Shown one piece after another: positions 1 to 64,000 of a stretch of 64,000 bases of DNA; the first letter of the stretch is position 1; each line of letters begins with the position of its first letter. Both the position numbers and the translations under genes were made by a program. The DNA lies in NCBI GenBank assembly GCA_976551045.1, contig CDPCPM010000125.1, positions 1,612,001 through 1,676,000 on the forward strand. Reading direction: 5' to 3'. Below the pieces are notes generated by a model that saw only the letters and a list, made by a program, of their open reading frames with translations, did not search any database and was not told where the DNA came from. This stretch comes from Glaucostegus cemiculus (Eukaryota).

Positions 1-1251
1 TCTTTATCAAATGAGATGCGTTCCATTTTCTCCATCTATACTGATGCAGCATGGTCTGTTTTTATTAACAGTGTGAACGGTTTCCCCCCATGCAGTAAAT
101 CTGTGATTTTACCTTGATTTTCGATCATTCCTTCAGACTAAGCATTTTTTTATGAAGAAATACGGATGCGCACATTAATTTCGAATAAAGCCAGCTTTAA
201 TATTCTTAAATGGACTGTAAACAACTACTTGAAATTAAATCAGTGTCGGGGCTGGGAATGACAAGCAAGGAAGATATATAGTGAGGATTCAGACAAAATA
301 GCTTCTCGGGGTTTTTTTATCCGAATTAACTCTCCTATCTGAATCAAGGTGTTGAAAAGGTTGAGAGAAGGCTTCGTTTCATTTGGGGAATTCCTGAACC
401 TTCTTCGAAAGCATCGTATCAGTAAAATTAGGGGAGGAGTCCAGTAAACAGCAAAATGACTGATACCATGATACTTAATCGGCTTCAATCCTTTGAGCCT
501 GGAGATAGGAATCACAAACTCAGAAACGTGTTACTTTTTGCCACTGATGCTAAAAGGAAGGCAAAGAAACCCGAAGACAAAGCACACTTTCTTTTTCGAT
601 CTTCGTCTGCGTAGTAATCCCACGATTTTCCACTGATTTAAATCTGTTCCTGGTGTAGGGTAACTAGATCTCGCCAATATCGCTTTGTCACCTATTGACT
701 CTGGTCAAAGTGGAACACGAATATTCCACTTTAAATTTCCACCTGGTTTGTAACTAGTGGCTTAGAATGATGCGATAGAAGTGCAAATTATGATTACAAA
801 CAAGAAGGAATCTGAAGCAGCAGCAGCATATGAATCAACATTTCAAAATAGATTTGAGGCCCTGGATGACATGGTTATCCGGTAATGACATAGTTTCCGA
901 TGAGTAAAGTGCACTGATTTCCCTAGCATGCATTTCTCATAATCTGATGAAGATAATATCCAGCATGTTTATCTTCGGCGGTGAATACATATAACGGCTG
1001 GAACAAGGAACAATGTTTCAGCAAAGGAAGATCTGCTTCATTAAAATGAGAGGCAGCATATCTGCAAAGTAATGCACATGACCGTTTAATCACAATTCAT
1101 GTTTGGGGGTTTCTCGGATCTTTCCGGTTTATCGATCTCTGTGCCCACGTGGTTGAAGCAATATTTGGCGAAAGGTTTTGCATTGAAAGATAGGTAAAAA
1201 GTATAAATAAGCAACCGGCGAAATCGAAAAACCCTATCTCTCTTGTTGCAG

Positions 1252-1278
1252 AAAATGACTTGGAGAGGAAAGAGACAG
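1252..1278 (+). CDS. Coiled-coil micro-exon, 27 nt: (E)NDLERKET
   Basis: ctctcttgttgcag|AAAATGACTTGGAGAGGAAAGAGACAG|gtaact; first residue depends on the upstream exon. Confidence 0.8.
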
Positions 1279-1779
1279 GTAACTGAGTCAATATCATTCT
1301 CTGTTGTCCCGTCAAAACATGAACTGTTGCGATTGGAAATGACGCGGTCCAGCCTTCATAAGAGGCACATAAGTGTACTGACCACAGGAGCCGATAGGAG
1401 ACTGTATATCGTCAGCTTCCTCTCAGTCTTCCCGATGTCTGCAAGGCAAAGGTCGCGACCATGATACAGTCCACATTGAATGCTTTTCAGCTTAAGTGAC
1501 AAAAGAGAAGGTCCGCCATTCACAACTAAACGACCCACGCAATTGATACTGTGTTCTTAAGCATGACCACTCATTACCTGCCACATCGGATCACCGTGGA
1601 TTCAGTATATACCATTTGGAAAATGCATCACATTTATTTGTCACCACTACAGCCTGTCACAAATCCTAATTATCTGTCACATAGCATTCTGACAGAGAGA
1701 TATATCAGTACTTACTTCTTGTTCCTGTTAGAATAAAAGGCAAGGTTAACAGATTTCTCGAACCTTGGTTATCGAGGGA

Positions 1780-3770
1780 GATTGAGACACTGATAAAGAA
1801 AACGAAAGTGGCGCACATAAGGTATAGGCAAGTTAGGATCAAATGGGGTGCTTGAGCAGTTTAAGAAATGAAAAGTAACACTTAAGAAAGAAATCAGGAG
1901 GGCAAAATCAGGTCATGACCTTGCTCTGGCAGACAGGGTGAATGAGAATCTCAAGGGTTTCTAAAACTAAATTAAGGTCAAAAGGATTGCGAGGGACAAA
2001 ACTGGCTCTCTTGAAGATCAACGTCGTCTTCTATACATGGAGCAGAGAGAAATGGGAGAGATCTTAAATGAATGTTTTGCATCCGCATTTACTCTGGAGA
2101 CGGACTTAGAGACTATAAAACTGAAGCAAAAGAATAGTGAGATCATGGATCTATCTGGATTAAGGAGGAGGAGGTGCTGGTTGCCTTGAGGCGAATTAAG
2201 GGAGATAACTCCCCGGGGCTTGACAAGGCGTCTCCTCGGACCTTGTGGGAGACGAGTGCAGAAATTGCAGGGGCACTGGCAGAGATATTTATAACGGCCT
2301 TAGCCACGGGTGAGATGCAAAAGACGAGATTAACTGATGTTGCTCCGTTGTTCAAGAAAGGTTCTAATAATAAGACGGGAAATTATAGGCCGGTGAACCT
2401 GACGTCAGTCCTGGGTAAATTATTGGAAGGTATTCTAAGGGACAGGATAAGATCCAAGTACTTATTTGGATAGACAGGGCCTGATAAGGAATAGTCAACA
2501 TGGCAGTGGTAAGTCATTTGCAACCCATCTTATGGAGATTTTATGACAAGGTCACCATGAAGGTCAATGAGGGAAAGGCAGAAGAAATTGTTTGCATGCA
2601 CTTTAGCAAGGCCTTCGACAAAGTCCCACATGGGAGGCTGGTCCAGAAGGTTAAGTCGCTTGGCACTCAAGATGAAGTAATCATTTGGATTCAACATTGG
2701 TTTAGCGGGAGAAACCAGAGAGTAGGAGTAGATGGTTGTCTCTCTGACTGGAGGCCTGTGTATAGTGGTGTGCCTTAGGGATTGGTGCTGGGTCCGTTAT
2801 TGTTTATCATCTATATTAATGATATAGATAAAAACGTGGCAAACTGGATCAGCAAAAGTGCGGATGACACCAAGATCGGGGGTGTAGTGAACAGCGAGGG
2901 AGGTTATCAAAGCTTGCAGCGTGATCTTGACCAGCTAATTAAATGGGCTGAGCAATTTCAGATGGAATGTAATTCAGACACTTATGAGATTTGCTCGTTA
3001 GGAGCACAAACCTGTGTAAGACTTACACAAAGAATAGTCTGAGGTGTGCGATAGAACAAAGGGACCTAGAAATACAGATCCATATTCCTTGGAAGTGGCA
3101 TCACAGGCAGATAGGGACGTAAGGAGAGCGCTTGGCAGTTTGACCTTCATAAATCAGGACATCGAGTACAGAAGTCGGGATGCTATGTTGAAGTTGTACA
3201 AGACGTTGGTGAAGCCATAATTAGAGTATTGTGTGCAGTTCTGGTCACCTACCTATAGGAAAGGTATCAATAAGCTTGAAAGAGTGCAGAGAAAACTACA
3301 AGGATGTTGCCGGGGCTTGAGGACCTGAGTTATAGGGAAAGGTTGAATAGGTAAAACATTTATTCCCTGGAGCGCAGGAGAATGAGGAGAGGCCTTACAG
3401 AGGTATACAAAATTATGAGGGGTATAGAAAGGGTGAATGCATGCAAGCTTATTCCTATAAGGTTGGGTGCGATGGGAACTAGAGAACATAGGTATAGAGT
3501 GAAAGGTGAAATATTTAAGGGGAATCTGAGGGGAAGCGTCTTTACTCAGAGAGTGGTGCGAGTGTGGAATGAGCTGCCAGCAGAAGTGGTAGATGCGGGT
3601 TCAGTTGTAACATTTAAGAGAAGTTTGAGTAGGTCCATGGATGGGAGGGGTTTGGGGAGATATGCTCCCGGTGCAGGTAGATTGAACTGGGCAGAAGATC
3701 AGGCGGCATGGACTATATGGACCGAAGGGCCTGTTTCTGTGCTATGATACTCTATGACTCTTTGACTCCT
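1780..3770 (+). mobile_element. CR1-family LINE, 5'-truncated, disrupted RT ORF2 to 3' end
   Basis: ORF pieces GNYRPVNLTSVLGKLLE, FSKAFDKVPH, LGPLLFIIYIND, SADDTKIGG, FTQRVVRVWNELP; short-repeat tail (ctctatgactct). Confidence 0.95.
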
Positions 3771-4262
3771 CTTTATGCCTAACCTTTACTGCTTCATACT
3801 AAACAGCACTTCGTAAGTATCTTCAGGAAAAGGGTTCCAGCTTTTCAAGAAGATAACATTACTGCCTCCAACAGACTACCACGGATAACAAGGACAGCTG
3901 GCCTTTCCAGTGAATGCGTCATCCTGCAAATCCCTAAACAAAGAATAGTAAAATAGAAAAAAATAGTAAAAGCATAATATACCCATAGAACTTCCAAGCT
4001 GACGGGAAAGGAACGTCTTTCACTCAGGCAGCTTTTTACTTATAGGAACAGGTGAGTTTGAAAATAATGGCAGAACAATTTAACCTGGAGCCAATACCAA
4101 TGTAGAAGTGTAGTGAACATCTGTCATCGTTAACTGCAATGAGATGGAATATGCGGAGAAATGAACAACTATAACCTTCTCTGATGTGATTTTTAAGGGG
4201 AAAGCTCTGTGGGCAAAGATATTCCAATCACAACAAAAATTGCTGCTGTTATATTTGTTTAG

Positions 4263-4298
4263 AACTTGTAAAACTGAAGAAATCGTTGCTGCTTGCAG
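4263..4298 (+). CDS. Micro-exon, 36 nt: ELVKLKKSLLLA
   Basis: atatttgtttag|AACTTG...CTTGCAG|gtaagg. Confidence 0.8.
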
Positions 4299-6469
4299 GT
4301 AAGGCATGAAAAGTTGGTATTTTCTTCACTATTAGATGACAGGAACAATGAAGATAGACTGAAATTGAGATATAAGGCTCATCACATACAATGCACGTAC
4401 TGACATCTCATCTAACATTCCTTCACATTAGGTAAGACACCAGATGGCTGATACGCCCAATGTGAATGAAAACTCAAGATAATCAGGTGTTGTTCTTGAA
4501 TCACTCCAAGAATTGAGTATTAACAGTAATGAATGTCTCCCCAGGGAATTATTTAGGGACGGTAGGACAGTAGGGTATCTCCTTAAAACTACATCTCATA
4601 TATACGCGAGAGATTCACTTGTACTATTTGAAGAGATGGAGAAACATCTTTGTTGTTATGGCCTTCATGACACATTAATGAAACACATTCTGAGATCATC
4701 ATGTTGTCGAAACTTATGGGCAAGCTATTGCTATGAACCCCATGACACGCGGCAGAAGGTCGTATTTATCTGCAACGCGTTTGCATTTATTTTTCATATG
4801 CACCTTCTGACAATTAAGATGAAGTAAATTAGGTTGTATTCGATTAACATACTATTACTGTTTCAGTAGAACAGATTCCTAGACTGTCGAAGTGAAAAAC
4901 ATGCATGTAACGGCGCGTCCCCAGAAAAAGTACTTCCATGCCATTTCGTATAACATGCAAAATAATTTAGTTATTACCTGATCGAAACCCTGACTGGAAG
5001 GCGAGAAATTGACCACTGCGCCTCTTTTCATATCACTTGATTCTTCAACAAATGTTCTGTGCTTCTGCAGAAGGCAGATTTTATTGCTCAGATGTTGAAG
5101 AGTTGTTTATAATACACAATTATAGTGAAAAATACGTCGATTTCACTGAGTTCATAAGCTGTGAGCCATTCGACAGGGGTGTGGAGAGGGTTCCGAACGA
5201 AAACGAGAAACACGCGAGCGAGAAACTAACGATTTGTATCTGCCTCGTTCATTTAACCTCCAGACCATTTGTTCGCTTCCCTTAAAGGTATAATGTGCCC
5301 CCGTTCAAACGTATACGAGGAACCTATTGAATAATCAGTGTGGTTTACCAGTTCTGCTCCCTGTCAGTTTAAATCTACAACAAAACTTGATTTTTTTAAA
5401 ACAAAACTGCTTTTCTTTCCATTCTCATGTGCAGATACGTCGTTTCTAGAATAAAAACGGCAATTTCAAAGTAGTTGGTTTTCCCAAAATAGAGCATGGT
5501 AACGTCGTAAATTGCCTTAATAATCACAGGAAAAGACGAAAATTATAATAATACAATAATTATTATGATGGCAAGAGGAACGAAAGTCCGTAGTTATTAT
5601 ATTTAAAGCTACTTTAGTGTATTTTCATGTATTTAACGTCATAAAACAAGGACTTTCCGTCCTTCTAACCTTTGCCAGCTCTCAGAACATTCGTATCAGT
5701 CCTATTCCTTCAACTGTCTCCCTGACATGTCTATTAACTCCTCCCTGATCTTCTCACCGTCCGTAAATACAAGGTACAAAGTTCATTGACTAATGAACAT
5801 ATGAGCACGTCTTTAGGCTGTGAGAAGAAACCGAAGCATGCGAGAAAAACACACGCGGTCAATGTAAGGACATGATACATTTGTTTCCTTGTTACTATTC
5901 GTCTGCTCATATAACTGTTCTGTGATTTTAGACATTAATAAGAAGTGCAGTGTAGACGGTAGGTACATCTCCGCGCATAGTTTACGAACCCCTTTTAGCT
6001 TTACATTTAAAACGTCAAGAAAACTGCCTTTCATATTTCTATAGAGCTTTCTATCTTTAGTTAATGAAATGCATCTTCGCGAAGCTGCTTACCTGACGAC
6101 CGAGGAGCTGTTGCCCCCATGTTGCCTCTTATCAAACATTCCCTTTGTGGTTTTTTTTTACAAGATCAAAACATAAGAGTGATCAATTGTTATTTCCATA
6201 TTCTTACTCCTCAGATCCAGATGATACTCCAAGAGTTAGCGGATTTCATCCAGAAGCACTTTTTCTTTTCATTATTTCTCCAACAACATAGATGGAAGCC
6301 GTTCGTTCCATCAGTCTATGCCGCCGCTCAGAGCACTCATCCGTCCACATTCCACACTTATTTCACTGTAACCTATTCTCTCTCACATGCAATTCACTCC
6401 ACCCCCGCCGCCCCCCAGTTCTTCGACCATCTAACGTCAGTGAAGCAATTTACAGTAGTCTATTTACAC

Positions 6470-6585
6470 AGCAACAAACAGTATTTGGGACGTGGGAGGA
6501 AACACAGGGATCAAAGGAACCTCACGCAATCACAGAGAAACTTCACACACACAACTGCCGAGGTCATGATAGAATCTGGACATGA
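6470..6585 (-). mobile_element. Degenerate V-SINE (HE1-like) fragment
   Basis: gtgggaggaaac...aggaacctcacgca...gagaaacttcacaca resembles the reverse complement of the V-SINE core. Confidence 0.5.
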
Positions 6586-7170
6586 TCTTATCCGCAATAA
6601 ACACGGCCAAACATTTGAAGTATTTGACATTTCAGCTAAGTGAACAATACTGCCGTCCTTAAAAATGAATACAGTACTAATGATCAGTGTGGAAGCAGGC
6701 GTTATCCCCACAGGCCTTCGACATTTCTGTCATTCACTGACCACCTGGCAACGTTTATCCTACTGCGCTTCTGCGGATGCTCGGAAGTTCACTACATTTA
6801 AGGATGTTCAAAGCATGGATACATTTCTCGACTATGTGCTAGGAAATGTTACGAAGCTAAACGATTGGCCTAGACCTTAATAAATGCTGGAGTAGGCTCG
6901 GAAACCCGACAGGCCCATGCCTACGATTCCTGGTAAGCTTCGTTCTAAGATGGGATCCTAGGGATATCAAAAACATTTAGGTTGTAAAATACTTTTTCCA
7001 CAGCACTCTGAGAATGGCAAACCACATCCGCTCTCATGTAGTATGAGAACATATATATCCTATGTTTAATACGTTTTAAAGTATTTCATGTTATCGGCAA
7101 GCATTCTGGTTATTATGATCAATAGTGAAAAACAGTATTTCTTCAGTTGTCGCTTGGTTTCACGTTGCAG

Positions 7171-7197
7171 AAGAAGAAGTGCGTGAAAAGGATGCAG
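7171..7197 (+). CDS. Micro-exon, 27 nt: EEEVREKDA
   Basis: tttcacgttgcag|AAGAAGAAGTGCGTGAAAAGGATGCAG|gtattg; similar to exon 25250-25276. Confidence 0.8.
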
Positions 7198-9290
7198 GTA
7201 TTGTATCGTGTGAAAAGAAAGCTACAAAGTTCCAATCCACGGCATGCAAAATAAATTTCGGATGGGACAACACTGGGCCACAGCAAAGACGATCAATGCT
7301 CGTCGCTTCTCATCGGTTCCCAGTTGTTTAAGTTAATGACATTTTAATTACACGTTAGTGAGCCTGTCAATTTGCAGTCCCAATCAAAGGTTCATGTCCA
7401 GTTGCAAATTCTGTCAATTCGATAATAGTATTAACTGATTCTTGCCAACCCTATGCTAGAAATATATGCAAATAATATTCACACAAATTGCCTCACTCAG
7501 CTTTTAAGGACCTTCACAAAGAGGATGATACGAAGAAAGTTAAAAAAAATGTATTATCAGTATGCTCTTATCTGTGACTCCTGCCTTTTAAAATAGCATT
7601 ACTGTTTCCGTTTATCGTCACCCTTCAGAAGTATGAGTCTTAAATTTCAATAAAAAGATAAAATCTCGGAAATACAACAGGTCAGGTAACAACTTTGGAG
7701 AGAGAGAGAAATTGCAGTTCTTAGGTCAATGGCATTTCATGAGATCCGGGCAGATTTCGAAAATAGGTATGTTTGAGTTTCGAGGTAGTGAGAGGGGTGG
7801 CGAGAACAAGCGAAATATCAATTACAGGGTGGCGAAAAGGAACAAGTGGATGACAAGATTGGTGTCAACTCATAGAGCGTGATGGAGTCTTGGGAATGGC
7901 AGGTAATACATCTGGAGGAGGTGTAAGTAAAGAGAGGTCACTGAGAATAGAGGAAAGGGACAAAAGAACAAACAATGTTGCAATTGCGAAATGCTGAAGA
8001 AAGCATCTACTGGAAATCTAAACTAAAGGAGAGGCTGGGAAACGTCAGCAAGTCAGGCAACATCTATGGAGAAACTGAGTTAATGTCAGTTACGTCAAAT
8101 TTGACTCAAGAACGGAAAAGCAAAAAAAATGCAGATGCTAGAAATCTGACAGTAAAAACGAAAAACGCTGGAAACATCACCATACCAGACAGCATCCAAA
8201 CTGGGAGATGTGGAGCCAAACGCTTATATCGTTAACCCCCGTCCCCATCAGGAAATACCACTAGGCTGAAGCAACAGCCATACCATCTTTGCCACAGATA
8301 CCACCCGACAACCCACCACCCCACCCCAAGGACCTCTAGCGTTCTCTGATCATGTATGACCCTTCGCTGGGCCTTAAATTGTATAATCCAATAATCATAC
8401 CCATTACAATCTTGGTAATCCAAATTACCCTTTTAATTTCTGCCACTTTCATACTGTTTCCTGGTACAAGAACATGAACTGTCCATTATAGGGATTTGAT
8501 ATCCTAGCATTACGACAACAAAGAAGCTTTGATGGGGAAATGTTTCTGATATTCAGCATTGTAAAAGGTTGCACTTATCGCTTTTGGTTACATTTTCCAA
8601 AGCATCATGGATACAGTCCCAGGCACACCGCGCCTGATGGTGGCATCGTTGAAGTTGATGGATATGATGGAGGGTGATTGGTTGAAATGAGATGGAGGGT
8701 GATTGGAGACTGCTGAGTTGGATGTTGAGGACAAGAAGTCCCATATTCTTCTTCTTGTTAAGAGCAAAGATAAAACCAGAAGATTGGGAAATGATGGGCG
8801 CATGGAGGAGGAGCCACCGTTAAGGGGGAAAAGGAAGGAATCTTAGAAGCAGATATGATGGAACCGGAGCAACTGGGAAAATTGAATCACGTCATCACGG
8901 AAAGCAATGTGGAAGGAGACATATTCAAAATAAAAATGGGATCTGTGACCAGTCAATCGATTTTGTTCACGATCCTGTCCACTCAGATGGGGATACAGCA
9001 GTCAAGGAAGGCAACAGGGGAGTTAATGATACTCCTTGTGTAAGTAAGAAAAAGGTGAAGCTAGGCAATAAAATCCAGAAGAAGTGCATCTAGAATAATC
9101 TTCCATCGCGATTTTGATTGCCTATCCCCAGAATAAAACTGGTAGCATTTGTTGGATGAAGAACAAAGACGGGTAATTGAAATAGAACTAAACTGTACAG
9201 TTTAATTAGACACGAAAGAAATTTAAGAGCCCAAATGATCTTGTTCTGTTTCTAACGTATGCCTAAAGACCTTTCTTCTTTCAATTTCAG

Positions 9291-9326
9291 AAATCACAGC
9301 ATTAAAAAGAAAGCTGCTAGAAACAG
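9291..9326 (+). CDS. Micro-exon, 36 nt: EITALKRKLLET
   Basis: ctttcttctttcaatttcag|AAATCAC...GAAACAG|gtcggg; strong acceptor, weaker donor, fits consensus. Confidence 0.8.
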
Positions 9327-9649
9327 GTCGGGAGAAAGAAATACTAATATTTTCAACCATCAAAGTATATGTACAAGTGTAGTCAGTCATATTTTACAAA
9401 TGCATTGTTTGCTGTTCTTCTCAAGTGATCGCACTCACCAGCATTCGGTCATTCAGATGAAGTGAGTTGGATCGCGTTGTTGAGCAGAGGGAGATTCTCT
9501 TGAGAAGCAACCGATAGAAGGAGAAACCCGGCGAATTTCACCGTAGTGCCACTTCCGTACTTTATCCATAACAGCTCCTTGCCTTTTTGAAATGATGGAC
9601 AAACTGGAACCTGCAGCGTACAGTCTGCGATCTGGTAATTGGCGGAGAA

Positions 9650-10075
9650 GTGTCGGCTAACTTTCCCCTCCCGCACTATCTCGATCTGCATATCACCCAC
9701 ACATTCCTCCCTCTAGTTCCCCTGATCATCCCTTTATTTCATGGTCCACTCTCCTCGCTTAGCAGATTCCATTTTCTACAGTCCTTCGTCATTTCCACCT
9801 GTCATCTCCCAAATTCTTATATCAATCCGACTCCGCACTCTACCAGCTGCCTATCTTCTCCCTTTCTCACCTGTATCCACCTATTATCCGTCAGCTCTCG
9901 CTCCACCCCCACCCGTTTATATTGGCTTCTCTCCTATTTCTTTTCGATCCTTAGGCAGGGTCTCGACCAGAAACGTCAACTCTCCATTTCCCATCATAAA
10001 TGCTGCCTGACAGACTGCATTTTGTGTGTTACTCCAGACTACCAATATCTGCAGTCTTTCTTGTGTCTCTACTGA
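9650..10075 (+). mobile_element. Penelope-like 3'/pseudo-LTR fragment
   Basis: Pyrimidine-rich tract followed by agggtctcgaccagaaacgtc...tgctgcctgac...gcattttgtgtgtt; the motif recurs several times in the window. Confidence 0.55.
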
Positions 10076-10689
10076 AGGCTAACTGCAGTTTAGGTGCAAG
10101 TGCGCATCACGCTTCTGCACCTGTATCAGAAATCGTGGACAAAATGGTGGACAGTTGCATGAATATCTGATTTTCTGCACTACCATTTAATTCATTATTG
10201 AGCTCAATTTTATTTTCTCGCGCGTTGCTGAGTGCCCGGTTCAATTTTAATGTTGCTTCTCGATTCTACAAGAAAATGAGTCACTAACATTCATTTAAAT
10301 TAAAGGTTTCGTTGGCAATTTTAAGTTTGGCTTATTTCAATATCTACCCGAAATTTCGCGTTGTGTTGAATGAAATAATAATTGTGAATAATCTTAATGA
10401 AAGTAAAACAATTTAATGCTTGCAATTATTTCCCATTGTTTAATTGTCTCTGAAAATCAATGACGTGGAAAGAATTATAAAGCACTTCTGACACCACAAG
10501 CTTCCCGAACGGCATCAGGGTTGTCCACAGAGGCATCACTCACAGCCCGCTGCGCCTTGGTGAGGAGGCCGCAACGAAACTATAGCGCCCCGTTGATCAG
10601 GTCAATCCAGCTTCCCATCATTCAGATTTACATTAGCTTCGGCTCCCACACCAGAACTAGCACAAGTATAATAACACAGAGGAAAAGTT

Positions 10690-12495
10690 TTCATAATTAT
10701 ATTAATTGAAAATGTGTGGCTAACGTGAACGTTGGTCCCTTGGAAGATGAGAAAGGGGAATTGGCATTGAGTAAGGTGGAAATGGCAGAAACCTTGAGTG
10801 ACTATTTTGTGTCGGTGCTCAAAATTAAGGACATGTCTAACATGCCAAAGGAGAGCTGTTATGTATGTGATGGGAGTTCGGGACCTCGATACAATGGCTG
10901 CCACTAAAGATGTAATAACGAACAACTAGTGGGCCTAAAGGTAGACAAATCTCCTGGTCCCGATGGGATGCATCCTTGCGTACTGGAAGAAATGGCAGAA
11001 TTTGTAGTGGAGGCGTTTGTGATAATTTACCAAAATTCTCTGGACGCTGGGCAGGTCCCGGCGATTGAAAGACAGTGAACGTCACTCCACTGTTTATCAA
11101 AAAGAATGTAGGCAAAAGGCACGTAACCGAAGGCCAGTTAGATTGTCGTCTGTCGTCGGGAAAATGCTTGAAACTATCATTAAGAAAGAAATAACGAGAC
11201 ATCTGGATTGAAGTGGTTCCACCAGGCAGACACAACATGGGTCCAGAAGGGCAGGTCCTGTTTGACAAATTTTCTAGAGTCCTTTGAGGATATAATGAAT
11301 GCACTGGATAGAGGGGACCAGGTGGATGTTGCATACTTGGATTTTCAGAAGGCATTTGATAAGGTGCCGCATAAAAGACATCCATAAGTTAAGGATGAAT
11401 GGTGTTGGGGATAACGTATTAGCATGGATATAGAACTGGTTAACCAAAAGAAGGCAGAGCATTGAGATACCTGCGTTTTTCTCTGGTTGACAAGCAGTGG
11501 TGAGCGGGATGTCACAGGGGTCAGTGCTAGGCCCGCAACTGTTTACGATATAGATCAATGATTTGGAAGAGAGGACGGAGTATAGCATATCTAAGTTTGC
11601 TGATGACATCAAAGTGAGTGGAAAAGCAAATTGAGCAAAGGATGTGGAGAGTCTGCAGAAGGATATAGATAGTTTAAGTGAGTGAGCAAGGGTCTGGCAC
11701 ATGGGACTACGGTGTTGGTAAATACGAGATCATCTACTTTTGAAAGAAAAATAGAATATCTGATTATTTAAATAGTGAAAGATGGCAGAATACTGTTGTG
11801 CAGAGGGACCTGGGAGTGCTTGTGCATGAATTGCAAAAGTTTGGTTTTCAGGTGCAAGAGGTTATCAAGAAATCAAATGGAATGTTGGCCATCATTGCTG
11901 GAGGGATTGACTTTAAAATCAGGGAGTTTATGCTGCAACTGTACTGGTGAAGCCGCACCTGGAGTATTGCGTGCATTTCTGGTATTACTTGAGGAACGAT
12001 GGACTGGCTTTAGAGACGGTGCAGGGGAGGTTTAACAGGTTCATTCTGGAGAGGAGACTGAAGAGAGATTGAGTCGCTGAAACTATACTCTCTGGGATTC
12101 GGGAGAATGACGGGATCTTACAGAAACATATAAATTATGAAAGGGACAGATAATGGAGAGGAACGAAAGTTGGTTTCACTAGTAGCTGAAACTAGAACCA
12201 GGGGGGCCTAGCCTCAAGATTTGAGGTAATAGATTCAGGACAGAGATGAGGAAAAACTTTTTTCCCAGGGAGTTGTGAATCTGTGGAATTCTCTGCCCAG
12301 GGAAGCGGTAGAGGCTACCTCGTTAAATATATATTAAGACAGACTTCGATTTTTGCATTGTAGCGCAATTTAGGGTTATGAGGGAAAAGGCAAGTATGTG
12401 GATCTGAGTCCACCCCCAGATCGGCCATGATCTTATTGAATGGCCCAGCAAGTTCAACGGGCTAATGGCCTACTCCAGCTCCTGTTTCTTATGTC
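10690..12495 (+). mobile_element. CR1-family LINE, truncated, disrupted RT
   Basis: Conceptual DKSPGPDGMHP, YLDFQKAFDKVPH, SQGSVLGPQLF, SKFADD; CR1-type 3' end (cctactccagctcctgtttcttatgt). Confidence 0.93.
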
Positions 12496-12799
12496 CGGGT
12501 TAGACCGGAGATTTCCGTGGTATTATTGACGGAGAAGATGTCAGCAATTATGCCCATGAAACTACAAACGCCACAGGGTCCATCGACAGTTCCAGGTGAG
12601 AGGAAATTGAGGGTTTTGATTCACTTTCCACATGGAAAGTTGCGATGTTATTCGCTTTGGTGCATAACAAAACAGAATTGCTATTTGTTTTCCAAATTTT
12701 GAGTGATTAGGAGATATTGATGTTGAATTGGAGCTGGTTGTTTTTCTACAAAATAGCTGTAAGTGAATCTAAAGTTCAACGTGCATGAACTCCAATTAT

Positions 12800-13745
12800 G
12801 TTGGAATCACAGGGTTATATACCACATAACCAGGCCTTTCAGCTGAACTCATTGAGGCGAACGAAGGTACCTTCATGGTCGTCCAATATGCCTGCATTTT
12901 TCCTCGTATCCTTTCGAACATTTCCTATCCATGAACCTGTCCAAATGTCTTAAATTGTACCCACCTCAACCACTTCCCCTGTCATCTCGTTCCATATGCC
13001 CACCATCCACTATGTGAAAAATTGCCTCTCAGATCTTTAAATTCTTCATCTTAAATCTATGCCCTCCAGTTTTACACGGCCCTGGAAGAAAAGACTGACC
13101 GTTCACCTTGTATGTGCCATTTTTGATGTTATTCATCTCTAAGGTCACCCCTAAACATATTTTACTGCAGGGAAAACAGGCCCAAATTATCCTGTCTATC
13201 CTCATAGCTCAAGTTCTCCAGTCCCGGCGACATCTTTGTGAATCTTTTCTTCACCCTCTCTAGATTAATCACATTCTTCCTATAGTATGATGACCAGAAC
13301 TGCATATCATATTCCATGTAAAGTCTCACCAAGGCCCTGAACAGTTATAGCTTGACGTCCCAACTCTTGTACTCAATGTATCATCTGATTAACATGCGCC
13401 TTGTTCACCACCTTCTCTACCTGTGTATCCACAGTCAGAGAACGATGTACTGGTACCCCGAGGTTGCTCTGTTCTACAACAGTCCTTAGGCCCTGTCATT
13501 CACTGTGCGACTCCAGCCCCGGTTTAACTTCCAAAGTTCATCATTTCTTGCTTGTCTGAGTTAAGTTCCATCTGCAATTCCTTTGCCCGCTTATCCATTT
13601 GATCTTGATCCTGTTGTAACCTCAGACGGCGTTCTTCACTTTCTAGCACGCCAACAATTTTGTTGTGCGCTAACTTACTACTCATGCCACCTATGTTCTC
13701 ATCCGAATCGTTAATGTATGTGGCAAACAACGTGGGACCCAGCAC
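12800..13745 (-). mobile_element. CR1 LINE 3' fragment
   Basis: Minus ORF LGPTLFATYINDSDENIGGMSSKLAHNKIVGV...LQQDQDQM, followed by CR1 3' region. Confidence 0.88.
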
Positions 13746-14108
13746 CAGCAGCAAATCGAGAAATTTGGACAGTGTGAAAATGATTTCTACACCAGGTCTC
13801 CCTCCCTTCACTCCATTTTCTCCCTTTTACACCTTTTAAAGACAGAAGTGATGTCCTGACATGAAGTGCATACGATGCAGAAGTTTGCAACATACTGTAT
13901 GTCGAGATTGCGTACACCACGTCATGTGCAAACACTGAGCATGTTGCAAACTGACAAAAGTTTCCCGGCAACGTTTATATCTACTGTCCCTCTTTTTAAA
14001 AATTGCGTTGAAAATAATTGGATAAATATTCCAACAATTTTATTAAATATTCCGCAATTGTTGCAACCGGAAGTTAATCTCAAACACTGTTACTTTCTGC
14101 ATGAACAG

Positions 14109-14132
14109 AAGAAAAAATGCGTCAGAAAGAAG
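14109..14132 (+). CDS. Micro-exon, 24 nt: EEKMRQKE
   Basis: tttctgcatgaacag|AAGAAAAAATGCGTCAGAAAGAAG|gtaaat. Confidence 0.7.
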
Positions 14133-14777
14133 GTAAATTACTTCAGCCAGATATTTGACGACCAAGGCAACAACTATTTCTCTGACATGGGGTTGGGAGA
14201 GTGGTGGAGGAAGCGGAAGGCGGCATTGGAAAGGAGCCACTTTCTCACATCGTCTTATATTAATTCTATTTAATGCAATTACAAAAATCAATCAAGTACA
14301 AGGGCGTGTTGCAATTCTGGATAATTACCTCCTGCACATTGGACCTTAAGAAAGGAAGGAGCTCAAAAGAATGAAAATGGTACAACCGATTTGATACCAG
14401 TTGGTTAGGGCACCAGCCAGCGGTGATGGAGATGATTATAATTTTATTTTAAAACGGCAACGTCTCACCAAGAAAAGTCCATGAAGATTATACATGACTT
14501 TTCTTCATGTTTGAAGTACCAGTTTGTACTGGGTTTCGGGGAAGTCAGAAAGAGCGATCTGAACAGTTTGCACCGAGAATTTGTTCATTTCTGGTCAGTT
14601 GTAGCTCAATATGTGCAATTTCTACTACTAAGTCTGTTGAAAATCAGTTTGTTGGATTTCACAATAATAGCAGCAGTGTGACAATGATGAAGGCTGAATT
14701 GCCCCAGATGAATCCCTTTCCCTATGAGGTTAAACCAAGGCTTCATCGGTCCTCGTATGTTGACATAATCTTTCCCG

Positions 14778-14992
14778 NNNNNNNNNNNNNNNNNNNNNNN
14801 NNNNNNNNNNNNNNNNNNNNNNNNNNNNNNNNNNNNNNNNNNNNNNNNNNNNNNNNNNNNNNNNNNNNNNNNNNNNNNNNNNNNNNNNNNNNNNNNNNNN
14901 NNNNNNNNNNNNNNNNNNNNNNNNNNNNNNNNNNNNNNNNNNNNNNNNNNNNNNNNNNNNNNNNNNNNNNNNNNNNNNNNNNNNNNNNNNNN
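14778..14992. other. Assembly gap (N run)
   Basis: Run of n. Confidence 1.
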
Positions 14993-15119
14993 TGCAATGA
15001 TGATGGTGGTTGTTCCCTTGTCTGTTGAATGTGGTTACAGTGTGAATAGGAATGTGTACTTTGCGTTTGCGAGTTTTGTTTCGGATCAATTCTCTCCTTA
15101 ATAGCAAATTTTTCTACAG

Positions 15120-15146
15120 GCAAAGATTTTTCCAGTAAATATGCAG
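15120..15146 (+). CDS. Micro-exon, 27 nt: GKDFSSKYA
   Basis: aatttttctacag|GCAAAGATTTTTCCAGTAAATATGCAG|gtaaaa. Confidence 0.7.
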
Positions 15147-15824
15147 GTAAAATTGAAACATTTCTTGTTTTGATTATTTCTTCTGATTTGACAATACTGG
15201 AACATGAAGAGAGCGATAAGATGATCTCTTAGTTTGAACCAGCGCTGTATTGTAAAATTCATGACGCTGTAATCCTATGCACCTAATATAAGAGTTATAC
15301 TGTTTCCCTTTGAAGCATCACCACTTTTTGTGTTAACTATGATTAATGGTTAAGCACTCCGCAGTCGTAATATAGCAACTCACTGTGCAAAACTAAGCTA
15401 TTCGCCCGAAATGTTTTTTTCTTTCCATCAAAGCTTTAAATCTCAACAGGGGGAACTTGATGCACAAGTCCAAGAATCGCGGGAGGCAGCAGCACAGGCA
15501 AATAAAGTGGTTGAAATGGCATGCGGAGTATTTGCTTTCATTCGGAAATGTCATGGAAAGTTTTTAATTATTAAGACTTCAGCGCAACCACAATCATTAT
15601 CTGGTAACTAATCCGCTAACCTACTGAGCTGAACAGTATTTATTACCTCATCCTTAAAATAACCCTAATGTGCAATAATAAATCTGCTTTTTCTCTGAAG
15701 TATATTCAAGTTTATAATCGTATACTTTTTGGTCAAAATCCAATTTTTTCGAACAATGTTTTTAATCTAGCAGACTTATTGGTCGGGCACGCTGGTTTAC
15801 GCCAAAAATATGCTACTCTTCCAG

Positions 15825-15860
15825 AAATTAACGAATTGAAAACAGCCTTACAAATGACAG
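15825..15860 (+). CDS. Micro-exon, 36 nt: EINELKTALQMT
   Basis: gctactcttccag|AAATTAAC...AATGACAG|gtgagt. Confidence 0.85.
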
Positions 15861-16029
15861 GTGAGTAACGTAATTTAAAAGGTTGGAAATTAAAGGCTAG
15901 TTACTGACCATGAGAGTAAAAAAAAGGTGTAAATGTTGTTTGCGCTACAAACAACTTCAGTGCGCACGCTGACCCAGTGGTTTTACGTTATGTTCGTAGA
16001 TTACCTTCAATCTCTTTTGGGTCCATAGA

Positions 16030-16580
16030 ATTTTGAGGAACAGTGGGAACTTGATGTACAAGTCCAAGAATCGCGGGAGGCAGCAGCACAGGCAAATAAA
16101 ATGGTTGAAATGGCATGTGGAGTATTTGCTTTCATTAGCCGGCATATATAAAAACAGGGAGGTTATAATCCAACAACATAAAACATTTGCAATTGAAATG
16201 TTGTATGCAGTTTTGGTCACCACGCGATAAGGAGGATGTGCAACAGAGAGAGTGCAGGGGAAATTGGCCAAGATGTTGCCTGGGATGGCTGACACTTGTG
16301 ATCGAGATTGGATAGGCTGGGTTGTTTCTTGGAACGTGCGAGGTCAAGGTGTCAACACTGACGGTGTATAAAGTTAAGAGAGGCATTGATAAAGTAAATA
16401 CTTTCCCTTAGGAGAAGTGAGTATTATCGGAGGGTATAGTGTTAAGATCGGGGGTAGTATATGCAACGGGAATTTGAAGAAGGTTGGTTGAAATCTGGAA
16501 CAAAATACCCGTGGTGATTGTGGAGACTACTCTCTCAATACTTTAAGAAAAATTGAGGTAAGAAATTGAAATGCCATGGC
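16030..16580 (+). mobile_element. Degenerate CR1 3' fragment; its first 92 bp are duplicated at 15451-15542
   Basis: cagttttggtcaccac, agagtgcaggggaaattggccaagatgttgcctgg match the CR1 ORF2 C-terminus seen at about 3235-3315. Confidence 0.8.
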
Positions 16581-17752
16581 ATTTCAATTTGAGTAACGGC
16601 TGAAGCAGAACATTTATTTCAACCAATTTATTGAACCTGCCAGGCTGCCTTTAAGGATATCTAGACATGCACTTCGTTGCGCTTGTTCCTTCATACCACT
16701 GATTATCCTCCCACTTATTCTGTATTGTGATTCTCGCATAAGCTTCGTTTTCCCTTCCATCAATGCTTTACATCTCAACAGAATATTCTTATTATTGTAC
16801 TGGGAACTAATTATGAGGAGAAGAGTGAAAAGCGTAGGGACCAGACATCTGTGGATTATAGAAGGTGTCTCAGCAGCCTGGAATCAGTTTCAGAGTAACA
16901 CAGATCTCAGTGCTGGCAAGGGCCCGTTAAGTTGCAATAAACTGAACAAATGTGGAATGATGCGTTCCTTGTACCAAAAGAGTTCTATGGCTGTTGAATG
17001 CTGCACTTTGAGCTCCAACGTATGTCAGTTGAGAATGAATTGTGCATCAAATGAATAGCGGAAGGGTTAGGTGCGAGCTTGACACCAAATAATGCCGAGT
17101 GTGCTAACGTGAATAGAAAACAGAGGTGCCTGGTCTAATTTTGCTGAAAATATAATGTCACCAGCAAATCTCATCAGCAAAAAATTATACTTATATTGCG
17201 CTGATATAAAATTCATCCTATTTCCAGGATTCAGTGTGTAAGTCATGGTGGATGTGAAGTGTGTATTTTCTAGTGAGACAATCTAGAAATAGTGGTCACT
17301 GTTTGACAACAACATTTACGAAAGAGATGAAGCGAAATTATGTCTCTCATGGCGTTCAGTCCTTTGATATTTCTTCATCAAATGGCTTTGGAAGTAGAGT
17401 CTTTGCAAATATTTAAGGCAGTGTTACATTGATATTTACGAATCAAAAGAACGAAAAGTTACAACAGATGTTTGGAAATGCAGAGCTGAGTTGTAAATAG
17501 ATCAGCCATTGTCGTCTTAAAAGTCGGATTGGTCTCAGGAGGCCACTCCTCCTTCACATTGGTAAGTTTGTATGTTCAGTGTTGAATAGAAGTCTGGTTC
17601 CTATGTCGATTTGCAATTTTCTGGACTTGTTTTGCTCTGTCGTCCCAAATATTGTTTCTCCCACTTGAGAATTACAAGTTCGATATGCCTTGGCCATTTT
17701 GTTTTGGAAAGTGAAATTGACGAACTGAAAACACATTATCCCTTTTCAACAG

Positions 17753-17779
17753 AAACGAAGTTATTTCAAAAGGAGATGG
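17753..17779 (+). CDS. Micro-exon, 27 nt: ETKLFQKEM
   Basis: atcccttttcaacag|AAACGAAGTTATTTCAAAAGGAGATGG|gtaaat. Confidence 0.8.
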
Positions 17780-18463
17780 GTAAATAAGAAAGAATCTCTT
17801 GTAATTTGCTTCTTAAAAATGTGTATTTATTTTGGAGCAGCTTCTTATCCAGAATATTGGCACCACTGTGGAGAGGAGAAAATAAGAAAATGGGTCTGCA
17901 TTGATGCAAAATTGCTTGTCAGACTCAGCAGGTTGTGAAGCATCTGTGGTCTACCTCTGGACTTAATAATTAGAAGGATTGAAAAATACGGAGGTAATGC
18001 GCGTTGTCTTATCTCCCTTCTCTATCTTCGACACAATTAAAGTTTCGGTCAGTTAACATCTCCCATGATCAATGCACAAAGTATTTTGCAAATAGTCAGC
18101 ATTTTTTTAAAAAAATCGTTCCCTCGATTTATTCCCAACTAATTGGCAACCGACAAAATGAATAGGGCCTCGTATTGGTTCTAAATTCTTTGTTTTAATA
18201 TTTACTTTATTTTTACTTCCAGCCAAATAGCTAATTCATTTGACCCCACAGAGGGTTGTTATATCTAGCGTGGTAATATTTCATTTAGCAAATTTATTAT
18301 ACATTCAGCCACTGTTCGCCGGTGCGTTCATTCCTCAGTTATTCGTAACGGAAAATATTAAGCCTGTATTCATTCTTTGTTTGTTTTGGGGCTTAATATT
18401 ATATTTCTAAGAGTTTAAGTGCGCCTGTATTTAACAAATTATGACCAGAATGATTTTTTTTAG

Positions 18464-18499
18464 AAATAAAGAATACTTTGAAAAAATTGAAGGAGTTAG
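18464..18499 (+). CDS. Micro-exon, 36 nt: EIKNTLKKLKEL
   Basis: T-run then ag|AAATAAAG...GGAGTTAG|gtaaga. Confidence 0.8.
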
Positions 18500-19204
18500 G
18501 TAAGATGTACATTCGGTTTAAAGGTGTCTATTAATATTCATATAAGTAGCATGTGTAAAATCTCGTTTCCAATATGACCAAAAACTAACCACCAATTCAG
18601 TTCATATAACACAAAACAATTATTGGCAGCGAGCGAAAGAAGCAGCGATAATCCAAAATCCTGATGAAAGGAAAGGGTTTTCATCATAATCATTTCTAAG
18701 ATACAAAATAAGTTGTGATTTATTTTGGGTTAGCTTGAATGTGGTAGAGCGTGGAGAACCGAACTGATGGATCGCAGATGTTCGGAGTTTTCAGAATGTT
18801 TTGCAGACACGGAAAGGCGAAACTATGGAGGGATTAGACACGCTATGATTTTTTTAAATTACGGCATGGCCACACCAGATGGGAACATCCGTCAGCCAGC
18901 GAAGGGGTGAACAGGATTGAACTGTGCAAATGAAGAAAAATGAAGAAAATACTTGTTAAAATCAAAACAGGCAGATGGGGCGGGTTGGATGTTGTGTAAA
19001 AATCGAGATATAACATTACTAATCTAGAGGGATTGGAAATTTCTACTGTCGACCAACTGGGGACAAGTTACTAAAGTGAAGTAAAAGACTTTGGCTTTGC
19101 AAATTATAAAAGGAAAGACAACACGGTACAATTTTGTATTTGATAACTGAACGAACATCATAATCGAATATGTTTTCGCTACACAATACCAAATATTGAT
19201 GTAC

Positions 19205-19250
19205 ATCAACAGAATGAACTGACCAGCGCTGGTCAGTTCATTCTGTTGAT
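19205..19250. repeat. Perfect 46-bp palindrome
   Basis: atcaacagaatgaactgaccagc|gctggtcagttcattctgttgat: 23-bp arms, no spacer. Confidence 0.97.
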
Positions 19251-19270
19251 TTTTCTAACCACTCGTTCAG

Positions 19271-19294
19271 ATTATAATCAGCAAGAGGAAGAGA
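19271..19294 (+). CDS. Possible micro-exon, 24 nt: DYNQQEEE
   Basis: ttttctaaccactcgttcag|ATTATAATCAGCAAGAGGAAGAGA|gtgatg; in frame and fits the 36-24-27 pattern seen twice elsewhere, but the donor is weak. Not counted among the 25. Confidence 0.35.
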
Positions 19295-19579
19295 GTGATG
19301 TTCCCTTTTGATCACATTCACTATTTTGCCTTTCCACTTCCAGTTCTTCAGTTTTTGGCAGAAAAAAACAATTTGCTGTATCATGTTCCGGGCCTGCACT
19401 GTCACTTGCAGCGTTTTCCAAGAATCAAAAGGTGCAATACTTGCGTTTTACCTCCTCACTTTCCAACGGCCTGCTCTTTCTTTTCGGGTGAAGGAGCAAT
19501 TTACTTGTACTTCCTTTTTAATTTGATGCCATGTGTCGTTGCAAAAACAGATTCGATTGTGGACCACATCCTGTAAGAC

Positions 19580-20030
19580 CTACCATCACAGAAGCCAGTG
19601 TGCAGCCAATTCAATTCATTTTACATGATACCAAGGCAGGGCTGTTAGAAGCTTTGGGGCCATAAAACACCTGTTTTGTGGTACTGAGGACCTGCGCTCC
19701 ACAACCCCTTGCTCCTCGAATCCAAACTGTTCCACTGCAATTAGAACAATGGCATGTATCCAGCAATGCCGAAAATTACCCAGGTTTGTCCTGTTCACAT
19801 TAAACAAGACAAAAACAATCCCACTACTTATCGCCCAATCAGCCGATTCACAGTGATCAGTGAAGTGAGGGAAATTATCAGCAATGCTATCAAAAAGCAC
19901 TTAACAATAAACTACTCAATGATCCTCAGTTTGGGTTTCGCGAGGACGGCTCGGCTCCAGACATTGTCAAACGTGGTACAAAAAGTTGGATTATAGAGGA
20001 GAAATTAGAATGGATGAGATGACAAAGAGG
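19580..20030 (+). mobile_element. Old CR1/L2-group LINE RT fragment (same family at about 38330-39040)
   Basis: ORF MYPAMPKITQVCPVHIKQDKNNPTTYRPISRFTVISEV. Confidence 0.7.
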
Positions 20031-21789
20031 CAATATTTGTCCAGGTAAAAGTGATGCCCATGAACTTCAAAGAAAAAATACTACATTGGCTGCTGTTATA
20101 CTTCCTACACAATGTCCTTATTCAAAATGGTTGAGGGGGAAAGCTAGTCGACTTAATGTTGATTATTTTTGGAAAATACTGGAATTCATTCTAGAAATGT
20201 TGATAGATGTGGAAAGCCATCGTCTGATAATGCAGAGTCAGAATGGCTTCATGAGGATGAGCATTATTCTAAAATTATTGGCATTGTTCCAGAGTCAATT
20301 CTGGAGAATGCTTCTTTTCACAGCAGAGTTTTGGACTGGAAGGTATGGTCTCGGAATGTACTGAAGAGGCCTCCATTTAAGACGGAGATCAGGAATAATT
20401 TCTTGTTTTTCAAAGGATTGTGAGTTTTTGGAAATCATTGCCACCAAACGCAGAGCAGTCTGAATTCTTGAATATATTTATTCCAAGCTGAGACATATAT
20501 TTTTAATCATTAAGGGAATCGAGGATTATAGGGAAGGAGTGCAAAAGTTAACATGGAAATTTGGATTAGCCATGATCTTTCTGAAAGGCATAGCTGTCTT
20601 GAATGGTAGGATGTTGCAATTCTGTTCATATTACTTAAGGTCTTTATTGTGAAATGATATCCCACACAAAATAAGATTATGATTGCCGGTGGTCAATTAG
20701 CAGACTCCAAGAGATCGTCAGGGTTGAATCTTAAGCCGGAGCATCTATACCTGTCGCATCATTAACTTTCCATCAGAAGTGGTTCCTTCGTGAGTGCATA
20801 ATATTCAATTCCATTCAGAGCTTTTTGGCAAATTAAATAATCCATGCCGAGTTGCACGCAGACATGGACCACTTTCAGACGTGGCAAGAGGTTACTTCAA
20901 AACTACAATGGATGGAGAAAATCGTTGGGATACTAAGTATATTTTGTTAAACACATGAGTATGGAGGTATTTGAAATATTGACTGAGAAGTAGATAAATC
21001 ATCAGGACCCAATGGATGCACTTCGTATTTGCACGGAAGAATTTGTTAAAATTGTAAACACAATGTATTACTCATTTTCTCCCTTGTTTGTGAGTATCTG
21101 CAGCATCTGGTGTTCATGTTGCTTAACTTATTTTGAATTTTCCTCTCTTTTTTTCTCATTCATGTGACGACACCTTGGAACATCTGAGAATGTGGCATCA
21201 GTTTCTATTTAGATATGTATGGCACTTAACATTATCTCAACACCAAAGAGCAAGAACAGCCGACACAGAATCTGAAACAGTGACATGAAACGCTGAACAT
21301 TACTCAGCAAGTCAGGCATGAAAGGTCACCCACATTGAACATTATCTGTGATCTCACTTCACTTATGCTCCCTAGTTTGCTAAATATTTCCTGCAAATTT
21401 TACTTTATTCACCTCGCTATTATCTGTCCGTCCAGTCCATGTCATTATTTCAGGAAGTTCTTATCTGGCACCTGTAACAAAATAAAAGTGTGAAACTTTG
21501 CGCTGACTCTGCACCAAATATGGCATTCAATTCCCAAGAATTCCACCACTCTACTTAGCTGCTATCCTAAACTGAGCTAGTTATTCGCAATGTTAACGTC
21601 ATATTGAACCATTAGTTTAATTTTGAATACGGATTAAGTTCCGAATCTAACCGTGGTTTTGTTGTTTCCGTAAAATTACTATAGCCACCAATTAACCCAA
21701 TTCCGAAACTTCTGAGTTACTACGGAGGTTCTCGTCCATGATATTATTCACCTTACTCTCATCGCAAGCTTGTTGGCTAACCCTCTCTA

Positions 21790-22065
21790 GTGGTTGGAAT
21801 TGAACCCGTTCGCCAGCGACCCGGCTTCAATTCTGTCCACTGTCTGTAAGGAGTATTACCTTTGTCCCCGTGTCACTGCGGGTTTCCTCCGGGTGCTCCG
21901 GTCTCCTCCCACATTCCAAAGACGTATGTGTTAGGAAGTTGGGGGGCATTCTATGTTGGCGCCGCAAGCATGGCGACACTTCCGGGCTGCCCCGAGGACA
22001 CCCTACGAAGAGATGCATTTCACTGTGTTTCGATGTACATGTGACTAATAAGGATAACTTATCCT
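21790..22065 (+). mobile_element. V-SINE (HE1/DANA-like) copy
   Basis: Core gcgggtttcctccgggtgctccggtctcctcccacattccaaagacgt; 3' tail shared with the copy at 31960-32100. Confidence 0.85.
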
Positions 22066-22484
22066 AGGAAAGTATATTCCCTCAGTGGACCTATTCTTCT
22101 TAACTGGAACGGTTTCCTATCAAAACAATAGCTGCACGTTTTCGAGGTTTTTGAACATCCATGAGCTCGCCAAAATTACCTCTGATACCTTTTTCTGCCC
22201 GACAATCCTTCAGTCTAGGCGATCCTTACAATTCTGACCTCTCGGGCCAACCTGGAATTAAGCAGTCTTGCGTTCAGCTCCTAAAATTCGAACCACTGGA
22301 ATTCACGACGAAAACAGCTCCAACTCTCAAGTTAGCCTTCCTCCTGTAGAGTATTCAATTACCTTGTATATTTGATAGTTGAAACTTACTCCCATGAGGG
22401 ACGTCTTTATTGCATAAAAATGCAAGTTGCTGTTACAGACATTCCGGTGATAATAGTCCGTTATATTATTTTAAATCTTTGCAG

Positions 22485-22511
22485 AGAGTCAACTAATTAG
22501 CAAAGGCAAAG
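22485..22511 (+). CDS. Micro-exon, 27 nt: ESQLISKGK
   Basis: ttttaaatctttgcag|AGAGTCAACTAATTAGCAAAGGCAAAG|gttagt. Confidence 0.72.
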
Positions 22512-23660
22512 GTTAGTGTAAGCACGCAAATATTATCTACTGACAGATGAGATGCGAACATTAGTGTCAATGTCTGCGTGTGCTCGTCTCTGCTATTTTC
22601 CTTTGAAAGCATATCCTGATGGACCTTCGTGAACAGTGTTGTCCATGTGCTGAACCTGCTTCCAAAATGGTATAAAACAAATCTCTGGCTTTTGGATTAA
22701 CGATGATCGATAACCCACGACAAACATGTTAAACAAATAATTGTTAACCCATTTAAAACGTTTTCTCTGGTCAGATGTAATTTATGCGACCTGTCTTTGA
22801 ATTTCGTCACCCAAGTATATTTAAGCCGCATCTTGAAGGGCAATTCAAGTCACTTCTCAGTTGTATGTAATTTATCCGTTCAATTTGGTTGGTGGGGAGG
22901 ATCTTGAAGTCGAAGTGAGCACGTTGCCACCCCGGGCTATCGCCCTGTCTTTTCCCTTCAACTTTCTAACTTCCACCGTCATCGCCAGTACACACTACTA
23001 TTGATTTAAAATAAATATACAGTCTTCACAAACCAGCTTAGTGAAGACTGGAGACCCTATTCTAATGAATGTGGTAAAGTCAGACGCACCAGTATGAAGC
23101 ACAGGGTCCTATGCATACTTTGCTCCCTCGGCTTAGTATATTGGGAAGTGCCAGTTGCATCTGTGATCCGTCCAGAGGCAATGGCGAAAGTCAGATCTGC
23201 ATAATTTATTCACCTGTAATGTGCACGCTTGCGGAAGTCGCGTCGTACAACAAGCGTTTTCCGTGCAAATCAGTGACTGCTCCTCAGATCGATCCAGCCC
23301 ACATACTCCGGGTCAGTATCACTCTCCGTGCGTGGCATGAGTAAGTAATTCATGTCCACGTCTTAAGTGAATCCATGTCTTTGTAATGTTTTAACTTCCA
23401 TTCTAACTGGATTAACCACAATTGCTACTAAACCAGCTCTCTCCTCATCGTATGAGCGCAGGCCCATTGAATAGGGCGAATGGTGAAATGTGTGTGTTGA
23501 ATGCTTAAATATGTCCATTCGAAATGTATCGTACTTTTCGTTCATGCGACTTTTCAAAATATTAAGCGGGTTTACATTGTCGTTTCTCGATTGTCGTCAC
23601 AGAATGATTAAGATCTGTGGAATACATATATGTTTATAATTTTATATTATAATTATTTAG

Positions 23661-23687
23661 AACTTGAATCCAAATGCGGAGTTGACG
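23661..23687 (+). CDS. Micro-exon, 27 nt: ELESKCGVD
   Basis: taattatttag|AACTTGAATCCAAATGCGGAGTTGACG|gtaagt; same GACG|gtaagt end as 55061-55087. Confidence 0.7.
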
Positions 23688-24279
23688 GTAAGTAACAACA
23701 ATGAGGTTCCTTTTCCAATGCAATATTTGTTCAGGTCACTACTTTAAATTCCATTTCCTTTATTTCTAGTACTTTGTAACATCCTGCAGATGCTGTGCCG
23801 CATTTGCTTAACACTTACGTCCAGCTTGAAAATACATGAAGTACAATGGCGGACGTGAGTGCGTGTGTATCCATACATGGGCACTGCAGTGCCCTATTTG
23901 TACGGCTATATAACAGAATCCTCCCATTTTCAGCTCGGAAATTTTTGAGTTTGTGATATTTTGTGTCACAGTCGGCCTTCAATCACAACAGTCGCTGAAG
24001 CCAATATTAAGTTCTGTTGCCATCAGCCACACTAAAGAAGAACTTCTTTCCATGTCTGGGATAAACTTTCTTTCTATTCAACCTGTACAGGCATTGCACA
24101 CTTTTTGCCCTTTAGTTAAAGCTCTCCACCACCTCTTTTCAGCTAACCTTTCTGAACTGCAGTTTTCCAACTCTGGAACATTTTTTAAATTTCCCGTTTA
24201 CCATTTCTGCCACTATCATATCCATCCAGTAAAGCGGTGATAGATGCTGTACATAAACGTTCAATAGAAGCCTCAATAG

Positions 24280-24700
24280 ACAGAGAGGCGTGGAGTCTTA
24301 CAGTCGTACGGCGTTGAAATGGGTCCTTCGGCCGAACTCGACCATGCAGCACTTGGTCCAGAACCCTCCATACCGAATCAATTTAAGCGTTCACCTAGAC
24401 ATTTTAGTGTTTTCAGCAACACAGCTTCAAGCGCACTCTCAGGCAGTGCATTCCGAATACTTACTATTCTCTGGGTGGAGGTGCTCCCCATCTATGAATC
24501 TATTTCCCTTTACCATAAACCCATGTCCTTTAATTTTATCTACCTCTGATATGGGGAAAGGTTTCCTGCAGTCCATCCCATCCATACCTGCCGTAATTTT
24601 ATATATTTCAGTCATGTCCCCTTAACCTTCTCCGTTACAGGGAGATAAGACGCAGCTTCTGCAGCCCAGCTTATAAATGGATATCTCTATCCCAGACAAT
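24280..24700 (-). mobile_element. Degenerate CR1 3' end
   Basis: ggtccttcggccgaactcgaccatgc and caggcagtgcattcc...actattctctgggt correspond to the reverse-complemented CR1 tail. Confidence 0.65.
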
Positions 24701-25249
24701 TATACCAGTGTACTTTCAGCTGATATTCTAATGCTGTACTGAAGGATCGGTACATTCAATGGTGTCATTTTTCAGACAATACTGTACAGCGGGCACTGCC
24801 TCAGACTGTAGTCGAGCTGAAGTCATCCAACAGCACCCGTTTCCCAAAATGACTTCGGCACGATGGGGACAGGAGATCAAAGCGTTGCTCATGAAAATGT
24901 ATCACACTATGTTCCATGAGCGCAAATCCATCTTCTTTCGAATGTTCTGAAGCAATTTATTGTCGCATAAAGTATTCTGAAAATAAGGTATAGTTACTGT
25001 TACCTTGAATGACTTGCCTTTCTATGTTTCCTCAATCTAAATAATCTTGTAATTCTTGCATAGCAGTTTGGAAGTACGTGCAAATTAGCTGCTGTGTTTA
25101 CTGCATTTCAACGGTACCGCAGATAAAAACTATGTATCTTTGGCTTAAGACAAGTTGAAAGAGAATAAACTTTAGGTATGTGTAGGACACTTGACAATGC
25201 AATCCGTTTTATACTTGATTGTTATTTACTTTCTACTGACAATTAATAG

Positions 25250-25276
25250 AGGAAGAGCTGCGTGAAAAAATCTCAG
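25250..25276 (+). CDS. Micro-exon, 27 nt: EEELREKIS
   Basis: ctttctactgacaattaatag|AGGAAGAGCTGCGTGAAAAAATCTCAG|gtaaaa. Confidence 0.8.
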
Positions 25277-26439
25277 GTAAAACAACGCAACTTTCAATAG
25301 GTTTGTGAGAAAACCTAATCACGATTCAAACAAAAAATGTTCTCTCTGGTGAAACATATCTAAAGTTGTTCCTGTTCAGTAAGTAGTTCGAATTAAAGGG
25401 CGAAGTTTTCGGGAACCACTCCTGCCCCGTTTGTGAAAATCAAGTTAAGACTGTGTGCAAAACAACACGGGTGTGGAAAATGCTGAAATAAAGACCAAAT
25501 GTGGCCAGCACACGAGGTGGCCTTCTTCGAAAAAGCGTTAGAATTGAAGTTTACGGCGGAAGACGCTTCGTTACAAAATGCAAATCTACACTGTCGAAAT
25601 ACTGCTTACTTTCAGTGCAGCATCACCAAGTCAAACCAATCCGGTATCCTACTACAGTGGATTTAGCCAGGAAAAATTACTAATTTTTACGAGCTTGCGT
25701 ATAGCAGAACTAATAACATTCTGAGTGCAACGCTGTTCTCAGTTTATAATGTTTATATATTTCGTAAGAAAGGATCCTAAAATAAATCTACATATCCACA
25801 GCATAAGCGAACTGATGTTCCATCTTCATTTCCAGTCGATTGCTTTTTATTCTTCAACGGGTTAGAGAAATTGTATACTCGTATACTCTATTCAAACAAG
25901 AAGCATAAACGGAGAAATCAAGCTTACAAAATATTGTAGCTGATAACGCAGATGAGAAGTATCCCTTCTGGTAGTGGAATTCTTAACACGGAGGTCATAT
26001 TTTCCTGGTAACCTTTATGGGCACCAAATGTCTGGGGAGCAGAAAATCTAGCACATTTATTCATGATGGGCAGAAGGAGTAAGACAGCTAATTACACGTC
26101 AGTGAGCCGAACATCAGTTGCAGCAAAGTTATCGAGAAATAGTCCGAGTGAGAGAGAGGATTAATCTGCATTTGCAGGGGCGGTGGGTAACCAAAGATGA
26201 CTAGCGTGTCATTTTTTAGAGGATCGCCTGTCTCGCGAATCTGACTAAATTTTTCGAAGAGGTATAGTGTCCTTGAGGGTCGAGTAGCTTCATGTGCATG
26301 GACTTCAGTGAGACGTTTGAGAGCGTCCTATGCCTTAGACCAATCGAAAATATATGATCCTATGAAACCTAAGGCTATTTCGCAAATATCTGAGACTGGT
26401 TTGTAAATAGGTGGTTACGTGCATGGTCAGATTCCTTCT

Positions 26440-27420
26440 TAGTCTATCCCTGAAGTTAAACCATTATCTTCTGGTCGAAGCTATCTCCGTTAAGGCGAAA
26501 TATTCCTCACTCTTCAACATATGCCTGCTTCTCATAATTAAGCATTCTCCACTCTAATGAAAACAAATCCATCTGCTCCACTCTCTTCCTGCTGAAAAGT
26601 TCTTTCTCAGGCAACATCCTTGTGAATCTCCTCTGCACCCTCTCCAGTAAAATCACATCTTCCCTGTGCATGACAACCAAAATTGCGCACAGTTGTAGCT
26701 TCACTAATGTATTATATAGCTATCCGATAACCGATTTACTTTTATCTTCTGTGCCTCGGCTAATGAAAGCAAGTGTCCAGCGTGCCTTCTGAGACGTCTC
26801 TACCTATGCTGCTGCCTTCAGGGATCCTTGGACCTGCACTTCAAGTTCTCTTTTGTTCCTTGCTTTCTGGGGTCCTACCATATATTGTCTTTATCTACCA
26901 TTATTAGCCCTCCCAAAATATGCCTTATCGTTTTCACGGTTGAGTTCAGACTGGCATTTTCTGCCGATCTGACCAAATCAACAATATAGTTCTGCCGCCA
27001 AAGACTACCGTTCTCAAAACCGACAGCACCACCAATTTTCGAATCATCTGTAACTTACATCCGACGTTCACATCTAATTTGATAATGTACATAACAAACA
27101 CCAACGGTCCCAGCAGAGATCCCTACCGTACACCACTGCTCACAGACGTCTAAACTGCAAAATCAAATCTCGATCATCACCGTCAACCTCCTGTAACCAA
27201 GACAATGTCCGATCTTATTTGCCAAGAGAATCCCATGGGCGTATACGTTTTTATCCTGTCTTCCATGTTAAAGGCTTTACTCATGTCCGTGCGGAGGACA
27301 TCAACTGCACTAATTTCCTCGATAATCTTTGTCACCTCCTCAAAAAAGTCAAATTATTTAGACTAAATCTTCCTTTTACAAAGCCGTCTTTCGGATACAT
27401 CAAGTGCTTTTTATCTTGAT
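26440..27420 (-). mobile_element. Degenerate CR1 RT fragment
   Basis: Minus ORF HREDVILLERVQRRFTRMLPEKE...DLFSLEWR. Confidence 0.85.
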
Positions 27421-27772
27421 TCCTAATGGTATGAATTCAACTTCGTTAACCGCTATCGACTCTCATCTGAACACTTCTCTCTTCGGTTTACCATGTTAGT
27501 TTATTTATTTTTTCACAGCTTGCGCATAACGGGAGAACTAATAACATTCTAAGTAAAACGCTGTTCTCAACTTATAATGTTACAATGCTGCATTGACTGC
27601 TTCACTTTAACGTGTTTTACTCTGTGTTATACACAAGGAGAACAGGGTCTAACTTTGCAGTCTATCAACGCAATGGACATCCAGAGATTTCCCTCAAAAT
27701 ATATGCGACTTCTGATTGAACGTCTGACAATAGGAAATATCAAGGTGACTTGTTCTGATCTTTCCACTTCAG

Positions 27773-27808
27773 AGTTAGCAAGTTTGAAGAAAAAATCGCA
27801 AGAAACAG
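27773..27808 (+). CDS. Micro-exon, 36 nt: ELASLKKKSQET
   Basis: tctttccacttcag|AGTTAGC...AGAAACAG|gtgcgc. Confidence 0.8.
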
Positions 27809-28059
27809 GTGCGCTCAAAAATGGTCAAGTAAAACAGAAAGAATCACTGTTAGGAATGTCATTATTGCGTGAGAGGTGCACCCGTAGCATAAGCCAATAA
27901 CACTTTTTAAAACTCCCTTATCCCAACAGTCCAACGCGAAACTGATATTCCTTCGCAATAGACCGAGTGCATATCTGCGAGTTTCGACAGTGCGGAGTTG
28001 AACCTTCGGGCTTCCGTGACTTAAGCTTTGGAACTTCCACCGCTTTCTGTCGCTTCAGA

Positions 28060-28245
28060 TAGAAACACAGAAACATAGAAAACCTACAGCAGAATTCAGG
28101 CCCTTCGGCCCACAAAGTTGTACCGAACATGTCCCTACCTTAGAGACCCATAGCCCTCTATTTTTTCTCAGCTCCATGTACCTATCAAAAAGTCTCTTAA
28201 AAGACCCTATCGTATCCGTTTCCACCACCGTTGCCGGCAGCCCTT
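28060..28245 (-). mobile_element. CR1 3' terminal fragment
   Basis: agaaacatagaaaacctacagc...ggcccttcggcccaca...accaccgttgccggcag. Confidence 0.75.
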
Positions 28246-29060
28246 TAAAGGCAGCTCCTTTAAAGGTACTTAGTCATGCACTTGTACAACGGCAATTATA
28301 CCTGTTGATGTGGGTTGTTCTTTTGAGTTCCGTGCACCTTGTTTTACAACGATGCTGAGAATTGCATAATGGCATCTTTGCATTCTCATTTGCATTTGGA
28401 TAGTGTGAAGTTGGCCGCAAAACTACTTGCGTTTATCCGTGACTGACTGTGCGAATCCAGTGACAATAATACATTGGAAAAATACATACAGGGAAAATCG
28501 TAGGAAAATTAACGGAGTGAAGGAGACATCCTTTTCCCAGTCTTGCACTAATATTTCCGACTTTAAATTTAATATTGCTATTAAAGCAGATAACAAAATC
28601 ACCATTGACACATGTTTAATATTGCGTGCACCTAGTTTAATTTTGCTGACGTTTCAAAAGCAAAATCTGTGCGTCCTTTATGGTGATATGATAATCCCTG
28701 AAGAGTCACATTAATTAATCACCCAAGAAAAAAAAGACTCAAGAATCACCTCACATTTATATCTTGCTCGCGCATCCCAAAACATTATTTCGCCAAAGGA
28801 TATAAAATGTCCTGACGTACTTGCCGCACAAGTCGCTACTTGAAGAATTTGATGTCGATCAGTTAATCTGTACCTGTAAAGTTGATAAATGGGTAAATAC
28901 TGGTCTCCCATTGTCTAAATATTTCATATTGGGCCTAGCTGTCAACAATGATTGAATATCCAAGATCTCAAACTTTTACCTTAGTGACTCAAATCCATTT
29001 CCTCCATTTTCCGATTAAGCTGCACATTTCTAATAAATTGAACATTTGTTTTGTGGGCAG

Positions 29061-29087
29061 GAGAAAAGCTGTCTGCAAAAGTGAAAG
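29061..29087 (+). CDS. Micro-exon, 27 nt: GEKLSAKVK
   Basis: tttgttttgtgggcag|GAGAAAAGCTGTCTGCAAAAGTGAAAG|gtgagc. Confidence 0.78.
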
Positions 29088-29999
29088 GTGAGCTGGACGC
29101 CAACTTAAAGTCAAGGAGTGAGTTAAGTTACCCTCGAGAAGGCCTGACTCTACCTTGACAGCAAATAAATTTAAAATAAATTTTGGAGATATATTCAAAA
29201 TTATGACGTGTTTCCAAAGAGTTGATCTGGAGAATTATTAAATCTGACAGGGTGGTAAGCACATAAGGACAAAGAGGCTGGATCAGGTTGGAACGTGGCA
29301 TAATGAATGAAGATGGGCGGGGAGGGCGGGTGACGGAGGTGAAACAATTGTGATGCTGGCAATTGCGAAAATTTTCTTTTTCCACAAGTTGTTCCTATTA
29401 TCATGCAAGGCTAATTAATGGAATCATATCCAAACGCAATCAAATGTCTGATAAATATTATTTTGATCGAATATCTTGTGAGAGAAGCAAAATTTGGAGG
29501 AGTGTTAAAACAGTACGAAGGTGCCGGCTTACAAACAATCACAAGATTTCTCCAAAAGACTGTGACCTATTATTCTGCAGCCCTGTTTAGGTACAGGTTT
29601 CTCCACATGAAATCTGACTTAACCCCAAACAATACAATTATCATTCTTTAAAACTGCAAAGGATTCAGCAAATGAGTCCGACAATGGGCGGCATACAGCA
29701 CAGATTATATGATTGTGCGGCAATATTCTATCTTGAGCAAGGAACATCCGAGGACTGGGAATGGGTCCGGTTTGCGGCCGGGCTCGGGACGGAACGACCG
29801 AGTGAGAACCGAGGAGAAAAGCAGTGGCAAGAGCTGCAGTGTTCGAGCCTCAGGTGAGAGTGAGCTACCTTTTGGTGTGAGTATTTGCATTGTTGAAGAG
29901 AGACAAGTCTCCAGTCCTTTTAAAACCCTTGTCACTCATCAAGGCTATCATCTGAGAAGTCCGCGTGACAGCTGGTGTGCAACGGCTACGCCATATTTA

Positions 30000-32900
30000 C
30001 TGAACCGACACACGGGCGACTTCCACTCCACAAGTCCGGGACGTGAAATGTCAGGAGCCTCATAAACAGTTCCAACAGCGTCAGACCTGGAAGCACACTG
30101 CTGTGGAATGCAGAGACTGTGGTGTGAGCATCGCAGCAGTGAGGGAGACGGGTCGGCAGGAAATGGACAGCTGACAGAATAGGGTGATAGGTGCACCTTC
30201 TTCTGGACGACAAACTGAAAAAGCAACACCATGTTCATGGATTGAGCTTTGCCATCAAGAATTGTTTAGTTTAGCGTATCAGCGACTCTCTCTGTGGAAT
30301 TCGCCCAACCATATGATCCTTTGGATCTCTCTAACATGAAGCCAAAATACTACCGTCATCTCTATATCCCAAATCCTGATCATCATCCCAAAGTGAGGCA
30401 ACTGACGTTCCTACGTGAATTCAACGCCAGGATGTAAAGGGACGCCACCTTGTGCCAAGGCGTCAGTGACAAGAAAGACTAACTCAGGTAAGGTCCTTCA
30501 CTTAACCAAATGCTTGGAGAATAAAATCATTGTAACAAACGCACTCTTCACCAGAACAACAAACAGGAAAAGTCGCGCCCTGTCTAAACACTGGAACCTG
30601 TTAAATTATGTGATTATCGAAGCGAGGGAATGCAAAGGTGCTTGCATCACGCATGCCATGATGAGCACTGATAATTGCTCGACTGACTACCACATAATCC
30701 TTCTATTCGCTCCAAATTATTTGCACCAACAGAAGTGTTGCTGCAAAACGATCAAGGACCCCACAAAAACCATACTTCGCATGAAGCTCCTCAGAGACGA
30801 TTTGTCAATGCCATACTTCAGAAGCTGCGGACTGTCCATCCTTTATGGGCTGGCCTGGTTCGCCATTACCAACATTTGTCAGGAGTCAGTTGGTTTCTCT
30901 ACCAAGAGGAACCGGGACTGGTTTGATGAGAATGACCATGAAATGGAGAAAATAATCAACTATAAACGTAAGATGTTCCTGGTTTGGAAGGTAAAATGAT
31001 TACTTTTAATCTTGGTAAAAATCAGCAGCTCACCAGGAAGTAGAAGGTAGACTGTCAGCAGAAATCATGTGACCGACAAATAGTGGGTAAAGCGAGCGCA
31101 GATGGAACAACTTGCTGACAGCCATAACATGGTTTAAAATCCACCTGCAGCCCAAAACACGAGACAAGCCCCAATGGCAGCCAAGATCTGGAACAGAATG
31201 TGAGTCCACACTTTGTGGACTTCCTCAACAACGACACTGTCCTTAATGTAAGTACTCTGCACTGCACGGTACAGCGACCTATTTGAGCCAGCCTTGCCGC
31301 TTTTTCTTCCAAACAAGAAAGTCGATAAATCCACATCTCGATTCGAAAGTAACAGGACCTGAGAAACAGATGGAATAGCCACTGAAATCCTAAAATTTAA
31401 AAAAGATTCAATCCTAAATGCACGATATCATCGTCCATATCTGAGAGGAGGATGACATACCAGGAGACCTAAAAGACATCACACCCAGGACCATGTGCCA
31501 AAAATGTTGACAAATCTGACTGTGATAACTACAGATTAGCCTCTGTGTCGACTGCCTAAATGAAAGTCATCAGTTAGATCCTCCTTCTCCCTCGGCCAAA
31601 GGGCTGGTCCCTGAATCTCAGTGTTATTCTACGGGTACAGAGGATGTGATCTTCACATCATTCACAGCACAACTTGTAGAAAGTGCAGGAACATCACCAT
31701 CTACTGTGTATTTCCTACCTCTGCCTCACTCAAGATTTAGATTTCTATTTGTGAACTGTATGTAACACCCCTCCTCCCTCAGATTTGGCTACCCGTGGAA
31801 ATTCGTTTCTGTCTTTCATTTGCTTCAAGACAATACACAAGGGTGGTTACTACAACAGAACCAATGTCAAACAAGACTCTATCCTTGCCTCAACACACTT
31901 CTCAAACTCCCTTGCTGAAAGTTTCACGCTCAACAAATTTCCCGTGAGAATGGAGCTAAGGATTAGGAAGTTGCGGACATGCTAGGTTGGCGCCGGAAGC
32001 GTGGCGATACTTGCGAGCTGACCCCAGAACACTCTACGCAAAAGATGCATTTCACTGTGTGTTTCGGTGTACATATTACTGATAGATATATCTTATCTTC
32101 AAGCATAATGGGAAAATGTTCAACGTAAGGCAACTATACTCCAAAATCAATGTCACCTGAACCTTGGTAAACGGGCACAGTGTACAGACCGTGCTTGTGT
32201 TTGTCAGTGCACACAGGTCAAGCTTCAAGAGGTCGTCAGCTCATTCACATAACCATAAAAGAGGATGGCTCTTACGCTCAACATCTGTAAAACAGATGTT
32301 TTATCATCAACCAAATAGCTCCGATACATCCTTTGAATATTCAATTTCATGACAAGACCCTGGAAAGCTTAAATCGCTTCCCATATCTTAACAGCCACCT
32401 CTTAGTGAAGAGAGACATCTATGATGAAATTTACCACAGCTTTTGGTCGAATGAGGAATAGGGAAACATAAGACCAAGATCTCAGACCAGGTGGAAAACT
32501 CTACCAAGCAGCGGTGACCACACCCTTCCTACTTAGAAAAGCTGTAGCAAGCATTTAAAGGGTACAGGAAAACTGTCATCAATTCTGGCTCCACAAAACC
32601 TCCCAGTTCCTCATCTGGGAAGATACATTAACATCAGGGTCCTCTCGGACCTAGTTACTCTGAGTCAGCTATGTTACACTGACCACCTTATTTGCTTGCC
32701 CAGCACCAGACGCCTGAAACAGACACTCAATTCCGTACTCTGCGGTGGGAGGAGACTACCAAGCTTGCTGAGAAAAAATTCAAAGCTGTGCTCAAATCTT
32801 CCCGGAAGAAGTGCCACACCGCCCCCCGCCCCCCAGACTCGCGGGACGTGAGGCCGATGACCGCTCAAAGTGGAGAATGAGCATTTGGGATGGTATTGTG

Positions 32901-33115
32901 GACCTCGATTCCGAACGTCTGGAACACACAGAAGCCCAGCATTTGCGACAGAGGAAGAGAGCACCCCACAAGTAACTCAGCCACCCACCAGGTCAGATTC
33001 TCTTCTGCCACCTGTAGAATAAACTAATGTTCAAACATTGTTTCATCAGACACCAAGAAAACCTACAAAGCTGGATGGGAACGTCAGTCGATTCCAGGAA
33101 CTAACTAAGAAGCAA
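30000..33115 (+). mobile_element. Heavily degenerate RTE-clade LINE (endonuclease through RT to 3' end)
   Basis: ORF 30415-30999 has SKHWNLLNYVII and RNRDWFDENDHEM, typical of the RTE endonuclease/linker; taagaag-type tail near 33110. Confidence 0.75.
31960..32100 (+). mobile_element. SINE 3' fragment nested inside the RTE
   Basis: Closely matches 21930-22063 (ttaggaagtt...gttggcgcc...agatgcatttcactgtgt). Confidence 0.8.
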
Positions 33116-33904
33116 ACATAGTTATAAAAATGACCTATGTAGTGAGAAAGTGATATGTTTAAGTGATGGTGTGAAGTCTGAATCTCACCGATATAGTCTC
33201 AATCTATCACCGAGGTCTTTGCTCATAATGTTAACTAATTGGACATAGAAATAAAATAGTAGAACAAGGAAGTGCCGAGGTAAGTTTCATCACCTTTCTC
33301 GTCTGGCATCCCACGCACCCTCATTCTGTCTGTTGCTTGCTCAGAATCCCTTCAATTGAATGTCAAATCACTGCCCTCGTCCTTCGAGAGTCATCCAGTT
33401 TGAAGACTCCCTCTGATTCCAGTGTTTCCTGAATTTAGTCAAAACCGAGATGGTAAATTTCAAGATGAGCAGACCAGCTGCGGCATACTTTGGATTTCCC
33501 TTCCCAACTTTGCGCCGACTCGGCTTTTAACACATAACCTGGGACGTATGTTAATGACACGTGATGAATAAAGTCCTTGATTTTAATCGATTGCCGCCAT
33601 GCGTGGCTTGGAATTAAATGTGTAGATTCCTTGTGTCTGTCGCTTCGTAACCATATCCCTTTCTAACTCCCATAATCCCAAATCCGTCACCCACCTCCAA
33701 CATACACACTGCTGTTATTTCAGAGATTACTATTCTGTTCGCCTTTCGAGTATCTCTCGCAGTGGAGGGGCCCAGTGTATGAACGTCTAATTATCAACTT
33801 GTTATTTGTAAAGTGGTTAATTTACCTTATTCACAAAGGAAATGAAACTATAAACTATTGAAATAAGTGAGGCTAACTGCATCATACTTCCGCGTATGTT
33901 TCAG

Positions 33905-33940
33905 AAGCGGCTACAATGAAAATGAACTTGGAACGAACAG
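33905..33940 (+). CDS. Micro-exon, 36 nt: EAATMKMNLERT
   Basis: gtatgtttcag|AAGCGGC...GAACGAACAG|gtacgt. Confidence 0.8.
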
Positions 33941-34589
33941 GTACGTGAAAATTGGAGTTCTTGATTTTCCAGACTGAGAATAACACAGATTTAGCTTGCA
34001 AAGGCGAAATCTAAAAGCTCCGAAAACCTCTGGTCAAATCAGATCATATAACAGAGCACTGTCGATTTTTTTGGATTCAATCGAAGTAATAATTCAGCGA
34101 TTGTTTCAAAGGGAAATAACTGTATTTTGCTCACAATGTACCTTGGAGCTTATTTAAACGTCGCCGCAACAAGTTCCATGACTGAAAAGCGAAATCCCTA
34201 AATAATTATCTTTTGGAAGTTTGTTGTGCGAAAAGGTACAGTGCCGCAATACCAGCTTCCATATTGACATTTGGATGGCTTAAAATTTATACTGAAATAT
34301 CGATCCACGTTTGCTACGTTCCAGACCCACGGACGTTCAAAGCATTCACCCTGGGTGTCGACATCTGAAAAGATTTTGCTTTGAAAACCTGGGGACAAAT
34401 CACACCAGCATTGCAATTCAACAACAGTCTAAATCATCCACACAGTACCAAGATATCCATGTATCTTCCAGCTAATAATCCTTCAGTTATCCGTTTTATC
34501 CATTTATCTATCCAAGGTCCGAAAGCATGTCTCCACGCTATCGAAATGCTGGCCGAATAATGAACTGCCAAGCTGTCATGAGAAGATAA

Positions 34590-35700
34590 ATGCATAAGAA
34601 ATGGTAGGAGGAGTAGGCCATTTGAACTTTGGAAATTGCATCAACGTTCGTCAAAGTCATGGATGATCTCCTATGTCAATGCTATTTTCCTCCACTGTCT
34701 CCCTCAATGCCCTTAATATTCATAAATTTATCAGATTGTTTCAAACGGCTGAGCCTGCACAACCCACCCAAAGAAGATAATTTCAAAGATTCACCGGCCC
34801 CTGTATGAAGGAATTTCTTCTCATCTAAGTTCCTGGTTGTAGAGTCCTCAGCCAGTGGAAATGTTCGCCCTGGGTCCCGCCTATCCGGCACAGTATGAAT
34901 TTTGTAAGTTTCAGAGATGTCATCTCATTCTTCTCTACGCGAGAAAATATTTACTCTCCCGACCTGCGTCAAACTAGCATCCCTGAAGCTAACCTAGTGA
35001 ATCTCTCCTGTCCTTCCATGATGGGGAGGAAAACGAGGCCAGAATTGTGTAGTCTCGCCAACATCCTATATAATTGAAGTAAGACTTCGCTACACCTGTA
35101 GTCACATCCTCAAAGACAATTTGCCTTCCTATTTGATTGCAAATCTGCTTGTTGGAGGCCAGTGAGTTGTGTACAAATCCACACAGATCCCTTTGAATAT
35201 CAGTGTTGCCCAATCTGTCCACGGTGGAAAAACATTCCGTTTTTCTGCTTTGTGCACCAACTTCACATTTTCACATGTTATATTGCATCCGCCATGTTCT
35301 TTACCATTCAATCGGCTTGTCTATATCATGCTTAAAAAGGCTTTACATCCTCCTCGCCTCTCACAATCCCACCTCGTTTTACATTATCTGTGTCTGTATA
35401 CGTATCGGAGACCTTATTAGAATCGAAATATATCGCATCCACTGGATTACCCTTGTCTATTTTACAAGTTATATCCTCAAACAACTCCAGTAGAATATTG
35501 AAACTTAATTTTCTTTTCATGAACGTATTTCGACTCTGTTTCAAACATTATTTTATTACATCTTTCAATATACTGTATATTTAAGTCTCCCTGACAGTAA
35601 CATTACGCCAACAGGTCGGTTGTTTCCCTCATTCCCTGCCCTCCCGTTCCTAAATATCCACATACTCTACACTCCGACAAATGGCATAATTCCAGAGGAT
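34590..35700 (-). mobile_element. Degenerate CR1 fragment(s)
   Basis: Minus ORFs LLELFEDITCKIDKGNPVDAIYFD and NTDIQRDLCGFVH; CR1 tail at about 34595 (ataagaaatggtaggaggagtaggccattt). Confidence 0.85.
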
Positions 35701-36364
35701 ATATAGATAAAGAGATATATAGACCAAGATATCGTCAGCCCACGTATGAGAAGTGACCTGATTTGTGCGATACATGTTGTCGAGGCATCACGTTGTTAAG
35801 ACGCTATTGAGCTCAACAAAGGCAGCGGTTCGTGTAGGGGAAAGAAAGCCGTACTCAAAGCCGTACCATCTGTAAAAGAGGAAAACAGCATCTTTCAAAT
35901 ATGGAATACACCATACTTTAATCCTTGTTTGCTGAAAGTGGCTTAATCACGACGGAAGTGTAACAAAAATGAAATGCAATAAACATGGCAGGATTGAAGA
36001 GAGAAACGCAGATAACTCTTTAGATTAGTAACATTTCAGCAAAGCTGATTCACTGTATCCACTAGTCCCACAGTAGCAAGCGTGATTTCGTGCATGTGGG
36101 GGAAAAAAACAGCAACCCGAAAAAAATACTTCATAAATGAAAGTTCAGCCTTCGTTTTGAGGTCGTGTGGTTGGTCCGGTCTTGGTTTTCGCACATCGGT
36201 TGATCACAGCTCGATAACTCTGCATAGGCACAACATCGCAATTATCTCTGAGACCACAAATTTGTTTTTGGCAGAGCAACATATGACTTGACGACAGGTT
36301 TTAGTGAAAATGTGATGGTGTTGTTGGAATTACTACTTTACAACATTTATCTTCCTTTAAACAG

Positions 36365-36391
36365 AGAAAGAACTACTGAAAAAAGATCTAG
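36365..36391 (+). CDS. Micro-exon, 27 nt: EKELLKKDL
   Basis: tcttcctttaaacag|AGAAAGAACTACTGAAAAAAGATCTAG|gtatat. Confidence 0.8.
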
Positions 36392-39044
36392 GTATATATG
36401 AATATATTAATACTTCAGTACAATTTGGATCTTTATTTCACCTGAATCTGTTAATCAGTATATTTAATTGCTAGCAGTTGTGTACATATTCGTAAAATCG
36501 TTGTGCGTAACTAGGCAGCCATTGATGTGTGATAGAAGATCAGAAATGTTGCAAGTATTTTAAATAATCCGTGAACCCAAGCAGGCAGGAAGGGATATAT
36601 TTAGATTGGTCTCTATTTTCCTGCTAGAGGCAGAGGCAGATTCTCCTTGTCTCAACGCACATAACTTCTATTGTCAACCTTCTATAAGGTGCCCTCACAC
36701 TCCTACCGTGTATAATTATCTGTGGGTTCAAGATTCGGGGGCTGAAGTAGGTGGGGCAGACGCGGTGGTTAGGTATTTCTGTAGGGATGTGGGCAGAGGA
36801 CCAGGCAAACAGATGGCCCTGCCCACATAAGAATGCTGAAAGGTAGTACAATATCATCTTTATTAGCGGGCTGAAAACCTATTCAAAATATTGAATTTTC
36901 TGATTATCTAATGTAGTACTTGGCACCTAACTGCTAAGAGCCACAATCTATTTGTAGAAGTGAAAGGCGAGGCTGTCTTATTTAATGAGTTCCTTGTACA
37001 TATCTTCAACAACAGATGCTGTCAAAATCTCATTAGGAGTGCATTTGTAAGGGCGGGACAAAATTAAATTAAATAGGCTACAGATGGCATGCACCTTTGT
37101 TTAAACATGGAGATAGCAAAAGGGTTTACCTTAATTTTTCCATCCTTCATCAATCAAGTGAAGTGTCAATGGAACCAAAGGGGGAATTTTGATACTTTTG
37201 TTCAGAATGAGTGAAAAGGCGTATCCAGCAACTGCAGGCCTGCCACTTTAAAAGTGGCTGTAGGCAAGCATTTCAAAACCACGATCAGCAAAAAACTGAG
37301 AGACGCTTGGATTTATAAAAATATCCGGTCAACCTGCAGCATTCAGAATTGATTGTCGTCATTTAACTTGGTCGAATTTTGATACGCTATCAGGGAAGGT
37401 TTGTGAGGGAGTGAAATAGACGCTGTTTATGAAGAAGCTGAAGTTTTTTCACGTTATATTTTCGTCATCAAAACTGAAAATCATTGAACCAAATATTAAT
37501 TTCATAAAGAATTTAAGATTTGGCCTAAGAACAGAAAACAGCGAGTAACTATTTCATACAGAGAATGTTGAGACAAAAAATCGACCACGGTCTATATGAG
37601 CAAAATTATGCACTTCTATTGGAATAGTGAATAGTTTGCAGACTGTGGGAGAAGAATTCAAAATAGCATATGAAAGCAGAGAAGAGAAGCATTGCCCATT
37701 AAGCCTACGGTCACAAACATCTACTTCCAAAGTTTTCATTATTCACTTTCAACAATTCATCCTTACTGTTTAATAATAACCGTTGCATTTGAATTTTGGG
37801 ATCCTTTACGTTAGTTATATTTTGCATAGACCCAGCTAACTGCATTGAAACAGGAACTGTTATTGGAAAACAATTGTATGAATATCGGGACTCACGGTTA
37901 ATTTAGAAGAAAGAAAATTTAACTTATGCAGAAAACAATCTGAAGCAGAGCGGAAAAGGAAGGAAACTGGACAAAACTGTCCCATAAAAATAGACGAAAA
38001 TTACAAGGAGGGTAACAAATATGAGGAGAACGAGAAGTTAGTTCGGAATCTCGATGAATTCTTCCTTGAGTTATTCAAAGCTGAAGATCCGTTAGCTTGT
38101 GAACCGAAACGTCTGCTGTGGAAGAAATAAAGAACACCACAACCCATTAACTCATCTGCCAGAATATTCCCCATTCTATCATTACTCAGACCAAGGATTC
38201 AAATATGTTTCAATGAGGGGTAAAAGCGGATGCTGTTTCAGAGCAACATCAAGCATGTTGGAAAATAACGTTGCAAATTGTTGAAGCTGTTGTACAGGAT
38301 CACATGTTTACTGAACAGTAAAATCGGCATGCAGTGGAAAAATATAGCAAATCTCATAAACGAATGGATCATCTCGGAGCTCCGTAGTCCTGTTACATCT
38401 AGTCGTGAATCTTGGTGAATAATGCATTACTAAAGGGAAGTGAAGCCTCCAGAATCATCTCAATCTCAAACAGTCACGAGTAAGTGCTAATGTCAAGACT
38501 GATGCATTCGCAATCAAGTTCTGCTAGAAGTGCCGAGTGGATCATCCATCTCTGACTTCTCCTGAGATCCCTGACATCATAGAACCAACTGTGCAGTCAA
38601 TCCCAATTGCCCCATGAGATGTCAAGAAATAGCTGTGAGTTCTGGATGCACATTGGCTCTGGAGCTATTCTGGCTGTTGTATTGAAGACCTACACTCCGG
38701 AAGAAGCAATACTTCTAACGAAGCTGCCCAAGGATAGTTATAACATTGGCATCTACTCAAGAATGCGAAGATTTTGGAAAATACGTGTTCACTAAATGCA
38801 GGATAAATCCAATCCAGATATCTACTCTCAATCATTGGAAAATGTATTGAATCTCCGTTTGACAATGCTCTCAGGCAGCGTTTCATTACCAAATTTCCGT
38901 TCGTTGATGAAAACTTTGGGATTCATTAGAACCCCTTGTACCCTGTCCTCATTACAGACCTGCTCCTAACATAGACCAAGGAGCCAAATTCCAGATTGCA
39001 GATGAGAGTGACAAGCCTCGATATCAAGACAATATTTGGCCGAG

Positions 39045-39545
39045 TGTGACATAAAAGAATTGAATATAAAAGTCAGGAAGTCATGTTTCAGCTGTATAAA
39101 ACTTTGTTTAGGCCACAGCTGGAGTATTGTGTCCATTTCCAGTCGCTCCATTAGACGAAGGTTGAGGAAGATTTGGAGATGGTACAGAAGAGGTTCACTA
39201 GGATGTTGCCTAAATTGGAGAGTATTAGTGACGAGCAGACGTCGGACAAACTTAGATTGTTTTCGCTGGAGCGTCGGAGGTAGAGAAGTGACCTGATTGA
39301 AGTATATAACATGATAAGGGGCATAGATATGGTAAACAGTCAGACCATATTCCCTGAATGGTAATGTCAAATGCCAGAGGTCAGAGGTTTAAGCTGAGAC
39401 AGGGAAAAGTTAAGAGAGATAATGAGGCAAATTAAGAGTGGCGGGTGCCTAGACGCGCTGCCGGGGGATGTGATAAATGCACATACGATAACAACACTTA
39501 AGAAGCATTTGGACAGACACATGAACAGACAGGTAATAGAAGGAG
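39045..39545 (+). mobile_element. CR1 3' fragment inserted in an older LINE
   Basis: ggccacagctggagtattgtgtcc, gtacagaagaggttcactaggatgttgcc; ORF DALPGDVINAHTITTLKKHLDRHMN. Confidence 0.85.
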
Positions 39546-40116
39546 CAACGAAACAAACTGCTGGTAGAAATCAACAGGTCAGGAAACATCTGTGGAGGCT
39601 GCAGGATAGTTGACGTTTCGGGTCGAGACACTGTATAAGGGAAAAAGGGATATGGACCTTTTGCAGACAGATGGGGTGACGATTGGCATCTTGTTCGATG
39701 CAGACATTGAGGGCCGAAGCGTCTGATCCTCTGTTGTACTGTTCTCTGAAACAAAAAAAAAACTGATAAAACGGCAGGAATTGGACTCAAGGGCAAAAGC
39801 ACGTTAATGGTTTGGTTCATACTTTCTACAAGGGAAGATGGTTGTGATTGCTGGAGATGACTAACGCCAGTCCCAGGACATCAGTGCAGAGTTTCTGGAG
39901 GCATCTTCCGCTGCTTCATCAATGACCTCCTTTCCACTATCGGGTAAAGAGGCAAGTAATGCTCGGTTAACAAAGATGCAAGAAAGCTTGCTACTGTGTC
40001 TTGTTCTTACAAAAAAAAACTGGAAGGCAAGGAGCAATACAAAAACCCCTCGTGACTTTAAAGTTAAACCTGCGAATTTAATCAGAGTGTTGCTTTTTTC
40101 TGCTTTTGTTCGCTAG

Positions 40117-40152
40117 TTATTGAAACGCTGAGAAAAAAGATCCAAGAAACAG
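40117..40152 (+). CDS. Micro-exon, 36 nt: VIETLRKKIQET
   Basis: ttttctgcttttgttcgctag|TTATTGAA...AGAAACAG|gtgagc. Confidence 0.82.
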
Positions 40153-42208
40153 GTGAGCAAAACTTAATGTTCCTTCTCGTGTCTCGCAAAAATGAAGGTA
40201 ATATGAGATTCGAATCGCGCATCCATGTTTTTGTTGTCTCCAACGTCGTTATTTCAAAGTCCTCACGTAAGAATATCGAGAGGCCATGCAAACATAACAG
40301 TCTGTAACACTGTTATCCCTGTCATATTTTAACTCTTCTACTTAAAAAGTCTATGATTTTAGATTCTAAATTAATCAATTGATGACACACAAAAAAGAAG
40401 AAAGCCTGCCGATGCCGACAATCCATAAGAAAGGAAACACAAAATGCTGGAAATAATCTTAAGGATACGCAGCACCAGCGGAGAGATAAACTCAGCTAAC
40501 GTTTCAGGTCGATGACCTTTTATCAGAGTAAGGAAAAGTTGGAAAGCATGCATGTCTCAGTGGCAGTAATGTGGGAGGTTGAAGAGAACAAAGAGGTAAT
40601 GATAAGATGGAAGCAAAGAGAAAATTGATGTAACAGATTGCTGCCGGCAAACAGACTGTGATAAAATTCGTCTTGAAGGCACCTAATATATTTGCAGTAA
40701 GTGTAAATAAAGGGAGCGATGAGGACAGAGATATTGGACACGTCCGATACAGAACAGAACAGATACTGGAAATTTTAAGAGGAAGATAAGTGCTGGGAAA
40801 TCCAGGTGGTCTGATGATTACATTGAGTTAGAGTTACGGTGTTATTGATCTTGCAACAGATTGCTAATTCTGACAGAAAATCGAAAGACAGGTTACCTGA
40901 AATTGGTGACTTCAATTCCAGAGTCTGCAGCATTCCCAGAAAAGAAGACGGATTGCTGTTGCACAAGCTTACAGTGGGTTTCGTTGAAACAGTGTAAAAG
41001 TCAAAGACAGGAAGGTTAGATAGAATTTGGCTGGAGAATTAAAGTGTCAGGGGCAGAAAGTACAGGGTCAACACTGCAGACTGAAAGCACTGAATAGAGC
41101 CATCGCCCAGTCTGTGTTCGTTAACGCCATTCACATAGTGCAAATCAAAGCAAGAGCTGTGGAAAATTATGGGTCCCTCACGCACATCGCTAGGAGAAAT
41201 AGTCTTATTAATTAGCTTCGCTTTATAACAAAGACTGGAAGTGATGCTCTTCCGCACCAGATGAACTTTCTTGATAATCAATGGCATTCACAATGAAGGA
41301 AACGCTGAAGAAACACAACAGGTCAGGCAGTATCAGTGAAGATAGGAAAAGGTTGATCACATTTCCTAGAAGCGGCATGTGCAGTTAACTCTCGCCTCAA
41401 ATGTTATCTGACCTGTTGAGTGTACCCAATAGTTTTTCGTATATATTTTATACTTCTAGCACTTGCTGCGTTGTATCTTGTTTTATCTGATGGGTTCACA
41501 TTGATCAGAAATCTATCTACTTCAGCCTCGCAATAACTATGGCTACAAGACCAGATCAAAGACCAGTGAGTGACTCATTTCTTCATGCCACAAAACCTTT
41601 CTGCCATCTATAAGATACAAGACCGTCGCATTTCAGAACACTCTCTACTTGCATGGATGAGCAGTGTTATTCAACACTGATGAAACTTGAGACCATCCCG
41701 GAGATTAGACTCTCAGCTGATAGCTAGCTGCTGCTGGAAATCTAGATTGGTGTACACATACAATAGAAAAAAAGATGAAATAATGCTGGAATTATAATCA
41801 GTAGGTGGTATCACATTCACGGCCTATTAGGCGCCTCTCTGGCAATGCGGAATGAAAATGAATGGAGTTATCAATTTGAAATGGGACTGGATGCAAAACT
41901 GTTCGGTAATAAAAAAAGAAAATCAAGATACTGAAGGTACCGAAAAACTGAAGTCCGGCACTGATGTACAGAACCGAGTATCAATTGAGGATCTTGGGAA
42001 ATTAACTCTTTTTCTACTTTCACAAAATCTGCCTGACATGCTGAGTATTTCCAACAATTTTGTTTTACATCCGGTACAGTGCTAAGGTCCATGGCGAATA
42101 TTGTTATCCAGTTATTTCACAATTTTCTTTGTATGATCATTCTTCCAACCTCTTTCTTCCAAGGTGAAAATGACAATAATGTACTTTAATGTTTTATTTT
42201 AACTACAG

Positions 42209-42232
42209 ATAAACTAAATGTAAAAGATAAAT
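42209..42232 (+). CDS. Micro-exon, 24 nt: DKLNVKDK
   Basis: gttttattttaactacag|ATAAACTAAATGTAAAAGATAAAT|gtgagt. Confidence 0.7.
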
Positions 42233-44046
42233 GTGAGTTCAGCAAATCAAAACTACTATTAATCTAAAGATACAAACAAACTGCATATTTTGTCGAAAAT
42301 GTCAATGAAATAAGGGAATTTTGTTCATATGTTAGTTAAATTTGGAAGTTTGGTTGATGCTCAGTCGGGATAGCATAAAGAAGAAAAAGATAACGGTTCG
42401 AAGTTGTAAATCTCTGTCGACGTATTGCGTCCTTGTTGCGAAAATATAGAACATCATCTTAATAATGTGAGATATTTTCTTGTAGGGTGGAGGGCGGGAG
42501 ATGACGGATAGAAAGAAGTTGCAATCCAAATGGGGGAAAGTATCAAAGCAATCAAATGGTGAAGACTTAAACTTAGAAAGTTAAAACATATGACGCTTAG
42601 GGAAAGTAACTAGATTAATTTCGTGTAATTCGCAATGGAATATAGGTGTAATAACACCGATTATTGCCTTGGGAGAAAGATGGTTCAAGATAGCTTTAGA
42701 CTTGCAGCCATTAGGCTTACTTGTGGAGATGTACTGGTCGAGATCGTTAATTTTGACAGTTGGCATGTTGATGTCGTGCTGGAACGATGGGGTCGCTCAG
42801 CTGTATGAAATGCGAGTGAAGTAATCGCACGGTGTCTGGGAACTAATGTTGGTGAGCGGCACAGAAAGTTTCATTCCGATGTCAATGTCGTGAAAAGGAA
42901 AATAAAGCAACGGAGGAGGTCTTCTTAAATAACGATTTGTACGGGTAACATTTTTACACGCACAAATTATAAATTGAGTAACAGGTTCCGAAGTCCAAGT
43001 TATGTCTGGAAATCTGCACTATTAATAAACATGACGGAATCATAGTCCCCTATTCTCAACAATCCTTTCAGTTTCTGTCTCTGCTGTTTTATTGCATTGA
43101 TTTTCAAAATAAAACCATGGGAAGTCTGCCAATGTATTGGAAAACATCCTGAAGAAACTTATGGAATGATACCTATGCTGATTGAATTCAGTCACATTGC
43201 AAAATTATAGAACAGAAGGGATTACAAAGCTGGCTCCAGGAAGGTGACAAAAGTATTGGATCATTCATGAAGCACATGCATGCAAACATTTTTAGATAAT
43301 CATAGACTTATCAGGACAGTTCTCAAATAAACCATTGAGAACTTGAACAGATTATTTTAAAAACGGGTTATATCGATCTGCAGTTGTCACGGGGTTTATT
43401 GATATACATTCAAGAGCAAATTTCTGAAGAGAAATAAGTATTAGGATAAGGAAATATTCACGTCAATGAAGACAGAGAGTGAAAGTCAGATTATAATGGA
43501 TATCCCATTGAAAGGTGCAAAGCAGACAGAATAGCCAAGAGCCGAAATTGGAACACAGAAGTCCTGGAGTACGGTAGTGAGGAAAGTTACAGCAATAAAA
43601 TGGGGAAGGGACATTCATACATCGAAGTAAGTGGCAACGGATATCGATGGGGTCCAGGACAGGTGTGTAATTGTATGTTGCTTATCCTGCATAGTTCTCT
43701 TTATGAGAGGAATATTCGATGTGGCACCCAAATGAATTTAAAGATAATGTTATCCCTTTGCTCCAACTTCTCACTACCATTTATTACCCTTGGAATCAGT
43801 TGTTGATTAATAGCCACACCTCTCATGGCAGCCATGCCTACACAACAAAACCGTGTAGCCTCAGAAGCAATCCGATTATACTTCTTTGCAGACATATTAT
43901 ATACTGATGTAATTGTTTTATTTTAACATTATACACCGACCTTCTCCAAAACTTGTGTATTCCATTACTTCTAAAAACGTAATAACAACATAAGACTTAA
44001 ATATGAATGCCCTTTTCTGTCTCATTTCTTTTCTTTTGTTTCAAAG

Positions 44047-44073
44047 GGCAAGAATGGCAGACACAAAATGAAA
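44047..44073 (+). CDS. Micro-exon, 27 nt: WQEWQTQNE
   Basis: ttcttttgtttcaaag|GGCAAGAATGGCAGACACAAAATGAAA|gtaagg. Confidence 0.72.
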
Positions 44074-46099
44074 GTAAGGCATTCCATCTGGCTGCGTAAT
44101 ATAAAAGAGTTTGGAATATGAGTCTAACGTGTATTGAATGAAATAAACAAGTAGCTCCAGTAGGCAAACTCAAATTACGAGAGGAGATAACAAGGCAACA
44201 GCGAATTGTAGTCCATTTTGTGTACCTTTGCTGTGCGAACTTCCTTCTGTCAGAAACGTTGTGTCGAAAGAGTGCCCAAACAGTAGCTTTCATCCAGAGA
44301 TGGATGACATCCTAAAATATTAAATTACGTGTCATCCACTCCGTAAAACAAGCAGCTAATACGAAGGTCACTCAAAAATAGAGGATACATATTCTCGTTA
44401 ACAAAAATAAAATACTGAGATAAAATAAATAAGCTCATCTGGATGAACACTGCACTATTAGGTACTGGAAAGTCTCCCTGCCCTACAACGAAGGCTGTAG
44501 AAAAAACAGAGGGTGTGAAACAAAGAAATATCTGGCGGATTCATTCAGTACTCATTTAATGCCGACCGGAAGATAAGCTACATAATTTCTCGAGATATAT
44601 TCGCAACATGTTAAGAGAAATGTAAAAAACAGCAAACTACATAACAACCAAATTTATCGAAAATCATTATGTGGGACGAGAAAAGCTTTCATTTCTTAAA
44701 TCCGAGAAATAGAAAGGGAAATCAACAGAGATGACTCCAAGTCAAATCATTCCTAGTTAAGTAGATTGAACTTTTTGGTTTATTTATTAAGAAAGATAAT
44801 CAGAATGAACCGATGGAAGTTGTATGCTTGCAATCAGCAGCTTATTTCCAAAAACAAATCAGAAACTAATGCTCCGATAATAAGAAGTCAGGGAATTACA
44901 CAACAATAAGATGGCGGGTGTCCATTGATGTTTGGTAATTGAGTCGTAAGATTACAGTGGTGATCTCCGAGAGACAACCGCGTTTATTGCTCTCCCATGC
45001 GATATCTTGCAGAATTCCTGCATGTAATCCTGCTGAACCTGCTCCTGTAGTCTCCAATATTTCAGATGCCAGTCTTCGGTAAATTAATTAAAGATGCATT
45101 GCCTTGGAGAAAGACGAGGGAGACCACCGTATGCGAGCCACAGTGCTAAAGGAGAGTGAATTAAATATCCTAATGGGACGAGAAATGTTATATGAGGGGG
45201 AACTTGGATGCGAGCCAAGTAGCAATACAGACACATTTGTCTTTATGGTTTTCCTTTTTATTTTGGATTCTACCTACCCATGTTAGGTCAGCAAAACCTC
45301 ATACATAGTACTATCGATGTCACTGGCGTCCGTGTGAGACATGAAAAGTGGACCGTTCTACTCCCAATCTGTTTCACTCCATGGCCACAGTGATGTCCTT
45401 AACTGTGACGCTTTCGGCACTCACACTCGCAGCTATGGAGAATAAAATGTATCCGCCTATCTGCAGTTCTACCACCAGAACTAAATTTACTTCGGCATCT
45501 TCAATGTCTCCCTGTACTGTTGTGCTGTGGTTGCCTTTCTTCGTCCTTCATCGTCCAGTATCAGGGCTGAATTTCTTCCACTGCAATTCTCTGGATCTCC
45601 ACTCCTGCTTTTTTCTTGACCATACATTTGCGCGCTTCTCCATTGACCACAGCTACAGAGTTTAACCTCGGGAATGCGACATCTTGCTGGAATGACTGAC
45701 CGAAGTATGGAATTCCATCCTGAAGAAACGCAGTGCCGATCACTTAAACTCCAAATAACTAATTCTGAATCAAAATCAGACACTTGATACATGAAGAGAT
45801 GCTACGAATGGAAAACCCTCCAGCTGAGCTACGCAGGAAAATCATTGTGTAAAACAGAAGTTTAAAAACTGCATCATGAACCAATCTTCCAGTAATATCA
45901 CACCCTTAACGCATTCATCGGTCTCTTAATTTGAATTGTTGTTGATACTTCTGTTAATTTTATTGTTATATGGCAACGGACCATCTTATTTCCACACGTC
46001 TCCGACTCCCGCATCTCCATCCCACAATTCACCAAAGTTCACCACCTGCACACTAATGTAAATATGCCCTGCGAGTCATTTCTAATTAGATATATTCGT

Positions 46100-46800
46100 T
46101 AATTGGGAGGTGGGATTAGTGCCAATAAATCGAATAACTATTGCCAATCCTTGATTGCCTTTGAGAACGTGACAGTGAGCAGCCTATCTGAACCACTGCA
46201 ATCTTTCTGGTGTAGCTACTGCCGCTATTACATTAGGTCGGAGGTGTCAGGATTATGGACCAGGGACGATGAAAGACTGATCATATATTTCCAAGTTAGG
46301 ATGCTGCACAACTTGAAGGTGAATCACCAAGTTGTAGTGTTCCATGCACTTACTACTTATGTACATCTTGACAGTGGAGGTCGTCAAATTGTGAGCAGCA
46401 GTAGGAGTAGCTTGGGCGAGTAATTGCAGTGCGTATTATAAATGATACACACTCCAGCTACAATGTGCTGTAGAAGAAGGTAAGGAATGTTTATGATAGT
46501 TTCAGTGGTGGCGATCAAGTGGCTTACTTTATCTTGTATTATTGTCGAGATGCTTGAGAATTCTTTGCGCTGCTCTCATCCAAGCAAATGTAGAGTAATG
46601 CATCACATTCTTGACTCATGCCTTGTAGATAGGGGAAGGCCTTTCGATGTCAGGAGCTGAGTTGGTCGCCAAAGGCTATTCTGCCTATAACCTACCACTC
46701 TAGTCATGCTACTTGTGTGACAGACCTCGTTCAATTTTTGGTCAATTATTGCACGCAGGAAGTTAATGATGCAGGACTCAGCTATGGTATTTCCAATGAA
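46100..46800 (-). mobile_element. Old CR1/L2-group LINE 3' fragment
   Basis: cttgactcatgccttgtagataggggaaggcctt is the reverse complement of the motif at about 41595-41620 (aaacctttctgccatctataagatacaag). Confidence 0.55.
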
Positions 46801-47144
46801 TGACATTTTTGCGTCATGGACGTCAGGGTGACAGAGTGGCGCAGTAGATATCTTGCTGCCGCCCAGCTCCAGAGACCTGATTCAATCGTGACCTCGAGTT
46901 CTGCCTTTGTGAAATTTACATGTTATTTTATGACTGCCTTGGTTTCAACCACGCGCAACAGTTTGCCCCGCATGCCAAGTATGTTCTGGGTCATCAGTTA
47001 GCAACCACCAGTTGCCTTTGTGTGACGTGACAGAAGTCAAATTGCTTTTGTCGAGGAATTATTGTATGTTAAACCCTGTGCGAGAACCAGAGGCAATCTG
47101 ATTTGTATTGACGTTGTTTATTGATTTATTTCTTCTCGATACAG

Positions 47145-47180
47145 AGATAGAGAGCCTGAAAAATGATCTACTTACAACAG
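47145..47180 (+). CDS. Micro-exon, 36 nt: KIESLKNDLLTT
   Basis: atttcttctcgatacag|AGATAGAG...TACAACAG|gttagg; close paralog of 52362-52397. Confidence 0.85.
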
Positions 47181-48334
47181 GTTAGGAACAAATCCATACC
47201 CAGTTTCCTTCATATCCGACTCTTTCCCTGCTTCAGATAAATTACGATGTTAATCCTTATCCGTTTCATTTCCTCTCTAAACCAACACAGTAGATCTACG
47301 TGCGGCCACAATGGACCTTCAGTGAATTTCCACCCATCGAAATTTCTGCTGACCATGTATTAAATCGTTCCATGCCCCTTAAACCAGGATGGGAAAATGC
47401 AATAAAGGTTTTGACTGCTTGTTTCGAATCCAATTTTGCTAGAGGTTTTGCGCCAGAAAAAACAACAATGGAAACTAACGTGTTGTTTGCAAAAGGGGGA
47501 AAGATATTCCAAATATTTACAGATCACTCAGCCAAGAATTAATGTTGGGCAACTTACTACAGGGAAAGCAAGAAACAATATAAAACAGAATTTTAAAATC
47601 CCCGGGTTTTCAAGGACCGTGAGAGTACAGGGAAGGTAGCTGAATAATGTACTTAATTTCGTTGAGGAGATACTGGTGATTCTGCTTGGGCTAATGCATT
47701 TGATACAGTATTCTTAGATTTTAGCAAAGTGCCTGATGAAATTCCACGGGTGCAGACAGAGTAAGATAAAATCCCATAGGGTGCAGCAGGAAAATAACAA
47801 TACGATGAAGTACAGCTCAAAAGAATGTAGCAACGGGAGTCTTTTTGGTCGGATGGCTGCCTGTAGCATCGTGACGTGCGGGTTCATAATTATCTTATTT
47901 TTCATTAAAGTCGATGAATTATTTGGAATTAAATATAACGGCAGTGATTTTTAAATCCTTTGATCATAACCACGGTTTTAATTGTTGCTGTTGATAGTGA
48001 GTAAGTGATTCCTAGAGTACAGACAATTATCGCTGGTTGATTGTGGTGGGGATAAGAATCATGGCAAATATTGAAAAGAAACCTCGGGCAGAAAGATTAT
48101 ACTAATATGACGAAGTTCCAGTAATCACGGGTGCATCCTTAGAACCTTGAAGGTAGCAAACCAATTGATTAAGAAGCACAATCGACGGTTGCCGTTAACA
48201 TACAGAGCATATCATCCCAGAAGTTCATGAAATCGTTATTAGACCACAGTTAAAGTTCTGGTCAGTATACTACAAGAAGGAAGCAATACCATTCGACGTA
48301 GAGAGAGGGGATTATTGCCAATACTGGACAATTA

Positions 48335-49130
48335 AGGTCTCCCAAAAAGTACATGTGTATTATGGGGAATAGTACAGGTCGGGATTGAGGGTAACGCCTG
48401 AACCCAACACTTGCGTGGATTCTGGAGTGGCTACTGAGGCGAGTGTTGGACTAGCAATACCTGCCACAGGTGGTGTTGATAGTGCTGGATGGGGTGATTG
48501 GGTGTGTACCATAAGTGACGATGAACTCAGCCATTTCTTTGCAGGGCTTCTGCACACTCCCGGTAAAGTTTGCGGTACCATCCGGGTTGAGCCTTTGCCA
48601 TTTATGTCAGCCATGGGCCATTAAGACTTGTACAATATTTTTCGTGGAGACGCGGATCACGTCTTTGAGGCATACCTCCGGTCCTTCTGGTAATCATTTG
48701 TTTTATGGACCTTGGGGTAGAGTTGCCTTCTTCAACAGTCTGGTATCTGTATTAAAAACAACATGGCCTAACCATCGGGGTAGGCTTATTGCATTAGATC
48801 CTCCATACTAGGCATGCTTACTTATCTTGAAAGTAGGTTTGGAGGGTTTTGCGAACACAGCGTTGATATCTGTACCGCATGTCGAAATCCCTGCTACAGA
48901 AACTGCAGGCTTCTGATACGAAGAAGAAGGCAGAGACAGCAGCTGTCTTTAGACCAAAAACTTTGTGCCAGATTGAACACACTTTCTCTCTCGAATGGAG
49001 TCATAGAGTAGTGGATCGCGCTTCTGCGTGACTTGTACGGCTCGCAAACCCGTCTTTATGTCACTGCAGGAAATCCACCACTTTGCTTATCTCTGCTCAC
49101 ATCAGCTTCGGTGAATTAATGTATTCGTGA
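48335..49130 (-). mobile_element. RTE-clade LINE 3' fragment
   Basis: Minus strand reads like an RTE C-terminus (RWLGHVV-type motif; terminal TCGRYC*SNTRLSSHSRIH). Confidence 0.7.
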
Positions 49131-49359
49131 GCACACCTATGAAGCGGTTTGAGACGTTTGATTACGTTAATTGTACTAAAGGATCACCACAGTGATAAAA
49201 GTAAGGAACGAAATAGCAGATGATACAAACCTAGAAATGGATGAATATTCGGGTGGCTATACGAACTACAGCTTTTCTAAAGATCGGGAAGTGTTGTCAC
49301 CTAGAGGGCAATGCAATTTAACGCGTGGAAACTAATTTGATGTTTGCTCTGACACACAG

Positions 49360-49386
49360 GAGAAGTGTTGCGCCAGCAGGAGAGAG
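49360..49386 (+). CDS. Micro-exon, 27 nt: GEVLRQQER
   Basis: tttgctctgacacacag|GAGAAGTGTTGCGCCAGCAGGAGAGAG|gtaact. Confidence 0.78.
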
Positions 49387-50174
49387 GTAACTGCAGGGTA
49401 TTATTGTCAATGGCGTAGTAATCATGGATCATGTTTTTATAATATTATTATGTGGGCAGGGGTTATGCTGGTAAATGGTGGTCATTCGCAGGAAACAACT
49501 GAACTGGAAGTAAGCCCTCGACGTTGAAGCATGCATAGTCAAACCGGGAGGTCCCAATATTGCAGCTGTGTTTCCATGGAGCCCACGGCGGATTACAAAC
49601 ATTGTTCAACATGCATGATGTGAAATCCAGTCATTGATATTGTGACGCCGGAAACCCCGCTACGTCGGTGGTCCAATAGAGTTCAAAAGTCATTTTAGGG
49701 TTGCAGAGAAGTCAAGCTTTTTATTATGAGTTTTGATTGGTTTCATACAATGACAAAAAAATTTCGTATAGGAGAATATAAATTTCCATCAATCAGAATT
49801 ATTTCAGGTTCATTTCATATTTTAAAACACTTACAAACATTCTAATATTATTCCTGCGCTCTTCATTTTAAAAAGCAAATCAGTTATTTCAGCTATTTAC
49901 TTATTTTCCATCACCTTTTTAAAACTTTGCTGCACGTCAGGCAGACTTTACGGCATTTACCGTTGTCTATGGGGTGTGATTTTCCATGTGGAATCCGCGC
50001 CACTGCTCAACCTACGCTGCTGTTTGCTGAGCCGGCCAGGTTCAACAAAGTATTCTGTCCACGGCTGAGTCAGGACAGTTTGGATGTGAGGGCAACATTG
50101 CGGCTGAATCCAGAGATTTAAGCATTGACTGCAGTTTCAGATAATTTCCGTATCTACTCCACAAAATACGCCCA

Positions 50175-50310
50175 GTGGAGACAACAGAGGCTGCAGATGC
50201 TGAAATCTGGAACAAAAATATGAACTGCGAGAGAAACTCGGCAGGTCACGCAGCATCTGTGGAGGCAAAGAGATGGTCGATATTTCGGGTCAAGACCCTG
50301 CATCAGGGCA
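50175..50310 (-). mobile_element. Penelope-like pseudo-LTR fragment with degenerate minimal hammerhead core
   Basis: Reverse complement cctgatgcagggtcttgacccgaaatatcgac...gatgctgcgtgacctgccgagtttc. Confidence 0.6.
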
Positions 50311-51308
50311 CTGCATCTATACTTCCAGTCACTTTTTCAACAGAGAACAATTTATACCTCGTCATCAGTTTCGATACATTCTATTGACATGTATGGGTTA
50401 TAAAAACTGTGATTAAACCTTGTGATAGAACGTAGATATCGACCTGAGTTCCACAACGGTAACATTGTCCCACGCAGATTTTCTCCAGCTGTTATTTAAT
50501 AATTTGATGAGGCGCATATATTGTTTGGAGATTAATGTTATTTTAGCTATTTTTTTCTCAACCAAGCCTATTACTTTCTTCATCAATCTTTTTTAATGTG
50601 CGATGCACTGTCCATTGCGGAGTTTCCTTCTTGAAAGTCCATGCAGGTGTTCTGTATCGATTTATTAGGTAAAGAGCAACACAAGAGGTTATTGAACGAA
50701 ATACATAGCACTTGAGATTGAAGGCAATATGTTGCCAATGCATTGAAGATAAGTTAAAACACTGAAAAATGCAATGAATGAATTACATTTGGGATAGAAG
50801 AATGTCACTACTGAACTGCCGCCTTGGGACCACAGTCGTTTGGAACGGTGTGGCGTAGAGGAATGGGCATTTCTTCAACTGTATTTCTCTGAGGTAATTC
50901 AAAAGCACAATATTGTCGATATTTGAAATCAGAATTATGAACAAAAATAGCAGGATTACTCAACAGGTAAAGCTGCATCTGTATTGAGAGAAATAGAATT
51001 AAAATATCTGATCGATAAGCTTTCATCAATTTTGAAAGGCTTTCGATCTGAAATGTTAATTCTGTTCCTCACCACACGGCCATTGTCTTGCCTATTGAGT
51101 GTAGTCATCCTGATTAGGTTACCCTGCCCTGGACCCTTTTAGCTCCGTCAGCACGTTAGAGAAAATCCTTGCTTGAAAGCCCAGCAGGATTTCTGTGACT
51201 TTCTGGTAACGTTAGTGCAAAGCTCTTAAACATCTTTTAACTCTTGCAATTTGTATTCCTGCGAATTCACATAAGACTCAAATGGGGAAGAACATGAGGG
51301 ATTTCTGG

Positions 51309-52130
51309 TGTTACGAAACCAGCAACAAAAGAAGCACACCAATTCATACTTCAGTGTTAAAACTACTTTATTAATAACTACATCCGATAATACGTAAAAT
51401 AAGAATAAAAAGTTAGTATATTAGTACACAGTAAAATGTTAGAATCTTAAACTATAACCCCAAAACTACTCGTCGTGTGTGTGCGGCAAGTTCCTAAACT
51501 CCAAGTCCAGGAATTAGTTCTTAAAGTTCAGTTCAATAAGCCGTAAGATGACACGAATAAAGGCTTCTTCACAAGCACTGTCCATCGAAGACAAAACATA
51601 GATATAGAGAGAGATTAGAGAGGAATCACGAAATCCGAATGTTCCACTCGAAACTCAAACGACACTTCAGGGCTTACTCGGTAGTGACTTTCTCACCCTG
51701 AAAACTCCTTGATCGTGACTGTCCATGCAAATACCTGTGTTCTTCTACAGGTTACCGACAAAGTGAATTCGTCACTTTGTTCCACAGTATCTGCCACTCT
51801 GAAGAGCATCCAAAATGTGGTTATCCACGCAAACACCTGTGTCCTACAGGTTTCCGACAAAGTGAACTCCACTGGACTACTCCAGAAATCCATCCACGGA
51901 TTTTAGTGACAAACACAGTTACTGTCCTTCATCCATCGACAGAAACAAAACAGGCTGCTATCTCTCCTTCTTCTCTCTTTCCATCTGTCTGTCTCGCTCT
52001 CTCTTATCTTTTTCTTTCTTGTAATGACCTCATCACGTTAGTCTTATCTTCTGTTGACGTAATACGTTGCACACACACACAATGCCCCATCTTAAAGGGA
52101 TATTTGCCTATAGTAAGCTACTTCGTAACA
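51309..52130 (-). mobile_element. Solo LTR (Gypsy/ERV-like), 822 bp, 4-bp TSD CTGG
   Basis: ctgg|TGTTACGAA...TTCGTAACA|ctgg; 9-bp terminal inverted repeat; minus-strand AATAAA at 51367-51372; internal direct repeat. Confidence 0.88.
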
Positions 52131-52361
52131 CTGGGCGCTACCGTATAAACTCAGCGAATTGAGCCCATTTAAGATTCAGAAATTTGTGACAAAACTTCAA
52201 AAAATCTTAATTGCGCATCATGTTAAAGAAGAACACGTTACAATTGAAGACAGGTGAGAAAACGGGGAGAAGAACCAGAAACCATTCAACGAAATTTTAC
52301 CCGCAGTTCTTATTTCAGGTACTATTTATTTGCTCTGCTCACCACACTGATCTCTCTGCAG

Positions 52362-52397
52362 AGATAGCGAGGTTGAAGAATGATCTTCAAGCGGCAG
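52362..52397 (+). CDS. Micro-exon, 36 nt: EIARLKNDLQAA
   Basis: ctgatctctctgcag|AGATAGCG...GCGGCAG|gtgagc. Confidence 0.85.
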
Positions 52398-55060
52398 GTG
52401 AGCGATAAACTAGAAATGTACTTTTATTTGTCCGCTTTAAATTATTAAATTATTACTTTGCTGTTGTTAGGGATCAAATTTAAATGCTCACAACCTATTT
52501 TGTCTCCGGCATTTAAGGCATCAATGAATACCTTCTACCTCTCTCTTGTTTCTGACAATTCTTTGAAAAATTCCACAATTGTAACACAACTGTTTCAGTC
52601 CAGCTTCAGCAGGATATTACCATGTTATTTTCTGGCAGGTCCTTGCACAAGCACTGCCGCCTTGTGCAAGGAGCTGCCAGAAATCAGCTTCTGTCTGGGG
52701 GGAAAGCCCCCGACCAATTCCTCAATTCTTCCACGTCATGGCATTGCCCATATATTTGTGTTGCAATGTTTCGGTAGGTCTCAGTTTCCCATCTTTCTGT
52801 GTCAGTAGCCGTGGATGTTTTTTTCTGATGTAATGTTTGAAACGACGATAGTTTTGAAATGTTACTTTACGTCTTTCGAAGCTATACTAGAATTGCAACC
52901 CTGATAATTTTGCTTGCTTTTACTGTTGAGTTTTGATGATTTACAGACCGTATTTAAAATCCTCAAGATGTTCTTCGTTCTGGATTTTATTTATTCTGTT
53001 CCCTGATAAGAAGGAGGATGAAGGTTCGTCGGGGATAGATAGGAATGCAGATTTGAACAGCCATGATCCTGTTGATGATAGTGCAAGATCGAGGGAGAGA
53101 TTTCTCTCTATCTCTAAAGACAGAACAAAAGTTTGAGGTTAATTGCTTTGCCGCTTTTTTTGTTTCCAATAATACATTCTCCTCCTTGTGACTGAAAGGA
53201 AACTCCGCAATATTATTACTAATATGGTATGGCAACTCAATTTATGGACTAAAGTCTCTCGTGACTCTAATTGTACATTCATTGCATGTGTACCTATTTC
53301 CCTGTTTAATTCCAAACCCTCTTGAGCTAGAGCTGTTTGGGGGTCATAGGCAACTCCACCAGCTTCAGCTGCCCATTGCTGTTTCTAATCTCCTATCGCA
53401 CAGATTTCCACGTCACGGTCTGTGCATAAACCAGGAGAGTTTGTGGTTGAGAACAACAAACAATTCGAAAGAAAAATGATCTGTTGACTTCAATTGAAAG
53501 ATGATTTGTACACAGACAAAAGCCTGCTCATTGATATTGTATAGCACCCTGGCGATGTTGTATCTGAAATTGTTTACAGATCTGGTTCTCCCTGCGTAAA
53601 GGTTATGCTTGCTATAAAGGGATAAAAACAAAGGTTCACAAGATTTATTCCTGGACTGGGTGGATTGACTTTGAAGAATGATTACGTCAACACTGCATAT
53701 ACTTCCCTTCAACTCTGGAGTTTGATATTTCTCAAATTGGCCTTCGGATGGAAAGTGTAACATTGATGTAAGCCAAGTAGCTGGTTGGTGAGCGATGCCG
53801 GATGGAAGCTTACAAAGAGAGAAGGGGTGGACTCAAAGACCACGGACAAATCGGATGCGATTTTGAAAATAGCAGAAAGACACTGACCTGGTCACAGTTT
53901 TGTTGCGAGTTGCCATAGCCTCCGTGGGACGTCACAAGAAAAAACATTGGTGATTGGTGGGTGTTCTTTTTCAGTCTCCTCTGATTGAAGAGATTTAAGT
54001 TGCAGACTTTTGTTAAATCCAATCCAATTAATTAAGCAGAGAGAGATGACTGATCACGTAATATGCTGAGGCTTCAACCTGTGGGTACTGGTGGACCCCA
54101 CTGTGGATCACCGTGACAATATCTGCACATAGCGGCCCCAGGATTTTCGGCTCAGGATCGATGAGACAGAGTCCGGGATTCAGACACTGAACGCATCATG
54201 GAGGGTGAGAATTACTTCGATATTGTGCTACGTGAGAAAGAGATTAATTAATTTACATTTGATCAATGGTCAAAGAGGCATGTGGAAGCATCCAGAGGAC
54301 AGTTCTTGAGGGGCTCAGCTCTTCTCCTTGTCAAAGAGATCCGAGGTTCTTGCTCCTTGTTTGAACATGGGTGGATGTGAGACTGACAATAACGTTATGA
54401 CAAAGCGAACCATTCGACTGTAGTAGAAAAAAATAAGGTAGTAAGAGGCAATATTACTGTTCAGGGAACTGATCCCTGTAGCAAAGATAGAGAAATCTCT
54501 GTTGACTCTCCATTGATGGGATTAGAAGTATTTCTTCTAGTCTAGAAAATAACGGAGAAAGAGAGCGTATATCTGAGGGAAAAAACATCACTTTTAAACA
54601 TATCGACCCTTACTTGAGATTTACCAAAAGGTGTCACATTGACGAAGTATTTAAATGACTCTCTTTAAATGGGCAGAGACATCTGTTCTTTGTTAGCTCT
54701 AAATGGTTACTCAAAAACCGAAATCCGCTCCCCGAGCCCTATCATAAACTGAATTTTCTTGAGCTCATTTCAACTCAATATTTCGTCTAAAGGCACATGA
54801 CGGAAAGCAATGACGTTTGAACTTCTGCTTAAAATGACAGTCCATTCCACCAGTTTGAGTCCTGATATGATATTGGCTGTATATTTCCCACTATCGCTCC
54901 TTTGATTCAACACGGGAAATGTTACGTGCAAAGGAGGCAGGTAACTATGTCCTACACATGAAGGTTTGGCATATGAAGAGACACCAAGTCACTCCCTCGC
55001 AGCATTTAATACAGATGATTTCCATACAATCAAAATAGCATAATTTTGCCTTCCTCCTAG

Positions 55061-55087
55061 AGCTCAAGCAGAAGAACAAAATGGACG
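55061..55087 (+). CDS. Micro-exon, 27 nt: ELKQKNKMD
   Basis: ttttgccttcctcctag|AGCTCAAGCAGAAGAACAAAATGGACG|gtaagt. Confidence 0.82.
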
Positions 55088-55329
55088 GTAAGTGGATGAA
55101 ATGATTCTGATGAAGATGAGTTATCATATAGTTCAGTCATGGAATACATGCACGCAATTGATATTTGCATGGTTTGCGCAGCTGATTTAGATGCACCTAA
55201 GCTAAAACAAGGGAATGTAAAAAGGCAAAAAAAAATCTATAATATTATTGCAATGTGTACGAAATGCAAAGCCAGTTATTACTAATACATGTTGTATCAA
55301 TATTGGCGAAATGTACAAGCAAGTCATAT

Positions 55330-55490
55330 ATGCCATATGTTACGTGTGAGAGGAAGCCGGAACATCGGAGCAAAGCCACTTGGTTACGGGAACAAGCCAT
55401 AAACTCCATATCGACAACAACCGAGATCAGAATCGAACCTGGGTTGCTGGAGTTTTGCGGCAGCACTATCTGCTGCCCCACTGTGCCCCA
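55330..55490 (-). mobile_element. Degenerate V-SINE
   Basis: gagaggaagccggaacatcggagcaaagccac (core) and atcgaacctgggttgctgg...cactatctgctgccccactgtgcc (tRNA-derived head). Confidence 0.7.
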
Positions 55491-57454
55491 GTGGTGTTGG
55501 TGGTGGACTATAGTATGTTATATTTGTCTAAGCTGCCGCAGCTATCACTACGCTCCATGTGGAGATCACTGCCAGGAGCCAGTCTTGCTAGCGAATTGTT
55601 GCACAGGTCACATGCCATTTAATCAGTGGTAGCATACGAAAAATCATTTATTTCACTGAGGCTTCTCGGCCTGTGAATTAAAAGGGGAATGGGAAGGAAG
55701 AGTTACATAATCTTTTTACTACTTTCCGATGCTTTTTATTTGTTAGCGTTTCGGGTTAATTTCACCTCTTTTATTTTGTTCATGTTTGAATTATTTAATT
55801 CTTTAATCCTCTGTTAATGGTTTTAAAGTGCCCTTAATGTCACATACACTAAGGAAAAACCTTCTAAACTCCTTATTCAGGGTAATTTTTCGCCCCGACT
55901 TCACATTCTGTCAAAACTGCAAGAGGTATTTCGTGGTCTGGATCTTAGCGGCACAGCTCCTGGGCCTAGGTACTGCTGTGGGCTTATTTTTACCCTGTAC
56001 TTCAATGATCCAAAGGTCAAACGCTGTTCTATTTCCGTTTCCATTGATTATAACGTGGGTCGAATATGGACGGTAAGGGCTCAGAAGAATACTGCCCAGT
56101 TCTCACTTGGATATTGCAAATATTTTCTGCAAAACGTGCAAACCTTTTGATTGATTACGAACACCACACTTCAACAGAATGATTGAAGGTGAAACGTTGA
56201 TGCTCTGTGCACCAAATTTCTACATATCCCCTGTAACTATTTGAACGCTTTACTAAGGTTGCATTTCTCTAAGTGAACAGCCACTGCGGAGACATTTTGT
56301 GCACGTCTTTGGAATAGGATTTCTGCCGACAACCAAGGAGAGTCATTGCGCCAAGGATGACAGATGGTAACGCATTCCTAAACATCGCAAGGGTATGATC
56401 GGGTCGTGAATCATGCTCTCATTTCTCCACTTGAAGCGAATCTATTTTTCTGAACGTGCACCCCAACTTCAGAAGCTTCAGGAAACGTCTCATTTTGGTC
56501 CTTCTGTTACTAATTCTGAAATATCATATTCATGTAGAATTCCAGTTTGCAATTGGATCATCACATTTGTTATGATGCAAATGCTTTGGGTTTATTTGGA
56601 ACGTATTAACATTGATTATCTGGTGGGACATGTAACAGTGGGTCAATATTGTAGCAAGACGATTTGCCAGCCAATTATCCAACTTTGACAATCCGTACAT
56701 TGTACATGCTTTCGCGCATGCCACAATAATGATTGAATTAAGCTCTCAAGGACAAACAGTCTTTGTATCGTCTGTTACAGAACAGAAGGATTGAGTTATC
56801 TAATTTAATTCATAACATTATCGACAGGAATTGTCATATTTAATGTCTGTGTTCTATGAAAACAAGACTGCCTGATCCGTGGTAGTTCCTCTTCATCTGT
56901 GTGTGATTCCAGACTCTTTGGTAGTTGTTGTTAAATAAAACAAACAAATTCTGTATTAATAGTACTAACATAATATCCTTCACTCCTGCGTGATGTCCCA
57001 GGGCGTTTATTTGGAGTGTTCTCGCTGTTACAGGATATCTGGCAACAGGTTGTATAGATTTTACAGAAACAGCGGGTGATAATCAATCGACAATCCGTTT
57101 GAGTGGTGCTGCCTGAAGAAAATAATTCAAGTAGGAACTGCAGCGAATTTCCCCGCCCTCCCGTGAAATATTTATATGTGGAAATTTCGCAGACAATTGA
57201 GAAGGAAGTCGCCAATTAGAAATTAACTCTGTATGCACACAATTTCCAATTCTATTTTGTCTCCATATTTAACTTAGGATCAGATATGAAATACCAGAGT
57301 TCCGTTGCATCTGAGGACATTGAGTCTAATACTAAAGTATTTAATTTGCATGTTTTTCTTGTTTTGTGGGAAAGAAAGGTAAATGACCAATACAAGTCTC
57401 CAAAAAGGCGAAAATAAAATGTCTCCTGGTTTTCATACTTACCTTTTTTTGCAG

Positions 57455-57490
57455 AATTGACAGAAATAAAGTTAGAAAGAAAAGAAAAAC
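57455..57490 (+). CDS. Micro-exon, 36 nt: ELTEIKLERKEK
   Basis: cttacc, T-run, gcag|AATTGACA...GAAAAAC|gtaagg. Confidence 0.8.
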
Positions 57491-57639
57491 GTAAGGGTTG
57501 AATTTCAATGCCAGCGTTTATTGAGAAGAACATATTAAAGAGAGCAATGTTTATCAGTTGCTTTATTTTATTTTAAGAATTGAGTCTTTGAGACCTTTAC
57601 GTCTTCTTGGATAGGGTCGACAGAGTCATTGTAATTTAC

Positions 57640-59060
57640 AAACCGGAAGTATGGCTAGGCTTCTTGAACCTTTTCAGCCACTCAACAAGATCATGTGTGA
57701 CCTGATATTGGCCTTCATTCCAATTGCTTTTATGTTCTCCATAATCCATGACATCCTACTGACCAAACCTCAGTCTTTCTTCCCCTGGAAGATATTCAAT
57801 TCATCAGCATCCACGGTACTCTGAAGTAGAGAATTCCAAAGACTTACAATATTCGTTTAATGAAAATATTTCTCTTCATTCTGAAATCATGACCATTTTT
57901 CTGGATTCGCCCAGCGTAAGGACATCCTCTCAGGTATCCATCGTATCAAGTTCTCACAGAACGCTATGTGTTCCAATTATTTTGGCACCAACTTTCTTCG
58001 AATTCTTCCGCTGTGTATATCCCCCCTTCAATGGGCATAACAAAATAACGTCCACAACTCTGCGTGTGGTCACACAATACGCAGTACATTTGTAGCGAGA
58101 CTGCTCTCTGCTATCCCTTCACAGTAAAACAGCATTCAGTTTCCCTCCTTAATTAGTTCTTCTGTTTGCATCTAACTTTGTGCTTCATGTTCGAAAGCAC
58201 CTAGTTCCCTGCCATGCAGAGGTCAGTAGTCTCTAACCATTTCAGCAAAATGCTGTTATTTCCGTTCTTCTTCCCAAAGACATATTTCCTACATTGTAGC
58301 CCCCCTGCCACTTTTTTGCACACTCTTTTTAACTGCTTGTGTCACTTTACAGACTCATTGTATTACCTTCACATTCGCCTTTCTTGGTGTTGTCACCATA
58401 TTTAGTGACAATATATTAAATCCATGCAACTGGCATTGATGTAGGTTGTACATTGTTGAAGGGTCACACTAATCCCCGCGGCATGCAATTATTGCATTTT
58501 GCCAATTTAAAAATGCTCTGTTTATCTTGACCCCCTTCCACACGAATGTTAATCACTTAATTTCCCCGGTCTACGTGGATGAAAGTCTCTCATGTTCACC
58601 AGACTGATTCCAGTGAGGCAGTGCTGACGTATGGAGAGACGTTGGCTCAATTGAACTTATATGTGCAGGAGTTTCGTAAAATGAGACGATATATTGAATC
58701 TTTGGCAATTCTAACAAGATTGGACAGACTAGATGCAAGGAGCATATTCCCGCTGGCGGGTGATTCCAGGACGTGAGTCACAGAATGAGGAAAAGGGCTA
58801 AGTCGTTTAAGAATGAGCTGAGGCAAACTTTCTTCTCTCTCCTCGGAAATTCTCTCCTATTGTAAACAATTGGATCCACATTAAATATATTCAATAAGGA
58901 GTTAGATTTTGATTTTAGGGCAAGGTTGATCAAGGGCTATAGGGAAAAACCAGAAACAGGATATTGAATTTAGTCATCAGCCATGACTGTATTGAATGCC
59001 AGAGCAGGATCGAAAGACCGAGCAGGCTACTCTGGATCATATTTCCATATTCCTATGTTT
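57640..59060. mobile_element. Two divergently oriented degenerate CR1 3' fragments (minus about 57640-58560, plus about 58590-59060)
   Basis: Plus ORF LTYGETLAQLNLYVQEFRKMR...LDRLDARSIFP; CR1 tails at both outer ends. Confidence 0.75.
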
Positions 59061-59299
59061 TTATTGTGTAATAAAACAATATATTTTGTGCGCCATTAAT
59101 TTCCTGATTTGTGTTACTGCGTCTCTGCTCTGATTCTGTTTGGTAGTACACTCTAATGTTTATACGCCCCATCCTTCCTTACCAGCTCTGGCTGCTATTG
59201 TTTTGTTCTTTCTATTTAACTTTTCAAATATAATAACTGTCACCGAATTCTCCACCATACTATTTAGTTTAAATACATATCCGCGGCAGTAGCTGAGGG

Positions 59300-60095
59300 A
59301 TTCATTAGGACAGCGGTCACAGATGGAGCCAAGTGAAACTTGTCCCAATAGAACAGCGCCATCTTTTCCCAGAACTGGTGCCACTGTCCTATCAATCGGA
59401 ACCGATTTGCCCCACACCAATCTTTGAGTTCTTCAATCTTATTCGTCCCGTGTCAATTAGGAATCAGGAGATCATTGGCCTCTGTGGTTCTGCTTTTTGA
59501 TTTTTTTTTTATTTGAATCCTCACTGCCGGTCTCCATTCAGTAGAAGGTCCTTTGATCTACATTTGCCATGAGTTCCGACGTGAACTATATCTGGTTATT
59601 TTTCTACCCACACCAAATTCCTCTCTGGTCCTGAAGAGATGTCCTTAACTGGTCTTTAAACAAGCCGGGAATGCAGCATAAGGAATTCTTGGTTGTGGCT
59701 GTAGGAAGCAGTACATACTAAATTTTATCTTCTATGACCACTCCATTCTCTTTCACCCCTCCATCTAGACTAACGTACTGTACCACAATGTCGTATTCAG
59801 TTTTCTCATCTGCCGTGCAGTCTCAGCCCGCATCGGCACAGGCTGTGAGAATCTCTAACCTGTTGGATGAATGCAAGAGCACGGCTCCTACAAAGCTACT
59901 TTCTGGATCCACATGCCTGCCTGACTCGTGAAGGTGCCATCCTGTCCCTTTTCTCTGACCAGTCGTACAGTGGTTGACCTAAGTGCTGCGATTGCCCCGG
60001 AATAAATCTCGCCCTCTATGATGAATCACAATATCCCAATCACGGACGCCAGCTCATCGACTCTTGAGTTGAAGTTCCTCGCGTTGTGGTCACGT
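59300..60095 (-). mobile_element. CR1 ORF1 (SGNH-esterase-like) remnant
   Basis: Minus strand about 59430-59320 reads LKDWCGANRFRLIGQWHQFWEKMALFYWDKFHL, like the CR1 ORF1 esterase DxxHL block. Confidence 0.6.
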
Positions 60096-60099
60096 ATGT

Positions 60100-60440
60100 C
60101 GAACATAGAACGTCGAACAGTACAGCACAGGAACAGGCACTTCGGCCCACGGTGTCTGTGCCGAGGATGATGCCAAGTTTAACTTCTTCTACTTGCCTAT
60201 ATCCCTCAATTCCCTGCCTGTTCATGTGCCTGTTAACGTATCTGCCCTCACCACTTTCCCAGGCACCTAACACTCTCAGTGTTAAAAGCTTGCCTCGTAA
60301 TTCTCCTTTAAACTTTACTCCTTCGCCTTAAAACTATGCCCTCTAGTATCTGATATTTTCATCCTGGGGAAAACAGATTCTGACTGTCTATGCTTCTCAT
60401 AATTTCATATACTTATATCAGGTAGCCTCTCAGCCTCTGA
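60100..60440 (-). mobile_element. CR1 3' terminal fragment
   Basis: gaacatagaacgtcgaacagtacagcacaggaacaggcacttcggcccac tail. Confidence 0.8.
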
Positions 60441-60833
60441 TGCTGTTTATTTTTCCAGTATCCGTATTTTTGAGTCAACTGACTTCAATTAACCACTTGT
60501 ACAGGTTAACCGAATCCCTAGCAAATAAAAGACTATTTGTTTGCTATTTTGTATCACTAGCTACCTTAAAATGCTCTTGTAAGCCTACTTGCCCATTTTT
60601 CTTTATCAGGCATCTGGGCACGATGTTATTGTCTCCTCTTTTGCCTTGGTGATAATAGTTTCGAATTTTGAAACAGTGCGCTTTTTTTGCATGCCACAAC
60701 AAAGACATTAAATAATACCAAATTTCTGCGAAAATCGCACAAGCGAGCAATTCCATTATAGTTTCGTACTGAATCGTATGTTGCTTTTTAAGAGGAAATG
60801 TCATTGTCAGCTTTTTTCATCTTCTAATTTCAG

Positions 60834-60869
60834 AAATAGCTAAACTGAAGACTGACTTGGAAATGAAAG
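60834..60869 (+). CDS. Micro-exon, 36 nt: (Q/E)IAKLKTDLEMK
   Basis: tcatcttctaatttcag|AAATAGCT...AATGAAAG|gtacaa; fits the 36-nt consensus. Confidence 0.82.
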
Positions 60870-61624
60870 GTACAAAAGAATTATCACATTTTTGTTATTT
60901 TTAGACCTGCTTGCTGGCATTGACTACATCGACTTCCCAAAAAAAGTACCCCTAACATGACTGTCTCTGAAATCGTTATTGTTGTGAATCCTCCAGGACA
61001 CTTTGGCCAAACACGATCATATTATTCAATGCTCCTGGCCGCGAGAAAGTCAACAGGAAAATATTATTATGACTGTGTTTGACCTTTCTTGGCAGGGGTT
61101 GTAGAATTCATATTAGAATTAATAATATTCGAGGCAGGCCAAAATCTGTTTGGTTAATGGTCAAGACTAATCGAATCGGCAAGTGAAGAGTGTTTTCAGT
61201 TTCTATTGGTTGTCGGAAGCGGGTGCGCCACAATAATGGACGTGCCAAGAGATAAACCGTGGGAATATGTGACTGGGTGTTCATAGATCTCAGTTTTTTT
61301 CCAGATTACATCAAACTAAGGTTTATAAAAGTCCAAGTGTCTTAAGACAAATATGGAATAGTTTGAATTAAGCCATACTACGGGTCTGAAAAATATAATC
61401 AGATTACTTTATTTCACTTTAGTTTGTTTCCTTCACTATGAGTACCGTGACGGCAGGTGCATTATAGAAATATACAATCACAAAATAGCACGGCCATTTT
61501 TTGGTTAATAAATCTCCGTCTAACTTCTCTCCTTCCATATTCCCACATCATTTTCTTCTTTAAACCCCATGGTTCCAGTTGTGTAATTTAGGGTTTATGT
61601 TGAATGACCGGAGCACTGTGCTTG

Positions 61625-61709
61625 TTTTCTTTCGTTTCTCTCTTTCCCGCTCTCTATCTCTCTCTCTCGCTATCAATCTATCTGTCTGTCTACCTTTCCC
61701 TTTCTCCCT
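61625..61709. repeat. CT-rich low-complexity/microsatellite tract running into a gap
   Basis: tctctatctctctctctcgctatc... Confidence 0.7.
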
Positions 61710-61878
61710 NNNNNNNNNNNNNNNNNNNNNNNNNNNNNNNNNNNNNNNNNNNNNNNNNNNNNNNNNNNNNNNNNNNNNNNNNNNNNNNNNNNNNNNNNNN
61801 NNNNNNNNNNNNNNNNNNNNNNNNNNNNNNNNNNNNNNNNNNNNNNNNNNNNNNNNNNNNNNNNNNNNNNNNNNNNNN
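61710..61878. other. Assembly gap (N run)
   Basis: Run of n. Confidence 1.
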
Positions 61879-62814
61879 AAACAGCAACTTCGAATTTAAA
61901 GCAAAGACGAAAAAATCTAGAACACTGAACAGGTCAAGGAGCATCAGTGGCGAGAAAAACAAAATCAACTTTTCACGTCATTGACCAGTCGGTCATAATG
62001 CTGCAAACTACTCCCTGGTTAAGCATGTCCATTGCCATGTCTGTAACAATGGGGCAGGTTCTTCCAATTTGTGAGTACCTTTTCCAAGATCTTCATCCAC
62101 TTAGAATAGAGAAGCCTAAGAGGAAAATGAAAGATCCTCATTTCTGAATCACCAGAGGGCACAGCAGTGAGGTGATCTACAAGATAACTCTATGCATCTG
62201 GAGTATTTTATAAATAGCTAAGTGATTGGGATTTAAATGGACTGTAGGCCTTGGTAAATATTAAAGGGGAATTCGTTATCTAATTGAAGGAAGCAAATGC
62301 GAGCATACGGACAAAGAGAGAGCCACGTGTATTAAATGGATTGCTGTAGCAACATAGCCGGCGTAATTCCTTTTTTTTATGTAAATTGACGCATTAAAAT
62401 AACTTCCCACTGCTACTGTTTCATCCACTTATTCAGTTCATACACCCACATCCCAACTGTAACTTCGTAACAATCAAATATTTCTGCACATTCCCTTTGT
62501 TCCCTTGTATCTAAGTACCCGGTGATCGATCCTTCAGAAATTGGGCCAAAATATGTTGGGGTCTGGTTGACATACACAAGAAAATGTTCTCACTCGTGGG
62601 TCAACTTGCATCTAATTTCTGCGTTTGTGCTTTAGCTAGGCGAGGTAACAGTCTTAATATTAATCTTCATTGTCGTTTACCTGTACATGTTAATTAATTT
62701 CGAACATTTCAAGTTATTTTAAGTGAATGTTATGATAAATACTGACATTTATTTTAAATAATTCTTGTCGCCCAGATCATCAGTAAAAATTAGAAGTAAT
62801 TCGACCTTTCACAG

Positions 62815-64000
62815 CAGCCAGCTAGCCACAGCTAGCCAGAAGAACAGGCTTTGAGACTTACCCCAGCCAGTGTGGGGAAAGCCCTTTCACAGGTTAACCC
62901 TCGGAAGGCTGCGGGACCGGACAGCATACCAGGGCGGATACTCAGGGACTGTGCGGACCAGCTTAAAGATGTACTGGCTGACATCTTCAACATCTCCCTA
63001 CAGCAGGCTGTTGTTCCTAAGTGCCTAAAATCTGCCACCATCATACCTGTTCCCAAGAAGTCTCCTCCAAAGTGTCTGAATGACTACCGTCCCATAGCTC
63101 TAACACCGATTGTCATGAAATGCTTTGAGAGGCTAGTTATGAAGCACATTAGAGCCATCCTCCCCCCATCCTTGGATCCTCATCAGTATGCTTATCGGGC
63201 AAACAGGTCCACCGATGATGCAGTCTCCTCTGCCATGCACTCTGCACTACATCACTTAGAGAAGAAGGACTCATACTGCCGGCTGCTATTCATTGACTTC
63301 AGCTCCGCTTTCAATACCATCATCCCACAACAGCTTATCAGGAAGTTGAGCGCTCTGGGCATCAACACTCCTCTCTGCAACTGGATACTGGATTTTCTAA
63401 CTGGCAGGCCACAGTCAGTCAAAATTGGTGAAAACACCTCAAGCACCATCACACTGAGCACTGGCTCCCCTCAGGGTTGTGTGCTCAGTCCGCTCCTGTT
63501 CACCTTGTTGACCCACGACTGTGAGGCCAGATTCAGCTCCAACCGCATTGTTAAATTTCCCGATGACACGACAGTGGTGGGTCTTGTTACGAATGACGGT
63601 GAGTCGGACTATAGAGAGGAGGTGAACCAACTAGCCGTGTGGTGCCATGACAACAACCTCTCCTTGAATGTGGATAAAACCAAGGAGATGATAGTGGATT
63701 TTAGGAGGGGTCATCGTGTGCACGCTCCGCTGACCATCAACGGGTCTGCTGTGGAACAAGTACGCAGCACCAAGTTCCTGGGGGTGCACATCACCGACGA
63801 CCTGACCTGGTCCACTAACATTACGGCCCTCACGAAGAAGGCTCAGAAACGCCTCTACTTCCTGCGGAGACTGAGGAAACCGTACCGACACCCCTCAGTC
63901 ATGAAATCCTTCTACAGGGGGAACATTGAGAGCATCCTAACTCAATGTATCTCTGTTTGGTTTGGAAGCTGCTCAGCTGCTGGGCGGAAGTCCCTCCAGA
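62815..64000 (+). mobile_element. Rex1/Babar LINE, 5'-truncated, RT frame open from 62836 to window end
   Basis: [111 protein letters not shown]. Confidence 0.95.

Follow-up and report, generated by a model that had tools for sequence, protein, structure and literature searches.

A 460-kb array of in-frame micro-exons ending in a B30.2 exon in Glaucostegus cemiculus: a candidate gene for a long, soluble coiled-coil rod

The stretch of DNA analysed here (the window, 64,000 nt; Glaucostegus cemiculus, assembly GCA_976551045.1, contig CDPCPM010000125.1, positions 1,612,001-1,676,000 of the forward strand) forms over its whole length (1..64000, plus strand) the middle of one gene-sized array of micro-exons. 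Coordinates are given relative to the window, contig coordinates being obtained by adding 1,612,000, and negative values or values above 64,000 lie outside it. The original prediction, a hidden gene of at least 25 micro-exons, stands as regards the segments themselves, but the array to which they belong is about seven times larger than the window. Our recount returned the same 25 plus-strand AG..GT segments, i.e. twelve of 27, eleven of 36 and two of 24 nt, which when joined give 768 nt in phase 1 with no stop; G ends 22 of the 25, AA or AG begins 19, and the exons make up 1.29% of the interval 1252-60869, in agreement with the low coding density first described. Exons of 27 nt belonging to class A lie at 1252..1278, 7171..7197, 22485..22511, 25250..25276, 29061..29087, 36365..36391 and 49360..49386, with other 27-nt exons at 17753..17779, 44047..44073 and 55061..55087; the 24-nt exons lie at 14109..14132 (a shortened class A) and 42209..42232. 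Those of 36 nt occupy 4263..4298, 9291..9326, 15825..15860, 18464..18499, 27773..27808, 33905..33940, 40117..40152, 47145..47180, 52362..52397, 57455..57490 and 60834..60869, of which 57455..57490 may instead be a 27-nt exon from an alternative acceptor at 57464, a product that fits the 9-residue pattern better. The high-confidence cut was passed by 23 of the 25 segments; the lower-scoring pair, at 5932..5958 and 23661..23687, was caught by a profile for a second class (class B) of 27-nt exon that stands in place of a 36-nt exon, and is assigned with lower confidence.

The array extends from about -358 kb to +101 kb (approximately 460 kb), and a profile scan identified within it 158 high-confidence micro-exons, all in phase 1 and free of stops, including 89 of 27 nt, 64 of 36 nt and one of 21 nt; no stop occurs in any of the 153 high-confidence exons of 27 or 36 nt. 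The bulk of the 158 lie between -358,157 and -1,048, and about ten more between 65,154 and 90,106, downstream of the window, all on the plus strand. The 27-nt penultimate exon (101,058-101,084, +) encodes the peptide WKKIINCK and is followed by a phase-1 terminal B30.2/PRY-SPRY exon (101,892-102,412, +) of 172 amino acids and a stop. At the other end, the first exon (36 nt, at -358,157, +) contains an in-frame ATG at -358,155 as candidate start; Met occurs at this position in 8% of 36-nt exons anyway, and there is no CpG island near the first exon, so that this 5' end is tentative. Overall, some 160 exon-like units of 27 and 36 nt share one frame leading to the B30.2 exon, typically across introns of about 2 kb (the longest reaching 14.8 kb), with a coding share of about 1.2%, or some 1,800 codons. 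Judged from sequence, these units are probably one gene, with a predicted spliced product of approximately 1,790 amino acids that would comprise a rod of about 1,600 residues, some 240 nm long, and a B30.2 head.

The minus-strand and randomised-sequence comparisons proposed as a check on the original prediction bear out the reality of the pattern. A profile trained on 88 exons, all outside the window, gave 22 matches above a 16-bit cut-off on the plus strand of the window and none on the minus strand. A coding-blind scan, which considered splice-site strength alone for candidates of 15 to 60 nt across the 460-kb span, returned 42 plus-strand candidates at each of the lengths 27 and 36 nt; no other length gave more than five, and the minus strand had only three and one, respectively. 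Among these 84 plus-strand candidates, phase 1 is stop-free in 82, phase 0 in 33 and phase 2 in 42; twelve lie in the window, whereas 30 Markov-simulated windows held 0.87 on average and never more than three. Pairwise identity among the 36-nt exons, which share a mean amino-acid identity of only 24%, is 0.45, 0.56 and 0.35 at the three codon positions, the order expected under protein-level constraint. Signs of recent duplication in the exon flanks are nearly absent, with one non-overlapping pair among the 158 exons.

The unit pattern proposed from the window holds across the whole gene, with hydrophobic residues at unit positions 4, 11, 14 and 18 in 93, 95, 90 and 90% of exons, Lys at position 7 in 74%, and Glu as the junction residue at 108 of 157 exon junctions. 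Hydrophobic periodicity is strongest at 3.50. The earlier proposal of a hidden and under-annotated coiled coil of 21-residue (9+12) units, built from phase-1 micro-exons, is supported. Each unit would span three heptads whose 'a' positions carry L, I/L and L and whose 'd' positions carry K, L and a small residue, and Glu at unit position 10 would pair with Lys or Arg at position 15 in the manner of a parallel dimer; the charge pairs at positions 10-15 are attractive in 37 of 59 units and repulsive in three. This salt-bridge argument is weakened since the splice-site sequence in part imposes the Glu at unit positions 1 and 10; Lys in the core, which is unusual, also counts against the rod model. 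The heptad register is continuous only over runs of at most 12 units; substitution of the second 27-nt class for a 36-nt exon would yield an 18-residue unit and a register shift. Two chains would be expected to pair into a parallel coiled coil of about 240 nm carrying two B30.2 heads at one end. An ESM Atlas search with the rod of the Narcine relative described below returned only generic coiled-coil matches, below 0.9.

Support for splicing comes from a paralogue on a second contig (C274), which has 25 exons scoring at least 15 bits and none on the opposite strand, the rod of 24-, 27- and 36-nt phase-1 exons being present in both genes. In a colinear chain, sixteen of its candidate exons align with the Narcine protein XP_069775384, with 99 of 133 residues identical and 12 of 15 junctions exactly in register; the chain scores 460, compared with 48-99 and no junction in register for four control stretches. 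RefSeq isoforms of the Narcine, Scyliorhinus and Callorhinchus members, for which exon structure is deduced from such isoform blocks only, differ by blocks of 9, 6, 9, 9 and 18 residues, and the 9-residue Narcine block corresponds to one 27-nt exon of the paralogue. This exon-by-exon match of the paralogue to a RefSeq ray protein supports micro-exon splicing and argues strongly that the exons of the giant array would join into one mRNA. A search of RNA sequencing runs with the B30.2 exon and its 3' flank listed no run, a result neutral as to expression. All units are in phase 1 and a multiple of three in length, so that the frame survives the gain, loss or skipping of any of them; the array would have grown by repeated tandem duplication of a 27+36-nt exon pair derived from butyrophilin-type tail exons.

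The terminal exon belongs among B30.2/PRY-SPRY domain proteins with a beta-sandwich fold. Pfam SPRY matches it above its cut-off (E 5.1e-16), the PRY model did not reach E 0.001, and a structural model (pLDDT 87) resembles TRIM7 and BTN3A1 (Foldseek E 3e-14, TM approximately 0.78). The best PDB match by sequence is BTN3A1 (E 1.6e-40, compared with 1.4e-33 for TRIM21), so that the comparison with butyrophilins and BG proteins drawn in the original prediction was the right lead, and the ESM Atlas places the domain in generic SPRY/butyrophilin clusters. The alternative comparison with a CD23-type lectin stalk fails, and a CD23/DC-SIGN-type lectin receptor was rejected, because the terminal exon encodes B30.2 where a C-type lectin domain would be expected. 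In a tree of 96 B30.2 rows (quick IQ-TREE search, SH-aLRT support only) the domain falls within a separate nine-row clade (SH-aLRT 100), apart from all 87 TRIM, BTN and unlabelled domains otherwise sampled; within it, the subgroup uniting the gene with skate, catshark and chimaera proteins has an SH-aLRT of only 86. Trp81, R83, R106 and K158 align with a Trp and with basic residues of BTN3A1, the latter being pocket residues there.

All named members of the clade come from chimaera, sharks and rays, i.e. XP_055510696 (Leucoraja, labelled 'TRIM69-like'), XP_038668997 and XP_038672306 (Scyliorhinus, 'TRIM39-like'), XP_042191566 (Callorhinchus, 'TRIM58'), XP_069775384 (Narcine, 'A33-like') and XP_078422387 (Cetorhinus). 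Despite these TRIM labels, RING or B-box domains were seen in none of the retrieved clade sequences. As in the array, these chondrichthyan coiled-coil and B30.2 models contain 9- and 12-residue units, with isoforms varying by single units; they differ from it in length, the named models having 175-460 amino acids against some 160 micro-exons in the giant gene. Word-limited, and hence weak, searches found no long member among proteins of 302-2,000 amino acids, none at E <= 1e-30 by profile among those of 806-2,300, and only two already known members in a profile search near the predicted length. The sole match of 302-2,000 amino acids, a Pristis two-TRIM fusion model (39% identical), is ordinary and was rejected as an orthologue. 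Among the papers returned by full-text literature searches, mostly outside subscription journals, none describes the family in its title or the beginning of its abstract.

On balance we slightly favour the reading that the 460-kb array and its B30.2 exon form what is likely one gene, encoding a soluble coiled-coil rod that would act as a long-reach cytoplasmic tether or adaptor. The B30.2 heads would bind a partner protein, which the rod would space or cross-link to cytoskeleton or membranes, solely by analogy with zipper protein, a soluble product derived from a BG tail that is reported in PMC4046983 to regulate actin-myosin interaction. Possible, but in our estimation unlikely, is that the same protein serves innate immunity as a sensor or decoy, its paired B30.2 domains recognising a ligand from a pathogen or a danger signal while the rod confers avidity or a lattice in the manner of TRIM coiled coils, but with no RING of its own. 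B30.2 is described as the module by which TRIM and BTN proteins bind ligands (PMC8813856, PMC7348870), and identity to the probable orthologues of only 38-51% would be more like that of a fast-evolving recognition domain than of a conserved scaffold, as would suit a sensor; the alignment of Trp81, R83, R106 and K158 with BTN3A1, whose W391 is named in PMC7348870, also lends itself to such a role. Against this, H351, given there as the key phosphoantigen residue, is replaced by Thr41, no effector domain was found, and the genome yielded just two members of the clade beside about 150 ordinary B30.2 exons, numbers more in keeping with a structural role than with an immune family in expansion.

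Somewhat less probable is that the array is real yet never yields one protein of 1,790 amino acids, with internal promoters or heavy exon skipping giving shorter rods, or with a separate 5' rod-only gene. The retrieved relatives, all of 129-460 amino acids and with several alternative starts, are consistent with shorter products, symmetric exons would permit any skipping, and introns reach 14.8 kb. However, strand, phase and unit style do not change along the 460 kb, the 814 kb examined contain one B30.2 exon only, and the model of the probable catshark orthologue has repeat-derived sequence near its start, so that its short length looks like an annotation failure.

We regard as improbable a membrane receptor of butyrophilin or BG type, with Ig and transmembrane exons situated over 190 kb upstream or so diverged as to escape detection and with the array as its giant cytoplasmic tail, even though heptads followed by B30.2 are the butyrophilin tail plan, BTN3A1 is the best PDB match, and about 16 hydrophobic residues open the skate model XP_055510696; these residues may stem from reading through the T-rich end of an intron. 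Inspection of the flanks for further domains, as proposed at the outset, yielded the B30.2 exon but neither Ig-V nor transmembrane exons in the 192 kb upstream. Ig-V was unmatched across 814 kb, this upstream stretch included, and a heuristic scan of the 192 kb (with no positive control) found no hydrophobic, transmembrane-like phase-1 exon of 60-200 nt. Among 18,348 open reading frames from 904 kb, Ig-V, RING and B-box were not found (best E 0.41; leave-one-out controls gave E <= 3e-25 for Ig-V, IgC had no profile of its own, and the RING and B-box profiles, from 47 and 29 segments, had no such control), and tblastn of 162 proteins against 814 kb matched the B30.2 exon and otherwise only repeat-derived or isolated weak segments. 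Two single-exon GPCR frames on the same strand, at -379 kb and -504 kb, would intervene, and neither Ig nor transmembrane segments occur in the models from Narcine, Scyliorhinus and Callorhinchus. The earlier suggestion of a receptor stalk or tail thus gives way to a soluble protein as more likely, the receptor reading being further disfavoured by the paralogue's ray orthologue, in which three residues precede the first matched micro-exon; accordingly, the predicted product is likely soluble, with apparently no membrane anchor. Finally, chance AG..GT matches, rejected as the array's origin on strand, length and phase statistics, or a decayed pseudogene are very improbable indeed, since stop-bearing look-alikes (two of 18 mid-score candidates, plus two more) are outweighed by the length spectrum, strand and phase bias, codon-position pattern, intact B30.2 exon and paralogue-to-RefSeq match.

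Whether the gene belongs to an ancient, unnamed chondrichthyan family of soluble, butyrophilin-derived 'molecular rulers', each a rod bearing a B30.2 head, with rod length set by micro-exon number (about 30 in one paralogue, about 165 here) and tuned by splicing, is in our judgement evenly balanced. If so, the giant member would rank with the most exon-rich genes of vertebrates and would escape current annotation almost entirely. The blind spot extends to its relatives, which appear in RefSeq as short 'TRIM-like' models with no RING or B-box. It would add to butyrophilins (short tail and B30.2) and BG (long tail, no B30.2) a third arrangement of butyrophilin parts, in which B30.2 follows a very long tail and a membrane anchor is apparently lacking. 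Cartilaginous fishes being the oldest jawed-vertebrate lineage, this bears on the origin of BG tails and on the 'orphan' B30.2 domains mentioned in PMC8813856. The locus also offers a natural test case for a spliceosome joining about 160 consecutive micro-exons across 2-kb introns.

A coiled coil followed by a PRY-SPRY fold is shared with TRIM proteins, whose coiled coil is antiparallel, encoded by few larger exons and short, in contrast to the very long rod here; TRIM identity was rejected, N-terminal RING and B-box not being found in 814 kb. Butyrophilins (BTN3A1, BTN2A1) likewise have heptads and then a terminal B30.2, and human BTN3A1 carries a stretch, WKKALFKP, before its B30.2 that resembles WKKIINCK. 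They are described as having IgV, IgC, a transmembrane segment and only few heptads (PMC4046983, PMC7348870, PMC8813856), whereas no IgV or transmembrane exon was found here within the 192 kb upstream, and the replacement of His351 by Thr41 sets the domain apart from a BTN3A1-type phosphoantigen sensor. In chicken BG genes, as reported in PMC4046983, the heptad tail is encoded by strings of 21-nt (sometimes 24-nt) exons, 13-36 per gene. A long heptad tail from many tiny exons of variable number is thus common to both, but exons here are of 27 and 36 nt and number about 160, and BG has a single Ig-V, a transmembrane segment and no B30.2, whereas here a B30.2 is present and no Ig or transmembrane exon was found. 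Enterophilin-1, a soluble guinea-pig protein with an extended leucine zipper and C-terminal B30.2 and with no RING or Ig, is mammalian and several times shorter than the predicted giant product. It interacts with sorting nexin 1 (cited in PMC13749957). The likeness is one of architecture, and convergence from butyrophilin tails is as likely as shared ancestry. The giant gene would be neither a TRIM nor a full butyrophilin and, by analogy, would work most like BG tails and enterophilin.

The micro-exon array is real. The 25 AG..GT segments originally predicted on the forward strand between 1252 and 60869 were reproduced exactly, as were their lengths (12 of 27 nt, 11 of 36 nt and 2 of 24 nt; 768 nt in total); on recount 22 of the 25 have a final G and 19 start with AA or AG, and in phase 1 all are stop-free, with a coding share of 1.29% of 1252-60869. 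The introns between them are vertebrate DNA containing observed sequences that we take to be CR1-type LINEs. Chance occurrence of this AG..GT pattern is excluded by four controls, i.e. the strand bias of profile matches, the length spectrum, the phase bias and simulated windows. A nucleotide profile built from 88 exons, all outside the window, gave 22 candidates above 16 bits on the forward strand of the window and none on the minus strand. Splice-site strength alone, scored with approximate matrices, yielded 42 candidates at each of the two lengths, 27 and 36 nt, over the 460-kb span of the array, with at most 5 for any remaining length in the 15-60 nt range and, on the minus strand, 3 (27 nt) and 1 (36 nt). 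Read in phase 1, 82 of the 84 lack a stop, compared with 33 when read in phase 0 and 42 in phase 2. The same measure gave 12 candidates in the window, against a mean of 0.87 and a maximum of 3 in 30 simulated windows.

When the examination is widened by 550 kb on the upstream side of the window and 200 kb on the downstream side, the array runs from -358,157 to 101,084 (window numbering, in which negative positions lie upstream of the window and those above 64,000 downstream). At a profile cut of 15 bits, 89 exons of 27 nt and 64 exons of 36 nt were kept (153 in all), every one free of stops, with one candidate at this level or above over 664 kb of minus strand; the 192 kb upstream of the array contain no comparable profile match on the forward strand (best 13.7 bits). 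Since a second-class 27-nt exon profile adds six stop-free candidates, and two with stops, the true micro-exon count is probably about 160-170. Our gene model, which takes in five further exons of different lengths and omits 18 mid-score candidates (two with stops), totals 159 exons and 5,366 nt, encoding a rod of 1,614 residues and a B30.2 domain, with a coding share of 1.17% over 460.6 kb and introns of median 2.2 kb (range 118-14,765 nt). The array is followed by a phase-1 terminal B30.2/PRY-SPRY exon on the forward strand at 101,892-102,412 (Pfam SPRY E 5e-16), whose modelled domain (pLDDT 87) matches TRIM7 and BTN3A1 in Foldseek with TM about 0.78. Stop-bearing 27-nt look-alikes at 37518-37544, -66,129 and -174,371 may be decayed exons, poison exons or noise. 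Introns and flanks also carry fragments that we presume to be LINE-like or LTR-retrotransposon-like, at 1,900-3,700 and 62,800-64,000 in the window and at about -154,000 to -151,000, -86,700 to -83,300 and -484,300 to -481,400 outside it.

Support for splicing is indirect, through a paralogue and RefSeq relatives, and for this gene splicing is predicted. The paralogue, a second gene of this type on another contig of the same genome (C274, 546,030-597,950, minus strand), has about 30 micro-exons alongside its B30.2 exon; upstream of the latter this gene's profile identifies 25 exons of 27/36 nt, with no stops and none on the other strand. Sixteen paralogue candidate exons chain in genomic order onto the Narcine RefSeq protein XP_069775384 (99 of 133 residues identical), and at 12 of the 15 junctions the matched segments are separated by precisely the one junction residue. 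This chain scored 460, whereas the four control stretches reached 48-99 with no junctions in register; the paralogue is probably the orthologue of XP_069775384, plus units absent from that model. RefSeq isoform models, which presumably rest on RNA-seq, differ from one another by blocks of 9 and 6 residues in Narcine, 9 and 18 in Scyliorhinus and 9 in Callorhinchus; in the paralogue a single 27-nt exon corresponds to the 9-residue Narcine block. At 67,730 and 68,018 this gene has neighbouring exons of 36 and 27 nt that align in register with two neighbouring units of a skate protein (identities 55% and 75%), although repeat similarity could give the same result. Splice-site peculiarities at 57455/57464, -280,532/-280,523, -71,073, -134,770 and 67,765 comprise tandem acceptors 9 nt apart and extended exons, by which three or four residues would be gained or lost, together with two GC-donor exons.

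The rod comprises 17.6% K, 17.2% E, 14.1% L and 0.2% P, and its hydrophobic periodicity is strongest at 3.50. Features proposed from the window for its 21-residue (9+12) unit hold across the whole gene: a hydrophobic residue occupies position 4 in 93% of exons, position 11 in 95% and positions 14 and 18 in 90% each, Lys occupies position 7 in 74%, and junction codons encode Glu in 108 of 157 cases. With 4/11/18 read as 'a' and 7/14/21 as 'd', position 10 falls at g and 15 at e'; the charges at 10/15 are opposite in 37 of 59 units and like in 3, and those at 3/8 opposite in 15 and like in 6, a pattern that would suit a parallel dimer, Glu at 10 being partly splice-site-favoured. Exons of 27 and 36 nt alternate at 117 of 157 steps (27 follows 27 at 28), and the heptad register is uninterrupted over runs of 8, 12 and 11 units mid-rod and shifts elsewhere, reflecting either genuine 18-residue units or missed exons. 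As a coiled coil rises ~0.148 nm per residue, the 1,614 residues give a predicted length of about 240 nm. The units are old, with low mutual identity (mean amino-acid identity 24% for 36-nt exons; only ten exon pairs at 75% nucleotide identity or more), and identities of 0.45/0.56/0.35 by codon position indicate a frame maintained under protein-level constraint. The clearest younger internal duplication is a 27-nt exon block at -349,561 to -289,643, in about three copies of 81-89% nucleotide identity.

Profiles for Ig-V, RING and B-box domains, built from fetched proteins, found none among 18,348 ORFs (best E 0.41; held-out Ig-V domains E <= 3e-25), and tblastn with 162 proteins matched the B30.2 exon only, other matches being repeat-derived or isolated and weak. 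In the 192 kb upstream of this gene no phase-1 exon resembling a transmembrane segment was detected; the paralogue has one candidate (with two donor choices) 21 kb upstream, without counterpart in the Narcine model, whose protein starts three residues ahead of the first matched paralogue exon. Upstream of the array are two alike, single-exon GPCR open frames on the forward strand (-379,036 to -378,137 and -504,114 to -503,182), presumably resembling GPR139-like receptors expanded in cartilaginous fishes. Because of these absences, the GPCR frames and the Narcine start, we favour a product that would be soluble and begin in or immediately before the array; a candidate start is the in-frame ATG at -358,155. 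Residues 67-117 of catshark XP_038668997 are repeat-derived, a sign of annotation losing the array. A single-exon Kv1 potassium channel gene (188,327-189,877; best match KCNA2, E 1.5e-266) lies 86 kb downstream on the same strand and is a usable synteny marker.

When the B30.2 domain was searched against 1.84 billion representatives, 8 of the 150 listed matches were looked up by name: six are relatives from Scyliorhinus (two genes), Leucoraja, Narcine, Callorhinchus and Cetorhinus, and the remaining two are an unnamed record and a teleost TRIM that is unrelated. A tree was built of 96 domains (quick search, midpoint root, multi-domain matches and partial domains outside the family excluded); in it this gene, the paralogue and seven database proteins, nine rows in all, lie together on one side of a long branch (SH-aLRT 100), and a profile from eight of the nine gave the held-out paralogue 246 bits and every other match at most 139. 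The paralogue clusters with the Narcine and one catshark protein; this gene lies beside skate, other catshark and chimaera proteins with weak support (86). Such placements point to a cartilaginous-fish host, probably a ray. These two are the family members found in this genome among the best 150 candidates per search. Ordinary B30.2 exons form dense clusters on four other contigs (C172, C200, C466 and C581; about 150 matches of 27-41% identity among those listed), a large, recently expanded TRIM/BTN-like repertoire; identical-scoring copies occur on C172 and C581, and further B30.2 exons at 788-872 kb on C274.

The product is predicted to dimerise as an extended parallel coiled coil, with both B30.2 heads at the same end. 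Exon symmetry would allow rod length to be altered one unit at a time, in evolution as well as by splicing. As to function, we lean towards a cytoplasmic tether or adaptor. Its B30.2 domain is only 38-51% identical to those of probable orthologues, and such fast evolution counts against this reading. An immune sensor seems less likely, given the few family copies found beside about 150 ordinary B30.2 exons, the failure to find an effector domain, and the precedent of a BG-derived zipper protein reported to act on actin-myosin (PMC4046983), all of which favour the tether or adaptor. With Thr in place of BTN3A1 residue H351, the domain is unlikely to sense phosphoantigens as its human counterpart does.

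A literature search of partial coverage brought up no description of this coiled-coil and B30.2 family, and within the DNA examined the gene does not qualify as a BTN, BG or TRIM member. It may be likened to the cytoplasmic tail of butyrophilin/BG proteins without the membrane anchorage and, in what we presume to be its working mode, to enterophilin-1. Whereas BG tails are encoded, according to PMC4046983, by 13-36 exons of 21 or 24 nt, this gene has about 160 exons of 27/36 nt and retains B30.2.
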